This document shows positions 1 through 64,000 of a stretch of 64,000 bases of DNA, one piece after another (within the stretch, counting starts at the first letter, position 1; each line of letters opens with the position of its first letter). The DNA is taken from assembly GCA_026129095.1 (NCBI GenBank), contig JAHCIT010000001.1:186245-250244 (forward strand), in the 5' to 3' direction. Below the pieces are notes generated by a model. That model was not told where the DNA came from, searched no databases, and saw nothing but the letters and a program-made list of their open reading frames with translations. A program made the translations under genes and the position numbers. The stretch comes from Deltaproteobacteria bacterium. Lineage in GTDB: Bacteria; JAGRBM01; JAHCIT01.

Positions 1-5
1 CGGAA

Positions 6-995
6 GTGACTCCGGCCGCTCCCGACAACAGCGGCGGCGCCTGCCATAACTGGGGCGTGATGATGACCCTTGACCCCGGCATGCACACAAGCTGGTCGCA
101 CTTCTACGCCGACACTCATGGCGTCCGCACACGCTACCTGATGGTGTGGAACCGGATCGTCCCCGCTTTCGTCTCCAATCCCGGAGTGATTGGCTACGAC
201 CTGCTAAATGAGCCCTGGGGCTGGGAAGCGGCCGAACTGCTCCCGCTCTATGAAGATGCCGCCGCCATCATCCGCTCAATCGACCCCACGGCCATACTGT
301 TTATCGAGGGCCACGTCACCACCAACGGCGGCCTGCAGACCACGCTTCCCAAGCCCTCGTTCGGAAACTTTGCCTACGCTCCGCACTTCTACGAAGGGCT
401 CGCCCTCGTCAGCAACTACTGGAGCGGCATTACCTGGGCCGCCGACATGGGCTACTCAACCATGAACCAGAAGGCCCAGGAGTGGAACGTCCCGCTGTTC
501 GTGGGCGAGTTTGGCATCGGAGCAAACGCCACGAACGGACTGGCCTATGTCGATCTCAACTACACGAAGCTGGACGATTACTTCGCTTCCGGTGCCTACT
601 GGAACTACACGCCCGGCTGGGATCCGGCACTGAAAGACCGGTGGAATGGCGAAGACCTGTCTATCGTCACCAATACCGGAGCCACCCGTCCTACTTTCCG
701 CCACCGGGCCTATGCCCAGAAGATTCCCGGCACGCCGCAGAAGCTCAAGACAACCTACGGCTCAAATCCCGAGATCGAGATCAAGTGGGCCCACAATCCA
801 TCGCTCGGCCGGATGGAAGCCTTTGTGCCGAAACAGCAGCTCTGGGGAAACGCCCAGCTCAAGATCACCGTGGAGGGAACCTCCACCGGATGCTGGTTCA
901 ACGATGCCAGCACCTTCATGTGCCAGAGCACCACGGCCACCACCAAAACCATCAAGGTGAGAAAGTGCGTGATGTTCCTGGGAGCCTGTTTATAG
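6..995 (+). CDS. GH5 glycoside hydrolase, endoglycoceramidase-like (5' end probably outside the window)
   Basis: YDLLNEP acid/base motif, YAPHFY, VGEFG nucleophile motif, WNGED; frame is open to the window edge. Confidence 0.8.
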   Translation: MTPAAPDNSGGACHNWGVMMTLDPGMHTSWSHFYADTHGVRTRYLMVWNRIVPAFVSNPGVIGYDLLNEPWGWEAAELLPLYEDAAAIIRSIDPTAILFIEGHVTTNGGLQTTLPKPSFGNFAYAPHFYEGLALVSNYWSGITWAADMGYSTMNQKAQEWNVPLFVGEFGIGANATNGLAYVDLNYTKLDDYFASGAYWNYTPGWDPALKDRWNGEDLSIVTNTGATRPTFRHRAYAQKIPGTPQKLKTTYGSNPEIEIKWAHNPSLGRMEAFVPKQQLWGNAQLKITVEGTSTGCWFNDASTFMCQSTTATTKTIKVRKCVMFLGACL

Positions 996-1052
996 GAAAC
1001 AGGACTGCACTGGGCAGTTTGGCGCCAGAAAGGTTACGGGAGAGCCCTGCGG

Positions 1053-2015
1053 TCAGTACTGCCGGACCTGCTTCTGGAGCATGCCCTTCTCGCTGAACCA
1101 GTTGATGGCCTTGAGGAAAAATACCTCAGGCGGACTGGGATCGGGCAGGCGCAGAACGCGGCGATCCCCGTCGCCCCCATTCACCGAACCCGGTTTTGCC
1201 TTGAGGTAACGCTCGGTGAACCAGCTGTAGCGCGGCGGCTTGCCGGAGAACTTCGCCCCCAGTTCGCCGAGGGCCGCGCAGGCTTTGGAAGCAAGAAGCG
1301 GAACAGGACGGCCAGAGACCGGCCGCTTGATGAGAAAGTCGATCATCTGGAAAATGTCCTGTGTCGAGAGGTATTCGGCCGACAGGATATATTCGTGGCC
1401 AGGGAGTCCGCGCTCCAGTGCCAGGACCGTGTGCTCGGCGCAGTCCTCCACGTCGATGACACCGGTTCCGCCACGCGGGTAGCGGGTGAGGTCGCCCTTT
1501 ACATAGTCAATAATTGCCTGTCCCATCGGGGAAGGCTTGGCGTCGCGAGGACCAGCCATCACGGCCGGATGAACTGTTACCACATGCATGCCATGCTTAA
1601 TGTTCTCGAAGGCGATCTCGGCGGCGCGCATCTTGGTACGCGACAGCTCGCCAGGTACCCCCCTTGGCACCGCCAGCGAGCCGACGTAAACGGCCCTTTT
1701 CACCCTGTGCTGCCGGGCGACCTGAAAGACATTGGCCGTACCAACGATATTTGTGAGGCGATGAACCTCAGGATCCGGGTACCAGCGGGCGGTGGTGCCT
1801 GCAGCGTGAAACAGCCAGTCGGCTCCCTCGGTCCCCTTGCGAAGAGCATCAATGGTGGAAAGATCACCCTCAATGACTTCGCACAGGGTTCCCTCCAGCG
1901 TCGAGCGGTCCGAACCCGGACGGACAAGCCCCTTCACCCGTACACCCCGGCGGTTCAGTGCCCTGACCAGAGCTGATCCCAGAAGCCCGTTTGCACCTGT
2001 CACAAAAGCCAGCAT
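1053..2015 (-). CDS. NAD-dependent epimerase/dehydratase (extended SDR, dihydroflavonol reductase/HpnA-like)
   Basis: Start re-called at ATG 2015 (MLAFVTGANGLLG Rossmann motif); TNIVGT, IDVED motifs. Confidence 0.8.
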   Translation of the reverse strand: MLAFVTGANGLLGSALVRALNRRGVRVKGLVRPGSDRSTLEGTLCEVIEGDLSTIDALRKGTEGADWLFHAAGTTARWYPDPEVHRLTNIVGTANVFQVARQHRVKRAVYVGSLAVPRGVPGELSRTKMRAAEIAFENIKHGMHVVTVHPAVMAGPRDAKPSPMGQAIIDYVKGDLTRYPRGGTGVIDVEDCAEHTVLALERGLPGHEYILSAEYLSTQDIFQMIDFLIKRPVSGRPVPLLASKACAALGELGAKFSGKPPRYSWFTERYLKAKPGSVNGGDGDRRVLRLPDPSPPEVFFLKAINWFSEKGMLQKQVRQY

Positions 2016-2247
2016 TTTCGCAAAGTTCCCCGTTTTTTGGGCGTTTCCGGTCCTGCTTCCCCTCTGGAGAGGCCCTGGCACCGGAACGACCCGCTTGTTT
2101 GAACCCCCCGGATACGTCCCGTCAAGAGACGCAAACCGGGAGGGAAAACCCCTCCTTGCGCCGGACTCCGGGGGTTTGCTATCTCCCACCGCGACCGGCG
2201 GTATCCATTGAATTGGGAATATCGCCCCCTCACCAGAGAAGGCATCC

Positions 2248-4530
2248 ATGAGCATCCGTAACCAGGCCCTCGAATATCACTCCTCCGGACGCAAGGGGAA
2301 GATTGAAGTTGTCCCGACCAAGCCCTGCACCACCCAGAGAGATCTTTCCCTCGCCTACACACCGGGAGTGGCGCAGCCCTGCCTTGAAATCGAGGGAAAC
2401 CCGGACCTCGCCTATGAATACACGGCCAAGGGAAATCTGGTAGCCGTGATCTCCAACGGGACCGCCGTGCTGGGTCTCGGCAATATCGGCCCGTTGGCCG
2501 GCAAGCCTGTGATGGAAGGCAAGGGCGTCCTCTTCAAGCGGTTCGCCGACGTGGACGTATTCGATATCGAGATCAAGGCCGACACCGTTGACGAGATGGT
2601 CAAGATCATCAGCGCGCTGGAACCGACCTTTGGCGGCATCAACCTGGAAGATATCAAGGCCCCGGAATGTTTCGAGGTGGAGCGGCAGCTCAGCGAGAAA
2701 ATGAACATTCCGATCTTCCATGACGACCAGCATGGAACCGCGATCATCTCTGCCGCCGCATTCCTGAACGCACTGGAACTGACAGGCCGCGACATCAAGA
2801 ATACCCGCGTCGTCTTCTCGGGAGCCGGAGCCGCCGCCATTGCCACGGCCCGGCTGTACCATTCGCTCGGTCTTCCCAAACAGAACGTGCTTCTGGTGGA
2901 CACCAAGGGCGTGGTTTACCGGGGCCGCACGGATGGAATGAACCCCTACAAGGAGGAGTTCGCCGCCGACACGTCCAAGCGGACGCTCGCCGAGGCGATG
3001 GAGGGAGCCGACGCATTTATCGGCGTGTCAGTGAAGGATCTCGTCACCCAGGACATGGTCAGGGCGATGGCAAAGACTCCAATCGTGTTCGCCATGGCGA
3101 ACCCTGATCCCGAAATCACCTATGAATCCGCCACCGCCGCCCGCAGCGACGTCATCATGGCTACGGGCCGGTCGGACTACCCGAACCAGGTAAACAACGT
3201 GCTGGGTTTCCCGTTCATCTTCCGCGGTGCGCTGGACGTCCGTGCCAAGGCAATCAACGTGGAAATGAAGCTGGCCGCCGTCCGGGCCCTCGCCGAACTG
3301 GCCAAGGAAGACGTACCGGACAGCGTGCTGGCTGCCTACAACGTGAAGCGTCTTTCGTTCGGCAAGGAATATCTCATTCCCAAGCCATTCGATCCGCGTG
3401 TGCTCACCTGGGTTGCTCCGGCGGTGGCGCAGGCAGCCACCGAAACGGGAGTTGCCCGGCTTCCACTGACTGATGTCGACGCCTATCGCGAGCAGCTCGC
3501 CCAGCGCGTGGACCGATCGCGCGTAATCCTGCGGCCGATCTTCAAGAAGGCCAAGTCCGAGCTCCGCAAGATTGTTTTCCCCGAGGGCGACCATCCTTCC
3601 ATTCTCCGCGCCGCTGCCGCACTGGTCGAGGACAAGTTCTGCCGTCCGGTTCTCCTTGGACCGGAGAAGCTGATCGAGGCCGGCCTGGAACGGTACGAAG
3701 TCGATCCGGCGCAGGTGGACATCATCAACCCCGTGGTAAGCGAGGCCCACAACGCCTACACGAAGGAACTGTGGGAACTGCGCCAGCGGCGGGGCATGAC
3801 CGAAGTGGAAGCAAGCCGCTGGGTGCGCCGCCGTCTTGTCTATGGCGCATTGATGGTGCGGACAGGCGATGCACATGGCATGGTGGCCGGTGTCACCCGG
3901 AACTACCCGGAAGTGATCGAAACGGCTATTGATCTCGTCGGGATCCGTGAACCGCACACCCTTACCGCAGGCGTCTACATGATGGTCCACAAGGGCCAGT
4001 CGATGCTGTTCTCCGACGCGCTGGTCAACATGGACCCGACACCCGAGCAGCTTGCCGAGATTACAGAGATCACGGTTAGCGTTGCGCCGATGCTGGGCAT
4101 CGACCCGCCGCGCGTGGCAATGCTCTCGTTCTCGAACTTTGGCTCTGTCAACAATGCCATGAGCCAGAAGATGCAGCGGGCGGTTGAACTGGTGCGGGCC
4201 CGGTGCCCCAGCCTGATCGTGGACGGCGAACTCCAGCCCGACGTGGCACTCACGGCCGAAACGCTGCATGAATACTTCCCGTTCTCACGGCTCAAGGAAC
4301 CGGCCAATGTTCTGATCTTCCCGTCGCTTTCGGCCGCGAACATTGCCTACAAGCTGGTGCACAAACTGGGTGCGGCCGATTCCATCGGTCCGATCCTGGT
4401 GGGCCTGAACCGTCCGGTGAACTGGATTCCGCGCATTGCTTCCCCAGAAGAGATCGTCAAGACGACGGCGATCACGGTCAATCAGAGCCACGAGGCAGAG
4501 CAGTTCCACCGCCGCCGCAAGGCGGTGTGA
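2248..4530 (+). CDS. maeB: NADP-dependent malic enzyme fused to a phosphotransacetylase-like domain
   Basis: [42 protein letters not shown]-terminal PTA-like domain; 760 aa. Confidence 0.95.
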
Positions 4531-4536
4531 GCCATC

Positions 4537-5277
4537 ATGCACCGGTCATTGAAACTGGTTACTGCCGCCGCACTGCTGCTGGCGGTGCTGGTGATTCCGC
4601 TCCATGCCGAGGAGATCCAGATCCGTACAACCGACGGGGTGCTTTTGCGCGGCACCTGGCGGGCCGCCGAAGGCGGCGGTGAACGTACGGCGCTTCTGCT
4701 GCACATGCTGGGCAGGACACGTGCGGATTTTGAACCGCTCGCGGCAGAGCTGCTGGCGCAGGGAATATCGTCGTTTGCCATCGACTTCCGGGGACACGGT
4801 GAATCGGTCAAGCAGGCGGGATCAGAAGCAGTCCTTAACTACCGGGAGTTTGATCACCTCACATGGCCCGGCATCCTCAAGGATGTCGCACCCGCAATCC
4901 AGTTCATCGAATCGAAGGGGGTCACGCGCAGCAGCATCACCTTTGTAGGCGGTTCGATCGGAGCCAACGCGGCAGTGATTGCCGCATCCGGTGACCGGCA
5001 GGTCCGGGCGGCGGTTTTGCTCTCGCCGGGCATGGATTACCGCGGCCTTAGGATCGGTGACGCACTGGATGGCTGGGGCAACCGCCCCCTGCTGGTGCTG
5101 GCCACAAGTGGCGACACCTACAGCCTGTCGACCGCCCAGAAAATCCGCGACCGGTTCGCCGGACAGAACCGGGTGAAAGTGGAAATCTATCCCGGCCAGA
5201 CGGCCCACGGAACCGAACTGTTCACCGGCGTGCCGGGCGCAACAAAAAAGATCGCCGACTGGATAGTTGCCAACTAG
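4537..5277 (+). CDS. secreted alpha/beta hydrolase
   Basis: Signal peptide; DFRGHGES; GGSIG nucleophile elbow; AHGT. Confidence 0.8.
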   Translation: MHRSLKLVTAAALLLAVLVIPLHAEEIQIRTTDGVLLRGTWRAAEGGGERTALLLHMLGRTRADFEPLAAELLAQGISSFAIDFRGHGESVKQAGSEAVLNYREFDHLTWPGILKDVAPAIQFIESKGVTRSSITFVGGSIGANAAVIAASGDRQVRAAVLLSPGMDYRGLRIGDALDGWGNRPLLVLATSGDTYSLSTAQKIRDRFAGQNRVKVEIYPGQTAHGTELFTGVPGATKKIADWIVAN

Positions 5278-5483
5278 CTGAACTGGCATCGCCCCGCCAC
5301 ATGGCTGAAAGTTACCGGTAACAGTAACTTGTTGAATTTATTTGGTTTTCCCGTGTGGCTGATGCGAAATGACAACACTCCGCCTGCCCCCTGAGGCTGT
5401 GCAGAAAGTGGACGCGGGGCTTCCGGCACGGTAGAAAGAGCCCGGCAGCTGTCCGCCGGATGGCAGTGCCGAAAAACTCCGAG

Positions 5484-6392
5484 ATGAAACCCTACCAGCT
5501 TACCCACTTAAAGCAGCTCGAAGCCGAGAGCATACATATCATCCGCGAGGTTGCCGCCGAGTTCGACAACCCGGTGATGCTGTATTCGATTGGCAAGGAT
5601 TCATCGGTGATGCTGCATCTGGCGCTGAAGGCGTTTCATCCGGGCAAACTCCCGTTTCCGCTGCTGCATGTCGATACCCGGTGGAAATTCCGAGACATGA
5701 TCAGGTTCCGGGACGAGACGGCCAAACGGCTGGGACTCGATCTGCGTGTCCACATCAACCCCGAAGGAGTCGCCCAGAACATCAATCCGTTCGACCACGG
5801 CAGCCAGAAGCATACCCAGATCATGAAAACCGAGTCGCTGCTTCAGGCACTGAACGCCGGCGGATACAACGCGGCCTTCGGCGGTGCGCGCCGCGACGAG
5901 GAGAAATCCCGCGCCAAGGAGCGGGTCTATTCGTTTCGTGACCGGTTTCACCGGTGGGATCCCAAAAACCAGCGGCCGGAGCTGTGGAAACTTTACAACG
6001 GGAAGGTGAACAAGGGGGAGAGCATCCGCGTCTTCCCGCTTTCCAACTGGACCGAGCTGGACGTTTGGCAGTACGTGTACCTGGAAAATATACCGATCGT
6101 GCCGCTCTATTTTGCCGCCATGCGGCCGGTGGTCGAGCGCGAAGGCAACCTCATCATGGTGGATGATGACCGGTTCCGGTTCCTGCCGGGAGAAAAGCCG
6201 GTCATGAAGAAAGTCAGGTTCCGTACGTTGGGCTGCTATCCTCTCTCCGGTGCCATCGAGTCAGAGGCCGACACCCTGCCTGCCATCATCCAGGAAATGC
6301 TGCTGGCCAAGCAGTCCGAACGCCAGGGACGCATGATTGACTACGACGAGCAGGGCTCGATGGAGCAGAAGAAACGGGAGGGATATTTCTGA
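5484..6392 (+). CDS. cysD: sulfate adenylyltransferase subunit 2
   Basis: [29 protein letters not shown], terminal KKREGYF; ATG 5484 preferred as start. Confidence 0.95.
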
Positions 6393-8326
6393 TGTCCCAC
6401 CAGTCAGAGCTCATCGAAAAGGACATTGAGGCGTATCTGGCCGAGCATGAGCGCAAGGAGCTCCTGCGCTTCCTCACCTGCGGGTCGGTGGATGACGGCA
6501 AGAGCACGCTGATCGGCCGCCTGCTTCACGACACACGGATGATCTACGAGGATCAGCTCCAGGCCATTCACCGGGATTCCCAGAAGGGCGGTTCAGCGGG
6601 CGGCGAACTGGACCTCTCGCTTCTGGTGGATGGGCTCAAGGCCGAGCGCGAACAGGGAATTACCATTGACGTCGCCTACCGGTATTTTTCCACCGCGAAA
6701 CGCAAGTTCATCATTGCCGATACTCCGGGACACGAGCAGTACACCCGGAATATGGTGACGGGTGCCTCCACCTGCGATCTTGCCATCATCCTGATCGATG
6801 CCCGCAACGGCATCGCCACGCAGACGCTCCGGCACAGTTTCATCGCCGCGCTGCTGGGAATCCGCCACATCGCCGTCGCTATCAACAAGATGGATGCAGT
6901 GGAATATTCCCGAGAGATATTCGACAGAATCCGGGCGAACTATCTGGCCTTTTCCGGCAAACTGGGGATGAAGGACATCGCATTCCTTCCGCTGTCGGCA
7001 CTCAAGGGCGATAACGTGGTCGAGCGGAGCCGGAATACTCCCTGGTACGACGGACCGGTGCTGATGGAGTATCTTGAAACGGTACCGGTTTCAGACAGTA
7101 CCGACCTGAAGAACCTGCGCTTCCCGGTTCAGTATGTGATTCGTCCGAACCTCGACTTCCGCGGATTCGCGGGAACAATTGCGTCGGGTATCGTGAAGCC
7201 GGGTGACGACATCGTCGCCCTGCCTTCACGAAAGACCTCGCGGATCCGGGCGATCACGACCTATGACGGACCGCTTTCCGAGGCATTTGCAGGCCAGGCA
7301 CCGGTCATCACTCTGGAGACGGAAATCGACGTGAGCCGTGGCGACATGCTCGCCCACCCCACAAGTATTCCGCATGCCGGACATGACGTCGATGCGATGC
7401 TCGTCTGGATGGCAGACGAACCGATGGTCCCCGGACGCCAGTATGCAGCCAAGCATACGACCCGGATTACCAATGCCATCATCAATACGCTCCATTACCG
7501 TGTAGATGTGAACACGATGGAACGGCAGCAGGGCTCCACCCTCTCGCTGAACGAGATTGGCCGGTGCGGCGTCACCTTCAGCGATCCCATTGCCTGGGAT
7601 CCCTACGCAAAGAACCGCACAACTGGCGCCTTCATCATCATTGACCGGCTGACCAACGTTACCGTGGGGGCCGGAATGATCCTGGACCCGGAGATCGGCG
7701 ATCCGTATTCGGGGGGCGCACGGCTCGACACTGGTCCCGACCGGGCACGGAGCGGCATCGTACCCGTGACGTCCGAAGAGCGGGCGGCCCGTTTCGGCCA
7801 GCAGCCGGTGACGGTCCTGCTTACCGGCTATGCCGGCTCGGGAAAGCGCAGCATCGCCAAAGCGCTCGAGCGGCGTCTGTTCGATATGGGCCGTGCCGTG
7901 CTGGCGATAGACGGCGACGGAAACTACTCAAACCTGGATCAGTCGCTGGCAGATTCAGCGAAGCTGGCCGCGGGACTCGGCCAGGCGGGGTTCATCACGC
8001 TGCTGGTGGCACTGGCACCCACCCGTGCCGGCCGTGAAAGCGCCAGAAGGATTGCCGGCGGCAACTTTATCGAGATATTCGTCTCAGCACCACTCGACAT
8101 CTGCCGCAACCGCGATCAGCAGGGGCTGTACGTGAAGGCGCAGGTGGGTGATCTGAAAAACTTCCCCGGCGTCACCGGCACCTATGAGGAACCCTCTGCT
8201 CCCGATCTCACCATACCGACCTATGAACTGTCCGTAGACCAGTGCGTGACCCGTATTCTGGACTTGCTTCGGGAGCGCAGGCTCCTTGAGGCCAAGCCGG
8301 TCACAGCTGGCGGATTCGATATCTGA
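6392..8326 (+). CDS. cysNC: sulfate adenylyltransferase subunit 1 fused to an APS kinase-like domain
   Basis: [28 protein letters not shown] GTPase motifs; C-terminal P-loop GYAGSGK; translationally coupled to cysD. Confidence 0.92.
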
Positions 8327-8468
8327 GACTGAAACCCGTTGCCTGGCTATCGGCAGCGGAACCATGCGCGCCCTTCAGTCTCGTTTGTTCCTGCAGATGA
8401 CCCATACATCACGTGCCGCGACCTCCTGCCATCAGAAGGAGCGGTCGCTATGAGATCCATCATATGGA

Positions 8469-9194
8469 TTGCTGTGCAGAGGGGATAATGGAGTAATCAG
8501 GGTTAGAAGGACTGTGAAACGGCCAGCAGAACCTTGGGTGCTCTTTGCTGATACGGCTGACGGCGTCTGGGCCAGCGGTGCAACGGGTCGAATTCTGTTC
8601 TGGAACCCGGCAGCGGAGCGTATCCTGGGATACTCCGCCCAGGAAACCATCGGCCGGCCATGCCGGGATATTTTCTGCGGACGTGACTATAACGGCAACA
8701 GGCTTTGCGGCTGGCCGTGCCCCATCAAGATGCAACTCGGCGAGGGAGAACCAGTTCAGCACTTCGACATGCTGACCCATACCAATACCGGAGAACCTGT
8801 CTGGCTTGATGTCAGCAGTCTCTCCCTCCCTCGAAAAGGGGGGCGGCCCACTGCAACTGTCCACTTTTTCCGGGACACCACGGTGGCTCACCAGATTGAC
8901 GGGCTTGTTCGCAACGAACTGGTCCGCTCAAAGCTGTCGACCTCCGTGGTAATCCCGGCGCTGATCAGCAAGCTGACATCAAGGGAACTGCAGGTTCTTG
9001 AACTTCTGCGGGCCGGTGCAACAACAGGCGATATCTCCAGACAGTTCTCCATCAGCAGGGCTACGGCGAGAAACCACATCCAGAATATTTTCAGAAAACT
9101 CCGGGTCCATTCACGTATCGAGGCCGTTGCCTACGCCAACCGGCTCACCCGGCAAGAGCCCATCGCCGAGGTTCAGCCCTACGCATTGCAGTAA
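8469..9194 (+). CDS. PAS domain + LuxR-type HTH transcriptional regulator (start uncertain)
   Basis: WNPAAERILGY PAS motif; LTSRELQVLELL...HIQNIFRKL LuxR HTH. Confidence 0.85.
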   Translation: MLCRGDNGVIRVRRTVKRPAEPWVLFADTADGVWASGATGRILFWNPAAERILGYSAQETIGRPCRDIFCGRDYNGNRLCGWPCPIKMQLGEGEPVQHFDMLTHTNTGEPVWLDVSSLSLPRKGGRPTATVHFFRDTTVAHQIDGLVRNELVRSKLSTSVVIPALISKLTSRELQVLELLRAGATTGDISRQFSISRATARNHIQNIFRKLRVHSRIEAVAYANRLTRQEPIAEVQPYALQ

Positions 9195-9369
9195 TCCGGT
9201 CTCAGGCCCGAAGTCGACGTCGATGAGGGTGAATGGACGGTCTACAATGGGAGATGGGCTGCCCAGGAAGACCGGTCCTACGAACGATAGAATAGCCGCC
9301 TCAATACGGGCACCGTTCCATCAAACGAGATACTGACTGTCCTTCGCCAGTTTTGGTCTGCCCTCTACG

Positions 9370-11139
9370 CTAGCTCTGTTCTTCAAGCGTTGAGATGTCC
9401 CCTGGCGGAAGGCCCAGTTCCTGCGCTTTCAGGAGCCGCCGCATGATCTTGCCACTCCGGGTCTTGGGCAACCAGTCGCGGATCTCAATTTCGCGGGGAG
9501 CAACGGCCGGGCCGAGCCGCTTGCGGGCAAAGGCCATCAGATCGCGCTTCAGATTGTCGTTCGCAATAATTCCCTTCTTCAGCGTCACGAATGCCTTGAT
9601 GACCTCCATCGCCACGGGATCGGGTTTACCGATGACACCTGCCTCTGCGACCGAGGGATGCTGCATCAGGGTACTTTCAACCTCGAACGGGCCGATGAGA
9701 TGGCCCGCTGTTTTGATGACGTCGTCGGCCCGGCCCACGAACCAGTAGTATCCATCGGCATCGCGTAATGCGAGGTCTCCCGACAGGTACCATCCGTCGG
9801 CAAAACTCTTCCGGTAACGCTCCTCGTTATTCCAGTAACCCCGGAACATGGACGGCCAGCCAGGACGCAGCGCCAGTTCGCCCTGGACGCCGGGTTCGGT
9901 GATAATTTTGAGGCTGCCGTCTTCCTGCTTTGCGATCAGAGCCGCCTCGATGCCGGGTAACGGTCGGCCCATTGAGCCCGGGCGGATATCCATGCAGGCA
10001 TAGTTCGCCACCATGATCCCCCCGGTCTCGGTCTGCCACCAGTTGTCATGGAAAGGCTTTCCAAGCACTCGCTCGCTCCAGACTACAGCCTCCGGATTGA
10101 GCGGCTCACCCACACTTCCCATAAACCGGACCCTGGATAGGTCATATTTTTTCACCGGCTCTTCGCCAGCCTTCATCAGCATCCGGATAGCCGTGGGAGC
10201 CGTATACCAGACGGTGACTTTTTGCTCCTGAAGAATGCCGTACCACCGGTCCACGGCGAAATCGGCTTCGTCGACAATGTTCGTCACACCGAGCGTAAGC
10301 GGCGCGATGATACCGTAAGAAGTGCCGGTCACCCAGCCAGGATCGGCCGTGCACCAGAATACATCGTCTGGATGGAGGTCCAGTGCAAACTTGCCCGTAA
10401 GCTGGTGGACCACAACCGCCTGATGGACATGGATAGCACCTTTCGGCGTACCGGTGGTGCCGCTCGTAAAATGGAGAATGGCGGGCATCTCAGGATCGGT
10501 CGGACCAATCTCGTAGGAATCCGAAGCGCCGGACATAAGAGTGGCGAAGTCGAGACAACCCGGCTCGCTGACCGCACCCCCTTCATCACTCACGAGAATC
10601 ACATGCCGGAGCGCCGGAAGCTTTTCCCGAATCTGGGCGACTTTCTTCCGGTACAGGCTCTCGCTGGTGATCAGAACAGTCGCCCCGCTGATCGACACCC
10701 GGGTCTGAATTGGTTCCGGGCCGAAAGCCGAGAACATGGGGCAGAAAACGGCCCGGTGCTTCAGGATGCCTATGGCTGAAATATACAGTTCCGGGACGCG
10801 GCCCATCAGCACGCAAATCCGCTCTCCTGCCGCAACTCCAAGCGATGCCAAGACATTAGCGAAACGGTTCGACAGTGAGGACAGTTCGGCATAGGTGATA
10901 TCACGATTCGTCCCGTGCTTCCCCAGCCAGCGGATCGCTGTGTGCCCGGCATTGGAACCGGTCGCATGCCGGTCGGCCGCTTCATATGCGATGTTGAGCC
11001 CCCCCCCTCCAGGCAGGCCAGTAACCAGCTTCTTTGCTTCGTCCCATGTGAAGGTCCGTCGGGTGCCATCGTAGTCTTTCAGATTGGCACCGGATCGGTC
11101 GCTTTCGGTCTTCCGGATTGGCTGGTAACCCTCAAGCAT
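9370..11139 (-). CDS. acsA: acetate--CoA ligase
   Basis: [37 protein letters not shown]; start ATG 11139 after GAGG. Confidence 0.92.
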
Positions 11140-11152
11140 ACCCGCACCTCTG

Positions 11153-11398
11153 CTAGCCGGCCCGCTTTGCCAGATAGACAATGCAGTTGTTGACGGTCAG
11201 GATCTTTTCATAATCAGCTTCGGGAACTTCCACGCCCAGCGCCTCCTTGAGCGCCACGACAAAATTGAGGAAATCCATCGAATCGATATCCAGTTCTTCC
11301 CGCATGTCACGATCCGGTCTGAGTGAACCCAGATCGGCATCAGGAGCGATATCGCCCAGGGCTTTCATGATAGCTTTCTGGATATCCTCATTCTTCAT
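11153..11398 (-). CDS. acyl carrier protein
   Basis: LDIDSMDF phosphopantetheine-attachment motif; 81 aa, acidic. Confidence 0.88.
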
Positions 11399-12627
11399 CT
11401 CAGCTTCTCCGGTTCCTGAAGTATCCGATCAATGGCAACCAGAAGCCGGGCGCCCTGGTGTCCGTCAGTTACCCGGTGATCGCCCGAAAGGGTCGCAGTA
11501 ATCACCCGGCGTAAAGCTGTTTTTCCGTCTCTCACCCAAGGCCGTTCCATGGGTGCTCCAAACCCGACGATCGCCACTTGCGGCGGGTAAATGACACCAA
11601 ACAGCGAATCCACTCCCTGATCGCCCAGGCTGGTGACGGTAATGGTGGGATCGGTCATTTCCGAACTTTTCAGCTTGCCGGCCCGGCCCCGTTTCACAAG
11701 ATCACGGAACCGCTGCATCAGTTCGGCAAGATCAGCCTTGTCGGTGTCGTGCAGTGCCGGAGCGATAAGTCCGCCTCCGCGCAGGGAAATTGCCGCTCCC
11801 ACATGGATATTTTCTTTCTGAACAGAACGGCCGTCCTCCCAAAGCGCATTGAGTTCCGGAACTTCACGCAGGGCGAGAGCCGTAGCCTTGAGCAGCAGGA
11901 CAGCATGGATCATCCGTTTTTCCACCGGTAGCTTCCCGTTTTCCGACGTGACCCAGTCGAGAGCAGTAGTGAAATCAATGGCTTGCGAAAGATAATAGTG
12001 CGGAATCTCCCGCTTCGACCGGCTCATGGATGCCGCAATGGCCCGCCGCATCCGGACATGTGGCGTATCGGCTTCAATGGCTGGGATAACTGCGGAGCCG
12101 GTTCCGGACTGCTTGCTGGAAGCTGCTGCCGCGACATCACGGGCTGAAATGGCGCCGCCGGGGCCTGTTCCAGCCATGCCCTTGAGGCTTAGGCCGAGTT
12201 CTGCTGCGAGCCTTGCAGCATAGGGAGATATCCGTAACCGCGACTCTGCCGCGGTGATCTGCGGGCGGTAAGCAGTGGGCGCGGGTGCTGTCGGAGATAT
12301 TGCTGGAGCTTTTACTGGAGCTGCGGGGGTAGGTTTTTCCGTAAGCATGGCCGCTGGTGCCGGCGGAACCGGAAGAGAGGACTCTTTTTCGGCAGCGGTG
12401 CGAATCAGGGCAAGGACCGTCCCGACCGGAACCTTCTGTCCGGGTTCGACAAGAAATCGCTCGATCACTCCATTAATATGGCATTCGACATCCACGGCTG
12501 CCTTGTCGGTTTCCACTTCGGCAATGATCTCACCCCGACGAATCGCGTCGCCTGGCTTTTTCCGCCAGGCAACAAGTTTCCCCTCGCCCATGTCGGCGCC
12601 AAGGCTCGGCATGACAAACTCAGCCAT
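11395..12627 (-). CDS. pdhC: dihydrolipoamide acyltransferase E2 of a 2-oxoacid dehydrogenase
   Basis: Lipoyl domain EVETDKA, E3-binding GTGPGG, catalytic DHRVTDG. Confidence 0.88.
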
Positions 12628-13600
12628 GACGGCCCAGAATCTCCTGTGCCGCGGCAACAATGTTAGCGGTCTGAGGCAGGGCGGCCGCTTCCATATGCTT
12701 GGCGTAGGGCATCGGCACCTCGGCGCTGCAGACCCGGACTACCGGTGCATCCAGATCGTAAAAGGCCTTCTCCATGATCAGGGCGCTGATCTCTCCGGCA
12801 AAACTGCCAGTACGCCACATTTCATCCACAACCACGACACGGTGGGTCCGGGATACGGATTCGAGAATTGTCGCCTCATCAAGCGGCCTCAGGACGCGAA
12901 TATCCACCACTTCGGCACTGATTCCCGCGGTGGTGAGATCATCCGACGCCTGCAGCGCCTTCCCGAGAGAGCCCCCATAAGCGAAGATCGAGACATCCGT
13001 ACCAGCCCGCCGGATGGTGGAACGACTGATATCAACAGGCTGGAAGGGATCATCCACTTCGCCTTCGACCGGATAGAGCGTGGCATGCTCGAAGATAAAG
13101 ACTGGATCGGGATCCTCAATCGCGGCAACAAGCATGCCGCGGGCATCGTTTGGTGTGGCCGGAGCCAGCACCTTGATACCGGGCACATGGGCGTACCAGC
13201 CCTCAAGGCTGTGGGAGTGCTGGGCGGCGAGCTGGCGGCCGCCACCAGTCGCCATGCGCACGACAAGCGGCACGCTTATCTGGCCGCCCGACATGTGTCT
13301 GAGAGCGGCGGCAGAGTTCACGATCTGGTCCAGCGCGAGCATACTAAAATTGACGGTCATGATCTCCACGATGGGACGCATACCACCGATGGCAGCACCA
13401 ATACCGGCGCCAGTGAAGGTGGACTCCGACAGGGGAGTGTCCCGGATCCGGTCGGGCCCGAATTCGGCGAGCAGCCCCTTGCTGACAGCGAAGGCCCCGC
13501 CGTAGCGGCCCACATCCTCACCCATGAGGAAAACCCGCGGATCGCTTTTCAGGACATGGCGGAGTCCCTCCCTGACCGCCTCCCGGTAGGTCATCTTCAT
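12620..13600 (-). CDS. pdhB: pyruvate dehydrogenase E1 beta subunit
   Basis: GEDVG, DTPLSE, AAQHSHS motifs. Confidence 0.9.
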
Positions 13601-14646
13601 GACCGGGCTCCTGCGGGCGTGTAGACATCACGTGTCAGGTCTTCCACCGCTTCCCACTCACCCGACTCGGCGAACCGGACCGCCTCATCGATTTCTGCAG
13701 CGACCGATTTCTCAAGTTTTTCCACGTCCACATCGCCAACAAGGCCGGCATTGCGGAGGAGTAGCAGGAACGAAGAAATGGGATCCCGGGTCATCCATTC
13801 CGAAACCTCCTCCTTGCTCCGGTAGAGAACCGGATCGGCCATGGAGTGCCCCCGAAACCGGTAAGTCAGGATTTCCAGAAATCTCGGCGTACCGTCCCGG
13901 CGAATCGCCTTTGCGTTGCGCTCGACGGCGGCTTCGACAGCCAGCACATCCATGCCATCAACCTGTTCGGCGTGAACCCCGTAGACACGGGCGTGGGCGG
14001 CGATGTCACGCACAGACTCATGCCGATCCAGAGCGGTTCCCATGGCGTAGAGGTTGTTCTCGCAGATGAAAAGAACAGGCAGCTTCCAGAGCGAGGCCAT
14101 ATTCATGGACTCATGAAACTCGCCTTCGTCGACGGCACCGTCTCCGAAGAAGCAGGCAGTGACATGCGGCTTCGATTCCATTTTGTCGGCAAGGGCCAGT
14201 CCCACTGCAAACGGGATCCCGGCACCTACGATCGCATGGCCCCCATAGAACTTCCGCGAGACGTCGAACAGGTGCATGGAGCCGCCGCGTCCCCGGCTGC
14301 ACCCGTTTACTTTCCCGTACATCTCCGCCATGACAGTGCCGGGAGAAATGCCCCTTGAAATGGCATGCCCGTGTTCCCGGTAAGTCGCCACAACCGAATC
14401 GTCGGAGGTGAGACCGCGCATGGCGCCCACGCAAACCGCCTCTTCTCCAATATACAGGTGCAGAAACCCACGGATCTTGCCGAGGCTGTACAGCTCGTCG
14501 GCCTTCTCCTCAAACCGGCGAATCAGCATCATTTCCCGGACCAGCGACAGGGCATGGTCGCGAGAAGCAGGAACCCCCGGGCCCCTTTTGGGGGGCCGGG
14601 CGGAAGTCCTTTTCCGCTTTGCCGGCTTTCTCCGCTGGACAGCCAT
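13597..14646 (-). CDS. pdhA: pyruvate dehydrogenase E1 alpha subunit
   Basis: [21 protein letters not shown] motif GDGA...[14 protein letters not shown]. Confidence 0.92.
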
Positions 14647-14714
14647 TCTGTTACCCCGTGTTTGTACGCTTCCTTCTTTGTAACCGGCAGTCTGGGGCTT
14701 CCTTATGATCGATG

Positions 14715-15122
14715 TCAGGCCAGTTTTCCGTGCTCGATAACAACAAAAGCAGCCGCAATACCGCCGTCATGGGTAATCGAAAGATGCACACGCAACATGC
14801 CAAGTTTCCGGAGTTCCGATCCGAGCCGCCGGGAAAAGACGAATTCGGGTGCTCTCCGGCCAGTCGAGCGGATCTCCAGGTCTTTCCAGCCAAAACGCCG
14901 TTGCAGTGGCCCCGCTGATTTGTAGAATGCTTCCTTTGCGGCCCAGATTCCGGCCACACGTCGCCACCGGGCGCTTTCAGTCAGCCGTAAAGCACTTCGA
15001 TGCTCGCTGGCAGTGAATGCAGTATGCATAACTGCCGGCCGCCGCATGCAGGACCGGCGGAGCCGGCTCACATCGACAACATCAATTCCAATGCCCGAAA
15101 TGGAAACATCTGGATACCCCAT
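14715..15122 (-). CDS. acpS: holo-ACP synthase (4'-phosphopantetheinyl transferase)
   Basis: GIGIDVV, WAAKEA, LSITHD motifs. Confidence 0.85.
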
Positions 15123-15126
15123 GATC

Positions 15127-15603
15127 TCAGCCAGCGACGACTATCCTGGCCTCGACCGCAACAGGGAAATTCACCGAGTTCATGATGAAACATTGCTGAT
15201 GAGCCTTCTCATGCAGGGATAGTGCCCGGCTTTCGTCGTCGACGCTGGCGATAGTTACCCTCGGACGCAGGGTGGCATGGGTAAACTTCATGACTTCTCC
15301 AGACTTTTCGAGCGTACCGGATATTTCGTCTTCATAGGCCAGCACCCTCACCTTCGACAGGGAACAGATGGCCAGATAGGTAAGTGCATGGCAGGCGGCG
15401 AGGGACGCCATGAGAAGATCTTCGGGGTTGTGTTTTGACAGATCGCCCTTGTAGCCCGGCGCGGCGCTGGCGGTAATCGGTGCTTTGCCCTGCACTTCCA
15501 GCGCAAGATCGCGGGAGAAGCTACCATAGTCGAAAGCAGTACCGCTGGCACCTCCGGTCCATCTCAGCTTGCATCGGAACTCATGGGAAGCTGCTTCAGC
15601 CAT
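15127..15603 (-). CDS. OsmC family protein
   Basis: NPEDLLMASLAACH and AHQQCFIMNSV two-cysteine motifs. Confidence 0.88.
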   Translation of the reverse strand: MAEAASHEFRCKLRWTGGASGTAFDYGSFSRDLALEVQGKAPITASAAPGYKGDLSKHNPEDLLMASLAACHALTYLAICSLSKVRVLAYEDEISGTLEKSGEVMKFTHATLRPRVTIASVDDESRALSLHEKAHQQCFIMNSVNFPVAVEARIVVAG

Positions 15604-15725
15604 TGGCTATTACCTCCAAACAAGACACTATCCCTGCCCCCGAGCAGTTCCAGAAGGACTTTTGTCACTGTCTGATGACGATGCCTTGCCGACCGGAAGC
15701 GGATGTCCGAACGGAATAAAGAATC

Positions 15726-15750
15726 TGGTGGAGGCGCCGGGAATTGAACC
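15726..15750 (+). repeat. att site: duplicated 3' end of tmRNA (distal island boundary)
   Basis: tggtggaggcgccgggaattgaacc, identical to 56675-56699. Confidence 0.95.
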
Positions 15751-15873
15751 ACCTGGGCGCTGCCACATAGATGAGCAATTTCGCGGTCTTGGCCAACTAA
15801 CTGCAGAATTTTGCTTAGTAATTTTTCCGATCCAGTTTGCCCGATTCTGGAGCAGTCGGAACCCGTCGGACGG

Positions 15874-15994
15874 GCTGGCGGCACACTGACGGCACATCAA
15901 CGGCGCACAACACACCGGCGTCGCATGCACGGCGCCGGGTTAGATACCCGGCGCCGTCGGATCTAGTTGGACGAGCTGGCGGCACACTGGCGGC
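15874..15994 (+). repeat. putative integrase arm-type binding repeats
   Basis: cggcacactgacggcacat (15879-15897) is identical to 56601-56619; related gctggcggcacactggcggc at 15975-15994. Confidence 0.65.
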
Positions 15995-16080
15995 TCCTGG
16001 TTGCCTGTTTTTGCGCGTACTAAAGAGCCGATTACCGCTCCACCGATGTATTTTGATTGCCCTCAACCGCCCGTTCTTCA

Positions 16081-16160
16081 AAGTAAAGGATCCTTTACTT
16101 TGCCGGATGCTTAGTAAAGGATCCTTTACTAGCGAAATCCGTTAGGAAAGGATCCTTTAC
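16081..16160. promoter_or_regulatory. three palindromic operators upstream of the Fic gene
   Basis: aagtaaaggatcctttactt (16081-16100) and tagtaaaggatcctttacta (16112-16131) are perfect palindromes; aaaggatcctttac at 16147-16160. Confidence 0.7.
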
Positions 16161-16169
16161 CAAGCTGCC

Positions 16170-17321
16170 ATGCGCACGTCCGGCCACAACGAGGAAACTG
16201 CTGTCGCAGGCGAGAAGGTCGGCGCGTTTGTTCCTTTACCCCTGCCCCCCAAGGATCCGCCTTTACGCATCGAAGGCGAACTGGCTACTGCACTTCAGCG
16301 GGCCGAACAGTCCCTTGCACGGCTTGAACTGGCTGGTGAAATGATCCCTTCAAAGGAGTGGTTCCTGTACGCTTTCATGCGAAAAGAGGCCGTTCTGTCG
16401 TCCCAGATCGAGGGTACGCAGGCGACTCTGATGGACCTCCTCAATTTCGAAGCCGGCGGATCGCTTTCCGGCGCAGACGAAACGGATATTCTGGAAGTCT
16501 GCAATTATCTGGATGCGCTCAAATACGCCCGGGCCGAGCTCGCCAAAGCGACAGGTTTACCTGTTTCTATGCGGCTGCTGAACGAAACCCACAAACGTCT
16601 TCTCAAAGGCGTGCGGGGCAGGAGTAAACAGCCCGGCGAAATCCGTCGAAGCCAGAACTGGATTGGCGGCAATCGGCCGGGAACTGCTGTATTTGTACCT
16701 CCGCCCCCACATCGGCTCGCCGGACTTCTCAGTAACCTGGAAAACTACATCCACAAGGACGATGCACTTCCTCCCCTCGTCCGGGCCGGACTCATCCATG
16801 TACAGTTTGAGACCATACATCCCTATCTCGACGGAAACGGACGTATCGGACGGCTCCTGATCACGCTTCTCCTCGAAGAATGGAAACTGCTTTCCGAACC
16901 GCTCCTTTATCTGAGTCTTTATTTCAAACGGAACCAACGTGACTATTATGACCGGCTGAACCGGGTGCGAACCCAAGGCGACTGGGAAAGCTGGCTGGGC
17001 TACTTCCTTACTGGAATTGCAGAAATTGCCGATGAAGCAGTGGACACTTCACGAGAACTGTTCGCAGTCGTCAGCCGCGACCGGGCGAAACTGCTGAAGG
17101 CAAAGGACAGCTCGGTAATGAGTATCCGCCTGTTTGAAGAACTCCCGCGCCGTCCGGTGGTCACGATGCCGGCCGTCGTGAGGGCTCTGCAAACGACCAA
17201 ACCGACTGCGGCCAAGGCAATCAACGTCCTTGAGAGCATCGGTATTCTGATTGAAGAAACCGGCCGAGGACGCGACCGGACCTGGAGATACAAGCACTAT
17301 CTGGACCGCCTGGGCCAGTAA
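16170..17321 (+). CDS. Fic family protein with N-terminal Fic-associated domain and C-terminal wHTH
   Basis: EAVLSSQIEGT and HPYLDGNGRIGR Fic motif. Confidence 0.9.
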   Translation: MRTSGHNEETAVAGEKVGAFVPLPLPPKDPPLRIEGELATALQRAEQSLARLELAGEMIPSKEWFLYAFMRKEAVLSSQIEGTQATLMDLLNFEAGGSLSGADETDILEVCNYLDALKYARAELAKATGLPVSMRLLNETHKRLLKGVRGRSKQPGEIRRSQNWIGGNRPGTAVFVPPPPHRLAGLLSNLENYIHKDDALPPLVRAGLIHVQFETIHPYLDGNGRIGRLLITLLLEEWKLLSEPLLYLSLYFKRNQRDYYDRLNRVRTQGDWESWLGYFLTGIAEIADEAVDTSRELFAVVSRDRAKLLKAKDSSVMSIRLFEELPRRPVVTMPAVVRALQTTKPTAAKAINVLESIGILIEETGRGRDRTWRYKHYLDRLGQ

Positions 17322-17365
17322 CATAGCCATGACGGTCCCTGCCCTTTGGCAGGAGATCTAAACCA

Positions 17366-18595
17366 TCAGAACCGGTCGGGGAAAAGCCCCGGAAGCCACC
17401 GCGATGCCAGTCTGGCCGGAAACACAAGTCGTAGTGGCGAACGCGGGCTTTCGGATGACAGAACGCCGTTCTCCACCAGCGAGGAAACGATCCGGCGGCC
17501 GTGGCGGTCGCTGGCACCAACTACGGAGGCGATGTCGGAGCGAGGCAGCTCCCCCCGGTACAGAATCGCATCCAGAACGCTACCGGATTTAGGCGGAAGC
17601 CGTCCCAAGCGGATTTCTTCTTCCACCCACAGGCGGATTCGAACGCTCAGACGCTCCGGCTGCACCAGTTCCCCCATAAAGGCGACCTGATCACGGCAAA
17701 CCTCCAGGAAGAACCGGGTAAAGTCCGCAAGCGCCTCCTCGCTCAGGTTTCCCCGTCCGTCGAGACTGTTCCGCCGCGGTAGATCGCAATTGGCCAGAAG
17801 ACTCTTGTATTTCTCCACGCTCCGGGCGAGCCCGCGGGCGACCGACCAGACCCCGCCCGTGTCGAGCGTCTCCAGCAGCATTCCATGCGACATCAGCCGT
17901 GCGACACGTCCGTTTCCATCCAGGAATGGATGAACCCATAACAGGCGGTGATGGGCAGCAGCGGTCGAGACAATCAAATCGACTTTCCCAAGCCGCACAT
18001 AGGCCTCTTCGAAATGGGTCATAAACCGGGGCAGTGAACCCGGACTCACCGGAATATGGCCGCCGACTTTCACGTCGTGCTTCCGGAATTCGCCCGGTTC
18101 GACCCTGTGACGCTCTCCCGTTTGCGGATCCTCCGCCCACAGGAGAGTCTCCGGCAATGCTTCGCAGAACCGGCGGTGGATGTCGCGTATGCCATCCACC
18201 TTCGCCACACGGCCCGAAAGCCCGCCTTCGTCGATCCACTTCTGAATGGCGATATGCGCCTTCGCTCCGAACTGGAGATCCCGCTTGCGGCTGTCGTCGC
18301 TGTAGTCGTTATTCAGCGCCCGCTCGATATCGACCGGGTGAGTATCGTGGCCTTCGATGAGATTGCTGAAGTAGCAGTTCATGGACCGGACGAGAGCTGC
18401 AAGCGCAGCCCGGACACCAGCCGGCAGGCTGCTCCGAAAGCCGGCTGACCGGGCCGCAAGTTGCAGTGCCATATCCGACAAATCGGCCCGGTGACGGGAA
18501 CCGTCGCCGATCCGCATCGGCTCCATGAGCGAAGGGTTTTCACCCCGGTCTTCAGCGGCCCGAACAGGCCGTTTTATGTCCGCTTTCGTGCCCAC
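17366..18595 (-). CDS. Fic family protein with C-terminal HTH (start uncertain)
   Basis: SNLIEG and HPFLDGNGRVAR Fic motif. Confidence 0.88.
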   Translation of the reverse strand: MGTKADIKRPVRAAEDRGENPSLMEPMRIGDGSRHRADLSDMALQLAARSAGFRSSLPAGVRAALAALVRSMNCYFSNLIEGHDTHPVDIERALNNDYSDDSRKRDLQFGAKAHIAIQKWIDEGGLSGRVAKVDGIRDIHRRFCEALPETLLWAEDPQTGERHRVEPGEFRKHDVKVGGHIPVSPGSLPRFMTHFEEAYVRLGKVDLIVSTAAAHHRLLWVHPFLDGNGRVARLMSHGMLLETLDTGGVWSVARGLARSVEKYKSLLANCDLPRRNSLDGRGNLSEEALADFTRFFLEVCRDQVAFMGELVQPERLSVRIRLWVEEEIRLGRLPPKSGSVLDAILYRGELPRSDIASVVGASDRHGRRIVSSLVENGVLSSESPRSPLRLVFPARLASRWLPGLFPDRF

Positions 18596-18850
18596 GATAA
18601 TTTCATTATTATCATATACTTATACTATTTCATAGATCATCCATGTCCGTTTATTTGGCCGCTATTAGAGCCTTACATTGAGGCCGGAAGAGGCCGGTCC
18701 GTCGGCCGGGGCTTCTACGACGAAATAACTTGGGCTGTCAGCGAACATAAGCGGGTATCGCCTGTGCCTGTCCTGCGAATAGTATGAGATAAGCTGATAC
18801 CAAGACCCTGATCGCTCACTTACGAAACTCAACCTGTGGTTAAGTAATGT

Positions 18851-20623
18851 GTGACGTTCTCAAGATCCAAATCTCCCCCTCCCCCGAGACAGTTGAAACG
18901 GACCAGCACCGCGAATTATTCCGCCGGAATGACGGGGCCTTTTCTTCCCTATGACCGCATCCGCGAGCTGGCGGGCGACCCGAAGATGTTCGCCCGCGGG
19001 GAGAAATATTTTGCCGAAGGGCAGGTGACGAAACTGGAACTTTCGGGGAACCGCCTGGCCGCCAGAGTCGAAGGGACCGATACCTACCGGGTCTCCATCA
19101 GCCTCGACGGCCAAAAGGTTTCCCATTCCTGCACCTGCCCCGTCGGGGATGACGGCCTGTTCTGCAAGCATTGCGTCGCTGCCGCACTGGCGGCGATGTC
19201 GGAACCGGATAGCGGTCGCGCCACGCCGTCCGCTGAGCAGTGGCTTCAGTCCCGCTCCCGTGGGGAGCTGCTGGAGATCGTCCTGGCAGCCCGGCACCAG
19301 AACCCCGAATTCGCCGATTACATCGACCTTCTGACCGAAACGTCATCGGAGAGCGGTACGGCCATCCTGTTCGACAAGCTTGAGAAGGCGTTTCTGTCCG
19401 GCGGGAAGTTCGTGAACTGGGCGCGGGCGACTGGCTATAGCCGCAAGATTCACCAGATCGTCGACTCCCTGGCGGAAGTGTTGCGCCGCGTCCCTCAAGA
19501 CGAAATCACCGTTGAGCGGCTGGAATCCGCGATCAAGGCTGCGGAGAAACGCCTGGATGGCATCGACGACAGCGACGGGCAATACCATCCAGTCATCGAC
19601 AGGCTCGAAGAGCTTCATCTGGAAGCCTGCCGGAAGGCCCGGCCCGACCCGGTGAAACTTGCCGGAAGACTTTTCCGGATGGAACTCCAGAGCGGCTGGG
19701 AAACCTTTGACGGCGCCCTGGAAACCTACCGGGAGGTTCTCGGAACACGCAGACTCAAGGAATACCGCAAACTGGCGGAGGCCGAATGGAAAACCCTGAA
19801 ACCCATCGGCCCCGGCGGCAAGGATCCCGAACAGTATGGGCGTCGCGCCCGCCTCGAACAGGTCATGCTGAAGCTCGCGGAACAGGAGAAAGACTGGCGG
19901 CGGAAGGTCCGGATCCTCTCCCTCGACCTGTCGATGCCTAACCGTTACCGGAAGATATTCGAGTTGTGCCTCGAAAACGGAGACCGGGATTCCGCCCTCG
20001 AATGGGCCCGGCGCGGCTGGGAGGATCTGCCCGAATATCGCGACCACGAATTCGCCGTTTTTCTCTGTCAGGAGTATTTCCGCCGCAAACAGGCCGGCGA
20101 CGCACTTCCCATTGCCTGGCAGATGTTCGAGCGGCATCCCGGTCTGGAAAGCTACCGGTTCCTGAAAGTTCAGGCGGACCAGGCGAAGCGGTGGACGGAA
20201 TGGCGCGAACGCACGTGGGATCATCTTCAGGGGAAGACCATGCAGCAGGAGGCCCAAAGATCCCGTGGTGGCCGGTCCGCAGAGGTCGAAATCCTGCTCT
20301 GGGAAGGTAAACCCGAAGAAGCCTGGACAATCGCCAACGCCGGCGGCTGCTATGACTATTTATGGCAGCAGCTTGCGGAAAACCGCGAGAAGCCCCATCC
20401 CGATGACGCGGTTCGTATCTATCAGACCCAGCTCGAAAAAACGCTCCGCATCACGGGCAACGACAGTTACAAGGAAGCGGTCAGACTCCTGCGCCGGATC
20501 CAGCACACCCTGAAACCGGCTAAACGCACAGACGATTTCATTCAGGTTCTCGCGTCCGTGAAAACCGCGCACAAGGCGAAGCGCAACCTGATGAAAATGA
20601 TCGACGCGGAAAAGTGGGATTGA
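18851..20623 (+). CDS. SWIM zinc-finger protein with alpha-helical C-terminus (start may be ATG 18929)
   Basis: CTCPVGDDGLFCKH SWIM motif; FARGEKY N-terminus. Confidence 0.8.
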   Translation: MTFSRSKSPPPPRQLKRTSTANYSAGMTGPFLPYDRIRELAGDPKMFARGEKYFAEGQVTKLELSGNRLAARVEGTDTYRVSISLDGQKVSHSCTCPVGDDGLFCKHCVAAALAAMSEPDSGRATPSAEQWLQSRSRGELLEIVLAARHQNPEFADYIDLLTETSSESGTAILFDKLEKAFLSGGKFVNWARATGYSRKIHQIVDSLAEVLRRVPQDEITVERLESAIKAAEKRLDGIDDSDGQYHPVIDRLEELHLEACRKARPDPVKLAGRLFRMELQSGWETFDGALETYREVLGTRRLKEYRKLAEAEWKTLKPIGPGGKDPEQYGRRARLEQVMLKLAEQEKDWRRKVRILSLDLSMPNRYRKIFELCLENGDRDSALEWARRGWEDLPEYRDHEFAVFLCQEYFRRKQAGDALPIAWQMFERHPGLESYRFLKVQADQAKRWTEWRERTWDHLQGKTMQQEAQRSRGGRSAEVEILLWEGKPEEAWTIANAGGCYDYLWQQLAENREKPHPDDAVRIYQTQLEKTLRITGNDSYKEAVRLLRRIQHTLKPAKRTDDFIQVLASVKTAHKAKRNLMKMIDAEKWD

Positions 20624-20630
20624 GGCCGCT

Positions 20631-21878
20631 TCACAGCCCTTCCTGATGGGCTTCCAGCCATCCGGCCCGGCGCCGGATCTCCAGAATGATCTTCCGGATG
20701 ATTCCCTTGCTGGCTGGTAGTCCCAGCTGGCCGGCGGCATTTGGAGCCTCCGTCATTACGCGGGCCGCCAGTTCCGCGCTCCGCTTCTTCAGCAAGGACG
20801 GCATCACCTTCACATCGGCCGCGAACTTGCGCCAGTGCTTTTCATGCACCCACTCAGCCCGGTATTCGCCGCCAATGGACATGGCCATTTTGGGGTCCAG
20901 TTCCCGGTAGACGGCCGTACTCAGCAGATCATAGAACGGCGCCAGCCGCATACGGCCTCCCTCACCGGCCAGCAAGGCCAGGTTCTTTCCATGGGCGTCT
21001 GCATTTCCAATCAGGAAATTGAATATCACCCAGTCGATCACCTTGAGCTGATCCACGCCCGGTACTGTTGTGTGCTGGTTAATCAGGTCGAAGATGTCCT
21101 TGAAACCCGGCCCTCCGTCCCGCTGGTACTTCTGGTCCGGAAGGACTCCAGCGAGCTGGCAGAAGTCGAGCTGATGCAAGCGCCTGATCCGGTTTTTCTC
21201 TATGGTCCGGTCGTACCTGCGAATCACCAGCACGTCCGGCGGCAAACGGACTGTTTCGGCCCCAACCGCATTCAGGCCGGCCCTGGCAGCAAGTGCCAGA
21301 CAAAACGCCTCGTTCTCGACCGACTCCGGGATATCCGAAACGGGCTGGATTGCCGGTTTGAGAATATGAGTAGACGCCGCGCCGTCTTTCGGTAACGAGA
21401 ACTTGCCGCCATCCCATTTCACCGGGATCTTGTCCTGCGCACCCGCCAGCGACAGCCTGAGTTCGCCGTGCTGCGCAAGTAACGGGAGCCGTTTCCCGAG
21501 CCGTTCGATATCCGCCCGGATCATGGCCGGAGAATAAGGCGCATAAGACGCCTTTCGCGTCCGCTTCACGCCACCCGGTGTGATCGAAAAGGCGCCGGCT
21601 GCGTCCTCCCCCAGCGCTTCCAGCTGGGCGTACAAGTCACCAGCCGGAATCTGCTTGAGCTTAAGGATTGCGGAAAGAACCGGTCCTTCCGGAAGCAGAT
21701 TGCTGAAGAACAGAGCGACCGGGTCGTTGTCGTAAGGCTCCGGCCGGAGCGGAAGGCGGGGGCTCAGCGGAAAGGCCGCATCCGCCTTCAGCCAGGCGGG
21801 ATCGTACGTGAACTGGAGCCGCCGCTTGTCAGCGATGATCGTGCCGACCGGTTCGGTTTCATGCCAGACCTTCAGCAC
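20631..21878 (-). CDS. hipA: HipA family Ser/Thr kinase toxin
   Basis: FFSNLLPEG, LSLAGAQDK, HILKP, GNADAHGKN, LAPFYD. Confidence 0.92.
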   Translation of the reverse strand: MLKVWHETEPVGTIIADKRRLQFTYDPAWLKADAAFPLSPRLPLRPEPYDNDPVALFFSNLLPEGPVLSAILKLKQIPAGDLYAQLEALGEDAAGAFSITPGGVKRTRKASYAPYSPAMIRADIERLGKRLPLLAQHGELRLSLAGAQDKIPVKWDGGKFSLPKDGAASTHILKPAIQPVSDIPESVENEAFCLALAARAGLNAVGAETVRLPPDVLVIRRYDRTIEKNRIRRLHQLDFCQLAGVLPDQKYQRDGGPGFKDIFDLINQHTTVPGVDQLKVIDWVIFNFLIGNADAHGKNLALLAGEGGRMRLAPFYDLLSTAVYRELDPKMAMSIGGEYRAEWVHEKHWRKFAADVKVMPSLLKKRSAELAARVMTEAPNAAGQLGLPASKGIIRKIILEIRRRAGWLEAHQEGL

Positions 21879-21880
21879 AG

Positions 21881-22120
21881 CTATTTCTCCAGCGCCCTGA
21901 GCCGGAGCCCGAGCGCCCGCATCACCCGGCCGGTATTTCCAAGCGAAACGCCCGGCTTTCCGTTTTCCAGCTGGATGATGAACTCCCGCCCTACGCCCGA
22001 CACGAGCGCCAGTTCCTCCTGGGTCATTTCCGCGCGGACTCTGGACGCGCGGATGGTATCGCCCAGCTCCAGCAGCATGGGGTCGTCCCCCGTCGTCGCA
22101 TGGCGACGACGCTTGGGCAT
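21881..22120 (-). CDS. HipB-like XRE HTH antitoxin
   Basis: MTQEELALVSGVGREFIIQLENGK HTH directly upstream of hipA; ATG 22120 preferred as start. Confidence 0.85.
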   Translation of the reverse strand: MPKRRRHATTGDDPMLLELGDTIRASRVRAEMTQEELALVSGVGREFIIQLENGKPGVSLGNTGRVMRALGLRLRALEK

Positions 22121-22367
22121 AATGTCTTCTTTAACCGACTTTCTCATCATAACGACCGGCTTCGCCATAGAAGTCGGCTATAGGCAACTTATAAAGGATA
22201 GCGGCCCGCAAAGCAAAGAGGTGGGGTATAGGCGACTTTTCTGGAAGGTGGTGGAGGCGCAGCTGATCCGAGAAGTCGCCAAAAGCCCTACCGATCCAGC
22301 AACATTACGAGCCCATGCCATGACATTTTGGGTTGGCTGACCTGACCTGACCTTGACCTTCCCCCCA

Positions 22368-22424
22368 TTAACACTCGAAGTGGCTCCGAAAAGCAGGGTT
22401 GGTCACGGGATTCCTCTTCGTCAC
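22368..22424 (-). pseudogene. possible 5' remnant of an AbiEii toxin gene
   Basis: GTGA overlap with the abiEi stop; reads MTKRNPVTNPAFRSHFEC*, where AbiEii normally begins. Confidence 0.4.
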
Positions 22425-23026
22425 GTCATCGCCTCAAGGTACGGCCGCATCACGTTCTGAACACGGCAGACGGCAGCATACCGCCACAGATCATCGGTCT
22501 TTCCCCGGTATTTGCGTAGATAGTCGCGCAGGGCTTCGAGGGCGACTTCAAGCCCGATCTTGTTCCGGTACTTGAAACAATCAGCCACGGTCTTGGCTGC
22601 CGAATATATCCTGACATCAATATTTTCGATCCGGTGGAGTTCCACACCCTCGGCGAGCGCATTACCCGAAAACCGGACGATCCGAAGCGGCGGGTGATCG
22701 ACCCTCGGTCGCTGCGCCTTTACATCGACTGCAATCCACACCTCAAATGGCGCCTGAGTGGTCAGGCCATGGAAACGAAGCGCAGACAGAAGGCATACCG
22801 TACCTTTCGGCACTTTTTTGCCCGCTTCCGCCAGGGAATGGAACTCCGTCACCCGGAATTTCGGGAGGCTATATAGACCTCGCCCTGTCCGATCGAGCTT
22901 GCCCTGCCGCACAAGCCGCTGGAGGTAGACCGGTGCTATCCCGTACGCCGCAAGGTCACGGGGACGAAACGCCCCCGATTTCCGGGCATATTGCAGGATT
23001 TTTTCGGACGGAGAATACGCAGCCAT
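22421..23026 (-). CDS. AbiEi-family type IV TA antitoxin / transcriptional regulator
   Basis: GRGLY, CLLSALRFHGLTTQ, KTVADCFKYRNKIG, VMRPYLEA. Confidence 0.85.
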   Translation of the reverse strand: MAAYSPSEKILQYARKSGAFRPRDLAAYGIAPVYLQRLVRQGKLDRTGRGLYSLPKFRVTEFHSLAEAGKKVPKGTVCLLSALRFHGLTTQAPFEVWIAVDVKAQRPRVDHPPLRIVRFSGNALAEGVELHRIENIDVRIYSAAKTVADCFKYRNKIGLEVALEALRDYLRKYRGKTDDLWRYAAVCRVQNVMRPYLEAMT

Positions 23027-23286
23027 TCCTTACGTTTATAATATAGAGGCATATATAAGTAAATACCGGTATTTAATAACAAACGCTGCACGAGCTTTTT
23101 CAGGAATTGAACCAGCCCGATGTCGAACAAAATGATGAGTATGATGCGGTCTTGGCCAAGAACAGCGAAACGCTCAGGCATTGCCGAAGGCCCGGTCAGG
23201 GTCTTTCCCTGATCGGGCTCAGGCACTCACCACACGCAAACAGACCCACGTCATCGGGTAGAGTTTCCCGCTTACAAGAATAAGAG

Positions 23287-23709
23287 CTAGGCCGACATCA
23301 GTGTATCTTTTCTGCGATTCTCGCCCCGCCATTCTTTGCCCCGTTCATCCGTCATGATCACGGTAAAAACCGATGGACCGAGATGGCCGCCAGGCGAGTC
23401 GGGCCACGGCAAGACAATATCGAAATCAGCAGTCAGAGCCGCCTTAACGACCTTGGCGGGCGGAAATAGCTGATGTACGCTGCTTAGCAGGCTCTCTTGG
23501 CACATCCAGGCGAGATTCCGGTTCCGGGGAATGTCGAACTCGGGCGGATCGATTGTCAGCGAAAGCAGATCGATGGTCACTCGCTGAACCCGGTGTTCCC
23601 ATGCCAAATACGCATAATGCTCCGCCGAGGCGGAGAGCTTGTCCGCAATACCGCCCGCGAAGCTTTTCAGGTAGCGGCGGCCGAGCGGTCGGCTGGGTCC
23701 GAAATCCAT
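23287..23709 (-). CDS. hypothetical protein downstream of a palindromic box
   Basis: ORF; ATG 23709 lies just after the box-associated -10 hexamer. Confidence 0.55.
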   Translation of the reverse strand: MDFGPSRPLGRRYLKSFAGGIADKLSASAEHYAYLAWEHRVQRVTIDLLSLTIDPPEFDIPRNRNLAWMCQESLLSSVHQLFPPAKVVKAALTADFDIVLPWPDSPGGHLGPSVFTVIMTDERGKEWRGENRRKDTLMSA

Positions 23710-23730
23710 GCCCAAGCATTGGATATTGCG

Positions 23731-23747
23731 GTGACATGATATGTCAC
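23731..23747 (-). promoter_or_regulatory. palindromic box 1 (GTGACA-N5-TGTCAC)
   Basis: gtgacatgatatgtcac; on the minus strand followed by N10 and AATGCT. Confidence 0.75.
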
Positions 23748-23765
23748 CGGAGCAACGTGATGAGG

Positions 23766-26351
23766 TCATGCATAGTCAGCAGCCAATAAGCCTTCGAACA
23801 AGCTCTTTGCGCCCGACGCTTTCATTACCGCCTGACGAACATCGGCACGGGTCAGATCCAGCACACGCAACTTGCCGCCAACTTCAGCAACCGATTCGAT
23901 ACGACGGTAAAAGCTTGAGTGTTCCTGTGCATAGGCAGCCAGCCCCTGAAGCTTGGGCAGCGCATCAGCCAGATGCAGTCCATGCGGATCGACTAAATCC
24001 GCAACCACCTTGCCATCCTGCTCAGCAAAGAAAATGAAATCCGGGCGGACGATCTTGAACTGTTCATCTTCGACGTAGGCGATCCCCAGCGAGGATTGCC
24101 CCGGCTGCTGCGGATTGCGATACCAGAAACGGAAACCGGCGCGATTGGACTCGGTCTCAACAACGGTGCGCTCCCAATCATTCAACTCGGCTGGGTATTT
24201 GCCGTCCTTGTCGGCAAGCAGATGGCGCTGCCAGGTTGGGAGCGTAATTATCTGGTCGTTTTCACGTGCCTTGGTGGCCTCATAGCGAGATTCAGGCTTG
24301 GCCAAATCCACATTCTGCGGCTCGGTGCTCATCTCCACAATCTGCCGGTAGGATTCCTTGCGGTCGTCCGAAAGCTTCTTGATCTGCGGCCCATAAGTCC
24401 TCAGCCATGCCTTTGCAAGCTTGTCGGCTTCGGCATCGAAGTATGGTTGAATCTCGGTAACCAAACCTAAACCCGCGACAGTGACACGAGCCTCGGTGAT
24501 GGCCTCAAGAAACTCTTCTGGATCATCGTCCACGTTAGCGATCTGTTTCGCCAAATGCTCGACGTAGGTACGTGCGATGTCCGGACTGAAAATTCGCGCC
24601 GCGCGCCTGAAGGCATCGTCAACCACTGCGACATCTGCATCCTCCCAGAATTCGTCGAAAGTTTTCGCCTTGCCTTTCATATCAGTGACGACCGTCTCGC
24701 CATCCACTGTCAACACTGACTTGCGCTTGGCCTCGATCTTTTCTTTCTGAGTCTCCTGAAATGCGTCTAGAGCCTTGTGCATCACCCCATGGGCCAGCTT
24801 GCCCGCATCAGCAAGGATACCGTCAGATGCCAACTCGTGAGCCAATGCCGTCAAGCGTTTTGCCGGTTTCGCGCCACGCTGCGGGCGGGTTTGCGATGGC
24901 AAGGATTCGAAAGCCTCCCAAACCACTGCTGACGCGTCCGGGTGGGGCTTCACCTCCACATATTCGATGAGAATGCGACCGGAAGGCGGGGCCGAATCAT
25001 CACCCTTCATCAAGACATCGACAACTTCTTCGACCGCTTTGCGGTTGAATTTCGGCAGCAAACAATCCACTGCATTCAGTCGGTCGTTGCCTGGAATGCG
25101 GCGAGCCAACGGCGAGCGCACCATCCGCCCCAGCAATTGGGTGATGTGGGTCCGATCGCTGGCGGCGCGGAAGGACACCATCACTTCAGCGCGAGGGCAG
25201 TCCCAACCAGTGCTGATGGCATCCTTGGCGATCAACACACGCACCCAGATGGAGTCCTGAACGCGTTGCGGCTCGATGTAAGGTACGTCGCGAGTTCCGA
25301 ATCGTTGCGTGCTGTGTTCGCCAAAAACGTGCGCCACGCTAGCAGCCGGCAATTCGGGATAGCGCTCGAAGATGGTTTCCAGTGCCCGCCCAATCTCGTT
25401 CGGGTCAGGTGTATTGGGAACTTGCAACACCATCAAAGGCACAACGACGCGCGCTTCTTCTTGCTGCTTGGCGTATTCGTACCAGGCGACAGTTGATTCC
25501 TTCAGCTTATCCGTAGCACGCCGCACCAGTACGGTATCGAAATCACCGGTCTCTGTGGGAATGTCCAGCAATATGGTGTCTTTGATAAGGCCGGATTCCT
25601 GCACTTTCACCGCATCCACTACCACGTTTGGCAGCTTGCTGTGCTTACCCGCGGACTCAATGGCCTTGTTGAAACGCTCCACCGTCGCCGAAATTCCCCA
25701 TATCACCGGTATGCCGGTCACACTGCCAGAGCCGTTGATCAGGCGCTGTACGATGGTGTTTTTTTCCTTAATCGTCGCATTGCCCATGCCACGGTGCGCT
25801 TCGTCCAGCACCAGGTACAAGGTCAAATCCGGATCGTCGATGGTGTTCTGAATCGTGTCCCATATGGTGTAGGCACGAAGGTCGGGGCGGATCGCCGGTA
25901 GCAATGCCCCCGCCCTGGCCTCCAATTCCTCAAGATCATGGCCGCGTACCAGCAGACTATTCTTGCTTAACTTCTGGGTGTTGAGAAAATAGATTTTACC
26001 GGCCTCAAATCTAGGGCGATTAAAGGTATTTTCCACCACAACCATATCGGTGTATTTGATGCGGTCGCTGGCTTCCATCAGGCGGAAGCGGGTCTGCTCG
26101 TTCAATGACGGATCATCGCTGAACCAGATCACCACAGCGCTGGGGTCGGCCTCAAAATCGAATTCGTCGTCGCCGTAAAACAGCGCCTCGAACGCAGCGG
26201 CCGCCATCACGGTTTTACCCGCACCAGTGACCGCAGTCAGAGAAAATGCCGTCTTATCGGACTCGCCATGCCATCGGCTGCGTGCTTTTCGAAGATGATT
26301 GAGGACATCGCGCACGGCGTCGCGCTGATAATCCTTGAGGGTAAACTTCAT
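23766..26351 (-). CDS. type III restriction-like SF2 helicase/endonuclease (Res)
   Basis: LKDYQ, TGAGKT, DEAH, SAT, TGWDCP, QLLGRMVR; C-terminal RPDFIF...VDPH nuclease-like region. Confidence 0.88.
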   Translation of the reverse strand: MKFTLKDYQRDAVRDVLNHLRKARSRWHGESDKTAFSLTAVTGAGKTVMAAAAFEALFYGDDEFDFEADPSAVVIWFSDDPSLNEQTRFRLMEASDRIKYTDMVVVENTFNRPRFEAGKIYFLNTQKLSKNSLLVRGHDLEELEARAGALLPAIRPDLRAYTIWDTIQNTIDDPDLTLYLVLDEAHRGMGNATIKEKNTIVQRLINGSGSVTGIPVIWGISATVERFNKAIESAGKHSKLPNVVVDAVKVQESGLIKDTILLDIPTETGDFDTVLVRRATDKLKESTVAWYEYAKQQEEARVVVPLMVLQVPNTPDPNEIGRALETIFERYPELPAASVAHVFGEHSTQRFGTRDVPYIEPQRVQDSIWVRVLIAKDAISTGWDCPRAEVMVSFRAASDRTHITQLLGRMVRSPLARRIPGNDRLNAVDCLLPKFNRKAVEEVVDVLMKGDDSAPPSGRILIEYVEVKPHPDASAVVWEAFESLPSQTRPQRGAKPAKRLTALAHELASDGILADAGKLAHGVMHKALDAFQETQKEKIEAKRKSVLTVDGETVVTDMKGKAKTFDEFWEDADVAVVDDAFRRAARIFSPDIARTYVEHLAKQIANVDDDPEEFLEAITEARVTVAGLGLVTEIQPYFDAEADKLAKAWLRTYGPQIKKLSDDRKESYRQIVEMSTEPQNVDLAKPESRYEATKARENDQIITLPTWQRHLLADKDGKYPAELNDWERTVVETESNRAGFRFWYRNPQQPGQSSLGIAYVEDEQFKIVRPDFIFFAEQDGKVVADLVDPHGLHLADALPKLQGLAAYAQEHSSFYRRIESVAEVGGKLRVLDLTRADVRQAVMKASGAKSLFEGLLAADYA

Positions 26352-26354
26352 GCT

Positions 26355-28460
26355 TTATTCCCCGTTCACGAAGCTGAAATTGGACAGGTAGGACTCATAC
26401 AGGCGCACCGGTTCCACCCCCTCGGGCAAACGCTTGGCAATGGACTGGAAACGCCGGTCGTCGTCCGTGACAATGTAGGCGATGCGCAGGCCGCTGGATT
26501 GTTTCACCGCTTGAACGAACGGAGTGGCTTGATCGACCTCGCTCAACAGACCATAGGTGTCCACCACCGCCCAGCCCCCGGCAGGTAATTTGTCAATGCG
26601 TCGGCCTTGGGCACCAGCCCGCAGCCAAAGCATGGGCGCGATGCGCGCATACGCCAGATTGTGGTTAACAGCGTTCCGGGCCTCATAGGTCAGGGTGAAG
26701 AACTCGGCGTTTTCCTCAAAACCTTCAGCCATCGGGAATTCGTCGGTGAACTTATAATCGCTCTTGATTGGCTCACCACCCGGGGTCTTGCCCGTGATCG
26801 CCGCCGCGACACGCGGCTTGGTGATGTAGTCGCAGATGCCATATCTTTCCCATTCGGCATCACCGGGACGCAGGCCCTTCTCACGTAGTGCCCTCTGTTC
26901 GTCTGCGGCAACCTCGTTATTGGTGACGGAAATGCACTGCCTGTGACCGCCATCCTGGCGGTTCAGGCGCATCACAGCGTGGGCTGTGGTACCGGAGCCA
27001 GAGAAGAAGTCGAGGATGATAGCCTTGAGTTTCCCTCGAACGGAAAGGCGAAGCACGTCTTCAACCGCATAAAGCGATTTTGGATAAGGAAACTTGCGTC
27101 CAGGTAGCAGCGTTTTAAGTAGCCCAGAACCATGTTCACTTGCACTATGGCTTACGTTGTCCCACAGGGTTCGAGGAGCCGAAACTCGCCCTCCTTCCTC
27201 AGGATAGTATACTTGCAATACACCGTCTGACGTCTTTCCTCGTACTTCCAACTCGCCAGCTTCAATTGCTGAAAGCTGCTCGGACGTTAGGTAGAATATC
27301 GGGAACTGCCCTTCAGTAAAGTTTACTCTCCCAACTTTAACTGCCCCGATTTTGATCAACTCCCTCAATCTTTCGGGAATGACTGACCATCTCCCATCTT
27401 CACCATCAGGACGGGGTGTGGGCCACACGGCAATGAGCCCTTTTTGTGGGGCCACAGAGTTTACGTCTTGTTCTATTGGCAAAGCATCGCCAACTTCAAC
27501 AATTTTGCCTGCTCTATTGAAGTAGATCGGATAGAAGGCACCCGGCGATTTACTTCGGACGCCGTTCGCGCCCGTTCTCGTCAAACCTCGCCACCGAACC
27601 TCTGTTCCACCACTTCCTTCTTTGATATCCCCTACAATTCTAGAGGAGCCAAACTGTGCAACGAAGATGTACTCGTCCACACGCGAAAATCCATCGCGTG
27701 GTACTCCTTTCGGGTTGATAACCGACGAAATCATTTGAATTCGTGCTTCCGGAAATATCTGCTCCAGCAGTAACCCCAAACGCAGATATTCCTTTTCGTC
27801 AATGGTCACTATCAGCACCGAATCCGCCGGATTCAGCAGCACCTTGGCAACCTCCAAACGTCGCTCCATCATCGCCAGCCATTTGCTGTGGCGGTACTGG
27901 TCATCGCCCTCGACGTAGTCGTTGTTGTATTTCCAGTCCTTCGCGCCGGTGTTGTAGGGCGGGTCAATGTAGATAGCGTCCACCTTGCCCGGGTGCGTGT
28001 AGGTCAGCGCCTTCAGTACGTGATAGTTCTCGCCATTGATGACGGTGTGGAACGGCTTGTCGCCGCCGCGCGTAACCTTGCCGGTGCTGACCAAACCGGG
28101 ATAGATCGTGTCGCGGAATTCAGCCACCACGACCAGATCTTCCAGTGATACCGATTGTGTCTCGGTTTCTGTTGTGTCCAGCAATTCCAAGTCGGCCAGA
28201 TTCTTGGCTTTATTGATGACCTTAACCTGCCACAGGCGTTTGTCGCCTTTTTTGACCGAGCCGCGCTCCGGCAGCACGCGCACTTTATCGCCCTTGCGAA
28301 CCGGACGCAGCGGCAACTCGACGGCCTCCGGGCAGTGACGCTCAAAGTTCAGGCCAAATGGCAGCCGGGAGGAAAGCGCCTTGAACTCACGCTCCAAATC
28401 CGCACCCAGTTGTGCGTCCTTCGACTTGGCTCGGGCGAGTAGATCAGTGAGTCGAGACAC
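26355..28460 (-). CDS. type III R-M DNA adenine methyltransferase (Mod, beta class)
   Basis: IYIDPPY before DFFSGSGTT; FPYPKS; GTG 28460 preferred as start. Confidence 0.9.
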   Translation of the reverse strand: MSRLTDLLARAKSKDAQLGADLEREFKALSSRLPFGLNFERHCPEAVELPLRPVRKGDKVRVLPERGSVKKGDKRLWQVKVINKAKNLADLELLDTTETETQSVSLEDLVVVAEFRDTIYPGLVSTGKVTRGGDKPFHTVINGENYHVLKALTYTHPGKVDAIYIDPPYNTGAKDWKYNNDYVEGDDQYRHSKWLAMMERRLEVAKVLLNPADSVLIVTIDEKEYLRLGLLLEQIFPEARIQMISSVINPKGVPRDGFSRVDEYIFVAQFGSSRIVGDIKEGSGGTEVRWRGLTRTGANGVRSKSPGAFYPIYFNRAGKIVEVGDALPIEQDVNSVAPQKGLIAVWPTPRPDGEDGRWSVIPERLRELIKIGAVKVGRVNFTEGQFPIFYLTSEQLSAIEAGELEVRGKTSDGVLQVYYPEEGGRVSAPRTLWDNVSHSASEHGSGLLKTLLPGRKFPYPKSLYAVEDVLRLSVRGKLKAIILDFFSGSGTTAHAVMRLNRQDGGHRQCISVTNNEVAADEQRALREKGLRPGDAEWERYGICDYITKPRVAAAITGKTPGGEPIKSDYKFTDEFPMAEGFEENAEFFTLTYEARNAVNHNLAYARIAPMLWLRAGAQGRRIDKLPAGGWAVVDTYGLLSEVDQATPFVQAVKQSSGLRIAYIVTDDDRRFQSIAKRLPEGVEPVRLYESYLSNFSFVNGE

Positions 28461-28598
28461 GTGGTTCCCTGCTTGTCGTGGTGTGCGGCGTGATGAATAA
28501 CGCAATCAGCGCTTACTTGTTCGGAAATTTTTTAGTAATAATGGCAATTCAGCGATCCAGCTCAGTGTCGGCATCGAAACTCCCGGAGTATAGCTCTC

Positions 28599-28627
28599 GC
28601 TCGCCCTTCGACAGGCTCAGGGTGAGC
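28599..28627. repeat. REP-like stem-loop
   Basis: gctcgcccttcgacaggctcagggtgagc, imperfect inverted repeat in intergenic DNA. Confidence 0.45.
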
Positions 28628-28767
28628 TCATCAGGTATACCCGCAATCTTTCCATTTCTCCAAAGGAGGGCAAGCGGCGGGCTCCCCCGGCCCTTTGGGC
28701 CACTCTCCCTGTGCACAGTGACCCATACCTTCCTTTCCGGTCCGTTATAGAATTGAAAGAAGCCGGC

Positions 28768-29280
28768 CTATGACCTCACCCACGGATACCTTTTCAGAAA
28801 CTCCCACTTCGGCCATCCGGCCCAGTCGGCCAGAACCGTCAGGACCCAGGGGAAGTCGGTCCGCTCGCCGTAGGCGAGGATGAACTCCAGTTGCTTCCGC
28901 ACTTCACGATCCGTGACAGGGCGGCGATTGTAGAGAGCGACGTCGCGCAGAATCGCCTGTAACAGCCGGCGCTCGCCGGATTTTTCGGCAGCAGAAGCTG
29001 ACCGCTTCATGGCGGCCTTCCACGATCGGCTATGGATACCTTCCGTCGCCAGATGGCCGCATTCGTGGATCAGCGTCTCCCGCCGGGCGATTGATCCCAA
29101 GGATTGGGCTTTCGGAAACAGGCCAATGGTGAACGTCTGACGATCAATCGCTGCAATCATACCGGGTGCCGGATGCGACGTGAATAGGAGCTTTACTCGT
29201 TTGGCCTTAGGCCACCAGGAGAGTGAGGTCTGCCGGATGTGGTCAAGATCGGCCTGCCAGATATGCCTTAACTTCATCAA
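28768..29280 (-). CDS. HExxH zinc metalloprotease-like (SprT-like) protein
   Basis: ETLIHECGH...HSRSWK. Confidence 0.6.
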   Translation of the reverse strand: MMKLRHIWQADLDHIRQTSLSWWPKAKRVKLLFTSHPAPGMIAAIDRQTFTIGLFPKAQSLGSIARRETLIHECGHLATEGIHSRSWKAAMKRSASAAEKSGERRLLQAILRDVALYNRRPVTDREVRKQLEFILAYGERTDFPWVLTVLADWAGWPKWEFLKRYPWVRS

Positions 29281-29286
29281 AGACTA

Positions 29287-30147
29287 CTAAGAAGTGACTT
29301 TCCCTTCTTCTACCGCCCCTAAGGTCTTACCATCCTCAGTCTTCCAGTCAGCGCGACCATTTGAAACACGCCCGAGCATCACACCGGCTGCAGTTGATGG
29401 GGAACCAAACTCATAATCTTGTATCAACTCATATTTTTCACCCTTTTCAGCCAACACCCCCTGCAAAATCAACGATGCCCGAAGCTCTGACAAATACCCA
29501 TGCAACGAATCCGTTTGAGTTTTTGCTGCGTATGATCCGCTTCGAACAACGAACCCTGCCGATGATACATACCCCTTTGCCTGGATACCTCGGCCATTAA
29601 GCACATAATCGGCCACAGAAGATCCTCCAGCCGATGGGATCTGGAAAAAACTGTATCCGAGTGCGGATAAACACAAGAGGGTATTTTCTAAGAATGCTTC
29701 TGCTTGAGCTTCATCAGGCTCCGAGAGTGATGGCCGCTGCGGAGAGTTACCATTGTCAATTACACATTTCTTAGCCTGCTTCGAAAGCTCAAGTAGCCGC
29801 GCCTCAAGATATTGAATATGTGCTTTGTTTAACCCTTGGCTCAAGCTTGTAAATACGACAGCGGTTGTCCAGAAGTCCTTTTCTTTGATATGTTTATTTA
29901 AACGCTCTCTGACTGGGTCTCCCTCGCCAACATAGATTTGCTGCATTTGTGAATCACTACTTGGTCCCACAAGCAAGTAAACACCTGGTGAGCTGCATTC
30001 CTTTCGACCACTAGCATTCGGATACAGCGGTCTAGGGATCAAAAGCCCGAGACCTGACCAATTAGATTTTTCTACCGTTTTTAGTCCATCCGGATCACCA
30101 TCCGGCATAAACATACGCACCCAGAAACCCGAGTTTTTCATTTTCAA
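29287..30147 (-). CDS. GIY-YIG nuclease with C-terminal DUF4357-like domain
   Basis: GVYLLVG...YVGEG...RLNKH; YLEARL; FGSPSTAAGVMLGR..NGRADWK. Confidence 0.85.
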   Translation of the reverse strand: MKMKNSGFWVRMFMPDGDPDGLKTVEKSNWSGLGLLIPRPLYPNASGRKECSSPGVYLLVGPSSDSQMQQIYVGEGDPVRERLNKHIKEKDFWTTAVVFTSLSQGLNKAHIQYLEARLLELSKQAKKCVIDNGNSPQRPSLSEPDEAQAEAFLENTLLCLSALGYSFFQIPSAGGSSVADYVLNGRGIQAKGYVSSAGFVVRSGSYAAKTQTDSLHGYLSELRASLILQGVLAEKGEKYELIQDYEFGSPSTAAGVMLGRVSNGRADWKTEDGKTLGAVEEGKVTS

Positions 30148-30214
30148 AACTCCATTGATATATATTGCGATAATACAACGAAATATAGTCGTGTTTTCTT
30201 ACGGCAAGCGCATA

Positions 30215-30724
30215 TCATTTTTCGGCCTCAATCGTACCGTCTTCACCAACCCTGAGCGTCAGCCACTCGTACCGTTCCTTTTCGACGGCCTGGGCAACGC
30301 TCTTCTGGGCTTGGCGCTGTTCGTCTGACGGGCGGGTCCGGCGGTCGAGCAAGATCAGCTTTTCGACTCTCTTGTCGGTCTTGCCATCAAACACGACGAA
30401 ATCGATCGGGTGAAAGATCACCTTGGCGTCATCTGGGTTCAGGCGTTTGGGCCGGAATATCCGGTCCACTGCGCGGATTGCCTTTTCGGCCGCCTGGCGG
30501 CCTTTGATGCGGGCGGCTTCCTTGATCTTCTCCCGGTCGTTGTCGAGACGGTCCTGCGCCGCTTCCACTTTGGCCCCTTCCGCTTCAAAGCGGTCCAGCC
30601 AGTCGGCTTTCGGGCGGGACTTTATGTAGATCTGGCAATCACTCAGCCGGAAAATCTCTCCACTATTCGGGCAGACCCCGAAAATGCTTCGCTGCATTTC
30701 GAACAGCTTCAGGAAGGGGTTCAT
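30215..30724 (-). CDS. Holliday-junction-resolvase-related PD-(D/E)XK protein, paralog 2
   Basis: FHPIDFVVFDG...LLDRRT...Q; coiled-coil middle region. Confidence 0.7.
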   Translation of the reverse strand: MNPFLKLFEMQRSIFGVCPNSGEIFRLSDCQIYIKSRPKADWLDRFEAEGAKVEAAQDRLDNDREKIKEAARIKGRQAAEKAIRAVDRIFRPKRLNPDDAKVIFHPIDFVVFDGKTDKRVEKLILLDRRTRPSDEQRQAQKSVAQAVEKERYEWLTLRVGEDGTIEAEK

Positions 30725-31239
30725 TACTTAGCCTCCGGGTCGTAAACGTCCCATTCGACCCGTTTCTGCCCGACCAGATCGCGGATCTCCTTCTGGGTGC
30801 TGCTTAGGCGCGCTTGGCCGGTCTTTACGTCCACAAAGAAAATCCGATCCACGCGGCCCTTCTCGGAGAGCCCTTCAAAGATCACGTAGTCGATGGGGTC
30901 GAACAGCGAGCGGCAATCGCCCGGGTTGAAACGGAACGACTTCATGGCAGGAGCCAGCCGTTCCAGAACAAATCCGATATTCGCCGTGTGAGCGGCGGTT
31001 TCAGAACGCTGCCTCAGCCGCTTACGGTCTTCCCGTACTTTGTCACGGCTTTCCTTGAGGGCTTCGAGCATCCCTTCGTAAACACCCCGCGCCTTGCTGG
31101 TGAACTGGTCCAGCCAGAACAGCCCGGCGTGCTTGAGGGAGATCTCCTCCTGGCAGCACGGGCAGACCGCAAAAAACTTCCCCGACGACAGCGAACGGAT
31201 CAGCTCCGCCGCCTCTTTGGGTACGACACTTTTAGCCAT
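30724..31239 (-). CDS. Holliday-junction-resolvase-related PD-(D/E)XK endonuclease, paralog 1
   Basis: ERLAP, FDPIDYVIFEG, FVDVKTG, LSSTQKEIRD. Confidence 0.8.
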   Translation of the reverse strand: MAKSVVPKEAAELIRSLSSGKFFAVCPCCQEEISLKHAGLFWLDQFTSKARGVYEGMLEALKESRDKVREDRKRLRQRSETAAHTANIGFVLERLAPAMKSFRFNPGDCRSLFDPIDYVIFEGLSEKGRVDRIFFVDVKTGQARLSSTQKEIRDLVGQKRVEWDVYDPEAK

Positions 31240-31262
31240 CGGTCGATTTCTCCGGCTTCCCG

Positions 31263-33197
31263 TCAGTCAATTCGGCTCTGATGGGACTTCAGTGTATTGA
31301 GACTGCTACCGATCCACAACAACCGCTCGGCCAGCTCAAGAGCGTCCACGGGCCAGAATTCGCATGGACGCGGACGATGAATCCGGCTCAGTCCATCGAT
31401 CGGCCTGCAAGTGAGGATCCGGTCACGCCACTGTGCGGGGACGGCCTCGCGGCCGTAGACCGCCCCAAGCAGCGCGCCGCAGATCGCGGCGTTGGTGTCG
31501 GTGTCGCCGCCCCGGCGGACGGTGTCGATCACACCCGCCTCGAACGACGGCGCGTGCAATAACTGGTAAAAGGCATTCTGCAGCGCGATCAGCACCCAGC
31601 CCTGCTGGTGCAGAAAGTCGTCCGGTGGTCCCTCGCTCGCGGCCTGGAGAGTGCGAATGATCTCCGGCGACAACTCCTGCTCAGCGGCGTACTGCCCGCA
31701 CCGGTCGAACACGACGTTCGCCGCACTGCCCCGGATCGCCTCGCGGATCGCAAAGGCAAAGAGGCGGTTCGCGTGGACACAGACCGGATTCGGATGGGTT
31801 AATTCCGCGTCTTCGCCCGCCCACTTGAGCGGAGCATCGGTATCTGCCGCTGCCGCGACAACTCCCAGGGGACTGATCCGCATGAGCCCGCCATTCGCCT
31901 GCGAATGAGGGGTGGCCGACTGGAGCGCCTCCGCCTCAGGGTCGCCGCCGTCACGGAGCGCCCGTGCGGCCAGCGCCAGAGCCTTCGCCGTGGTATTACC
32001 GATATCGAACGGCTTGGTATTGTACCAGTGAGCATATGCACGCGCCGCTGTTGCCCGCGAATATGTCCCGCTCTCCACAATCGAGCGCGCCAGCATCAGC
32101 GCCATTTCTGAATCGTCCGTCGGCTGTCCCGCGAGCGTCACCCAGGTTCCGCCTTCAAGCAGCTCCCGGGGACCGTCCGGGTACAACTTCGTGATGCTTT
32201 CCGGCCCCTTGAACTCGACGAGACTTCCGAGCGCATCGCCGGCGAACTGACCAAGAAGGCAACCCTGAGCGCGGGCGAGCTGTACGGGAGCAGTCTCCCG
32301 GTACACTTTCCCTTTTTCAGGCCGGATCAGGGGATACACGTCGTTCAGTGCCGATGGTTTGGCAAATACCCGCTCCCACGGTTTGCCGGCCAGTTTCTGA
32401 AGGTATTTCTCCCCGCCGCCGAAACACCGGCCTCCGCAACTGCTGCCGCCTGTGACGGAATAGGTAACAGGCTTGCCGCCAGCATTGATCAGCTCGCCGC
32501 CTGCGGCACGAATAAGCGCGTGCCCCGCCGCGTAGTCCCATCCGACCGGCCCGTTGAGCGAAACCGCCGCGTCGCCCTCTCCGGCCGCAACCAGCGCCAG
32601 CCGGTAGGCGATTCCGGGGACTGTCCGGAACCGCGCCGGAGCGGCAACTTCCGCATTGGCCATCGAGTTCTTGTCGGCGTCCTGGGAAACAAGAATGGTC
32701 GACTCCCGGCTGAGTTCATCCGCCCACTGGCGGATCACCGGCTGGCCGTTCCGGCGCAGCGGCCCGAAGCCTTCCGCCCAGGCGAACAGGTCTCCCTGAT
32801 CGTCCGGGGCACAGAATGCGTAGATGACGCCTAGCACCGGCTCGCCTGCCCGGAGCAGCGCGATCGATACCGCCGAGCCCCGGTGGTTCTTCAGAAAGGC
32901 GCTCGTGCCGTCGTTCGGGTCCACCAGCCAGCAGTGCTGCTTGTCGTCTGCGGGCGTTTTCTTTGCACCAAGCTCCTCGCCGGTGTAGCCGAACCCGTTA
33001 TCAGCGTAATCGGAGAACAGGATGCCGTAGATACACTTCTCGGCCTCCTTATCGATCTCGGCGTGACCGCCGGAACCTCGCGGACCGCCCTTCCGGTAGA
33101 ACTCGTTTCTGAGCATCTCCCCCGAACAGACCGCCGCCTTCACCGCCAGCGGAAGCAGGTGCTCGTAGGACCGAAGATAGGTTTCCAGACCAGGCAT
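31263..33197 (-). CDS. inositol monophosphatase / ADP-ribosylglycohydrolase fusion
   Basis: IMPase motifs GEE, WLVDPNDGT, WDYAAG; ARH motifs GDALG, TDDSEM, NGGLMRISP, GGDTDTNAA; ATG 33197 after GGAGGG. Confidence 0.88.
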   Translation of the reverse strand: MPGLETYLRSYEHLLPLAVKAAVCSGEMLRNEFYRKGGPRGSGGHAEIDKEAEKCIYGILFSDYADNGFGYTGEELGAKKTPADDKQHCWLVDPNDGTSAFLKNHRGSAVSIALLRAGEPVLGVIYAFCAPDDQGDLFAWAEGFGPLRRNGQPVIRQWADELSRESTILVSQDADKNSMANAEVAAPARFRTVPGIAYRLALVAAGEGDAAVSLNGPVGWDYAAGHALIRAAGGELINAGGKPVTYSVTGGSSCGGRCFGGGEKYLQKLAGKPWERVFAKPSALNDVYPLIRPEKGKVYRETAPVQLARAQGCLLGQFAGDALGSLVEFKGPESITKLYPDGPRELLEGGTWVTLAGQPTDDSEMALMLARSIVESGTYSRATAARAYAHWYNTKPFDIGNTTAKALALAARALRDGGDPEAEALQSATPHSQANGGLMRISPLGVVAAAADTDAPLKWAGEDAELTHPNPVCVHANRLFAFAIREAIRGSAANVVFDRCGQYAAEQELSPEIIRTLQAASEGPPDDFLHQQGWVLIALQNAFYQLLHAPSFEAGVIDTVRRGGDTDTNAAICGALLGAVYGREAVPAQWRDRILTCRPIDGLSRIHRPRPCEFWPVDALELAERLLWIGSSLNTLKSHQSRID

Positions 33198-33234
33198 AGA
33201 CCCTCCCTGAATAGAGGGATCTTGGCATGGGCCT

Positions 33235-33251
33235 GTGACAGGTAGTGTCAC
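33235..33251 (-). promoter_or_regulatory. palindromic box 2
   Basis: gtgacaggtagtgtcac; minus strand N10 then CAAGAT, toward the IMPase-ARH gene. Confidence 0.8.
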
Positions 33252-33307
33252 AGTTCCATAGCCACTTTAAAACCATCCTTTTGGCCAAAATAACGGCTCG
33301 TTAATCC

Positions 33308-33324
33308 GTGACACTGTCTGTCAC
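33308..33324 (+). promoter_or_regulatory. palindromic box 3
   Basis: gtgacactgtctgtcac; plus strand N10 then TATCGT (33335-33340). Confidence 0.8.
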
Positions 33325-33384
33325 AGAGCGCCGCTATCGTTGTCCAGCCGACCAGAGAGATCTGTCGGCCGGAGTGTGCAGGCG

Positions 33385-34539
33385 ATGGAAACGGTTCTCC
33401 AGGGCGGCAACCTGTATTTCAAAACCGGCAGGGAACTCATCTCTTTCGGTGCCTGGCCGCATATCCGGTTCATGCGGAAAAACCTGTCCGGGCGCTGGGA
33501 GAAGCTGGCCGATAGCGACGCCGACCAGCACCGTCCATTGGAGAACCAGTGGCAGTTCATGGCATGGCTCGAAACCTTTCCGGCCGATGTGCGGGACATC
33601 GTAGTGGATTCACCTTTTGATCCGTTCAGGTTCCTACCCGTGCTGTGTGCTTCAGGAACAGCCGGACTGGATCTTTACCGGACCGGTGGCAGTTTCTGGA
33701 TCTTCGCCATTGCCCATTCGGACGAACTTGGCACTCCGGTCGGGTCCTCGGAATACTCCGGTCTCGTCCTGGCGAAACGGACCCGGATCGCCGAACGCCT
33801 TGGATTTCCTCCGACGAAACAGATGGCGAAAATTGCCGCAAAAATCGTAATTCAGACTTTCCCAGGGCCTTGGTTTCTGCCCCAGGCAAGGTCCGTGCTC
33901 AGGAATCCGGCATCTCTTGCGCTTTTGTCGCACGTGGAAACGGTTAGCTATTCATCGCTGCACGTATTGGGTTGCGGTATTCCACAACATTATCTGACCA
34001 GTACCCTGCTGGATGAAATCGCGAGGGACCATGAGAGCGGGTATGCGTCGAACCGCCTGCTCCTTTTGTACCAGACCTGGTCGAGAGTGCTTCCGGAGAC
34101 TCCATTCCCGGTAATCCGTTCGATGCATCAGGCAGAGACACTTGCGCAAAGGGTCGGAGTCTCCGCCATTGATGACAACCGGGAATTCCCGGAATCCCCG
34201 ATCTCCGTACCGCAGGGGATAAGCTATCTGGATTGCGCAAATGCGCTGCGTAGGGAGGGCCATCATCGGAAAAACTGTGTGGCCATGTATGTCGAAGAAG
34301 CCGTTTTCGGCCAGTCTTATTTTTTCAGCCTGCGACAACCAGAGCCCGCGACGCTCAGGATTGCCAAAGATCGAGGCACAAACTGCTGGAAAATCGTCGA
34401 GATCAAGGCCCCCTGCAACCAGCCGGTTAAGCCGGAGACCGTCGAATACGTCACGACGTGGCTGGATGAAGCCAGTCGAGAAATTACATCCGGTCAGTCA
34501 GGAAACAGTAGCGGGACTTTCAGATCCCACACTTCGTAG
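33385..34539 (+). CDS. PcfJ-like domain protein
   Basis: C-terminal ALRREGHHRKNCVAMY...FFSLR...ATL...EIKAPCN signature; ATG 33385 after GGAG. Confidence 0.7.
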   Translation: METVLQGGNLYFKTGRELISFGAWPHIRFMRKNLSGRWEKLADSDADQHRPLENQWQFMAWLETFPADVRDIVVDSPFDPFRFLPVLCASGTAGLDLYRTGGSFWIFAIAHSDELGTPVGSSEYSGLVLAKRTRIAERLGFPPTKQMAKIAAKIVIQTFPGPWFLPQARSVLRNPASLALLSHVETVSYSSLHVLGCGIPQHYLTSTLLDEIARDHESGYASNRLLLLYQTWSRVLPETPFPVIRSMHQAETLAQRVGVSAIDDNREFPESPISVPQGISYLDCANALRREGHHRKNCVAMYVEEAVFGQSYFFSLRQPEPATLRIAKDRGTNCWKIVEIKAPCNQPVKPETVEYVTTWLDEASREITSGQSGNSSGTFRSHTS

Positions 34540-34712
34540 TCGTCCTGGAGCCGGTCAAATATCCGGACCGATACCGGCCGGCGGTGGCGGATCAGCATCC
34601 CGAGAATCAGCGCTTCTTCCAGCGTCGGTGTTTCGTATACCTCATCGACGCAGGGGTCCATCAGGCTCCCCTGATCGATTTCGATGACGTACCGGTATTC
34701 AGCCTCATCCAT
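34494..34712 (-). CDS. small acidic hypothetical protein
   Basis: 72 aa ORF with AAGGAAG RBS, downstream of box 4. Confidence 0.5.
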   Translation of the reverse strand: MDEAEYRYVIEIDQGSLMDPCVDEVYETPTLEEALILGMLIRHRRPVSVRIFDRLQDDYEVWDLKVPLLFPD

Positions 34713-34748
34713 GCCGTCTTCCTTTCATAAAAAGTATGGCAGATGCCG

Positions 34749-34765
34749 GTGTCAGGCTGTGTCAC
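34749..34765 (-). promoter_or_regulatory. palindromic box 4 (1 mismatch)
   Basis: gtgtcaggctgtgtcac; minus strand N10 then CATACT. Confidence 0.7.
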
Positions 34766-34776
34766 CGGTTCAGGGT

Positions 34777-35223
34777 CTACCAGCGATACCCCAAGTCCTG
34801 AAACGCGCCCGAAGACAAATACCCATGAGGCGCTGACCGCCCGCTGAGAGCAAACTTGCTGGGCGCGGGGTTCGGGTGCCGCCGTAATTCCTCGTAAGCG
34901 CGCTGAATAAGGTCAACCGTCGGGGACGGGATCAGGATTGACGGTGCCTCCCATGCCGTGAGTGCAGCCACAACCGCTTCCGAGTCCGGTTTCTCTGTAA
35001 CCAGTCCGAAGAACTCAGGTATATTTTCCGGCTGCCAGGTCCCCCACACCAGCGTCACACGTCCATGTAGCGGCTTCGGTAGCGATGGAACCCGCCATAG
35101 GTCGGAGGCTTTGCCTGACACTCCGGGAAAAACGAATACACGGACAAGCGGACAGTGAGACAAGATCACCGGAAGATCGTCACGCAGGTAACCGAGCATA
35201 TAGGGACTATCCGTGATTTCCAT
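34777..35223 (-). CDS. hypothetical protein
   Basis: ORF with GGAGG RBS, 10 bp after the upstream gene. Confidence 0.6.
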   Translation of the reverse strand: MEITDSPYMLGYLRDDLPVILSHCPLVRVFVFPGVSGKASDLWRVPSLPKPLHGRVTLVWGTWQPENIPEFFGLVTEKPDSEAVVAALTAWEAPSILIPSPTVDLIQRAYEELRRHPNPAPSKFALSGRSAPHGYLSSGAFQDLGYRW

Positions 35224-35233
35224 TTCGAGCCTC

Positions 35234-36253
35234 CTATGAAATCAAGGGTGCCGTGTCACCGGTTCTGGACTGTATCTCCGGCCAGCGGTCTTTCACCCCA
35301 AGCTCCATCAGCCACGTCTTGACCACCGAGAGGGCGTCATCCGGGCCGTCCACGTCAGCAGCGATCTGGTAGAACTCCCGCCACCAGAGGCCGCAATGCC
35401 GATAATGCGCCTGCACCACTCCGCACTTGTCCCGGAACCCGAACAGGCTGAACGAATCAAAAAGCCTGACGAGAGCGGCACGGCCCGCCCGTCTTCGTGC
35501 ATCTCCGGAAAGCGACACACCACCGGTCAGATCCGACTTGGCTGCTTCAATTATAGGCTTCAGCTTATCCGTCGGTTGATGCAACCGATCGCCTTCCATA
35601 TGGATCCGGCCGAGCCTGAGGCACAGATCGAGCAATGCCCGGGAATACGATTCCTGTATCAGGATGGAGGGCCACTGCATCGCTTCAAACATGCCCTGCG
35701 TCGGATCGGCGTATTTGAAGATCAACCAGTCCCGGTTTCCTTCAGCCGAATTCACCTGGTCGAGGAAGGCGTCTATGGGATCGCCTTCCAGAGGGCTGGC
35801 AATGTATGAATAGGTGTTGGGATCCCAACTGAATCGCACAACTGCCCCGTCAGCAGCGATATGCAGCGCGCCCGTCAAGGATTCAACCCGCCGCACATCG
35901 GCCCATATTTCTGGATACCACTTCTGCGACGCAAGGGTCCGGGCGAACGGTTCAGCCGCCTGCCGAACGAAAAGCACTACTGCCCTTGTACGCCCTCCTC
36001 GATTGCACGGCCATCCAGGACACTCCGAATAGGGCGGGATGCCGTTGCACCTGAAGTAACCCACCGGCGGAGTATTCTTGCGCATCCATAAATCGTCTGC
36101 GACCCAGCGTTCGAATGAATCACGATCTGCCGACACTTTGACATAGGGAACGACTATCCCGGTATCGATACCCTTGGCCTCATCCAAAAGTCTCTGGATG
36201 CTGGCTCGAAGAACGGTCTCTTTTGCCGCTTCGGGAACGTCGTCGAATATCAC
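35234..36253 (-). CDS. hypothetical protein
   Basis: 339 aa ORF, AGGAG RBS, downstream of box 5. Confidence 0.65.
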   Translation of the reverse strand: MIFDDVPEAAKETVLRASIQRLLDEAKGIDTGIVVPYVKVSADRDSFERWVADDLWMRKNTPPVGYFRCNGIPPYSECPGWPCNRGGRTRAVVLFVRQAAEPFARTLASQKWYPEIWADVRRVESLTGALHIAADGAVVRFSWDPNTYSYIASPLEGDPIDAFLDQVNSAEGNRDWLIFKYADPTQGMFEAMQWPSILIQESYSRALLDLCLRLGRIHMEGDRLHQPTDKLKPIIEAAKSDLTGGVSLSGDARRRAGRAALVRLFDSFSLFGFRDKCGVVQAHYRHCGLWWREFYQIAADVDGPDDALSVVKTWLMELGVKDRWPEIQSRTGDTAPLIS

Positions 36254-36352
36254 GGTGCAACTCCTTTTAGCTCCTGGAATTTCTCTCGCGCCCCAGGTGC
36301 AATCCGGAAGAACAAATCCCCGGCGCGTATGTGATTATTATGGACTGCCACG

Positions 36353-36369
36353 GTGACAGGACGTGTCAC
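36353..36369 (-). promoter_or_regulatory. palindromic box 5
   Basis: gtgacaggacgtgtcac; minus strand N10 then CATAAT. Confidence 0.82.
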
Positions 36370-36379
36370 CGTATTGACC

Positions 36380-36658
36380 TTATCTGCCCTGTTCTTCCGC
36401 AAACCGTTCCAGATAACGGACCAGATCCTCGTCACGGATGTGAAAAGGATCCGTACCCGCCGGAATTGCAGCCGAAACAATCTGAAGCATCCGCCCCTCC
36501 GGCCATTTCTCGCGGATGTTGAGCAGCAGTTCGGCCACGCGGATCACCTGCTGGGGATCACGGGCCTGCTGCTTCCAGCCGCCGGAGGATTTCATCTGCT
36601 CCAAAACACGCCGTCCTGCTTCGATCTGCCGTCTGGTTTCTTCGCCAATAGTCATCAC
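36380..36658 (-). CDS. small hypothetical protein
   Basis: GAGGAG RBS; 92 aa ORF. Confidence 0.5.
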   Translation of the reverse strand: MMTIGEETRRQIEAGRRVLEQMKSSGGWKQQARDPQQVIRVAELLLNIREKWPEGRMLQIVSAAIPAGTDPFHIRDEDLVRYLERFAEEQGR

Positions 36659-36875
36659 GAGTCTCCTCTATGCACTGCTCTGCTGCCTCCACTTCCACCG
36701 GTCCATAAATCCTACCGTCGTAGGTCTCGCAGAAGCAGACCCGGCTGTTTCCCTCGCCGCGCTCGAAGCCGTAGTCGTCTCCGCAAGCCCTGTCGCAGGG
36801 GCCTTCGTCGCCGCAGGATAGGCCTGTCACTGCCAAAACCACCGCGATACCCCTCCACAACTTTTCTGGAATCAT
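36558..36875 (-). CDS. small Cys-rich putative lipoprotein (overlaps next ORF, possibly disrupted)
   Basis: Hydrophobic segment with GLSC lipobox-like site; 100-bp overlap with the downstream ORF lowers confidence. Confidence 0.4.
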   Translation of the reverse strand: MIPEKLWRGIAVVLAVTGLSCGDEGPCDRACGDDYGFERGEGNSRVCFCETYDGRIYGPVEVEAAEQCIEETRDDYWRRNQTADRSRTACFGADEILRRLEAAGP

Positions 36876-36914
36876 GCGGCCCCCCCCCTGCACCTGATAA
36901 CGATACCAATAATG

Positions 36915-36931
36915 GTGACAGGATATGTCAC
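36915..36931. promoter_or_regulatory. palindromic box 6, between the WYL gene and the divergent unit
   Basis: gtgacaggatatgtcac; minus strand N9 then TATCGT; 9 bp upstream of the WYL gene -35. Confidence 0.82.
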
Positions 36932-36940
36932 CGGTTTTCG

Positions 36941-36969
36941 TTGCCCGTTTTGGTGAAACCGCATAGATT
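36941..36969 (+). promoter_or_regulatory. sigma70-type promoter of the WYL gene (likely leaderless mRNA)
   Basis: TTGCCC-N17-TAGATT, then 6 nt to ATG 36976; no Shine-Dalgarno. Confidence 0.55.
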
Positions 36970-36975
36970 TCTTCT

Positions 36976-37995
36976 ATGACAAGAAGGAAAGCAGTCCCCC
37001 GGAAGGCATCCCGCGAGGACTATTTCGAGCGGATCTGGAACCTGCTCCGGCAGATGGACGAGGCGGGACTGAACGGCGCAACCGTCGAGGACCTCGCCGG
37101 ACATATGGCGGCGGTCGATGAGCGGACTGTGCGCCGCTATGCCGAGGATTGCGTCAAGATCGGCATCGTCGAAATCGTCCCGCCAAAAGACAAGCGGGAG
37201 CGCCGCCGTTACCGGATCAATGACGATACCAAACGGATGTGGCGGCTCAAGTTCGATCCCGTGGAAGTCGGATCGATCATCCTGGGCGAAACGGTCCTGC
37301 GCCGGTCAGGGCACGACCTGTATGCAAACGCGCTGAAGCGAGTCCGAAGCCGCATCGAGGAAACGGCAGGCCCCCTGCTCAAGAAGCAGTTTGACGGGCT
37401 CGACCGCACACTGGTTCTCACCCAGCCGACGCGCCTCGAAAATCTTCTCGTGCTGGAAAACCTCCACCGGGCACTGGCCGAGAGCCGCATCGCAGTCATT
37501 CACTACGAGAAACCGGGGGCGAAAGTCCGCCCGCACGAAGTGAAGCCCGTGGCCCTCATCGCCGGGCCGAACATGGCGGGCGGGCGGCTCTACCTGCTCG
37601 CCGATCATGTCGCCAAGGGATACCGGCTGGAGTTCGCCCTGCCGCGTATCCGGGATGTTGTCGTAACCGGAACCGCCTTTACGCCGCCCGATCCGGCATC
37701 GCTGCAGAAGGAACTCAGCGCTTCGTTCGGCGTGTTTGTCGGCGGGAAGCCGGAGAAAGTCCGCATCCGGTTCACCGGCAGCGCCGCCGCCTACGCCCAG
37801 GAACACCAGTGGCACCCGTCGCAGAAATTCCGCAAGATCAATGATACCGAGGTGGAACTCGTCATGACCTGCACGGTCACCGATCAGCTTGTCGGCTGGG
37901 TGCTGTCGTTCGGTAGCTCGGCGAAGGTGGTGGGGCCGAGGCGGCTGGAAGTGATGGTGAGGAATGAGGCGGGGAAAGTCGTCTCTGGTTGGTAA
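36976..37995 (+). CDS. wHTH-WYL-WCX transcriptional regulator (YafY/PafBC/DriD-like)
   Basis: HTH VEDLA...VDERTVRRY; WYL IHYEK...EVKPVAL...RLYLLA...FALPRI; WCX VRIRF...QWHPSQ...WVLSFGSSAKVVGP. Confidence 0.92.
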   Translation: MTRRKAVPRKASREDYFERIWNLLRQMDEAGLNGATVEDLAGHMAAVDERTVRRYAEDCVKIGIVEIVPPKDKRERRRYRINDDTKRMWRLKFDPVEVGSIILGETVLRRSGHDLYANALKRVRSRIEETAGPLLKKQFDGLDRTLVLTQPTRLENLLVLENLHRALAESRIAVIHYEKPGAKVRPHEVKPVALIAGPNMAGGRLYLLADHVAKGYRLEFALPRIRDVVVTGTAFTPPDPASLQKELSASFGVFVGGKPEKVRIRFTGSAAAYAQEHQWHPSQKFRKINDTEVELVMTCTVTDQLVGWVLSFGSSAKVVGPRRLEVMVRNEAGKVVSGW

Positions 37996-38032
37996 TGTAT
38001 GGCAATCACCCAAACACTCATGGATGAAAGCG

Positions 38033-38761
38033 TCACGAAACTCTATACGGTCCGATCGGCGGCCACACCAAGATTCCATTTAGCACTTCTTGTATTTTTT
38101 CTGGAAGGCTACCGAAGCCAAGGCCGGTATGTTTCAATGAAAGCGGTCCCGACGGATTTTGCGTAATGCCGCCAATGATCGAAGCATTTGATCTCGAATT
38201 TTTGAATTTCAGGTCATATTCCGTTGAGAGCTTTAGCTCTTGGGCATATGCACGCCGAACTCCGTGCATGAGAATCGATTCAACTTCTTTCCGCTTTTCT
38301 ATCCTATCTTCTTTCCCATCGGCTGATTTTAACAGACCAAAAGAAAATACGTGTGAATAAAGATAGTCCTCAAACATACGCCGACGGCGCTCATCAAAGA
38401 AACGATCTTTCAAACAACCTTGATAATCCTCAGGGGATCTAGGCTGATACAGAAACGTGGTATTACGATCGTACTCTTTGTTAATTATAAATTTTTCCCA
38501 AAAATATAGTGGGTCATCATGCAGACGTATATCGAAAGCATTGTATCCACCAGTCAACTGAGTGGCGATGTGATGAGTAAACCTCGGCAGGAACCTTTTC
38601 GCCTGTCCGATATAGGTTATTCGAGGGACGATTCCATTGAATATCCATAGATACACCCCGCCACTGTTTTTTAATTGCTTCGCACAATAATCCAAATCTT
38701 TAGGCTCATATCCCTTGGTCCACTCTATCGTTATAGTTTCAATATTCTGCTGATCGGTCAT
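38033..38761 (-). CDS. GIY-YIG-like nuclease (AT-rich gene)
   Basis: GGVYLW...YIGQA...RFTHH and later EVESIL; start ATG 38761. Confidence 0.6.
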   Translation of the reverse strand: MTDQQNIETITIEWTKGYEPKDLDYCAKQLKNSGGVYLWIFNGIVPRITYIGQAKRFLPRFTHHIATQLTGGYNAFDIRLHDDPLYFWEKFIINKEYDRNTTFLYQPRSPEDYQGCLKDRFFDERRRRMFEDYLYSHVFSFGLLKSADGKEDRIEKRKEVESILMHGVRRAYAQELKLSTEYDLKFKNSRSNASIIGGITQNPSGPLSLKHTGLGFGSLPEKIQEVLNGILVWPPIGPYRVS

Positions 38762-38829
38762 CACTCCTCCATCAATTTCTCGCGAAGCTTCACCATCGCC
38801 AGCGTGTCCTAGCCACAGCAATCGCGAAG
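38761..38829 (-). pseudogene. remnant of the 3' end of a second DUF2779-type gene
   Basis: Translates LRDCCG*DTLAMVKLREKLMEE*, versus LRDYCGQDTLAMVKLREKLMEG* at 39824-39892. Confidence 0.85.
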
Positions 38830-38871
38830 AGGACTCGGAAACCAGTCCCTATAATCGCAAACTCGGCGTCT

Positions 38872-39819
38872 TTAGCCATCCGACTCAATCCACTCCTCAA
38901 ATCTCCCCTTGCCGCCCTCAAACCGCATGACACATTCGCCAGCCGGACCGCTGACGTTCCTCAGGACGGAGATCTTCATCAGGTTGTTCAAATTCTTATT
39001 CTTGGCTTCTTCCACTGTAACAAACAGTTCCGGCCGGTGCAGAAGGATCACCTTGTCCGCCGCGTCGGCGATGACCGTCGGGTTCCAGAAGTTCCTGAAC
39101 GTCGGCGCTCCCATCAGATCTTCATTTTGCCGGTGCCTCAACCGGGTTCCGGCAATCACCGCCCATCCGCTGGCCTCCGCCAGCCCGCGCAGTTCGGCGA
39201 CTGCCTCCGCAATTCGCTCCTTCCGTTTCATCGTGGACGATTCATAGGCATTGAACGGGTAGTGGTCTTCGAGCCGGTCAACAAACAGGATTCCGGGCCG
39301 GGATCTACCCTCTGCATCGCTTTTCATCTGGTCCATCTGGCTTGCCAGACTCCATACATCCTGCGGCCTCCTGGGACTGAAAGCGATGGGATAACCGGAT
39401 ATCCGGCGGCGGGATTCATTCAGCGTCTCGGTATCCGCCCCGCGCAGTATCTGCATGGCTCCCAGTCCGCTGTCGATCGATAGCATCTGGAGCATCCACT
39501 TCTCCGGTATTTCGTCGGTGAGCGACACCAGCACCGGAGTAACCTCCGAGGGCGGGAGATTCCGGGCAATCAGGTTACGAATGATGCCGATCATGAAAGC
39601 GGTCGTGCCTGTTCCCGCAAATCCACCGACAACGGTCAACTCACCGGGGACGAGCCCCCCGATAATCCAGTCAAGCGAGTTAAAACCGGTCTGGATTTCC
39701 GCTGACCGGCCCTCGCACCTGTCCTGGATTCTGCCAAACAGACGTTCGAGCACGCCCGATGCGTCTGTCCGGCCTGTCAGGCGACTTGTTGCCGGTATTA
39801 CGGTTTCTGCCGCTTCCAT
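38872..39819 (-). CDS. DnaB-like RecA-fold helicase C-terminal domain, degenerate
   Basis: TGFNSLDWIIGGLVPGELTVVGG, ADKVILLHR, GPAG; catalytic residues altered. Confidence 0.8.
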   Translation of the reverse strand: MEAAETVIPATSRLTGRTDASGVLERLFGRIQDRCEGRSAEIQTGFNSLDWIIGGLVPGELTVVGGFAGTGTTAFMIGIIRNLIARNLPPSEVTPVLVSLTDEIPEKWMLQMLSIDSGLGAMQILRGADTETLNESRRRISGYPIAFSPRRPQDVWSLASQMDQMKSDAEGRSRPGILFVDRLEDHYPFNAYESSTMKRKERIAEAVAELRGLAEASGWAVIAGTRLRHRQNEDLMGAPTFRNFWNPTVIADAADKVILLHRPELFVTVEEAKNKNLNNLMKISVLRNVSGPAGECVMRFEGGKGRFEEWIESDG

Positions 39820-39823
39820 GCCG

Positions 39824-41308
39824 TCACCCCTCCATCAACTTTTCCCGCAGCTTCACCATCGCCAGGGTGTCCTGACCGCAGTAATCCCGCAACGCTTTCT
39901 CCAGCCGCTTCTTTTCCTTCGGATCGTCTACTGAGAGCATGGTCATGAAGGCGACGCCCGCCTCCATTCCGCCCGCTACATCCATCCCTTCGTAGGTCAT
40001 CTCGGGCACCAGCGCGGGCAGCACAGACTTGATCGAGAACGATCCGTGGAACTCGGGATGGTAGATATGCTCGCGCAGGACCGGGAGCATGTCCCACAGC
40101 CGGTCCACCAGTTTCAGCAGTGGTTTCTCCAGCTTCGGCAGGTCCTTGGCAAGCTGGTTGATGACCCGGGCTTCAAAAGCGGAATAGGTGCAGATGACGC
40201 CTGTCCTTTCGACCGATTCGATCAGCTGCACCGCCAGTTCTTCGCGCGGGTCGTCACCGGTCGTCGCCAGAAACATCCGGTGGTCGTGCCCTTTCCTTCC
40301 CTTCTCCACATGGAGCGACCACTGGAACGGCACCGAGTCATAGGGGCGCGTTCCGGCGTAGCGCGGGATTGCCGGCATGAAGGTCTCGAAGTCGAGGTAG
40401 TGGACCGGGCCCGGCAGGTCCTTAAGCACCTTGCCCAGCTTGCCGGATTTCCAGGTTTTCCCCGACCGGACCACCGAAACGGCCCGGCGCTGCAGGGGGC
40501 TCAGGGGAAAATCGTCCGGCACCTCATGAATCTCCGCAACGCCCATCGCCCGGAGCTGTTCCTTTTTCGCTGCGTGAAGCGACGGGATGTGTTCCACCGG
40601 ATGATCGGGATATATCATCCCCTTCGTGCAGTGGGCGTAGAAGGGGCACGGATAGGGAACCGTGCACTGATCACCCGGCCCGATCTTCGGAGGTTTCTTC
40701 TTCGCCAGCATCGCGTAAAGTCCGGCGACTTTGGCAGCGATCTCTTTCTGACGGCCTATGGCCAGACTAGTCCGGTCGTGCAGCGTGAAAAGGTTCTTGA
40801 GATCGAGCTTCCTGCCGTCGAATACGTAGTCGCGGCTCAGGAGCAGGACTCCGGCCGATTCGACCTTGAGGCCCGCGCCCTTCAGCACCCAGTACTGAAG
40901 CGCCACGTCTTCCTCGAACTGTTCTTTCACCTTCGTACTCGATTTCACCTCGATCAGGTTCCAGCGGTCCTTGCCAACGCGCTCGATGATGTCCGCCCGG
41001 ACCAGCACGTTCTCGTGCATGAAGGCCGCTTCGTAAATGACGCTAACCTTCGGATCTTTCAGTAGCTTCGCCGTCTGCTTGAGCGCCTCATCCGTCTGCG
41101 TGTGATCGGCCTCGACCAGCACTCCCCCCGGATACCTCTGCTGCGCCAGGACGCCCACCTCGTGGCCGGTATCGAACACCGCCTGCTGGACCTCGTCGGC
41201 CTCCTCCGCCAGGTCAGGCTCATAGACGTGGTACCAGAGCCGGAGCGGGCATTGGAGCCCGTACATGTACCGGGATTTGGAGAGGCGGGGGGCCTGGGCT
41301 TTACTCAT
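39824..41308 (-). CDS. DUF2779 protein: Cas4/RecB-like PD-(D/E)XK nuclease plus RNase H-like domain
   Basis: LSKSRY..GLQCP, RADII, IEVKSS, CTVPYPCPFYAHC, YLDFET, PFQWS, SIKSVLP, YCGQDT. Confidence 0.85.
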   Translation of the reverse strand: MSKAQAPRLSKSRYMYGLQCPLRLWYHVYEPDLAEEADEVQQAVFDTGHEVGVLAQQRYPGGVLVEADHTQTDEALKQTAKLLKDPKVSVIYEAAFMHENVLVRADIIERVGKDRWNLIEVKSSTKVKEQFEEDVALQYWVLKGAGLKVESAGVLLLSRDYVFDGRKLDLKNLFTLHDRTSLAIGRQKEIAAKVAGLYAMLAKKKPPKIGPGDQCTVPYPCPFYAHCTKGMIYPDHPVEHIPSLHAAKKEQLRAMGVAEIHEVPDDFPLSPLQRRAVSVVRSGKTWKSGKLGKVLKDLPGPVHYLDFETFMPAIPRYAGTRPYDSVPFQWSLHVEKGRKGHDHRMFLATTGDDPREELAVQLIESVERTGVICTYSAFEARVINQLAKDLPKLEKPLLKLVDRLWDMLPVLREHIYHPEFHGSFSIKSVLPALVPEMTYEGMDVAGGMEAGVAFMTMLSVDDPKEKKRLEKALRDYCGQDTLAMVKLREKLMEG

Positions 41309-41332
41309 GGTTCCTCACCATACAATTTCGTT

Positions 41333-41349
41333 GTGTCAGGACATGACAC
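41333..41349 (-). promoter_or_regulatory. palindromic box 7 (symmetric variant GTGTCA-N5-TGACAC)
   Basis: gtgtcaggacatgacac; minus strand N10 then TATGGT, 8 nt before the DUF2779 ATG. Confidence 0.75.
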
Positions 41350-41356
41350 GATTCAT

Positions 41357-41728
41357 TCAATTGGCAACCAGTAGCTTACGGGACCGGTAATGCTCGTCAT
41401 ACAATATTTTGGTCCGCTTCACGGGAAGCGAGAAGTGCCGGATCACGCGATCACTGAACTTCTGGAGCTGTGGGTCCACGTATAGGAGATATATGCGGCT
41501 TTCCTCATCGTAAACGATCCGCCCGCGCGGCCAGTCGTCGTAATCCGTTTCGGCGAACAGCCCGCCCTTCTCCAGTGCCCAGTGTTCCCATTGTTCCAGG
41601 TGTCCCTCTGGATGATTCCTGAAACGGCCGTAACTTTCAGATTTCCCCAACGGCGTCTTGGCGGATACCAGCTTCACTCGTCCCTTTTCAATTCGGATGA
41701 ACCAAAAGATGCCGAGTGAGGGTGCCAT
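41357..41728 (-). CDS. hypothetical protein
   Basis: GIFWF...YDDWPRGRIVY...DEHY, conserved-looking motifs. Confidence 0.65.
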   Translation of the reverse strand: MAPSLGIFWFIRIEKGRVKLVSAKTPLGKSESYGRFRNHPEGHLEQWEHWALEKGGLFAETDYDDWPRGRIVYDEESRIYLLYVDPQLQKFSDRVIRHFSLPVKRTKILYDEHYRSRKLLVAN

Positions 41729-41826
41729 ATCTCAATCCCATTGTTCTCCCATTCAAAACAATGGAACAAACATCTTCTGCCAATATAAACTTGGTTGACA
41801 TATAGCACCTTGGATCAATCTGAGAA

Positions 41827-42501
41827 TCACTGCTCTCCGCTACCATCTGCTTCCGTGGCTTCAGAAAATGACACCGTAAGATCGTTGCTGTCTACAATAT
41901 TCCACATGCCATCTTTTTGTGTTTTTATCTTCCAGAAATTAGTTAGCTCAGTGCGAAGCTTTATCCAAAATGCTTCACCATCTTCTTTCCACATCCATTT
42001 AGCTCCATGAGTTTTATCTAATTTTTTAGTTGGTTTAGACGGCGATGTAAGAACGAGATGCGGAATTATTCGTAGGTTACTCACGTCCTTCTCACCCTCT
42101 GGGAAAAATAACGCTAATCGAGAAGTCTTAGAAGTAAATTGTTCATTACTCCATGACGTATCCGACTTTGCCTCCACAAATATTAGTCTTGTTACCAATT
42201 CTTTGTCTGTATTCCCTTCTTCATACGCAATAATCAAATCAATGTCTTCCTGGGTTCCCTTTATGGTCCCACGATTCTGTTCCTTCAATTTTGGATCAAG
42301 AACGGCCATCGCTCCCCAAATCCAATCTAAATGGTAGTCCATCGCGACAAAAGCTCTGTGTGGAATAGGAATATCTAGTTGACTCCTAAGCTGATAAATA
42401 AAGTCTGGGCATAAATTGAATGCATTCTGTGTGGAATGACATATCAAATGATACCTTTCTTTCCGGTTAAATTTCTTCAGATTCTCTATAAATTCATTCA
42501 T
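41827..42501 (-). CDS. putative PD-(D/E)XK nuclease (AT-rich gene)
   Basis: NRKERY, MDYHLDW, EDIDLII...FVEAK. Confidence 0.65.
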   Translation of the reverse strand: MNEFIENLKKFNRKERYHLICHSTQNAFNLCPDFIYQLRSQLDIPIPHRAFVAMDYHLDWIWGAMAVLDPKLKEQNRGTIKGTQEDIDLIIAYEEGNTDKELVTRLIFVEAKSDTSWSNEQFTSKTSRLALFFPEGEKDVSNLRIIPHLVLTSPSKPTKKLDKTHGAKWMWKEDGEAFWIKLRTELTNFWKIKTQKDGMWNIVDSNDLTVSFSEATEADGSGEQ

Positions 42502-42505
42502 TGCT

Positions 42506-42922
42506 TCACTCTCCCGTCAGATCCTCAAATACCTTATGTTCAATCGGCTGATCAAGTTCGTATTCGTCAGCCTGATAATTCGCATCGAAAACCTCATTCA
42601 CCCGCTTTCCAACGTCGATCCGTCCCTCGATCTCCTGCCTGACCGATTTCCCGTTCCCCTCCGGGTCGCCATCAGATGCAACACACCAGCACCTGATCTG
42701 CTCCACCCAGAACGGATTCCACTCGGCGCTCATCGTCAGGATGTGCTCAGGCCCCCTCCGAAAATCGTGGGTAACGGCCATGGCCGTCACCTTTCGCTTG
42801 CGGAACCGGTTCGGGAACATCCGGAGCGGCTTCTCGCCCGGAACCGCATCCTGAACCCGGACTATTACCGGCCGTTCGAGCATCTCTTCCGTGACTTCTT
42901 CTGTGCGTTTCAAGTCTGGCAT
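42506..42922 (-). CDS. hypothetical protein
   Basis: ORF in operon; ATG 42922 after GAGGA (alternative start 42934). Confidence 0.5.
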   Translation of the reverse strand: MPDLKRTEEVTEEMLERPVIVRVQDAVPGEKPLRMFPNRFRKRKVTAMAVTHDFRRGPEHILTMSAEWNPFWVEQIRCWCVASDGDPEGNGKSVRQEIEGRIDVGKRVNEVFDANYQADEYELDQPIEHKVFEDLTGE

Positions 42923-42930
42923 GGCGATCC

Positions 42931-43512
42931 TCATCCGGACAACGAGCGGTTGATCGAGTCGTATGAGGCAAGCAGGTCGGCAAGCTCCTCCGGATAATAA
43001 AGCCGGCAGAACGTGACGAGCCGCCACAAACCCTTTCCGGAGCCTTTGACCACGGGCCAGAGCCGCCCCACATCGGCAAGGTCTGTTTCCCTGCCGAGCC
43101 GGACCTTGGCAGCAGCAAGCCATTCAACCGGAACGATGCGTATTGTCTGCTTTTTGAACCGTAGCCGTGCCGCACGCTCCAGCGCATAGGCATCTGCCGG
43201 TCCGGCACCAAACACCAGATCCACGTCTAGTCCGGCCACGTGCCACGTCTCGCCGATCAGGTTCGAGACCCGGTCTTCCGGCGGGCAGAGTTTCCGGGCC
43301 GCCTGTGCGGTAGCTTCGGAGATCAGGATATCCAGGTCAGGTGAAATTTTCCGTTCCGCATAGCTGGCAACCGCTCCACCTCCGCAAAGGGCCCACCCGG
43401 CGGGAGGCAGCTTTTCCAGAAAAGCCAGCAAACTGGAGACAGACATGGGCGGATAGTCGGATTCCATTCTTTTCAAGGCCCGCTCCAGTAGCATTCCGTC
43501 CGGTTCAATCAT
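42931..43512 (-). CDS. Pol-beta superfamily nucleotidyltransferase
   Basis: CGGGAVASY...SPDLDILI, VDLV, K...GRETDLAD. Confidence 0.72.
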   Translation of the reverse strand: MIEPDGMLLERALKRMESDYPPMSVSSLLAFLEKLPPAGWALCGGGAVASYAERKISPDLDILISEATAQAARKLCPPEDRVSNLIGETWHVAGLDVDLVFGAGPADAYALERAARLRFKKQTIRIVPVEWLAAAKVRLGRETDLADVGRLWPVVKGSGKGLWRLVTFCRLYYPEELADLLASYDSINRSLSG

Positions 43513-44008
43513 TGGCCCATGCCTCCGGGATGTAATCCCCCGTTGCTCCACGCTGGTCGAGGAAGTCTCGTATGCGCGGCATTTCATGCGTCAGCAGTTC
43601 GTCTCGGCCGAGCCGCGATTCAACGATTTCTGCATGGCGGAATTCGCTATAGACCCATCCCTGATGACGGGCTTCACCTTCCCCAGACAGCAGCACGAGA
43701 CAACCGGACCAGAGGACTTCCGAACCCGTGAATGACTCGGTTTCGGCCGCTGGAGGAACCGGATCGACGAGTATCTCCAGGCAACCACACCGGCTGGCGA
43801 TCGCATGAGCCCAGAATGCCGCATCACCGATGCCCAGTGCCGTGTGAATGCTCAGATCACCGGCCAGTGCAGCAAACCAGTGTTCCAGCTCATCCCGGCG
43901 TTCCGGCGGAGTCTCATGCCGGACAGACCAATTCTCAAAAACCCGGTTGATGACGTCCGTTAGCGGACGGACCTCTATATCGTTTCCGATTACGACTGTT
44001 GTCCTCAT
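43505..44008 (-). CDS. hypothetical protein
   Basis: ATGA-coupled to the AAA gene; overlaps the next gene start. Confidence 0.55.
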   Translation of the reverse strand: MRTTVVIGNDIEVRPLTDVINRVFENWSVRHETPPERRDELEHWFAALAGDLSIHTALGIGDAAFWAHAIASRCGCLEILVDPVPPAAETESFTGSEVLWSGCLVLLSGEGEARHQGWVYSEFRHAEIVESRLGRDELLTHEMPRIRDFLDQRGATGDYIPEAWAND

Positions 44009-46074
44009 ACGGACCCCACTGGCTGCATGAATCCGACCCGGCGCTCCCGGATCTTCGCGTTTGCTTCATCCCAGAGGAGCCCGCAGAGGATTTCCGGATT
44101 CCCCAGCTGGCCCAGGATCCCGGCTTTCCGGTGAACCAGCGCGAAGTCCCCCGGCGTCAGGTTCGGGGGCAGAACGCTTCCGTCCGGCGGTTCCGTTCCA
44201 AAGTAGAGGCGGAACGCGGCGCGGCACTGCTCCGGCGACATGAACTTCAGGGTCACTTTGAACGTGAACCGGCGGAGCGAAGCAGCATCCAGGCGGTCGG
44301 AGAAGTTCGTCGTGCAGGCGAACGGCCAGTCGTGGGACTCCATCCAGGTGAGCATCTCGTTCACCTGCGTCACTTCCCAGGACCTCTGGGCGAGGTTCCG
44401 GTCCTGCAGAAGGGAATCGGCCTCATCGAAGACAAGGAACGCTTCCTCGTCGCGGGCATGCCGGAAGGCGGCCGCGATGTTTTTCTCGGACCCGCCGACC
44501 CACATGCTGAGCAGGTCAGAAGCGCGCTTCTGGATCACCTCGATTCCCATCTCGCGGGCGAGGTGGCGCACGAAGGCCGTCTTTCCGGTACCCGGCGGAC
44601 CTGACAGGCAAAGCGATACCCGGCGGGAGTTCTCCAGCGAACAGATATGACCTGACAGGTTCACCAGATCGGCATCGGCGTTGACCAGTGACAGATCGTA
44701 CCGGTCCGGACGTTTTTCCGGTTTTTTCTCGGGTGCCTCTCCCCGCATCAGCACGGATACGCTCCTCACAGCCTGCCGCACCTGTTCGGTCTGGCCACCC
44801 GCGAGCCGGGCCGCCCGGACTGCGCTGGCGGCCAGTGCAGGGGCTTCGCAGAAATCCCGGGCCAGCTTGCGGACCTCGTCCCCCGGAACCTCGACCGACT
44901 GGCGCTCCAGGAGCCGCTGCCACACCCCCTCCCGCACCTTGCGGGGCGGAACCTTCATCTCCAGCGCATAGGTCATCCGGCGCAGCAGGGCTGGATCGAA
45001 GCAATCCGTATCGTTGGTCGTCCAGATGACCGGGACCGGATTGTTCTCCAGCAACCGGTTCAGGAATACCTTTGAAAGCGAACTGTCCTCCCGGTCCCGG
45101 GACCGGGAAAGCAGGTCTTCCATCTCGTCGAACAGGAGCATCGAATTTTCAGCCCCGGCGAGGAGTGCACTCGCGATCTGGATGCCGGCGATCCGCTCGC
45201 TGGTCTTGGGCATCGATCCCTCGTCATCGCTTTCCCCGATGGAGTAGATCGACAGGCCGGCCTTCGCCGCGAGCACCTTGGCGAATTCCGTCTTGCCGGT
45301 CCCCGGAGGCCCGTAGAGCAGAATATTAATACCCCGTGCCTTTTCCCTCATGGCCCCGGAGAGAAGAGGCAGAAGGAAATCCCGGTCGGTGGCGACATGA
45401 CCGAAATCCTCCCACCCCAGTTCCGGCAGCTGGGGTTTGCCCGCGACCGCGCGTCGGAAGTCATCGACTCCATGGTTCGGCGGCATCAGTCCGCCGAGAA
45501 CCCGGTTCGGCACCTTGAGGCTCGAATCAAACTGCCCCTTGAAGGTCAGGTGAACCACCACCAGCCCCAGCCGGTACAGACGGGCCGAAGGCTTCATCCG
45601 GACCCGCACGGCCTCAGGATCGGCGGCAAGCAGCTTGGCGATCATGCCGTCCAGGCTCAGCACCCGGGTCGGCATGATCTCGTCGCACAGACGCTCGAAC
45701 TGATGGCAGGTCGCGTAACGGACGGCGGCTTCGAAAATGCCCTGCTCCAGGGGATCAAGGCCGAACTCCCGCGCGATGGCGTCGATATTCTGCTGAAAGA
45801 CACCGGGCGCTTCCGCACGGTTCTCCGCAAAGAACCGGTCCAGCACCTCATGCACGTCCTGAAGCCCCTTCTCCGGCTGGTTCGGTCTGAAGCGCCTGCG
45901 GCGCGAAGACCCATGATCTTCACCGCCAGGGGCCAGAAACGAGAGCCCGACCTCGGACCCTTCACTTTCCACCCAGCTCACCAGCTTCTGCACAATCGCG
46001 GAACGCGCTCCCAAGGACCGGGAGAGATTCCGCACGTACTGGATCACTGCCCAGTGTTCGTAGTTGATTTCCAT
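44005..46074 (-). CDS. double-domain AAA+ ATPase
   Basis: Two GPPGTGKT Walker A; FDEME and FDEAD Walker B; TTN...DPALLRR and TTN...DAASLRR; ends GF. Confidence 0.9.
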   Translation of the reverse strand: MEINYEHWAVIQYVRNLSRSLGARSAIVQKLVSWVESEGSEVGLSFLAPGGEDHGSSRRRRFRPNQPEKGLQDVHEVLDRFFAENRAEAPGVFQQNIDAIAREFGLDPLEQGIFEAAVRYATCHQFERLCDEIMPTRVLSLDGMIAKLLAADPEAVRVRMKPSARLYRLGLVVVHLTFKGQFDSSLKVPNRVLGGLMPPNHGVDDFRRAVAGKPQLPELGWEDFGHVATDRDFLLPLLSGAMREKARGINILLYGPPGTGKTEFAKVLAAKAGLSIYSIGESDDEGSMPKTSERIAGIQIASALLAGAENSMLLFDEMEDLLSRSRDREDSSLSKVFLNRLLENNPVPVIWTTNDTDCFDPALLRRMTYALEMKVPPRKVREGVWQRLLERQSVEVPGDEVRKLARDFCEAPALAASAVRAARLAGGQTEQVRQAVRSVSVLMRGEAPEKKPEKRPDRYDLSLVNADADLVNLSGHICSLENSRRVSLCLSGPPGTGKTAFVRHLAREMGIEVIQKRASDLLSMWVGGSEKNIAAAFRHARDEEAFLVFDEADSLLQDRNLAQRSWEVTQVNEMLTWMESHDWPFACTTNFSDRLDAASLRRFTFKVTLKFMSPEQCRAAFRLYFGTEPPDGSVLPPNLTPGDFALVHRKAGILGQLGNPEILCGLLWDEANAKIRERRVGFMQPVGSV

Positions 46075-46201
46075 ATGCCCTCCTTCAGGCAATGCGTGGC
46101 CAACGGCCTCAATCGGCCGGTCAGAACGCCAGTCCGCCAGGCATTCAGGTCACGTTATGAAGGGAAGCGGTGAACTCATGGGCATGAATATAACGGCCGC
46201 C

Positions 46202-46218
46202 GTGACAGGACATGTCAG
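46202..46218 (-). promoter_or_regulatory. palindromic box 8 (1 mismatch)
   Basis: gtgacaggacatgtcag; minus strand N9 then TATATT, toward the AAA operon. Confidence 0.78.
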
Positions 46219-46298
46219 CGAAGCTTTGAACCCTTCGATTTCACAGAGGAAAGATTTTGTTCCAGCCAATCGATAGCCACCATTAGATTTCAATACTG

Positions 46299-46748
46299 TC
46301 AGATTAGATCGTGACGTTTCATGCTCCCGTCAGAAGCGAGCTGGAAATAGAATGCACCAGTCGGATTATTTCGTGAGACTTCCGCTGGATCGAGCCGGTA
46401 TTCTGCGTATGCCTTCGATAGCACCCCTGCAATCTCGTCTGACCTCCGTTCGATTTCGCCCACACCGTCAAACCCGGTGAGGTGAACGATCCCGAACTCA
46501 TCGACTGCGGCTTCGTCATAAAGCTTCTTTACGCGGAGCTCATCTTCCGTAATGAGGGTCCGCTTTGTCAGGAAACTGCTCAGCCGATTCCACTCCTGTG
46601 TATCTTCAAATCGGAGCTGGATGACCCGGAAGTTGTACGTCTTAAGCGGAATCTGAAGGCAGGCCAGAGACACGTCTAGAATGAAGATGCCGCGGGAGCC
46701 CGGCCTAGGTTCACGCGCTATGGTCGGCTTACTATTCAAGTGAATCAT
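46299..46748 (-). CDS. hypothetical protein
   Basis: 149 aa ORF downstream of box 9. Confidence 0.5.
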   Translation of the reverse strand: MIHLNSKPTIAREPRPGSRGIFILDVSLACLQIPLKTYNFRVIQLRFEDTQEWNRLSSFLTKRTLITEDELRVKKLYDEAAVDEFGIVHLTGFDGVGEIERRSDEIAGVLSKAYAEYRLDPAEVSRNNPTGAFYFQLASDGSMKRHDLI

Positions 46749-46823
46749 TAATTCGTGATTTGCTACAGGTATCAGGATAACGACGGAACGGAATGGTCAT
46801 GGGACCTAGCATGCCATGCAGTC

Positions 46824-46840
46824 GTGACAGGACATGTCAC
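46824..46840 (-). promoter_or_regulatory. palindromic box 9
   Basis: gtgacaggacatgtcac; minus strand N10 then CATGCT; between divergent genes. Confidence 0.8.
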
Positions 46841-46895
46841 TACTTTGAATATGTGATTCGATAGTTTGTAGCTCTGCGCTACAATCCCGACACCC

Positions 46896-48569
46896 ATGGC
46901 ACGTATCTTCCCAACGCCCCTGCCGGACAGCGTCCGGAAGGAGCCTCGCCTCAACGCGGAGGTGAAGGTCTACGACCGGCTGGCGAAACTGCCGGGTCCC
47001 TACACCGTCTATTACTCGGTGCGCTGGCCGTCGAAGAACCCCAAGGGCCGGACCAGCGACGCGGAGGCGGATTTCGTCGTCGTCCATCCGGCGAAGGGTG
47101 TTCTCGTGATCGAAGTGAAGGGCGGCGGGGTGGCGCACGACGGCCCGACCGGGAAGTGGTTCAGCGTGGACCGCGACGGCCGGCGCCATGAGATCGATGA
47201 TCCTGTCAAAAAGGCGATGATCCTCAAGAACGATCTGGTGAAGCGGCTGAAGGAGCAGCCGGGCTGGCGGAACAGTGGGATGATCTGTCATGCGGTCGCG
47301 TTTCCCGACCTGCGGGACCGCAATACTCAGCTCGCACCCGACCTGCCCACCCCGATCGCCCTCTTCGAGCCCGACCTGATCTACCTGGAGGAAAAGCTGG
47401 AGTCGGCTTTCAGCTTCTGGTCGAACCAGTCCGCGCACCGGTCGGAGATGCTTGAGTCCGATCTGGCCGTCGTCGAAAGATTCTTCGCGCCGACCTATGA
47501 GCTGAGGAAACCGCTCGGCGTTCTCCTCTCTGACACCGATACGGAGATTTTCCGGCTCACGAACCAGCAGTTCGCCGTCCTCCGGTGCAACCGCCGCAAC
47601 GCCCGGGCCTCGGTCGCTGGAGGCGCCGGTACCGGAAAGACGCTGCTGGCCATCGAGAAGGCCCGCGAGTTCGCCCGGGATGGCATGAGCACGCTGTTCG
47701 TCTGCTTCAACAAGCCGCTCGCGGACTACGTGAAAACCGCGCTGGCCGGGACTGACGGCGTTACCGTCAGCACGTTCCACGGCCTCTGCCATGACTATGC
47801 GGAACGGGCGGGGCTCCCGGTGCTGCCGCTTGGCACCAAAGAGGTTCCGGCGGACTATTTCCGCAAGCAGCTCCCGGCGTGGATGAGCGAGGCTCTAGGG
47901 AAACGGCCGGACGACCGATTCAACGCGGTTGTCGTGGACGAGGCGCAGGACATTGAAGAGGACTGGTGGCCACTCATCCTCGGGACGCTCTTTGAACCGG
48001 ACGAACAACCGCTCTGGGTTTTCTACGATCCCAACCAGCGGTTCTACCGGCAGGGCTCGTCGTTCCCCGAGTTTGCGACCGAACTCACCTTGGACGAAAA
48101 CCTCCGCAACACGAAACCGATCCAGCAATTCGCGGCCCGGTTCTGCAGCAACGAAGAGTTTATTCCCGGCGGCCCCGATGGCCCGCCGGTCGAGCAGTTG
48201 AAACTCCCGTCCAACCTGAAGCTGGCCGACGCGCTCGAAACGGTCCTCGACCGGCTGATCCACGAAGACCTCATCCCGGCCGAGGAGATCGCCATCCTGA
48301 CCGGAGTGAGCCTCAAGAAAAGCGCACTCAACGGGATCAAGAAGATCGGGAACTGGGAGTTGACGCCATCAGACCAGCCGGTGCGCGGCAAGGTCGTCCT
48401 GGAAACCATTCACCGGTTCAAGGGGCTCGAACGCCAAGTGGTTATCCTCGTCGAAACCGAAAGCCTTGCCACCGCAACCGGCGACGAGAAGAAAGACCAG
48501 GATCACCGGAACCTGATGTATGTGGGGTGTACGAGAGCGAGAGGACTACTTATTTGCAATTCTGTTTAA
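46896..48569 (+). CDS. NERD nuclease + SF1 (UvrD-like) helicase fusion
   Basis: EADFVV...IEVKGG; GGAGTGKT; VVDEAQD; NLRNT; FKGLE; YVGCTRA. Confidence 0.9.
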   Translation: MARIFPTPLPDSVRKEPRLNAEVKVYDRLAKLPGPYTVYYSVRWPSKNPKGRTSDAEADFVVVHPAKGVLVIEVKGGGVAHDGPTGKWFSVDRDGRRHEIDDPVKKAMILKNDLVKRLKEQPGWRNSGMICHAVAFPDLRDRNTQLAPDLPTPIALFEPDLIYLEEKLESAFSFWSNQSAHRSEMLESDLAVVERFFAPTYELRKPLGVLLSDTDTEIFRLTNQQFAVLRCNRRNARASVAGGAGTGKTLLAIEKAREFARDGMSTLFVCFNKPLADYVKTALAGTDGVTVSTFHGLCHDYAERAGLPVLPLGTKEVPADYFRKQLPAWMSEALGKRPDDRFNAVVVDEAQDIEEDWWPLILGTLFEPDEQPLWVFYDPNQRFYRQGSSFPEFATELTLDENLRNTKPIQQFAARFCSNEEFIPGGPDGPPVEQLKLPSNLKLADALETVLDRLIHEDLIPAEEIAILTGVSLKKSALNGIKKIGNWELTPSDQPVRGKVVLETIHRFKGLERQVVILVETESLATATGDEKKDQDHRNLMYVGCTRARGLLICNSV

Positions 48570-50290
48570 TCACAGTCGCTTTCATCGTCCTCATCGTCAT
48601 TGCCACCATCCTCATCATCATCCACTTCATCTTCTTGTTCTTCTTCGGCCGCAATTGTATTCAATGATTCGGGCGAAAAATAAGGCGGCTTACCGAACCA
48701 CGAAATAAATGTCTCCACTAGCTTTTCTAATGATATAAAAGACTCATCATCTACAGAACACGAGGCCTCCACGTACTTTACCAGATCTTCTTCAGTCGTT
48801 TGCCCGCGACTACGTTCAACAAGGTAGCGAACCGGACCAGTCTTCCTTTTTAATCCCTTAAATCTATAGCCAACTACGGCCCAGACGAGATCAGAGATAT
48901 ATATTCTCATATTCTCTTCGCCTTGGGGCTCAGATAGATATATTATTTTTGACGATAACGTACGAATTTGAGCCAACGCATAACTTTTGTTTAACTGTGA
49001 CCGCACATCCTCATATAATACCTCCGATATTGATTTCAGCGCCCTCTTATATAGCTCTGTCTTGTTGTTCCAAGGCGCACCCTTTTTATAGTTGGATCTA
49101 ATTATTGCCTGATCCCAATTAAATTTCCGTGTTTTCCATTTATCTGGAGATGATAATCCGTCTTTCGCCAGATCATAAACGACTTTTTTTACAGTAGAAT
49201 CTAATTCTTTCCTAGACTTATTTATATGTATCGAGACACGTCTTTCACTTTCAGTAAGTATTCCAACTAATTCCGACTCACATTCCGATATCCTCTCATT
49301 CAAATCTTGGACATTTGAATTCGGTACCCAATAACCAAATGCAGTTTCGATGCCTGAAGTGCCAAATGCATTACTAATTTTCAGCGAGATACTTTTTAAT
49401 TTTTTCTGGACATCTTCAGGAAGCATTGGAACTGAGTAACTTGATCCCTTGTTACGTTTTTGCGCAATTCCTATTTTCCTTTTTGCTTCCTTTGTGAGCA
49501 TCCCCGCCCGATATAAATAATCTGATTTGATTTTGGCATTCGTTTTCTCCATATCGAAATCGTATGAAAGGAAAACGCCTTCGCTGATGAGGTCCATAAC
49601 AAAATCTTGCGGCCTATTTTTATAAGCCTTTATTGTTTCGGGATCGGGTGGCTTTATTTTCTCAGTCAGTTTATTGAATTTTTCTTTAACCTCATCGCGT
49701 CGACGTTTTTGATCCTCCAGCTGTTCTTCGGTCAATTCTATTTTAGCCGATGACTTTTCGATTAAGAATTTTGAAAGATCTTTTATGTTTTCTTTATCAA
49801 GTTTGTGGCAAGCCGGTTTAAGACTTTCAAATATATCGTGAATGTCCCGACGTAAATTACCGAGATTCCCTACAGCTCTTATTGCGATCTCGGTATTTGA
49901 TTTAAACGCTCTTTCGGTAAGATTAGTAGAGCCTATTAACAAATGATCCTGCCCGTCATCCCGGCCAAACCCAGCGTAAACTTTTGCATGCATCAAATAA
50001 TTTGTTTTTTGAAAACACACCCAAACTGAAATGTTTTTCGGCCACTTCTCAACATATACAGAGACACGATCATATAGTTCTTTAGAAGAAATATTAGACT
50101 GATCAATCCCAAACAATAATGTGATATTACCTCCTTTCCGAAGTGATTTTTTAATTTGATCTTCAATTATTTCAAACCCAGTTAGACTAACATATGCACT
50201 AATTACCCATACTTCCTGGGCATTGCCGATGGCATCGCGAACTTGTTCTTCCATTTCACCAGTTGCGCTAGTAACTATATTTAGTTCCAC
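48566..50290 (-). CDS. PLD (HKD) family nuclease-like protein with acidic tail (AT-rich gene)
   Basis: SAYVSLTG, MHAKVY, IGSTNLT..A...NTE; C-terminal D/E run. Confidence 0.8.
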   Translation of the reverse strand: MELNIVTSATGEMEEQVRDAIGNAQEVWVISAYVSLTGFEIIEDQIKKSLRKGGNITLLFGIDQSNISSKELYDRVSVYVEKWPKNISVWVCFQKTNYLMHAKVYAGFGRDDGQDHLLIGSTNLTERAFKSNTEIAIRAVGNLGNLRRDIHDIFESLKPACHKLDKENIKDLSKFLIEKSSAKIELTEEQLEDQKRRRDEVKEKFNKLTEKIKPPDPETIKAYKNRPQDFVMDLISEGVFLSYDFDMEKTNAKIKSDYLYRAGMLTKEAKRKIGIAQKRNKGSSYSVPMLPEDVQKKLKSISLKISNAFGTSGIETAFGYWVPNSNVQDLNERISECESELVGILTESERRVSIHINKSRKELDSTVKKVVYDLAKDGLSSPDKWKTRKFNWDQAIIRSNYKKGAPWNNKTELYKRALKSISEVLYEDVRSQLNKSYALAQIRTLSSKIIYLSEPQGEENMRIYISDLVWAVVGYRFKGLKRKTGPVRYLVERSRGQTTEEDLVKYVEASCSVDDESFISLEKLVETFISWFGKPPYFSPESLNTIAAEEEQEDEVDDDEDGGNDDEDDESDCD

Positions 50291-50388
50291 TATTTACTCT
50301 CCCCTTGGATTATTAGTTTGTCATTGTGACGCCATGAAGCTCGCTGTCGTCACTTTTATGATGCCTCAATGCCCTATTGGTTTCTGGA

Positions 50389-50751
50389 CTAGGTGAACGA
50401 ATTTAACGCTCGCCTCACTCCGTCCATTTCCTCGCCCGGCTTCGTCAACCCCATCTTCTCCGCGCAGGTCATACAGAACGCCGCAAGCTGCTCCGCGTGG
50501 CGGACGCTAACGATGTGGTCCGACGGCTCCATAGGCGGCTCACCGAGGGATTTCCTCTTTTCGTTGATTTGATTCTGTCCCTCGTAATGCTCTGCGGTCA
50601 AATCTTTGGCCGAAATCGGGTCCATCGATTCGAAAGACAGGGTAACACACGCGTATACTTGGCTTTCCCGGATATCCGCTTTGCACCGGGCACACTCCAG
50701 GACCACCGGTTTCACAGGATTGTCAGGATTAATGCTTCTCAGGCGGACCAT
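50389..50751 (-). CDS. hypothetical zinc-binding protein
   Basis: CARC...FCMTC; GGAGG RBS; overlaps the upstream stop. Confidence 0.55.
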   Translation of the reverse strand: MVRLRSINPDNPVKPVVLECARCKADIRESQVYACVTLSFESMDPISAKDLTAEHYEGQNQINEKRKSLGEPPMEPSDHIVSVRHAEQLAAFCMTCAEKMGLTKPGEEMDGVRRALNSFT

Positions 50752-51827
50752 GCGTATTCCTCCAGTATGGGCGATTTAAGGTTTTCAATGACAACGGGTT
50801 TCGGTTTCGGGGGCCGCTTCCGCTCGGCGGCCTTGAGGATCTTCTGGGCGGCGCGCTGGATCCGGCTCATCTGTTTGTGAAGATCCTCGACCCGGTTTCC
50901 GAGCCAGTTCCGGTCCTCCCAGAAGGCGATGTAGACCGGCGCGGCCGTCGGCAGTTGAAGCGCCTTGGCGACGATGTAGGCGACCGATTCAGCCTCCATC
51001 TCGCGCTGGCCCTTCTCGATCGCGGTCAGGAACCGGTTGATGAATATCGCCTCGTCGCCCTGTTCGGCCGCCAGCTTGCGCCGCCGCTCCAGTTCCGCCT
51101 GATGGAGCAGTTCATGGGCCAATTCATGAATCAGGACCAGGGACCGCTGGACGGTCGGCAAGGCCATATCCACTTCGACTGAGCCGCCGTGCGACCGGCC
51201 CTGGTATCCCGCTTCCAGATCCGCTTTGGGTTTAATTTCAATGCCCAGATGGGCCGCGCCATTCCGCAGCCGGTCCCACCACGGGGTTTCGCCCTCTACC
51301 GAGCTGGTCAGTTCCGGGAGCGGGTCGCCCTCCGTCTGGGAGATGTCATAGACCCGGCCGCCCCAGAAACTGACGGCGCAGATCACCCAGATCGGCTTCG
51401 CATCCGGCTTGACGGTGCGGTTGTATTGCCGCCAGACCCGCCGGCTCGCCACGCGCCGGGCCTCGGGGAACTGCTCCCGGATCCAGAGGATGTTGTTGAA
51501 CGAGTAGCAGTTGAACGCGGCACAGGCGTCCAGCCAGTTCACCCACTCATCCGACAGCCGGACGGCATCGGTCTCTTTCGCCAGATCCCCGAGCCAGACG
51601 TGGGCCTTTTCCCGGACCCGCCTCCGGGCCGTCCGGAGATCGACCTCTACCCCCGGCACGGCCGCGACCGGCTCCGCCACCTGTGCCAGGAGGGCGGCCC
51701 GCTCCGCCGCACGCTCTGCCTTCTGTTCCTGTCGCCGTTGCTCCCGGCGTTCCTGCCGCCATTTCCGATCAAGCGCCCGGCGCTCCCTGGTGGCGAGAAA
51801 CCTCCTGTGCTTCTTCCTGATCGCCAT
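50739..51827 (-). CDS. ArdC-like ssDNA-binding / metallopeptidase protein
   Basis: YSFNNILWI...VASRRVW...RTVK; VYDISQTEG; LIHELAH; EMEAESVAY; YIAFW. Confidence 0.82.
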   Translation of the reverse strand: MAIRKKHRRFLATRERRALDRKWRQERREQRRQEQKAERAAERAALLAQVAEPVAAVPGVEVDLRTARRRVREKAHVWLGDLAKETDAVRLSDEWVNWLDACAAFNCYSFNNILWIREQFPEARRVASRRVWRQYNRTVKPDAKPIWVICAVSFWGGRVYDISQTEGDPLPELTSSVEGETPWWDRLRNGAAHLGIEIKPKADLEAGYQGRSHGGSVEVDMALPTVQRSLVLIHELAHELLHQAELERRRKLAAEQGDEAIFINRFLTAIEKGQREMEAESVAYIVAKALQLPTAAPVYIAFWEDRNWLGNRVEDLHKQMSRIQRAAQKILKAAERKRPPKPKPVVIENLKSPILEEYAWSA

Positions 51828-51878
51828 GCCGCACCTCCCGAAAATCAGCCATTGACAGGTTCACTATAAGGGGTGCCT

Positions 51879-51895
51879 GTGACAGGTAGTGTCAT
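51879..51895 (-). promoter_or_regulatory. palindromic box 10 (1 mismatch)
   Basis: gtgacaggtagtgtcat; minus strand N10 then TATAGT, toward the ArdC-like gene. Confidence 0.8.
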
Positions 51896-51950
51896 AGTTC
51901 TGGAGGGGGCTTAGGAGCCATTTGGAGGGGTTTTAACGATAGCGGGACCG

Positions 51951-51967
51951 GCGACATGATTTGTCAT
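51951..51967 (+). promoter_or_regulatory. palindromic box 11 (2 mismatches)
   Basis: gcgacatgatttgtcat; plus strand N10 then TATATT (51978-51983), toward the HAD gene. Confidence 0.68.
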
Positions 51968-51995
51968 TTGGGGCGGCTATATTTGGCTCAAGAAC

Positions 51996-52868
51996 ATGTC
52001 GGTAAAACTCCTCATCACCGATCTCGACCACACGCTCTGGGACTGGGCGGGGTATATCGTTCCGTCTCTGAAGGTGATGGTGGATTCGGTCGAGACGACC
52101 ACCGGCTACCCGAGACCGTTCATTATCGAGGCTCTCAAGAAGGTTTACGGGCGCTACCAGACGACCGAATACGCCTTCACCCTGCAACAGTCGGCCATCT
52201 GGACCCGCTGGCGGAGGCAGCATGGCGACGACCTGGACCGTTTCCTCGAAACCGTCGTCACTCCCGCCGCCCTTGCCTATGCCGCCGAACGGAAGAAACG
52301 GTTCCGCCTGTACCCGGGAGTGAAAGAGACTCTGGAAAAGCTTAAGCGTCAGGGCGTGAGTATCGTCGCGCTGTCCGACGCGCCGAGGTTCCCCGCCGAG
52401 CAGCGGCTGAAGCGCGCCGGAATCGACAGCCTGTTCGACGGCCTCTACTGCCTGAAGTCCTATCCGATTCCGAAGTCAGGCGGCCGACACCGGGTCGCGC
52501 CGTTCATCGTCGCCAAAGAGCGGTCCGGCCACTACCGGTCCCAAGTCGGCAAAGTCATCGAACTGCCACCGTCCTGGGAAAAGCCGGACCCGCGAGGACT
52601 GCGGAAAATCCTGAAGGCGATTGGCGTGAAACCAGAAGAAGCCATTCTGGTCGGCGACTCGCTCCGGAAAGACGGGGCCGTCGCCCATACCGCCGGAGTG
52701 CCGTTCTACTGGGCCCGGTACGGAACCGAGATCCCGGCCAAGATTCTTGAAGAGCTTTCCCTCTATACGCCCGCCGCCGTCCGCCGCCGGAACTCTTCGC
52801 CGCCAGCGGGGGAGGTTCACCGGAAGGGGGAGCTGGTTTCATTCAGGGATATATTGAGGCTTCAATGA
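51996..52868 (+). CDS. HAD-superfamily hydrolase
   Basis: TDLDHTLWD, LSD, KPDP, VGDSLRKD. Confidence 0.85.
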   Translation: MSVKLLITDLDHTLWDWAGYIVPSLKVMVDSVETTTGYPRPFIIEALKKVYGRYQTTEYAFTLQQSAIWTRWRRQHGDDLDRFLETVVTPAALAYAAERKKRFRLYPGVKETLEKLKRQGVSIVALSDAPRFPAEQRLKRAGIDSLFDGLYCLKSYPIPKSGGRHRVAPFIVAKERSGHYRSQVGKVIELPPSWEKPDPRGLRKILKAIGVKPEEAILVGDSLRKDGAVAHTAGVPFYWARYGTEIPAKILEELSLYTPAAVRRRNSSPPAGEVHRKGELVSFRDILRLQ

Positions 52869-52958
52869 AGCATTCCCAGCGGGGGAAATGCCATATCTTC
52901 CGGCGTCATGAAGTGCCTCGGCGATCCAGTGGGCTGTCACGAAAGTTCTGTCCGGCGG

Positions 52959-54278
52959 TCAGTTCAGCACCTTCGCCACTTTCTCTGCAGCCTGACGGCC
53001 GGAGGTAAACGCGCCGTCCGTACACGGTGCGATCAAGTAGGCGCCCGCCACGAACACGCGGCGGTCTTTCGGCCACTGGGTGTTCAGGCCGTGGAGGATG
53101 GAGAAGCGCCCCGGAGGCATCTTCTCCACGGCCCGGTCCCATCTGAAGACGTGAATGCCGGTAATGTGCCCTTGAATGTAGGGGAAGAATTTCACCGCAT
53201 CTCTGGCCACGATCTCCCCAAACTGCTCCCGGGTGCCCTTGAACGAACGAACGAACTCTTCTTTCGTGACGCAAAACAGACACCCCTTGCCCGGCGGAAC
53301 GTTCTGGTTTCCCTTGGCGTCCTCGATGCCGAAAGAAGCCAGGCACTCGCTCTCTCCGGGACTGATGTAGACGCCGTAAAAAGGGTTGTGGATCGGCACG
53401 TCCGTCGTAATAGCCACCGGCCAGGTCGTCGAATACTGCGTGCTGCTGAAAATCTCGGTTTCGAGCGGTGAGAGGCCTTTTACGATCTCCGGAACGAGAT
53501 CGCCCCAGACCGCGACGACCGCCGCCGCATAATCCCCCGTCTGGGTCCGGTTTCCATCGCTCCAGCTTACCTCGACCCGGCCGCCTTTCTGCTCCACGGA
53601 GGTGACGCGGGCGCCATACCTGATGTCGAGGTCTCTCGACAGCCGGGCCGGGACCGAGCCCATCCCCTCGCGGAACGAATAGAGCTTCATGTTCAGGACC
53701 GACAGGGAATAGGCCATGAAGTTGAGTTTCGACATGTCCTTGAGCGGGTACATGCACAGGGCGCGGCAGACCGGATCGCCGAGATAGTCGGCGAGTTCCT
53801 GGCTCGTGCGGCGTTTCAGCCAGTCGTAGGCGTTCTCATCGTCGATGGCTACTCCCTTGTAGGCGTTCAGGAAGCTGTTCACCTTGAAAAAGTGCTTCAG
53901 ATAGTCGGGCAGAACCCCGATCATGGAAAGCTGGCTCTTCAGCGATACACCCCGGAACGTAAGCGCCGTGAAGGGGTTGCTCATGCTGACGGTGTGGAAC
54001 TTCCCGTCCCGGTAAAGCGAAGCCGCGTTCCGGGCGAGCACCCGCATCTCGTCTTGCATCCCGATCTCGTGCACCAGATCCGAGACCGCCTTGAAATACT
54101 TCACCACAAACGACGCACCGGTATCCACATGGAAGTCGCCGATCTTCTCCGTCGTCATGCGGCCGCCGGCCTTCTTGCCCGGCTCGAAGACCGTGCAGGG
54201 AATGCCCTGCTGCCGGAGCGAATAGGCCGCCCCGAGCCCCGCCATGCCGGCGCCGATCACTGCCACATGATTGTCCAT
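52959..54278 (-). CDS. FAD-dependent oxidoreductase (protoporphyrinogen oxidase / amine oxidase family)
   Basis: VIGAGMAGL, GGRM, DTGA, AGAY...DGAFTSG. Confidence 0.85.
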   Translation of the reverse strand: MDNHVAVIGAGMAGLGAAYSLRQQGIPCTVFEPGKKAGGRMTTEKIGDFHVDTGASFVVKYFKAVSDLVHEIGMQDEMRVLARNAASLYRDGKFHTVSMSNPFTALTFRGVSLKSQLSMIGVLPDYLKHFFKVNSFLNAYKGVAIDDENAYDWLKRRTSQELADYLGDPVCRALCMYPLKDMSKLNFMAYSLSVLNMKLYSFREGMGSVPARLSRDLDIRYGARVTSVEQKGGRVEVSWSDGNRTQTGDYAAAVVAVWGDLVPEIVKGLSPLETEIFSSTQYSTTWPVAITTDVPIHNPFYGVYISPGESECLASFGIEDAKGNQNVPPGKGCLFCVTKEEFVRSFKGTREQFGEIVARDAVKFFPYIQGHITGIHVFRWDRAVEKMPPGRFSILHGLNTQWPKDRRVFVAGAYLIAPCTDGAFTSGRQAAEKVAKVLN

Positions 54279-54930
54279 GGAAACACTCCTGATGTCCGGA
54301 ATTGCAAACGCCCGATCCTAGCAACAGAGGGAAACGCGTTCCACTATTTTCATGTGCAGAACAAGGCATCACAAAACCCCATAACCTATGTAAACTGCTG
54401 ACCTGAGGCCAATCCGGCCACCTCGGACGCCGTCTTCTGGCCGCCTCGCAGGCGTTTTTCTGGTGCCGCCAGAGGTACCCCGCTTCCGCGCGCGTGGATC
54501 GCGCGCGGCGGGCCGGGAAAACGGCGCGGTTCCAGGTGTCGTCCGAGCACGGCCCAGGGGTGCGTCCACGGGCCCGCCCAGGTGCTGGCAAACCTCTTCG
54601 CGAGCGCGGTTCGCGCACGGATGTTTTCAGGGAAATCCCTCGTTTCAGCCGTAACCCACTGACCTCCCTGGAATCCCGGATCGATCAGTACCCCCATAAA
54701 CGCCCGTGTGCGCACAAAAAGATCATTGTTGAGCAAACAGATAGTTGTCAGATTGATGGCTGAAAGGACCGGGGATGATTTCCCCGGCTCGCAGAATTCA
54801 CCCGGCGTTAATCCCTGCCGGATTCAGCCGCCTTCATGCGAAAATAATTGGCAAAAGATTCCGGAAGATTGGCCATTTTATTTCCCTCCCCTTTGCCCGC
54901 ATCCTGATCTGGAGAAAGGACGAGACACCC

Positions 54931-55209
54931 ATGGACCCCGCCGTCACAGAGAAACCCCCGCAGCTCTCCCCGCTTGCCCAGGCGGTCTACGCGCGCCTCC
55001 GGCAGCGTTCCGCAGCCATCCCCGCCGCATCGAGCTTCATCTACGAAATCCGCGCGATGGTCGAATCGAAGGGCTACGAAATCTCCGGCGAAGAGATCGG
55101 CCTCGCCTTCAACGAGCTGGTCCGCGCCGGGCTCGCCCGCATCAAGGTCCGCAAGGACTACATGGGGCTCATCCCCCTCAACCGCTTCCGGGGCGTGAAA
55201 TTCGAATAG
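54931..55209 (+). CDS. small hypothetical protein
   Basis: ATG 54931 with GC-rich codon bias, upstream of xis. Confidence 0.5.
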   Translation: MDPAVTEKPPQLSPLAQAVYARLRQRSAAIPAASSFIYEIRAMVESKGYEISGEEIGLAFNELVRAGLARIKVRKDYMGLIPLNRFRGVKFE

Positions 55210-55243
55210 CCACACCAACCCCAATCCCTCTGAGGTTCATGCC

Positions 55244-55495
55244 ATGGACCACGACAAATCTGCCGATTCATCTCAACGCTCCTCACCGATGGAGGAACTA
55301 CCGGCATTTCTCACCGTTGACGAACTCGCCGCCCTGCTCCGCATCAACCGCGACACTGCCTACCACCTGTGCTCGACACGGGAGATCCCCGGCGTCCGCA
55401 AACTTGGCCGGTGCATACGCATCCACCGCGAAACCGTGCTATCGTGGTTTGTTGGCCAGGACCGCGTTTCATGCTCAACGAGGAAACCCCGATGA
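55244..55495 (+). CDS. excisionase-like HTH protein
   Basis: FLTVDELAALLRINRDTAY...IPGVRKLGRCIRI; ATGA overlap with the integrase. Confidence 0.82.
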   Translation: MDHDKSADSSQRSSPMEELPAFLTVDELAALLRINRDTAYHLCSTREIPGVRKLGRCIRIHRETVLSWFVGQDRVSCSTRKPR

Positions 55496-56673
55496 GTGTA
55501 CGACGCAGGACCATTCAGGACCGGGAGACCGGCCTGATGAAGGAGGTGTGGGTCGTCGATATCGACTTCACGCATCCAGACGGACGCCGGGAGCGCATCC
55601 GCAAACACTCGCCCGTGAATACCCGCCGGGGGGCGGAACAGTACGAGCGGGAAGTGCGGAATGCGCTGCTCAAGGGCGAATACAAAAAGAAGAAGGAGGA
55701 AATACCGGAGACACAGCCCATACCTACTTTCAAAGCGTTCTCGATAGAGTTCGTGAATACCTATGCGAAGATGAACAACAAACCCAGCGAGATACACAAC
55801 AAGGAACGGATGCTGAGGACTCACCTGAATCCCTACTTCGGAAGCCGGCCGCTCGATTCGATCACGACGCGTGACATCGAGACGTACAAGGCCAAGAAGA
55901 TAGAGAGCGGCCTCTCGCCCAAGTCGGTGAACAACCACCTCGCCGTGGCCGGACGCATGTTCCGGATCGCGAAGAAGTGGGAGGTCATCGGGAAGACGCC
56001 TGAAGTGTCGTTCCTGAAGGTGAAACTGCCTGACTACGATTTTCTCGACTTCAGGGAGGCCGAACGGCTGATCGCCGGCGCGGACCCCGAGTGGCGGGCG
56101 ATGATCGTGGTGGCGCTCCGGACCGGCATGCGGCTCGGAGAGCTGAGGGCGCTTCGCTGGCAGGATGTGGATCTCGTCGCGGGCAAACTGTTCGTGAGAC
56201 AGGCTGCCTGGAACGACGTGATCGGCACGCCCAAGAGCGGCAGGCCAAGGGAGATCCCGCTGAGCAATGATGCGCGGCAGTCTCTCAAGGCTCACCGGCA
56301 TCTCAGGGGCGAGTATGTGTTCGCGGGAAAAAGCGGAGACATGCTTCACAAGGCGGAGACGAAGTGGCCGCTCAGGCGCGCCTGGCGAAAAGCCGGGCTA
56401 CGCGAGGTCGGCTGGCACATGCTTCGCCACACGTTCGCTTCGCATCTCGCCATGAAGGGAGTGCCGCTCAAGGCCATTCAGGAACTGCTTGGCCACGCGG
56501 ACATTCACATGACGATGCGGTATGCGCACATGAGTCCCGACACGAAGCGGGACGCCGTGCAGCTTCTCGACGAACCTCAGGTTCGTCCGGAAGAAAGTTA
56601 CGGCACACTGACGGCACATGACGGTTCATCACGCGCCGCGGCGCTCAAAAGCGCAATAAATACAGATAGTTAA
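55492..56673 (+). CDS. tyrosine recombinase (phage-type integrase)
   Basis: RTGMRLGE, PKS, HMLRHTFAS, LLGH, TMRY; ends next to the att core. Confidence 0.95.
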   Translation: MSVRRRTIQDRETGLMKEVWVVDIDFTHPDGRRERIRKHSPVNTRRGAEQYEREVRNALLKGEYKKKKEEIPETQPIPTFKAFSIEFVNTYAKMNNKPSEIHNKERMLRTHLNPYFGSRPLDSITTRDIETYKAKKIESGLSPKSVNNHLAVAGRMFRIAKKWEVIGKTPEVSFLKVKLPDYDFLDFREAERLIAGADPEWRAMIVVALRTGMRLGELRALRWQDVDLVAGKLFVRQAAWNDVIGTPKSGRPREIPLSNDARQSLKAHRHLRGEYVFAGKSGDMLHKAETKWPLRRAWRKAGLREVGWHMLRHTFASHLAMKGVPLKAIQELLGHADIHMTMRYAHMSPDTKRDAVQLLDEPQVRPEESYGTLTAHDGSSRAAALKSAINTDS

Positions 56674-56674
56674 A

Positions 56675-56699
56675 TGGTGGAGGCGCCGGGAATTGAACC
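56675..56699 (+). repeat. att core within the tmRNA 3' end
   Basis: Identical to 15726-15750. Confidence 0.95.
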
Positions 56700-57040
56700 C
56701 GGGTCCGAGAATCCTGTTGTCAGCGGCTACCACGTGCGTCCTGACCTGTTGTGGTTCTCGGCGCCTGGTGTTGGCCGGTCATCCGCCCACCCTGCGCCAT
56801 GCCCCGGTTGCTTTTAGCCATTGGAAGCCGAGGTGCCTCCCGCAGGCGAGTCCGTATTCATGTCACCCCGGGGCGGGCTTCGGACGGGCCTTCCCCGGAG
56901 AACTCGCGGTTTAAATTAGGCCGCGAGAGCCATGTCGTAATCAGCGTCGATTACAGTGTTGCCTCTTGTTAACGCGGCCGAAGGCTCCGCGGCACGCAAC
57001 CCCTGACTCAGCCGATCCCCGTCGAACCCAATTCGCCCCC
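56675..57040 (-). ncRNA. ssrA: tmRNA
   Basis: 5' GGGGGCGAATTGGGTTCGACGGG; 3' GGTTCAATTCCCGGCGCCTCCACCA; tag frame 56948-56916 encodes DADYDMALAA*. Confidence 0.95.
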
Positions 57041-57179
57041 GCAGGTCATCCAGCAGGGAAAACCGGTTCTCCGGCATGAAGCGGGAGAGCCCAAGGCTTT
57101 CACAAAAGCCAATATAAGGCTTCCTGGCGGAAAGTCGAGGGGAGGTTCGTCAGGGCCCGGGAATGGCTATACTTTCAGC

Positions 57180-57494
57180 GTGGAGCACAAACTCTCCAGC
57201 CTTCCCAGCGCAACCTACCGGGGCCAGGTCAATACCCATGATGGCAAGCCGCTCGCCGGGATGGTGCGTGTATTCTGCGGCGACTCGCCGGTCCTCAACC
57301 GCAAAATGGATGGTCAATTTCTGCTCAATCTCGTCCCCGGCCCCTACCGGATTGAAATCCGCGTGGACGGATACCAGTCGATGCAGCACCAGATCACTCT
57401 GCACGCCCAGCAGGGCATATCACACCAGTTCGTCATGAATCCGCAATGGCGGCCAGATGCACGGGCTCCAGGCGACCAGCCTGAGGAAAACTAG
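57180..57494 (+). CDS. small beta-sandwich (carboxypeptidase regulatory-like) protein
   Basis: GQV...DGKPLAG...DGQF...LVPGPY...DGY pattern. Confidence 0.55.
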   Translation: MEHKLSSLPSATYRGQVNTHDGKPLAGMVRVFCGDSPVLNRKMDGQFLLNLVPGPYRIEIRVDGYQSMQHQITLHAQQGISHQFVMNPQWRPDARAPGDQPEEN

Positions 57495-57502
57495 GCAGTC
57501 AC

Positions 57503-58552
57503 TCAGGACTGGTCGAACCATTCGGCAATCTCGCGGTTTTTTGACACCGGATAGGTATGTGACAGGCCCTGCAGCTCACGGTAGGTAACCGGACATCCGG
57601 CCGCCTTCAGCCGCTGCTCGGCGAGCCTCGCCGTTTGCACTGGGAACAGAAAATCAGATGTCCCATGGATTACATGGACGGGGAGTTTCTGCGCGGCGGT
57701 TTCAACCGGTACCCAGGGCTTCAGGACCCCTGACACACAGCTAACTCCAGTGAACAGGTTAGGATTGGCGAACCCCAGTTCGTAAGCCGCACTCCCCCCG
57801 TCGGAAAGCCCCGTCACCAGCACCTTGCCGGGATCAATGTATTCCTCAGCCATGAGCCGCCGCATTTCGGCAAGGATCAGCGGGAAATCGGTTTTTTCAT
57901 CCCAGGTCGCACCACGGGATTTGGGCGCAAGCCCGTACCAGCACCAGGTGTGCAGTGTCCGCAGCCAGAGCGAAAGGAACTCCCCGGAGCCGCCAAAGGC
58001 GCCATGAAGCAGGACAGCCAGCGGCCGCCGACCAGTGGGTATGCGCCCGCTCGGCCGGAAGAGGAGCCCATGCCCGACAATGCTGCCATCCGAGACAAAT
58101 TCACGCCGGATAATGTCTGCCTTCGGCAGAGGCTCGGTGAACCCTTCCGGCGGGGATACTTCAAGAAAAAACCGCTCCAGTTCGCTCACCACACTGCGAT
58201 AGGGGAAAAGCGCGACCATGGCATCTCCCGCCGCATGAAAACCCGCCAGCAGCGAGGCGGGGTTGGCCGGATTGAACGGCCCGCTCAGGGTTTGGCAGCC
58301 TGCCGCCATGGACTTTACCGATTTCAGCCACGTTCCCAGATGCTCGTCCAGCCCTGCCCGCAGTTCGAGACGCGCTTCCACACCGCGAAGTTTCGGGAGA
58401 TGGATCTCCCGGAGCCTCTTTTGCATCAGCGGAATTGTCCTGAGATCAATCTGCTCCATTGCCGCGTGCAGTTCGGCCAGGTACGCAAGCAGGTCACGCG
58501 CCACCTCCCTGAGCAGCGGCGTGTCTTCCCGGTCAATCACGATATCCGTCAT
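57503..58552 (-). CDS. phospholipase/carboxylesterase family hydrolase
   Basis: LLHGA, GLSDG, IHGTSD, SHTYP. Confidence 0.8.
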   Translation of the reverse strand: MTDIVIDREDTPLLREVARDLLAYLAELHAAMEQIDLRTIPLMQKRLREIHLPKLRGVEARLELRAGLDEHLGTWLKSVKSMAAGCQTLSGPFNPANPASLLAGFHAAGDAMVALFPYRSVVSELERFFLEVSPPEGFTEPLPKADIIRREFVSDGSIVGHGLLFRPSGRIPTGRRPLAVLLHGAFGGSGEFLSLWLRTLHTWCWYGLAPKSRGATWDEKTDFPLILAEMRRLMAEEYIDPGKVLVTGLSDGGSAAYELGFANPNLFTGVSCVSGVLKPWVPVETAAQKLPVHVIHGTSDFLFPVQTARLAEQRLKAAGCPVTYRELQGLSHTYPVSKNREIAEWFDQS

Positions 58553-58585
58553 CTATTCATGTCCCGGCATGATCACCCAGAGCCG

Positions 58586-60061
58586 TCATTTGAGCCGCCG
58601 CCGGCCGGTGGATTCCCGGCCAGGCATGACCTCGAACCGTTCGGGATGAAAAGCCTCGATCCCCTTGAATGCGAGGCGCAGCCCCGCTGCCGCTTCCAGT
58701 TCCTCCACGCCCGGCAAATCAGCGCCCGTCAGGCGATCCACAACCGCCGGATGGGCATGAACCACCACATTCGGCCCGAGGCCCTTGGCCGCCGAGCGGC
58801 GGACCTGCCGGAGAATATCCCGCGCCACCGTGAGCGGCGAGATCGTGCGCCCCGTCCCTTCACAGCAGGAACACACGTCTTCAAGTTGTGCGGTCAGGCT
58901 GTCACGCACCCGCTTTCGGGTCATCTCGACAAGACCCAGTTCCGATATCCGGGTAATCGTACAGCGGGCCCGGTCGGCCGCAAGCGCATCGGACAGTTCC
59001 TTCCGGACCCGCTCGCGGTTTTCAGTCTTCTGCATGTCAATGAAATCAATGACGATAATTCCGCCCAGATTGCGGAGCCGGAGCTGACGGGCTATTTCCC
59101 GGGCCGCCTCCAGGTTGGTGCGGGTGATCGTCTCCTCGAAATCACGTTTTCCCGTATGCTTGCCGGTATTCACGTCAATGGCGGTCATCGCCTCTCCCGA
59201 ATCGATCACGAGATACCCGCCTGACCGCAGCCAGACGCGGCGCGCCAGCGCCAAGCGGATATCGTCGTCCAGGCCGAAGCGGTCAGCAGCCGGCTCCAGC
59301 CCCCGGTGCAGTTCCATGACCGGAAGCAATGCCGGTTTCAGGCGGCCGACCAGTTCTTTCATCGAGAGCATCAGGGGTTCCGAATCGCATATCACCGCTG
59401 CAATTCCCGGTTCGATGAAGTCGCGGACGATCCGGAGCGCCAGTTCCGGGGGCCGGTATATGACAGCAGGAACCGGCCCCGACTGGCTGCGCTGTTCGAT
59501 GCTTCTCCACTCGGCGGAAAGCTCGGCCACGTCAGCCGCAATGGCCGCCGGGTCCGCTTCATGGGCGGCTGTGCGGGCGATCAGACCGGATCCCTCCGGT
59601 GCAAGTGCCGCCAGGGTTTCCTTGAGCCGCGAACGATCGTCATCGCCATTGACCCGGTGAGAAACACCGAACACCGGACGTCCGGGGAACAGCACAACGT
59701 ACCGGCCCGCCAGAGCGATCCGCGTCGACACCTTGGCTCCCTTGGCAGGACCCGGTTCCTTTTCCACCTGCACCAGTATTTCGCAGCCCGGCCGGACGAT
59801 ATCTTCAATGAGGCGCTGCTGGCCGCGTGGCCCCTCGGGCTGGGCATCGCCCGCGAACAGGTACGCCGGGCGCTCCACCCCGATATCGACAAAGGCCGCC
59901 TGCATGCCAGGCAGAACCCGGACTACCCGTCCACGGTAGATATTGCCGGTAAGACCTGCGTCCTGGGGACGTTCAGTGTGGTACTCGGCCAGACGGCCGT
60001 CTTCGATCACGGCAACCCGGGTTTCAAGCCGGTCATGGCTGATCACCAGTTCGCGCTTCAT
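58586..60061 (-). CDS. rng: Rne/Rng family ribonuclease (RNase G)
   Basis: GNIYRGRV, AAFVDIG, AIDVNTG, LRNLGGIIVIDFIDM, EMTRKR. Confidence 0.92.
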   Translation of the reverse strand: MKRELVISHDRLETRVAVIEDGRLAEYHTERPQDAGLTGNIYRGRVVRVLPGMQAAFVDIGVERPAYLFAGDAQPEGPRGQQRLIEDIVRPGCEILVQVEKEPGPAKGAKVSTRIALAGRYVVLFPGRPVFGVSHRVNGDDDRSRLKETLAALAPEGSGLIARTAAHEADPAAIAADVAELSAEWRSIEQRSQSGPVPAVIYRPPELALRIVRDFIEPGIAAVICDSEPLMLSMKELVGRLKPALLPVMELHRGLEPAADRFGLDDDIRLALARRVWLRSGGYLVIDSGEAMTAIDVNTGKHTGKRDFEETITRTNLEAAREIARQLRLRNLGGIIVIDFIDMQKTENRERVRKELSDALAADRARCTITRISELGLVEMTRKRVRDSLTAQLEDVCSCCEGTGRTISPLTVARDILRQVRRSAAKGLGPNVVVHAHPAVVDRLTGADLPGVEELEAAAGLRLAFKGIEAFHPERFEVMPGRESTGRRRLK

Positions 60062-60149
60062 CAGCCAGTATCACCCCGAATGGCCATACAGACGCAACGG
60101 TAGCTTCCGAAAGGCCGGAAGGGTAACGGGAACCGGACGAGAGCAGATT

Positions 60150-61055
60150 TCAGTTCAGGATATAGCGGAACGGATCGACCGGAATGTCGTTCACACGGAC
60201 TTCATAGTGAAGATGAGGCCCGGTGGAACGGCCGGTACTACCCACTGCACCGATATTCTGGCCACGAATGACCTTTTCGCCCACCTTCACGAGGGTTTCG
60301 GACATATGGGCGTAAATCGTTGTCAGGCCGTAACCGTGATCAATAGTAATGGAGAGGCCGTAAGCGTCCCGCATGCCGGAACGGATCACCGTCCCGGAAG
60401 CAGGTGCCGTAATGACGGTCCCCTGCGCTGAAGAGATATCCAGACCTTCATGGAGCCGCCGCTCGCCGGTAAACGGATCAATCCGGTAACCAAAGGTCGA
60501 CGTCACCCACCCACGCACAGGCCAGATTGTTGGCGTCGCCAGGATCTGCATCTCCTGGCTCTTGAAGTAGTCGAGGAGGACCTCGAATCCCATTTCGGCA
60601 CGAACGCTACGGCTGCTGTAGGAGGCAAGGTCGGCATCAATACGCTGCAACCGGGCCGCGTCTTCTGGCCGGAAAGTAGAGTATAGCTGCGCTTCGCCCG
60701 CTACCCGCGGCCCGCCTGTGCCGCTCTCCGGCTGGCGGGGAGCAGGGTCGATACCGACAATCCGGCGGATCCGGCTTTCCAGTTGCCCGGCCCGGTCAAT
60801 CTGACGGTCGAGCGTGGCCAGCCGGGCTTCTACCGCTGCCACCTGGGCCCTCAGTTCGGAGTTTTCACTCATCAGGCCGTCTACCTGGACCGCCTGCTGG
60901 AAACTGTAGAGGTAGTGGCCAATGCCAAGAATTGCGGTAATTGCTGCCAAGGCGATAATCCGGCCTGACAGAAGCCATGCGGGAACAGTTACCCGCCGAA
61001 CTTCCCGTTCACCGACCAGTACGACCGTGTACGAACGCTTGGGCTTGGTATCCAA
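60150..61055 (-). CDS. M23 family metallopeptidase
   Basis: HEGLD, STGPHLHYEV; N-terminal TM segment and coiled coil. Confidence 0.9.
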   Translation of the reverse strand: MDTKPKRSYTVVLVGEREVRRVTVPAWLLSGRIIALAAITAILGIGHYLYSFQQAVQVDGLMSENSELRAQVAAVEARLATLDRQIDRAGQLESRIRRIVGIDPAPRQPESGTGGPRVAGEAQLYSTFRPEDAARLQRIDADLASYSSRSVRAEMGFEVLLDYFKSQEMQILATPTIWPVRGWVTSTFGYRIDPFTGERRLHEGLDISSAQGTVITAPASGTVIRSGMRDAYGLSITIDHGYGLTTIYAHMSETLVKVGEKVIRGQNIGAVGSTGRSTGPHLHYEVRVNDIPVDPFRYILN

Positions 61056-61245
61056 TGTCTCTTAACAATCCTGTCCTTAAAAATCACAGGAACGGCGACC
61101 CAAACCGACGTTCCCACCCCAGTGCAAGGATCCCGGTCACCATTTCAAAATGGAAGAGCCGCGACTAGACTCCGGCCTGACCAATGGACTCAATGCCTTA
61201 AACCCAGTCTCACACGGACAGTGAACTGCTGTCAATAGGCGGGAA

Positions 61246-62289
61246 TTGCTCCTCATTTTGCATTGCGTCAGAATGGCTGGAATGTTTCACAGCCCTCCCA
61301 ACTGTCCGGTTTCAAAGCCGACCCTGCTGCTTGCCGCACTGATAGGCGTTCTATTCCTCTCCTGTGGACCCAAAAGCGATGACGCAGCGCGTAGCCCTGC
61401 CCCGTCATCGGGACAGCCCCCTGCTGCCACTCAGCCGACCGGCACCGCCCCCCCCACCTACCTGCCGACACCACCGGATCTCATCGAACGGTTCGGCACA
61501 CTTCCCCCCACGCCAGAACAGTTCGACGTGGTGGTGATTGACCCCGGTCATGGTGGTCATGACTGGGGCGCGATCGGAATTGGCGAGATACTGGAAAAAG
61601 ACGTTGTCCTGGCGGTTTCCCGGTTTGCTGCATCCTGCCTCCGGCAGGAAAAACCGGGCCTCAGGGTGTTTCTGACGCGGGAAGAGGACTTCTTCATTCC
61701 ACTCGCAGACCGGACGAAGATAGCGAACAACCTGAATGCCGACGTGTTTGTATCGATCCACGCCAATGCTGCCAAAAACCCCAAGGCGCAGGGGATCGAA
61801 ACCTACCTGATGAACCCGGAGGCCACAGACAGGGAAGCGCACCGGGTGGCGCTGGCGGAAAATGCTTCACTGGGCCTCGAAGGAGCCGATCCGAACGATC
61901 CGCTCCTTATGACCTTGTGGTCCCTGAAAAGTGCGCAGCATATCCGGGGAAGCGAGGACTTCGGCGCCGTCGTCCACCAGACGCTCGCCCGCGAATTCAA
62001 CTTCAGGAGCCGGGGTGTGCTCCAGGCCCCGTTTTTCGTGCTGGTGCGGGCCAACATGCCGGCCCTGCTCATCGAACTGGGATTTCTGACCAACGAGACG
62101 GATGCCACTTCGTTCCGGAATGAGGCTTACCTCAAGCGGCTTGGCCGTGGAATCTGCCGGGGGATTCTCGACTACGGAAGCGAATGGCCCCGTAAGCTGG
62201 ATCTGGGCCCCCGCAAGCGGATGACCGGCGACCGGAAGGAACCGAAGGGCGGGACAGCTTCACCGGGTAAGGAGCGGAAACCGGTGTAA
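61246..62289 (+). CDS. N-acetylmuramoyl-L-alanine amidase (Amidase_3), probable lipoprotein; start uncertain
   Basis: IDPGHGG, LEK, SIHAN, LIELGF. Confidence 0.9.
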   Translation: MLLILHCVRMAGMFHSPPNCPVSKPTLLLAALIGVLFLSCGPKSDDAARSPAPSSGQPPAATQPTGTAPPTYLPTPPDLIERFGTLPPTPEQFDVVVIDPGHGGHDWGAIGIGEILEKDVVLAVSRFAASCLRQEKPGLRVFLTREEDFFIPLADRTKIANNLNADVFVSIHANAAKNPKAQGIETYLMNPEATDREAHRVALAENASLGLEGADPNDPLLMTLWSLKSAQHIRGSEDFGAVVHQTLAREFNFRSRGVLQAPFFVLVRANMPALLIELGFLTNETDATSFRNEAYLKRLGRGICRGILDYGSEWPRKLDLGPRKRMTGDRKEPKGGTASPGKERKPV

Positions 62290-62459
62290 CTGAGGCCGTT
62301 CTCCTCCTCACCAAAAGTTTCCTATAATTTGCAGCATTAAGCATTCGCGCCGGACTTAGGCTCCGTTTCGCCGCACCGGATCTCCGTCAGAATCCGGAAC
62401 CCTTCTGACTTGCCGCCTTCGACCACGTCTCCTATGCCTAGGTAGCCTGAGGAGGCTCC

Positions 62460-63413
62460 ATGAACCTCGACCGGATGCTGGACAAATGCCAAAAAGGCCA
62501 ATGGAACGTCAACGATTTTGACTGGACGCAGAAGCCTGCATCGCTGTCAAGATTTGACGAGATGGAAGCCTGTCAGGCGTTCACCAATCTCATCTATATC
62601 GAACGGATCGCAGCTGCAGCGTTCCTTGAGTTCGCCAAGCAGGCAGCCGACCCCACGGAGAAGGCGATCTTCGGGACGTTTTATGACGATGAAATCCGCC
62701 ATGCCGAAGCCATGTGGCATCTCGCCAAGTATTTCGACGTTCACCAGTACCGCATCTACACGCCTGACCCGAACCTCGTGAAGTTTGTCCGCGCCATGAG
62801 CGAAATGATCAATGGCATCTCGCCAGAATTCGCCTCGGCAATGGTCACGGCCGGCGAACTGGTGCTGGACGTGGCCCTGCTCCGCTCGGTGAATGACTAT
62901 ATCGAAGATCCGCTTTCCCGTGCTGTCATCGAAAAGGTGAACCAGGACGAATCCCGCCACATCGCGATGGACTTCTACCTGTGCGAGAAATACGGCCAAG
63001 AGGCGGGCGAGCCGCCGTCCCTGAAGGATTTTTTCGATACGATGAGCAACCCGACCCTCGTTTCCGGCATGTACTGGGCCACCGTGGCGCTTTCGGAAAT
63101 GTTCGGCCGGATTCAGGCAATCATGGACCCGGCAGGGACGCGCTTTATCGAAGCTCAGCGGCGGTTCGCCATGCTGGGCGAGAAGAATCCCAAGATCGCC
63201 GCCAACCGGAACTATGCGGCGGTCCTCAGGATCAACACCGTTTCACAGGATTTCTTCGGAGGCCTCCGGCGGATCATGCAGCTGCTACGCGTCGGCCTGT
63301 TCCGCGAGATGAAGGAAGCCGAAAAACGTGGAGAAAAGCGCAAGGCTCCCAGGCAATCCGCAGGACATGATCCGGTGAAAACCGCCGTCGATCTCCTGGA
63401 AGAGATGAACTGA
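62460..63413 (+). CDS. ferritin-like diiron protein
   Basis: DEIRH and DESRH ExxH pairs; GAGGAGG RBS. Confidence 0.75.
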   Translation: MNLDRMLDKCQKGQWNVNDFDWTQKPASLSRFDEMEACQAFTNLIYIERIAAAAFLEFAKQAADPTEKAIFGTFYDDEIRHAEAMWHLAKYFDVHQYRIYTPDPNLVKFVRAMSEMINGISPEFASAMVTAGELVLDVALLRSVNDYIEDPLSRAVIEKVNQDESRHIAMDFYLCEKYGQEAGEPPSLKDFFDTMSNPTLVSGMYWATVALSEMFGRIQAIMDPAGTRFIEAQRRFAMLGEKNPKIAANRNYAAVLRINTVSQDFFGGLRRIMQLLRVGLFREMKEAEKRGEKRKAPRQSAGHDPVKTAVDLLEEMN

Positions 63414-63465
63414 TGTCTCCCTGGCCCCGGTAGCCCCAGCCGGGGGTTTCAGCTAGAAGCCACAC

Positions 63466-63861
63466 ATGATTAACCGAGATCCGATCAAACTTTCTGCCGA
63501 AGGCCCTGCCAGTGCCACCCGGCTGCATGAAATACTGAATGACCCCGGCCGTCTGCCGGAGTGGTCTTCGCTGGCGGCAAAGGTGAACTCCGTCACCGGC
63601 GACACGGTGGAGGCCGAAGCTCCCGGCGGCTCACGGACGATCTCATATGAATACGAGCCGGCCCGCAGCCATCTCGTCATTCGGACCAAGCGGGATACCT
63701 TTCCCCAGCAGTTCAGCTTCGAGTTCCGTGACCAGAGCGGCAAGGTACGAATCGATGCCGAAATCTTCCCCGGCGGCGAAATCACCGACGATGCCCGCGC
63801 TGAACTCCGTAAATCAGTCGAGGCCGACCTCGCCCGCCTGATCCAGAAAGCCAGGGGCTGA
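63466..63861 (+). CDS. SRPBCC-like protein
   Basis: LNDPGRLPEW and C-terminal ADLARL helix. Confidence 0.55.
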   Translation: MINRDPIKLSAEGPASATRLHEILNDPGRLPEWSSLAAKVNSVTGDTVEAEAPGGSRTISYEYEPARSHLVIRTKRDTFPQQFSFEFRDQSGKVRIDAEIFPGGEITDDARAELRKSVEADLARLIQKARG

Positions 63862-63874
63862 CACCCCTCGTTCC

Positions 63875-64000
63875 ATGAACGGATGGCCCCGGTCCCGGCG
63901 TTTCGCCGTGGTTATGGCTGCCGCCGCCGTGGGCGCGTCCGGACTGTATTCATTCGTCATCACACCGGCCATGTTCGCCAGGGTCCCGAACCCCGCCAGA
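63875..64000 (+). CDS. partial ORF with N-terminal hydrophobic segment
   Basis: MNGWPRSRRFAVVMAAAAVGASGLYSFV, open to the window end. Confidence 0.3.
   Translation, partial: MNGWPRSRRFAVVMAAAAVGASGLYSFVITPAMFARVPNPAR

Follow-up and report, generated by a model that had tools for sequence, protein, structure and literature searches.

A DriD/DdaA-type promoter box shared by a 41-kb mobile island and recA points to a probable lineage-wide WYL alarm regulon

DdaA of the Moraxellaceae is a homodimeric wHTH-WYL-WCX activator that recognizes the motif CGWCA-N5-TGWCG, which in Acinetobacter precedes the start by about 50 bp (Song et al., NAR 2025, PMC12392091). In the sections of that report used here, DdaA activates recA and other DNA-damage genes, as well as RM and CRISPR-Cas genes; it may coexist with LexA, both acting on recA, and horizontal transfer of ddaA copies is reported (PMC12392091). 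DriD of Caulobacter crescentus binds a GAC-N7-GTC box, the guanines of which are read by R37 and R41 (PMC9186387, PMC10853764, PMC12041258, PMC13004042). The portions of the DriD studies drawn on here give ssDNA as its effector and describe promoters without a -35 element in which the box, always equally far from the -10 element, overlaps the -35 slot; didA, bapE, dnaG, recJ and the neighbouring operon are given as targets, besides a site at recA, while the box beside driD fires the divergent operon (PMC10853764, PMC12041258, PMC13004042). PafBC of mycobacteria is a WYL activator that responds to ssDNA and controls a large DNA-damage regulon (PMC11804915, PMC6789036, PMC13004042, PMC12041258), described in the sections used as a heterodimer encoded by two tandem genes that binds, only together with RNA polymerase, a site at -26 that is not palindromic (PMC13004042, PMC12041258). 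BrxR and CapW, in the parts of the reports cited, are local WYL repressors tied to defence loci, of which CapW senses ssDNA (PMC9122601, PMC9122589, PMC11662680, PMC13622015).

Compared with these systems, the locus described here probably belongs to a lineage-wide alarm regulon of the DdaA/DriD type, into which a 41-kb island has wired 11 promoters, with a core WYL protein (WYL-H) as the primary regulator and the island's own WYL protein (WYL-I) as a second input. By analogy, the circuit type itself, a DNA-damage alarm acting through a WYL activator, would be one that is already known, and the island would have plugged into it rather than carry a private circuit. The setting differs from that of DdaA in that the host belongs to an unrelated, barely sampled class and in that a single mobile island holds 11 box promoters and a second, divergent WYL gene.

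In the window, the whole 64-kb stretch of DNA that was analysed, 11 matches to GTGACANNNNNTGTCAC are found with at most two mismatches, against a shuffle expectation of 1.43 (100 shuffles, of which the largest gives 6 and none reaches 11). The box is a 17-bp palindrome of the form GTGACA-N5-TGTCAC. Its half-sites occur only as GTGACA or GTGTCA, with G2 and C4 fixed and A or T at position 3, and the resulting box, GTG(A/T)CA-N5-TG(A/T)CAC, contains the core G(A/T)C-N7-G(A/T)C. The inner GWCA-N5-TGWC is identical to that of the published DdaA motif, while the outermost base, T/A here, is C/G there. The GAC-N7-GTC core and the A/T wobble between fixed G and C are those described for DriD, and the arginine pair is kept as well; the half-site, GTGACA here, differs from the ATACGAC given for DriD. 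Repeats or MITEs were considered as the origin of the boxes and dropped because only 17-21 nt are common to the sites. CRP-like motifs have the form GTGA-N6-TCAC and E. coli-type LexA motifs the form CTGT-N8-ACAG; both readings of the box were dropped on spacing and half-site order.

Each island box is followed by a NANNNT hexamer at a gap of 10 bp (nine of the 11 sites) or 9 bp (36915 and 46202), and nine of the 11 promoters read toward the minus strand. The box contains the 6-nt slot located 17 bp upstream of the hexamer; the sequences of this slot, such as CATATC, CACTAC and CACTGT, do not resemble TTGACA. A sigma-70 consensus scan of 33000-52500 gives 9 matches overall, with 9.7 expected, and no promoter at any of the nine box promoters in that interval. 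The number and positions of the boxes, the gaps and hexamers that follow them, the lack of a -35 element and the intergenic placement of all 11, given sensible start codons, had been listed by the first-pass annotation and were all recovered as listed. The same register is seen beyond the island. When sites throughout the genome are oriented solely by the asymmetry of the spacer (CC beside the proximal half-site, n = 26), 18 have NANNNT at offset 10 and 2 have it at offset 9; other offsets account for at most 4 each, and offset 10 on the distal side for 2/26. Box and hexamer occur together at N9/10 42 times, compared with 9-16 times at seven control offset pairs.

Placed from the -10 hexamers, the centre of the box would be at about -31 at the 11 island promoters. 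A box in the -35 slot, a constant distance from the -10 element and the absence of a -35 element are the features reported for DriD promoters, whereas the DdaA sites reported in Acinetobacter, about 50 bp upstream, do not cover this slot. A site near -53 is found here only for the box of the WYL-I gene. Reliance on a -10 element plus an activator is also a likeness to PafBC, as far as its promoters are described in the sources used, but here there are a single gene and a palindromic site. A palindromic box and a solitary WYL gene are features shared with DriD and DdaA, which makes the PafBC-like programme that had been proposed at first the weaker comparison.

The boxes are therefore best described as predicted sites of a homodimeric DriD/DdaA-class wHTH-WYL-WCX activator. 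Since the box would fill the -35 slot of a promoter that otherwise has the -10 element alone, RNA polymerase carrying the housekeeping sigma factor is expected to fire only with a ligand-bound regulator on the box. Activation upon an ssDNA or damage signal is the most likely mode, judging from DriD and DdaA, and by analogy with DriD, DdaA, PafBC and CapW the probable ligand is ssDNA, produced by DNA damage or by foreign-DNA processing. The promoter type suggested by the first-pass annotation, one activated by a WYL protein, thus holds as regards a palindrome that replaces the -35 element together with a wHTH-WYL-WCX regulator; activation would follow from the geometry and the DriD and DdaA parallels.

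The geometry also bears on two other readings of the box. It is improbable that the box is a repressor operator, occupied by a BrxR/CapW-type WYL protein or by LexA and vacated after DNA damage. CapW and BrxR are described in the cited parts of the literature as WYL repressors that respond to ssDNA or are linked to defence and that have palindromic operators, and their association with defence islands is a likeness to the present case; a palindrome before recA and mobile-element genes is, moreover, the classic LexA picture, and the genome encodes LexA. However, promoters that have no -35 element and in several cases only weak -10 hexamers would be nearly silent unaided, and the strict N10/N9 register and direction-tied spacer asymmetry are typical of activator sites, repressor sites being usually at variable positions. 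The roughly 26 box promoters of the genome are dispersed, lack a -35 element and keep a fixed, activator-type register, which differs from the single adjacent operon described for BrxR/CapW in those sources. With up to three mismatches allowed, no box lies within 200 nt upstream of lexA, where a different palindrome, TATACGTATA, is present.

A factor other than a WYL protein might instead read the box and the -10 element, whether another dimeric factor, a MerR-like factor that takes the distal GTGACA as its -35 element at a spacing of 20-21 bp, or an alternative sigma. The distal half-site GTGACA does differ from TTGACA by one mismatch and lies 20-21 bp before the hexamer. MerR-type operators, however, are located within the spacer between the -35 and -10 elements, and a sigma factor would not be expected to use a palindrome as its -35 element. 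The GWC-N7-GWC core, its A/T wobble and the arginine pair fit the DriD/DdaA read-out specifically, and boxes adjoin the WYL gene at every one of the five WYL-I loci and at WYL-H in both sister-family genomes, which makes a non-WYL factor highly improbable.

The island is inserted at the tmRNA gene (56675-57040, minus strand), the 3' 25 nt of which (56675-56699) form attR. Its left border, attL (15726-15750), repeats the 3' end of that gene without mismatch over 25 nt (25/25 compared with 56675-56699); to the left of attL are the host genes OsmC and E1 dehydrogenase. The tyrosine integrase of the island, which matches XerC/XerD/integrase models, is encoded at 55369-56673 on the plus strand.

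Box 1 (23731-23747, minus strand) is separated by N10 from AATGCT (23715-23720) and faces a gene of about 140 aa (23287-23709) that has no match in Pfam or PHROG; its ATG at 23709 is 5 nt past the hexamer, a leaderless arrangement. Box 2 (33235-33251, minus strand; N10, CAAGAT at 33219-33224 with TGn before the hexamer) precedes an IMPase-ARH fusion gene (31263-33197), beyond which the same strand encodes, down to 23766, two Holliday-resolvase-like nucleases, a PDC-S14/DUF4357 protein, a SprT-like protein, a type III MTase and a ResIII helicase. This box is kept at the syntenic site in a metagenomic locus, L069. On the plus strand, box 3 (33308-33324; N10, TATCGT at 33335-33340) reads into a PcfJ-like gene extending from the ATG at 33385 to 34539. 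Box 4 (34749-34765, minus strand), whose proximal half is TGACAC, is followed after N10 by CATACT (34733-34738, with TGn) and a 72-aa ORF (34494-34712). Box 5 (36353-36369, minus strand; N10, CATAAT at 36337-36342), which is also kept in L069, is followed by a 339-aa gene without assigned function (35234-36253) and a 148-aa gene (34777-35223). Box 6 (36915-36931, minus strand; N9, TATCGT at 36900-36905) reads into a divergent 105-aa ORF (36558-36875) and not into the WYL-I gene.

Among the remaining units, box 7 (41333-41349, minus strand), with the half-sites GTGTCA and TGACAC, is followed after N10 by TATGGT (41317-41322) and by genes for a DUF2779 protein (39824-41308), a DnaB_C-like protein (38872-39819) and a 262-aa protein. 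The start of the first of these, at 41308, is predicted to be leaderless, and a DUF2779 gene is box-driven in genome G003 too. Box 8 (46202-46218, minus strand; N9, TATATT at 46187-46192) precedes a double AAA+ (IetA-like) gene (44005-46092), after which ORFs continue on the same strand as far as 41357. Box 9 (46824-46840, minus strand; N10, CATGCT at 46808-46813, with TGn) faces a 149-aa gene (46299-46748), and the NERD-UvrD helicase gene on its other side (46896-48569) has a separate promoter, TCGATA-16-TACAAT. Box 10 (51879-51895, minus strand; N10, TATAGT at 51863-51868) is followed by an ArdC-like gene (50739-51827), a 120-aa ORF and a PLD-type nuclease gene (48566-50290); the ArdC-like module recurs together with its box on contig C19 and in G003. 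The weakest site, with two mismatches, is box 11 (51951-51967, plus strand; N10, TATATT at 51978-51983), upstream of a HAD hydrolase gene (51996-52868). The 11 units that would be wired into the regulon in this way make up nearly everything between 23.3 and 52.9 kb. Ten island proteins have no match in PHROGs, and most of the small ORFs have none in Pfam. Parts of 31001-41000 are contained, as short low-depth contigs, in an RNA library (X4) and a DNA run (X1).

WYL-I (339 aa; 36976-37995, plus strand) consists of a wHTH, a three-helix bundle and WYL and WCX domains (Pfam WYL, WCX), and its gene is single, with no WYL neighbour. The best solved-structure match of both WYL-I and WYL-H is DriD (8tp8), over the full length, at an identity of only about 25%; residues 12-339 of WYL-I align with 1-327 of DriD (E 3e-8). 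R50 and R54 of WYL-I are the counterparts of the guanine readers R37 and R41 of DriD, and R50, T51 and R54 are invariant among WYL-I, the protein P0007 and four WYL-H sequences. The predicted ligand pocket is kept in part. Of 11 listed ssDNA-contact residues of DriD, five have equivalents in WYL-I (Y168, R176, Y192, W206 and Y240 correspond to Y177, R185, Y206, F220 and F254) and six do not (S172, R178, R189, R204, R207 and R288). G18 and A20, through which DriD contacts RNA polymerase, are replaced by A30 and L32.

The WYL-I gene has a promoter of its own (36941-36969, plus strand), of the sigma-70 type, TTGCCC-17-TAGATT, and its mRNA would be leaderless, since the ATG is only 6 nt past the -10 hexamer. 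Both hexamers are invariant in the four aligned WYL-I loci. Box 6 ends 44 nt before the ATG, with its centre about 53 bp upstream of the predicted start; it is invariant in the same four loci, though the left flank has diverged, and recurs in L069, the only close locus (88% identity) in a metagenome scan with alignment A4. No WYL-I relative came from a metagenome scan with P0007 as query, and a scan of genome contigs gave three loci, all on contigs of G001 and G002. A box adjoins the WYL gene in 5/5 WYL-I loci and in 2/2 sister-family WYL-H loci. The 44-bp distance noted at the outset is thus correct, but the -10 element of this box faces away from the WYL-I gene and would drive the divergent ORF, a likeness to the box beside driD as described in the DriD reports used.

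The same box with the same spacing precedes genes elsewhere in the genome (G000), among them recA, dnaB, rmuC, an AddB-like nuclease gene, type I/III RM genes and Cas12b, and for this reason the regulon is not private to the island. It lies upstream of genes for HsdM, a PD-(D/E)XK nuclease, RmuC, a type III Res protein and a PLD protein, and the Cas12b gene behind a box is accompanied by a CRISPR array of 19 repeats. Judged solely from box promoters, the set of recA, dnaB, rmuC, the AddB-like gene, hsdM, type III res and cas12b resembles the reported DdaA regulon; for DriD, the parts of the reports used give few targets, none of them named as an RM or CRISPR gene. In all, about 26 box promoters are dispersed over the genome, of which about 15 lie outside the island. 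The first-pass statement that the host flanks are free of boxes holds for the window and fails for the genome.

Six genomes of the class were compared, of which only two came from widening the sample to order and class. The box is enriched in five of the six: exact boxes number 9-17 per strand in five genomes, compared with 0 for a reversed-pattern control. In all six genomes recA has a box, with NANNNT at N10 in five, and these include three genomes (G003, G004 and G005) in which WYL-I was not found at E<=1e-25, the drafts being 93-96% complete. G003 has 16 boxes, 15 of them with a canonical hexamer. A proposed box subtype, with distal GTGACAT only where WYL-I is present, fails, as G004 has such boxes and is among the genomes in which WYL-I was not found.

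A core paralog, WYL-H (in G000 at C1:489227-490105), is found in 6/6 genomes. It has the same guanine-reading arginines as WYL-I, invariant, and retains arginines equivalent to R176 and R178 of DriD, an R-to-A signature being reported for DdaA; in a tree of 61 WYL proteins, WYL-I and WYL-H form two separate clades. In both sister-family genomes the WYL-H gene has a box, followed by N10-TATTCA or N9-TATGCT, while in the four genomes of this family no box is present at the WYL-H gene. For that reason the putative link between WYL-H and the box is drawn from the sister-family genomes and from conservation. WYL-H is at least as good a candidate for the regulator as WYL-I and is most likely the primary one, with WYL-I probably reading the same box as a second input.

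The first-pass annotation had made WYL-I the activator of an island-wide regulon. In that form, WYL-I would govern the 11 island promoters as a private regulon, and boxes elsewhere would belong to other mobile DNA that uses WYL-I. A perfect box 44 bp upstream of WYL-I in 4/4 aligned loci and also in L069, the retention of both guanine-reading arginines and the far higher density of boxes in the island (11 in 28 kb, compared with about 15 in the remaining 3.64 Mb) agree with it, and several targets outside the island are RM, CRISPR or ArdC-like modules, which might be mobile too. It is nevertheless unlikely, since recA, dnaB and an AddB-like gene are boxed, recA in 6/6 genomes including the three in which WYL-I was not found; since G003 keeps a canonical hexamer at nearly all its boxes; and since the -10 element of the box by the WYL-I gene faces away from that gene. 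With the box present elsewhere in the genome and a core paralog as a candidate regulator, the refuting case named by the first-pass annotation, a box bound by a host factor, partly applies. A lineage-wide regulon of the DdaA/DriD type remains the preferred reading. A more tentative and rather doubtful extension of it is that WYL-I is xenologous, with a diverged ligand pocket and the same box as WYL-H, so that the transferable defence and anti-defence island would both obey the ssDNA alarm of the host and fire the whole regulon (recA, RM, Cas12b) on a signal of its own, this arrangement of two regulators and one box spreading with the island.

If confirmed, the lineage-wide regulon would extend the logic of DdaA and DriD, in which one ssDNA-sensing WYL activator joins DNA repair with RM and CRISPR immunity, to a deep, uncultured class remote from the Proteobacteria, where the circuit would work alongside LexA. 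The promoter rule of DriD would then be general enough for regulons to be predicted from sequence alone. The island would stand as a clear example of a mobile element with nearly all its units (11 promoters, 29 kb) under the alarm circuit of its host, and one that, while subject to that alarm, also brings its own regulator paralog. An island under host alarm would provide a testable model for how mobile defence islands may stay switched off as long as no foreign or damaged DNA is present.

The 17-bp palindrome GTGACA-N5-TGTCAC (the box) has exactly 11 matches with two or fewer mismatches in the window, all at the positions reported by the first-pass annotation, while the shuffled window gives a mean of 1.43 and a maximum of six. 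Reading toward the adjacent gene, the NANNNT hexamers described there are also confirmed, 10 nt from the box (N10) at nine sites and 9 nt (N9) at 36915 and 46202. The claim that these promoters lack a -35 element holds as well. A -35 would occupy the 6 nt at a distance of 17 bp upstream of the -10; these belong to the box and read CATATC, CACTAC, CACGTC and similar, and a sigma-70 consensus scan of 33000-52500 has no match at the nine box promoters of that interval (nine matches overall, 9.7 expected). TGn precedes the hexamer at 4/11 promoters, mostly those whose hexamer lacks an initial T. Nine of the 11 promoters run in the minus-strand direction, which differs from the earlier account. The box noted near the island wHTH-WYL-WCX gene (WYL-I; 36976-37995, plus strand, 339 aa) does lie 44 bp upstream of it, but its -10 (TATCGT, N9) is on the far side; box 36915 therefore drives the divergent 105-aa ORF (36558-36875), not WYL-I. 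At box 11 (51951-51967), a -10-like TATCGT at N9 is also present on the other side, facing the ArdC-like gene, and may reflect a bidirectional second use of the box. At 23709, 41308, 51996 and 36976, a set that includes several box promoters and the WYL-I gene's own promoter, only 5-12 nt separate the -10 hexamer from the start codon, with no Shine-Dalgarno sequence; mRNAs with little or no leader are predicted. A look-up of sequencing runs for transcripts yielded short contigs only.

Once sites are oriented to the hexamer, the spacer is asymmetric (GTGACA-YNTCC-TGTCAC), with CC adjoining the proximal half-site. This asymmetry alone was used to orient all genome-wide matches to GTGWCA-N5-TGWCAC with at most one mismatch (35, of which 26 are orientable). 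Of the 26 oriented sites, 18 have NANNNT at offset 10 and two at offset 9; no other offset from 0 to 29 has it in more than four, and on the distal side it occurs at offset 10 in two. Boxes with a hexamer at N9 or N10 number 42 in the genome, compared with 9-16 for seven control offset pairs. The box-to-hexamer register is real and directional.

The island is inserted at the tmRNA gene, whose last 25 nt (56675-56699) are repeated exactly at 15726-15750. Given this att repeat, the tyrosine integrase gene (55369-56673) that abuts the tmRNA gene, and the OsmC and E1 dehydrogenase genes left of 15726, the element spans 15.75-56.7 kb. Besides its exact 25-nt att repeat, this 41-kb integrative island has a 19-nt piece of the integrase 3' region (56601-56619) repeated at 15879-15897, which may be what is left of a previous insertion. 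The left 7 kb (16170-23026) carries two Fic-domain genes, SWIM/DUF6880, a HipA-like kinase and an AbiEi-like antitoxin gene and contains no box, which divides the island into a toxin-antitoxin arm devoid of boxes and an arm saturated with them. In the latter, nearly every transcription unit between 23.3 and 52.9 kb begins at a box. One is the IMPase-ARH unit, which continues on the same strand with two resolvase-like nucleases, PDC-S14/DUF4357, SprT-like, a type III methyltransferase (PADLOC, 931 bits) and a ResIII helicase. Other units begin with a PcfJ-like gene; DUF2779, DnaB_C-like and a 262-aa gene; an IetA-like double AAA+ gene followed by five genes of unknown function; an ArdC-like gene followed by a PLD nuclease; and a HAD hydrolase; four more are of unknown function. 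Only the WYL-I gene (TTGCCC-17-TAGATT) and a NERD-UvrD helicase gene (TCGATA-16-TACAAT) have their own -35/-10 pair in this arm. The segment 48000-50300, which includes the PLD-type nuclease gene (48566-50290), has 44-45% GC within an island of 58-60% GC; it was probably inserted into the ArdC-like unit only recently. A 66-nt direct repeat of 83% identity has one copy (38761-38826) at the 5' end of the 262-aa ORF (38033-38821) and the other (39824-39889) at the 3' end of DUF2779 (39824-41308), both genes being on the minus strand.

Contrary to the earlier proposal, the regulon is not private to the island. The expected enrichment and fixed register were found, the box being about 90 times denser on the island (11 in 28 kb) than in the remaining 3.64 Mb (about 15), but sites of the same build also lie elsewhere in the 3.67-Mb, 23-contig source genome, G000. 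They precede recA (GTGCCACGTCCTGTCAT-N10-CATACT), dnaB (ATGTCACGCCCTGACAT-N10-TAACCT), HsdM of a type I RM operon, a type III Res gene, RmuC, a PLD-family gene, a 1110-aa PD-(D/E)XK (AddB-like) nuclease and a 1477-aa Cas12b/C2c1-like gene (N10, CAGTAT; 2390-6823 of locus L009, C9:22000-30482). Behind the last gene lies a CRISPR array (L009 7158-8482) with no fewer than 19 copies of a 36-nt repeat, extending to the contig end. A second, diverged ArdC-like/HAD module with its own boxes lies on contig C19 (37010-40443, locus L008, and 18007-18330); it is 70-82% identical to the island module, has a 388-aa gene of unknown function inserted between them, and may be part of another related island. 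At the candidate box of a C18 methyltransferase the hexamer is out of register (N10 is followed by TAGGTA), and a match before an Omp85 gene is probably chance.

The class is represented by only six species-level genomes, related to one another and not independent. Exact GTGACA-N5-TGWCAC occurs 12/12 times (forward/reverse) in G000, 14/10 in G001, 16/17 in G002, 10/9 in G003, 9/7 in G004 and 1/1 in G005, and the reversed-pattern control is zero in every genome. The recA box is present in all six, with NANNNT at N10 in five and TATAGG in G005. In G003, NANNNT follows the CC side of the box at N10 in 15 of 16 cases, and the genes behind the boxes are recA, dnaB, DUF2779, an AddB-like nuclease, PLD, hsdM, ArdC-like and multi-copy Mu Gp27-like genes. 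Six G003 loci (L044, L045, L048, L050, L051, L055) have near-identical N10 promoters with TGn before the hexamer CAGGCT, and look like a multi-copy mobile element using the box. One ORF is common to L045 and L050, and its copy in L045 is scored as phage Mu Gp27-like; the genes behind the L044, L048, L051 and L055 promoters have no Pfam match.

Two WYL proteins are candidate regulators. WYL-I is rare, with only two clusters at E<=1e-30 among 1.84 billion representatives; orthologs (79-88% identity) occur once in G001 and twice in G002, and none was found in the draft genomes G003, G004 and G005 (95, 96 and 93% complete). All six genomes encode WYL-H, a core paralog of 357 aa that shares about 29% identity with WYL-I and whose gene adjoins an ABC-ATPase gene. 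Its gene stands directly behind a box in both sister-family genomes (N10-TATTCA in G004, N9-TATGCT in G005), and no box precedes it in the four genomes of G000's family. The box beside WYL-I is invariant in the four aligned loci; the sequence from it toward the divergent gene has diverged. Both hexamers of WYL-I's own promoter, TTGCCC and TAGATT, are likewise unchanged, and the ATG comes 6-7 nt past the second. At L069, the locus of the 88%-identity ortholog, boxes are kept at syntenic promoters with altered spacers and flanks. The two proteins fall in separate clades of a tree of 61 WYL proteins, so WYL-I is a xenolog rather than a recent copy. Under the WYL-activator reading set out below, WYL-I is unlikely to be the regulator alone; a primary role for WYL-H is about as likely as shared control by the two paralogs.

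Both proteins align to full-length DriD of Caulobacter crescentus (8tp8; E 3e-8 for WYL-I, 8e-12 for WYL-H). The DriD site is ATACGAC-N7-GTCGTAT; R37 reads G2 and R41 the guanine opposite C4, with only weak contact at position 3. The equivalent arginines (R50 and R54 of WYL-I) do not vary among WYL-I, WYL-H and P0007, a relative of WYL-I at 42% identity, and half-sites vary exactly at position 3 (GTGACA or GTGTCA) and keep G2 and C4. The outer C is contacted in DriD by E40, for which WYL-I has R and WYL-H has Y; in the present boxes the outer base is T. PMC13004042 describes DriD-regulated promoters, by cryo-EM, as lacking a -35, with the box overlapping its slot at equal distance to the -10 on all, and the box beside driD as firing a divergent operon. 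From GTC to the -10 there are about 11 nt in the DriD oligonucleotide, if its ACAATC is taken as a -10, as we and not PMC13004042 do, versus 12 here and 11 at N9 sites.

DdaA of Moraxellaceae (PMC12392091) is a WYL activator whose motif, CGWCA-N5-TGWCG, is found about 50 bp before the start; its regulon includes recA, ssb, uvrA/C and others, with 27% of RM and 90% of CRISPR-Cas systems in Acinetobacter, and in basal lineages it acts alongside LexA, recA being common to both. The present system combines a DriD-like register with a DdaA-like motif and regulon. LexA is present in G000, and the 200 nt upstream of lexA contain no box and a different palindrome, TATACGTATA (L064). A similar TATACGTAT abuts the dnaB box (C12:124557 region), and the recA leaders of G000 (C8) and G003 share a conserved GGTTGCGTATA(C/G)AAACC. 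These motifs are possible LexA operators.

A lineage-wide WYL-activated repair and immunity regulon, to which the island's 11 units are attached, is the probable reading. A ligand-activated WYL dimer would bind the box, centred, we infer, near -31, and would recruit or stabilise the housekeeping RNA polymerase holoenzyme on -10-only promoters. The output would be a joint repair-plus-immunity programme on which the island's units ride. A literature search that took in the DdaA and DriD papers gave no case of an integrative island in which such promoters are so dense and which encodes a divergent WYL protein itself, though the DdaA supplementary tree, alignments and motif tables may bear on this. 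The principle is already published (DdaA in 2025, DriD promoter structures in 2026), and the present case adds a member in an unexplored class. If the lexA, dnaB and recA motifs are LexA operators, recA and dnaB would be doubly controlled.
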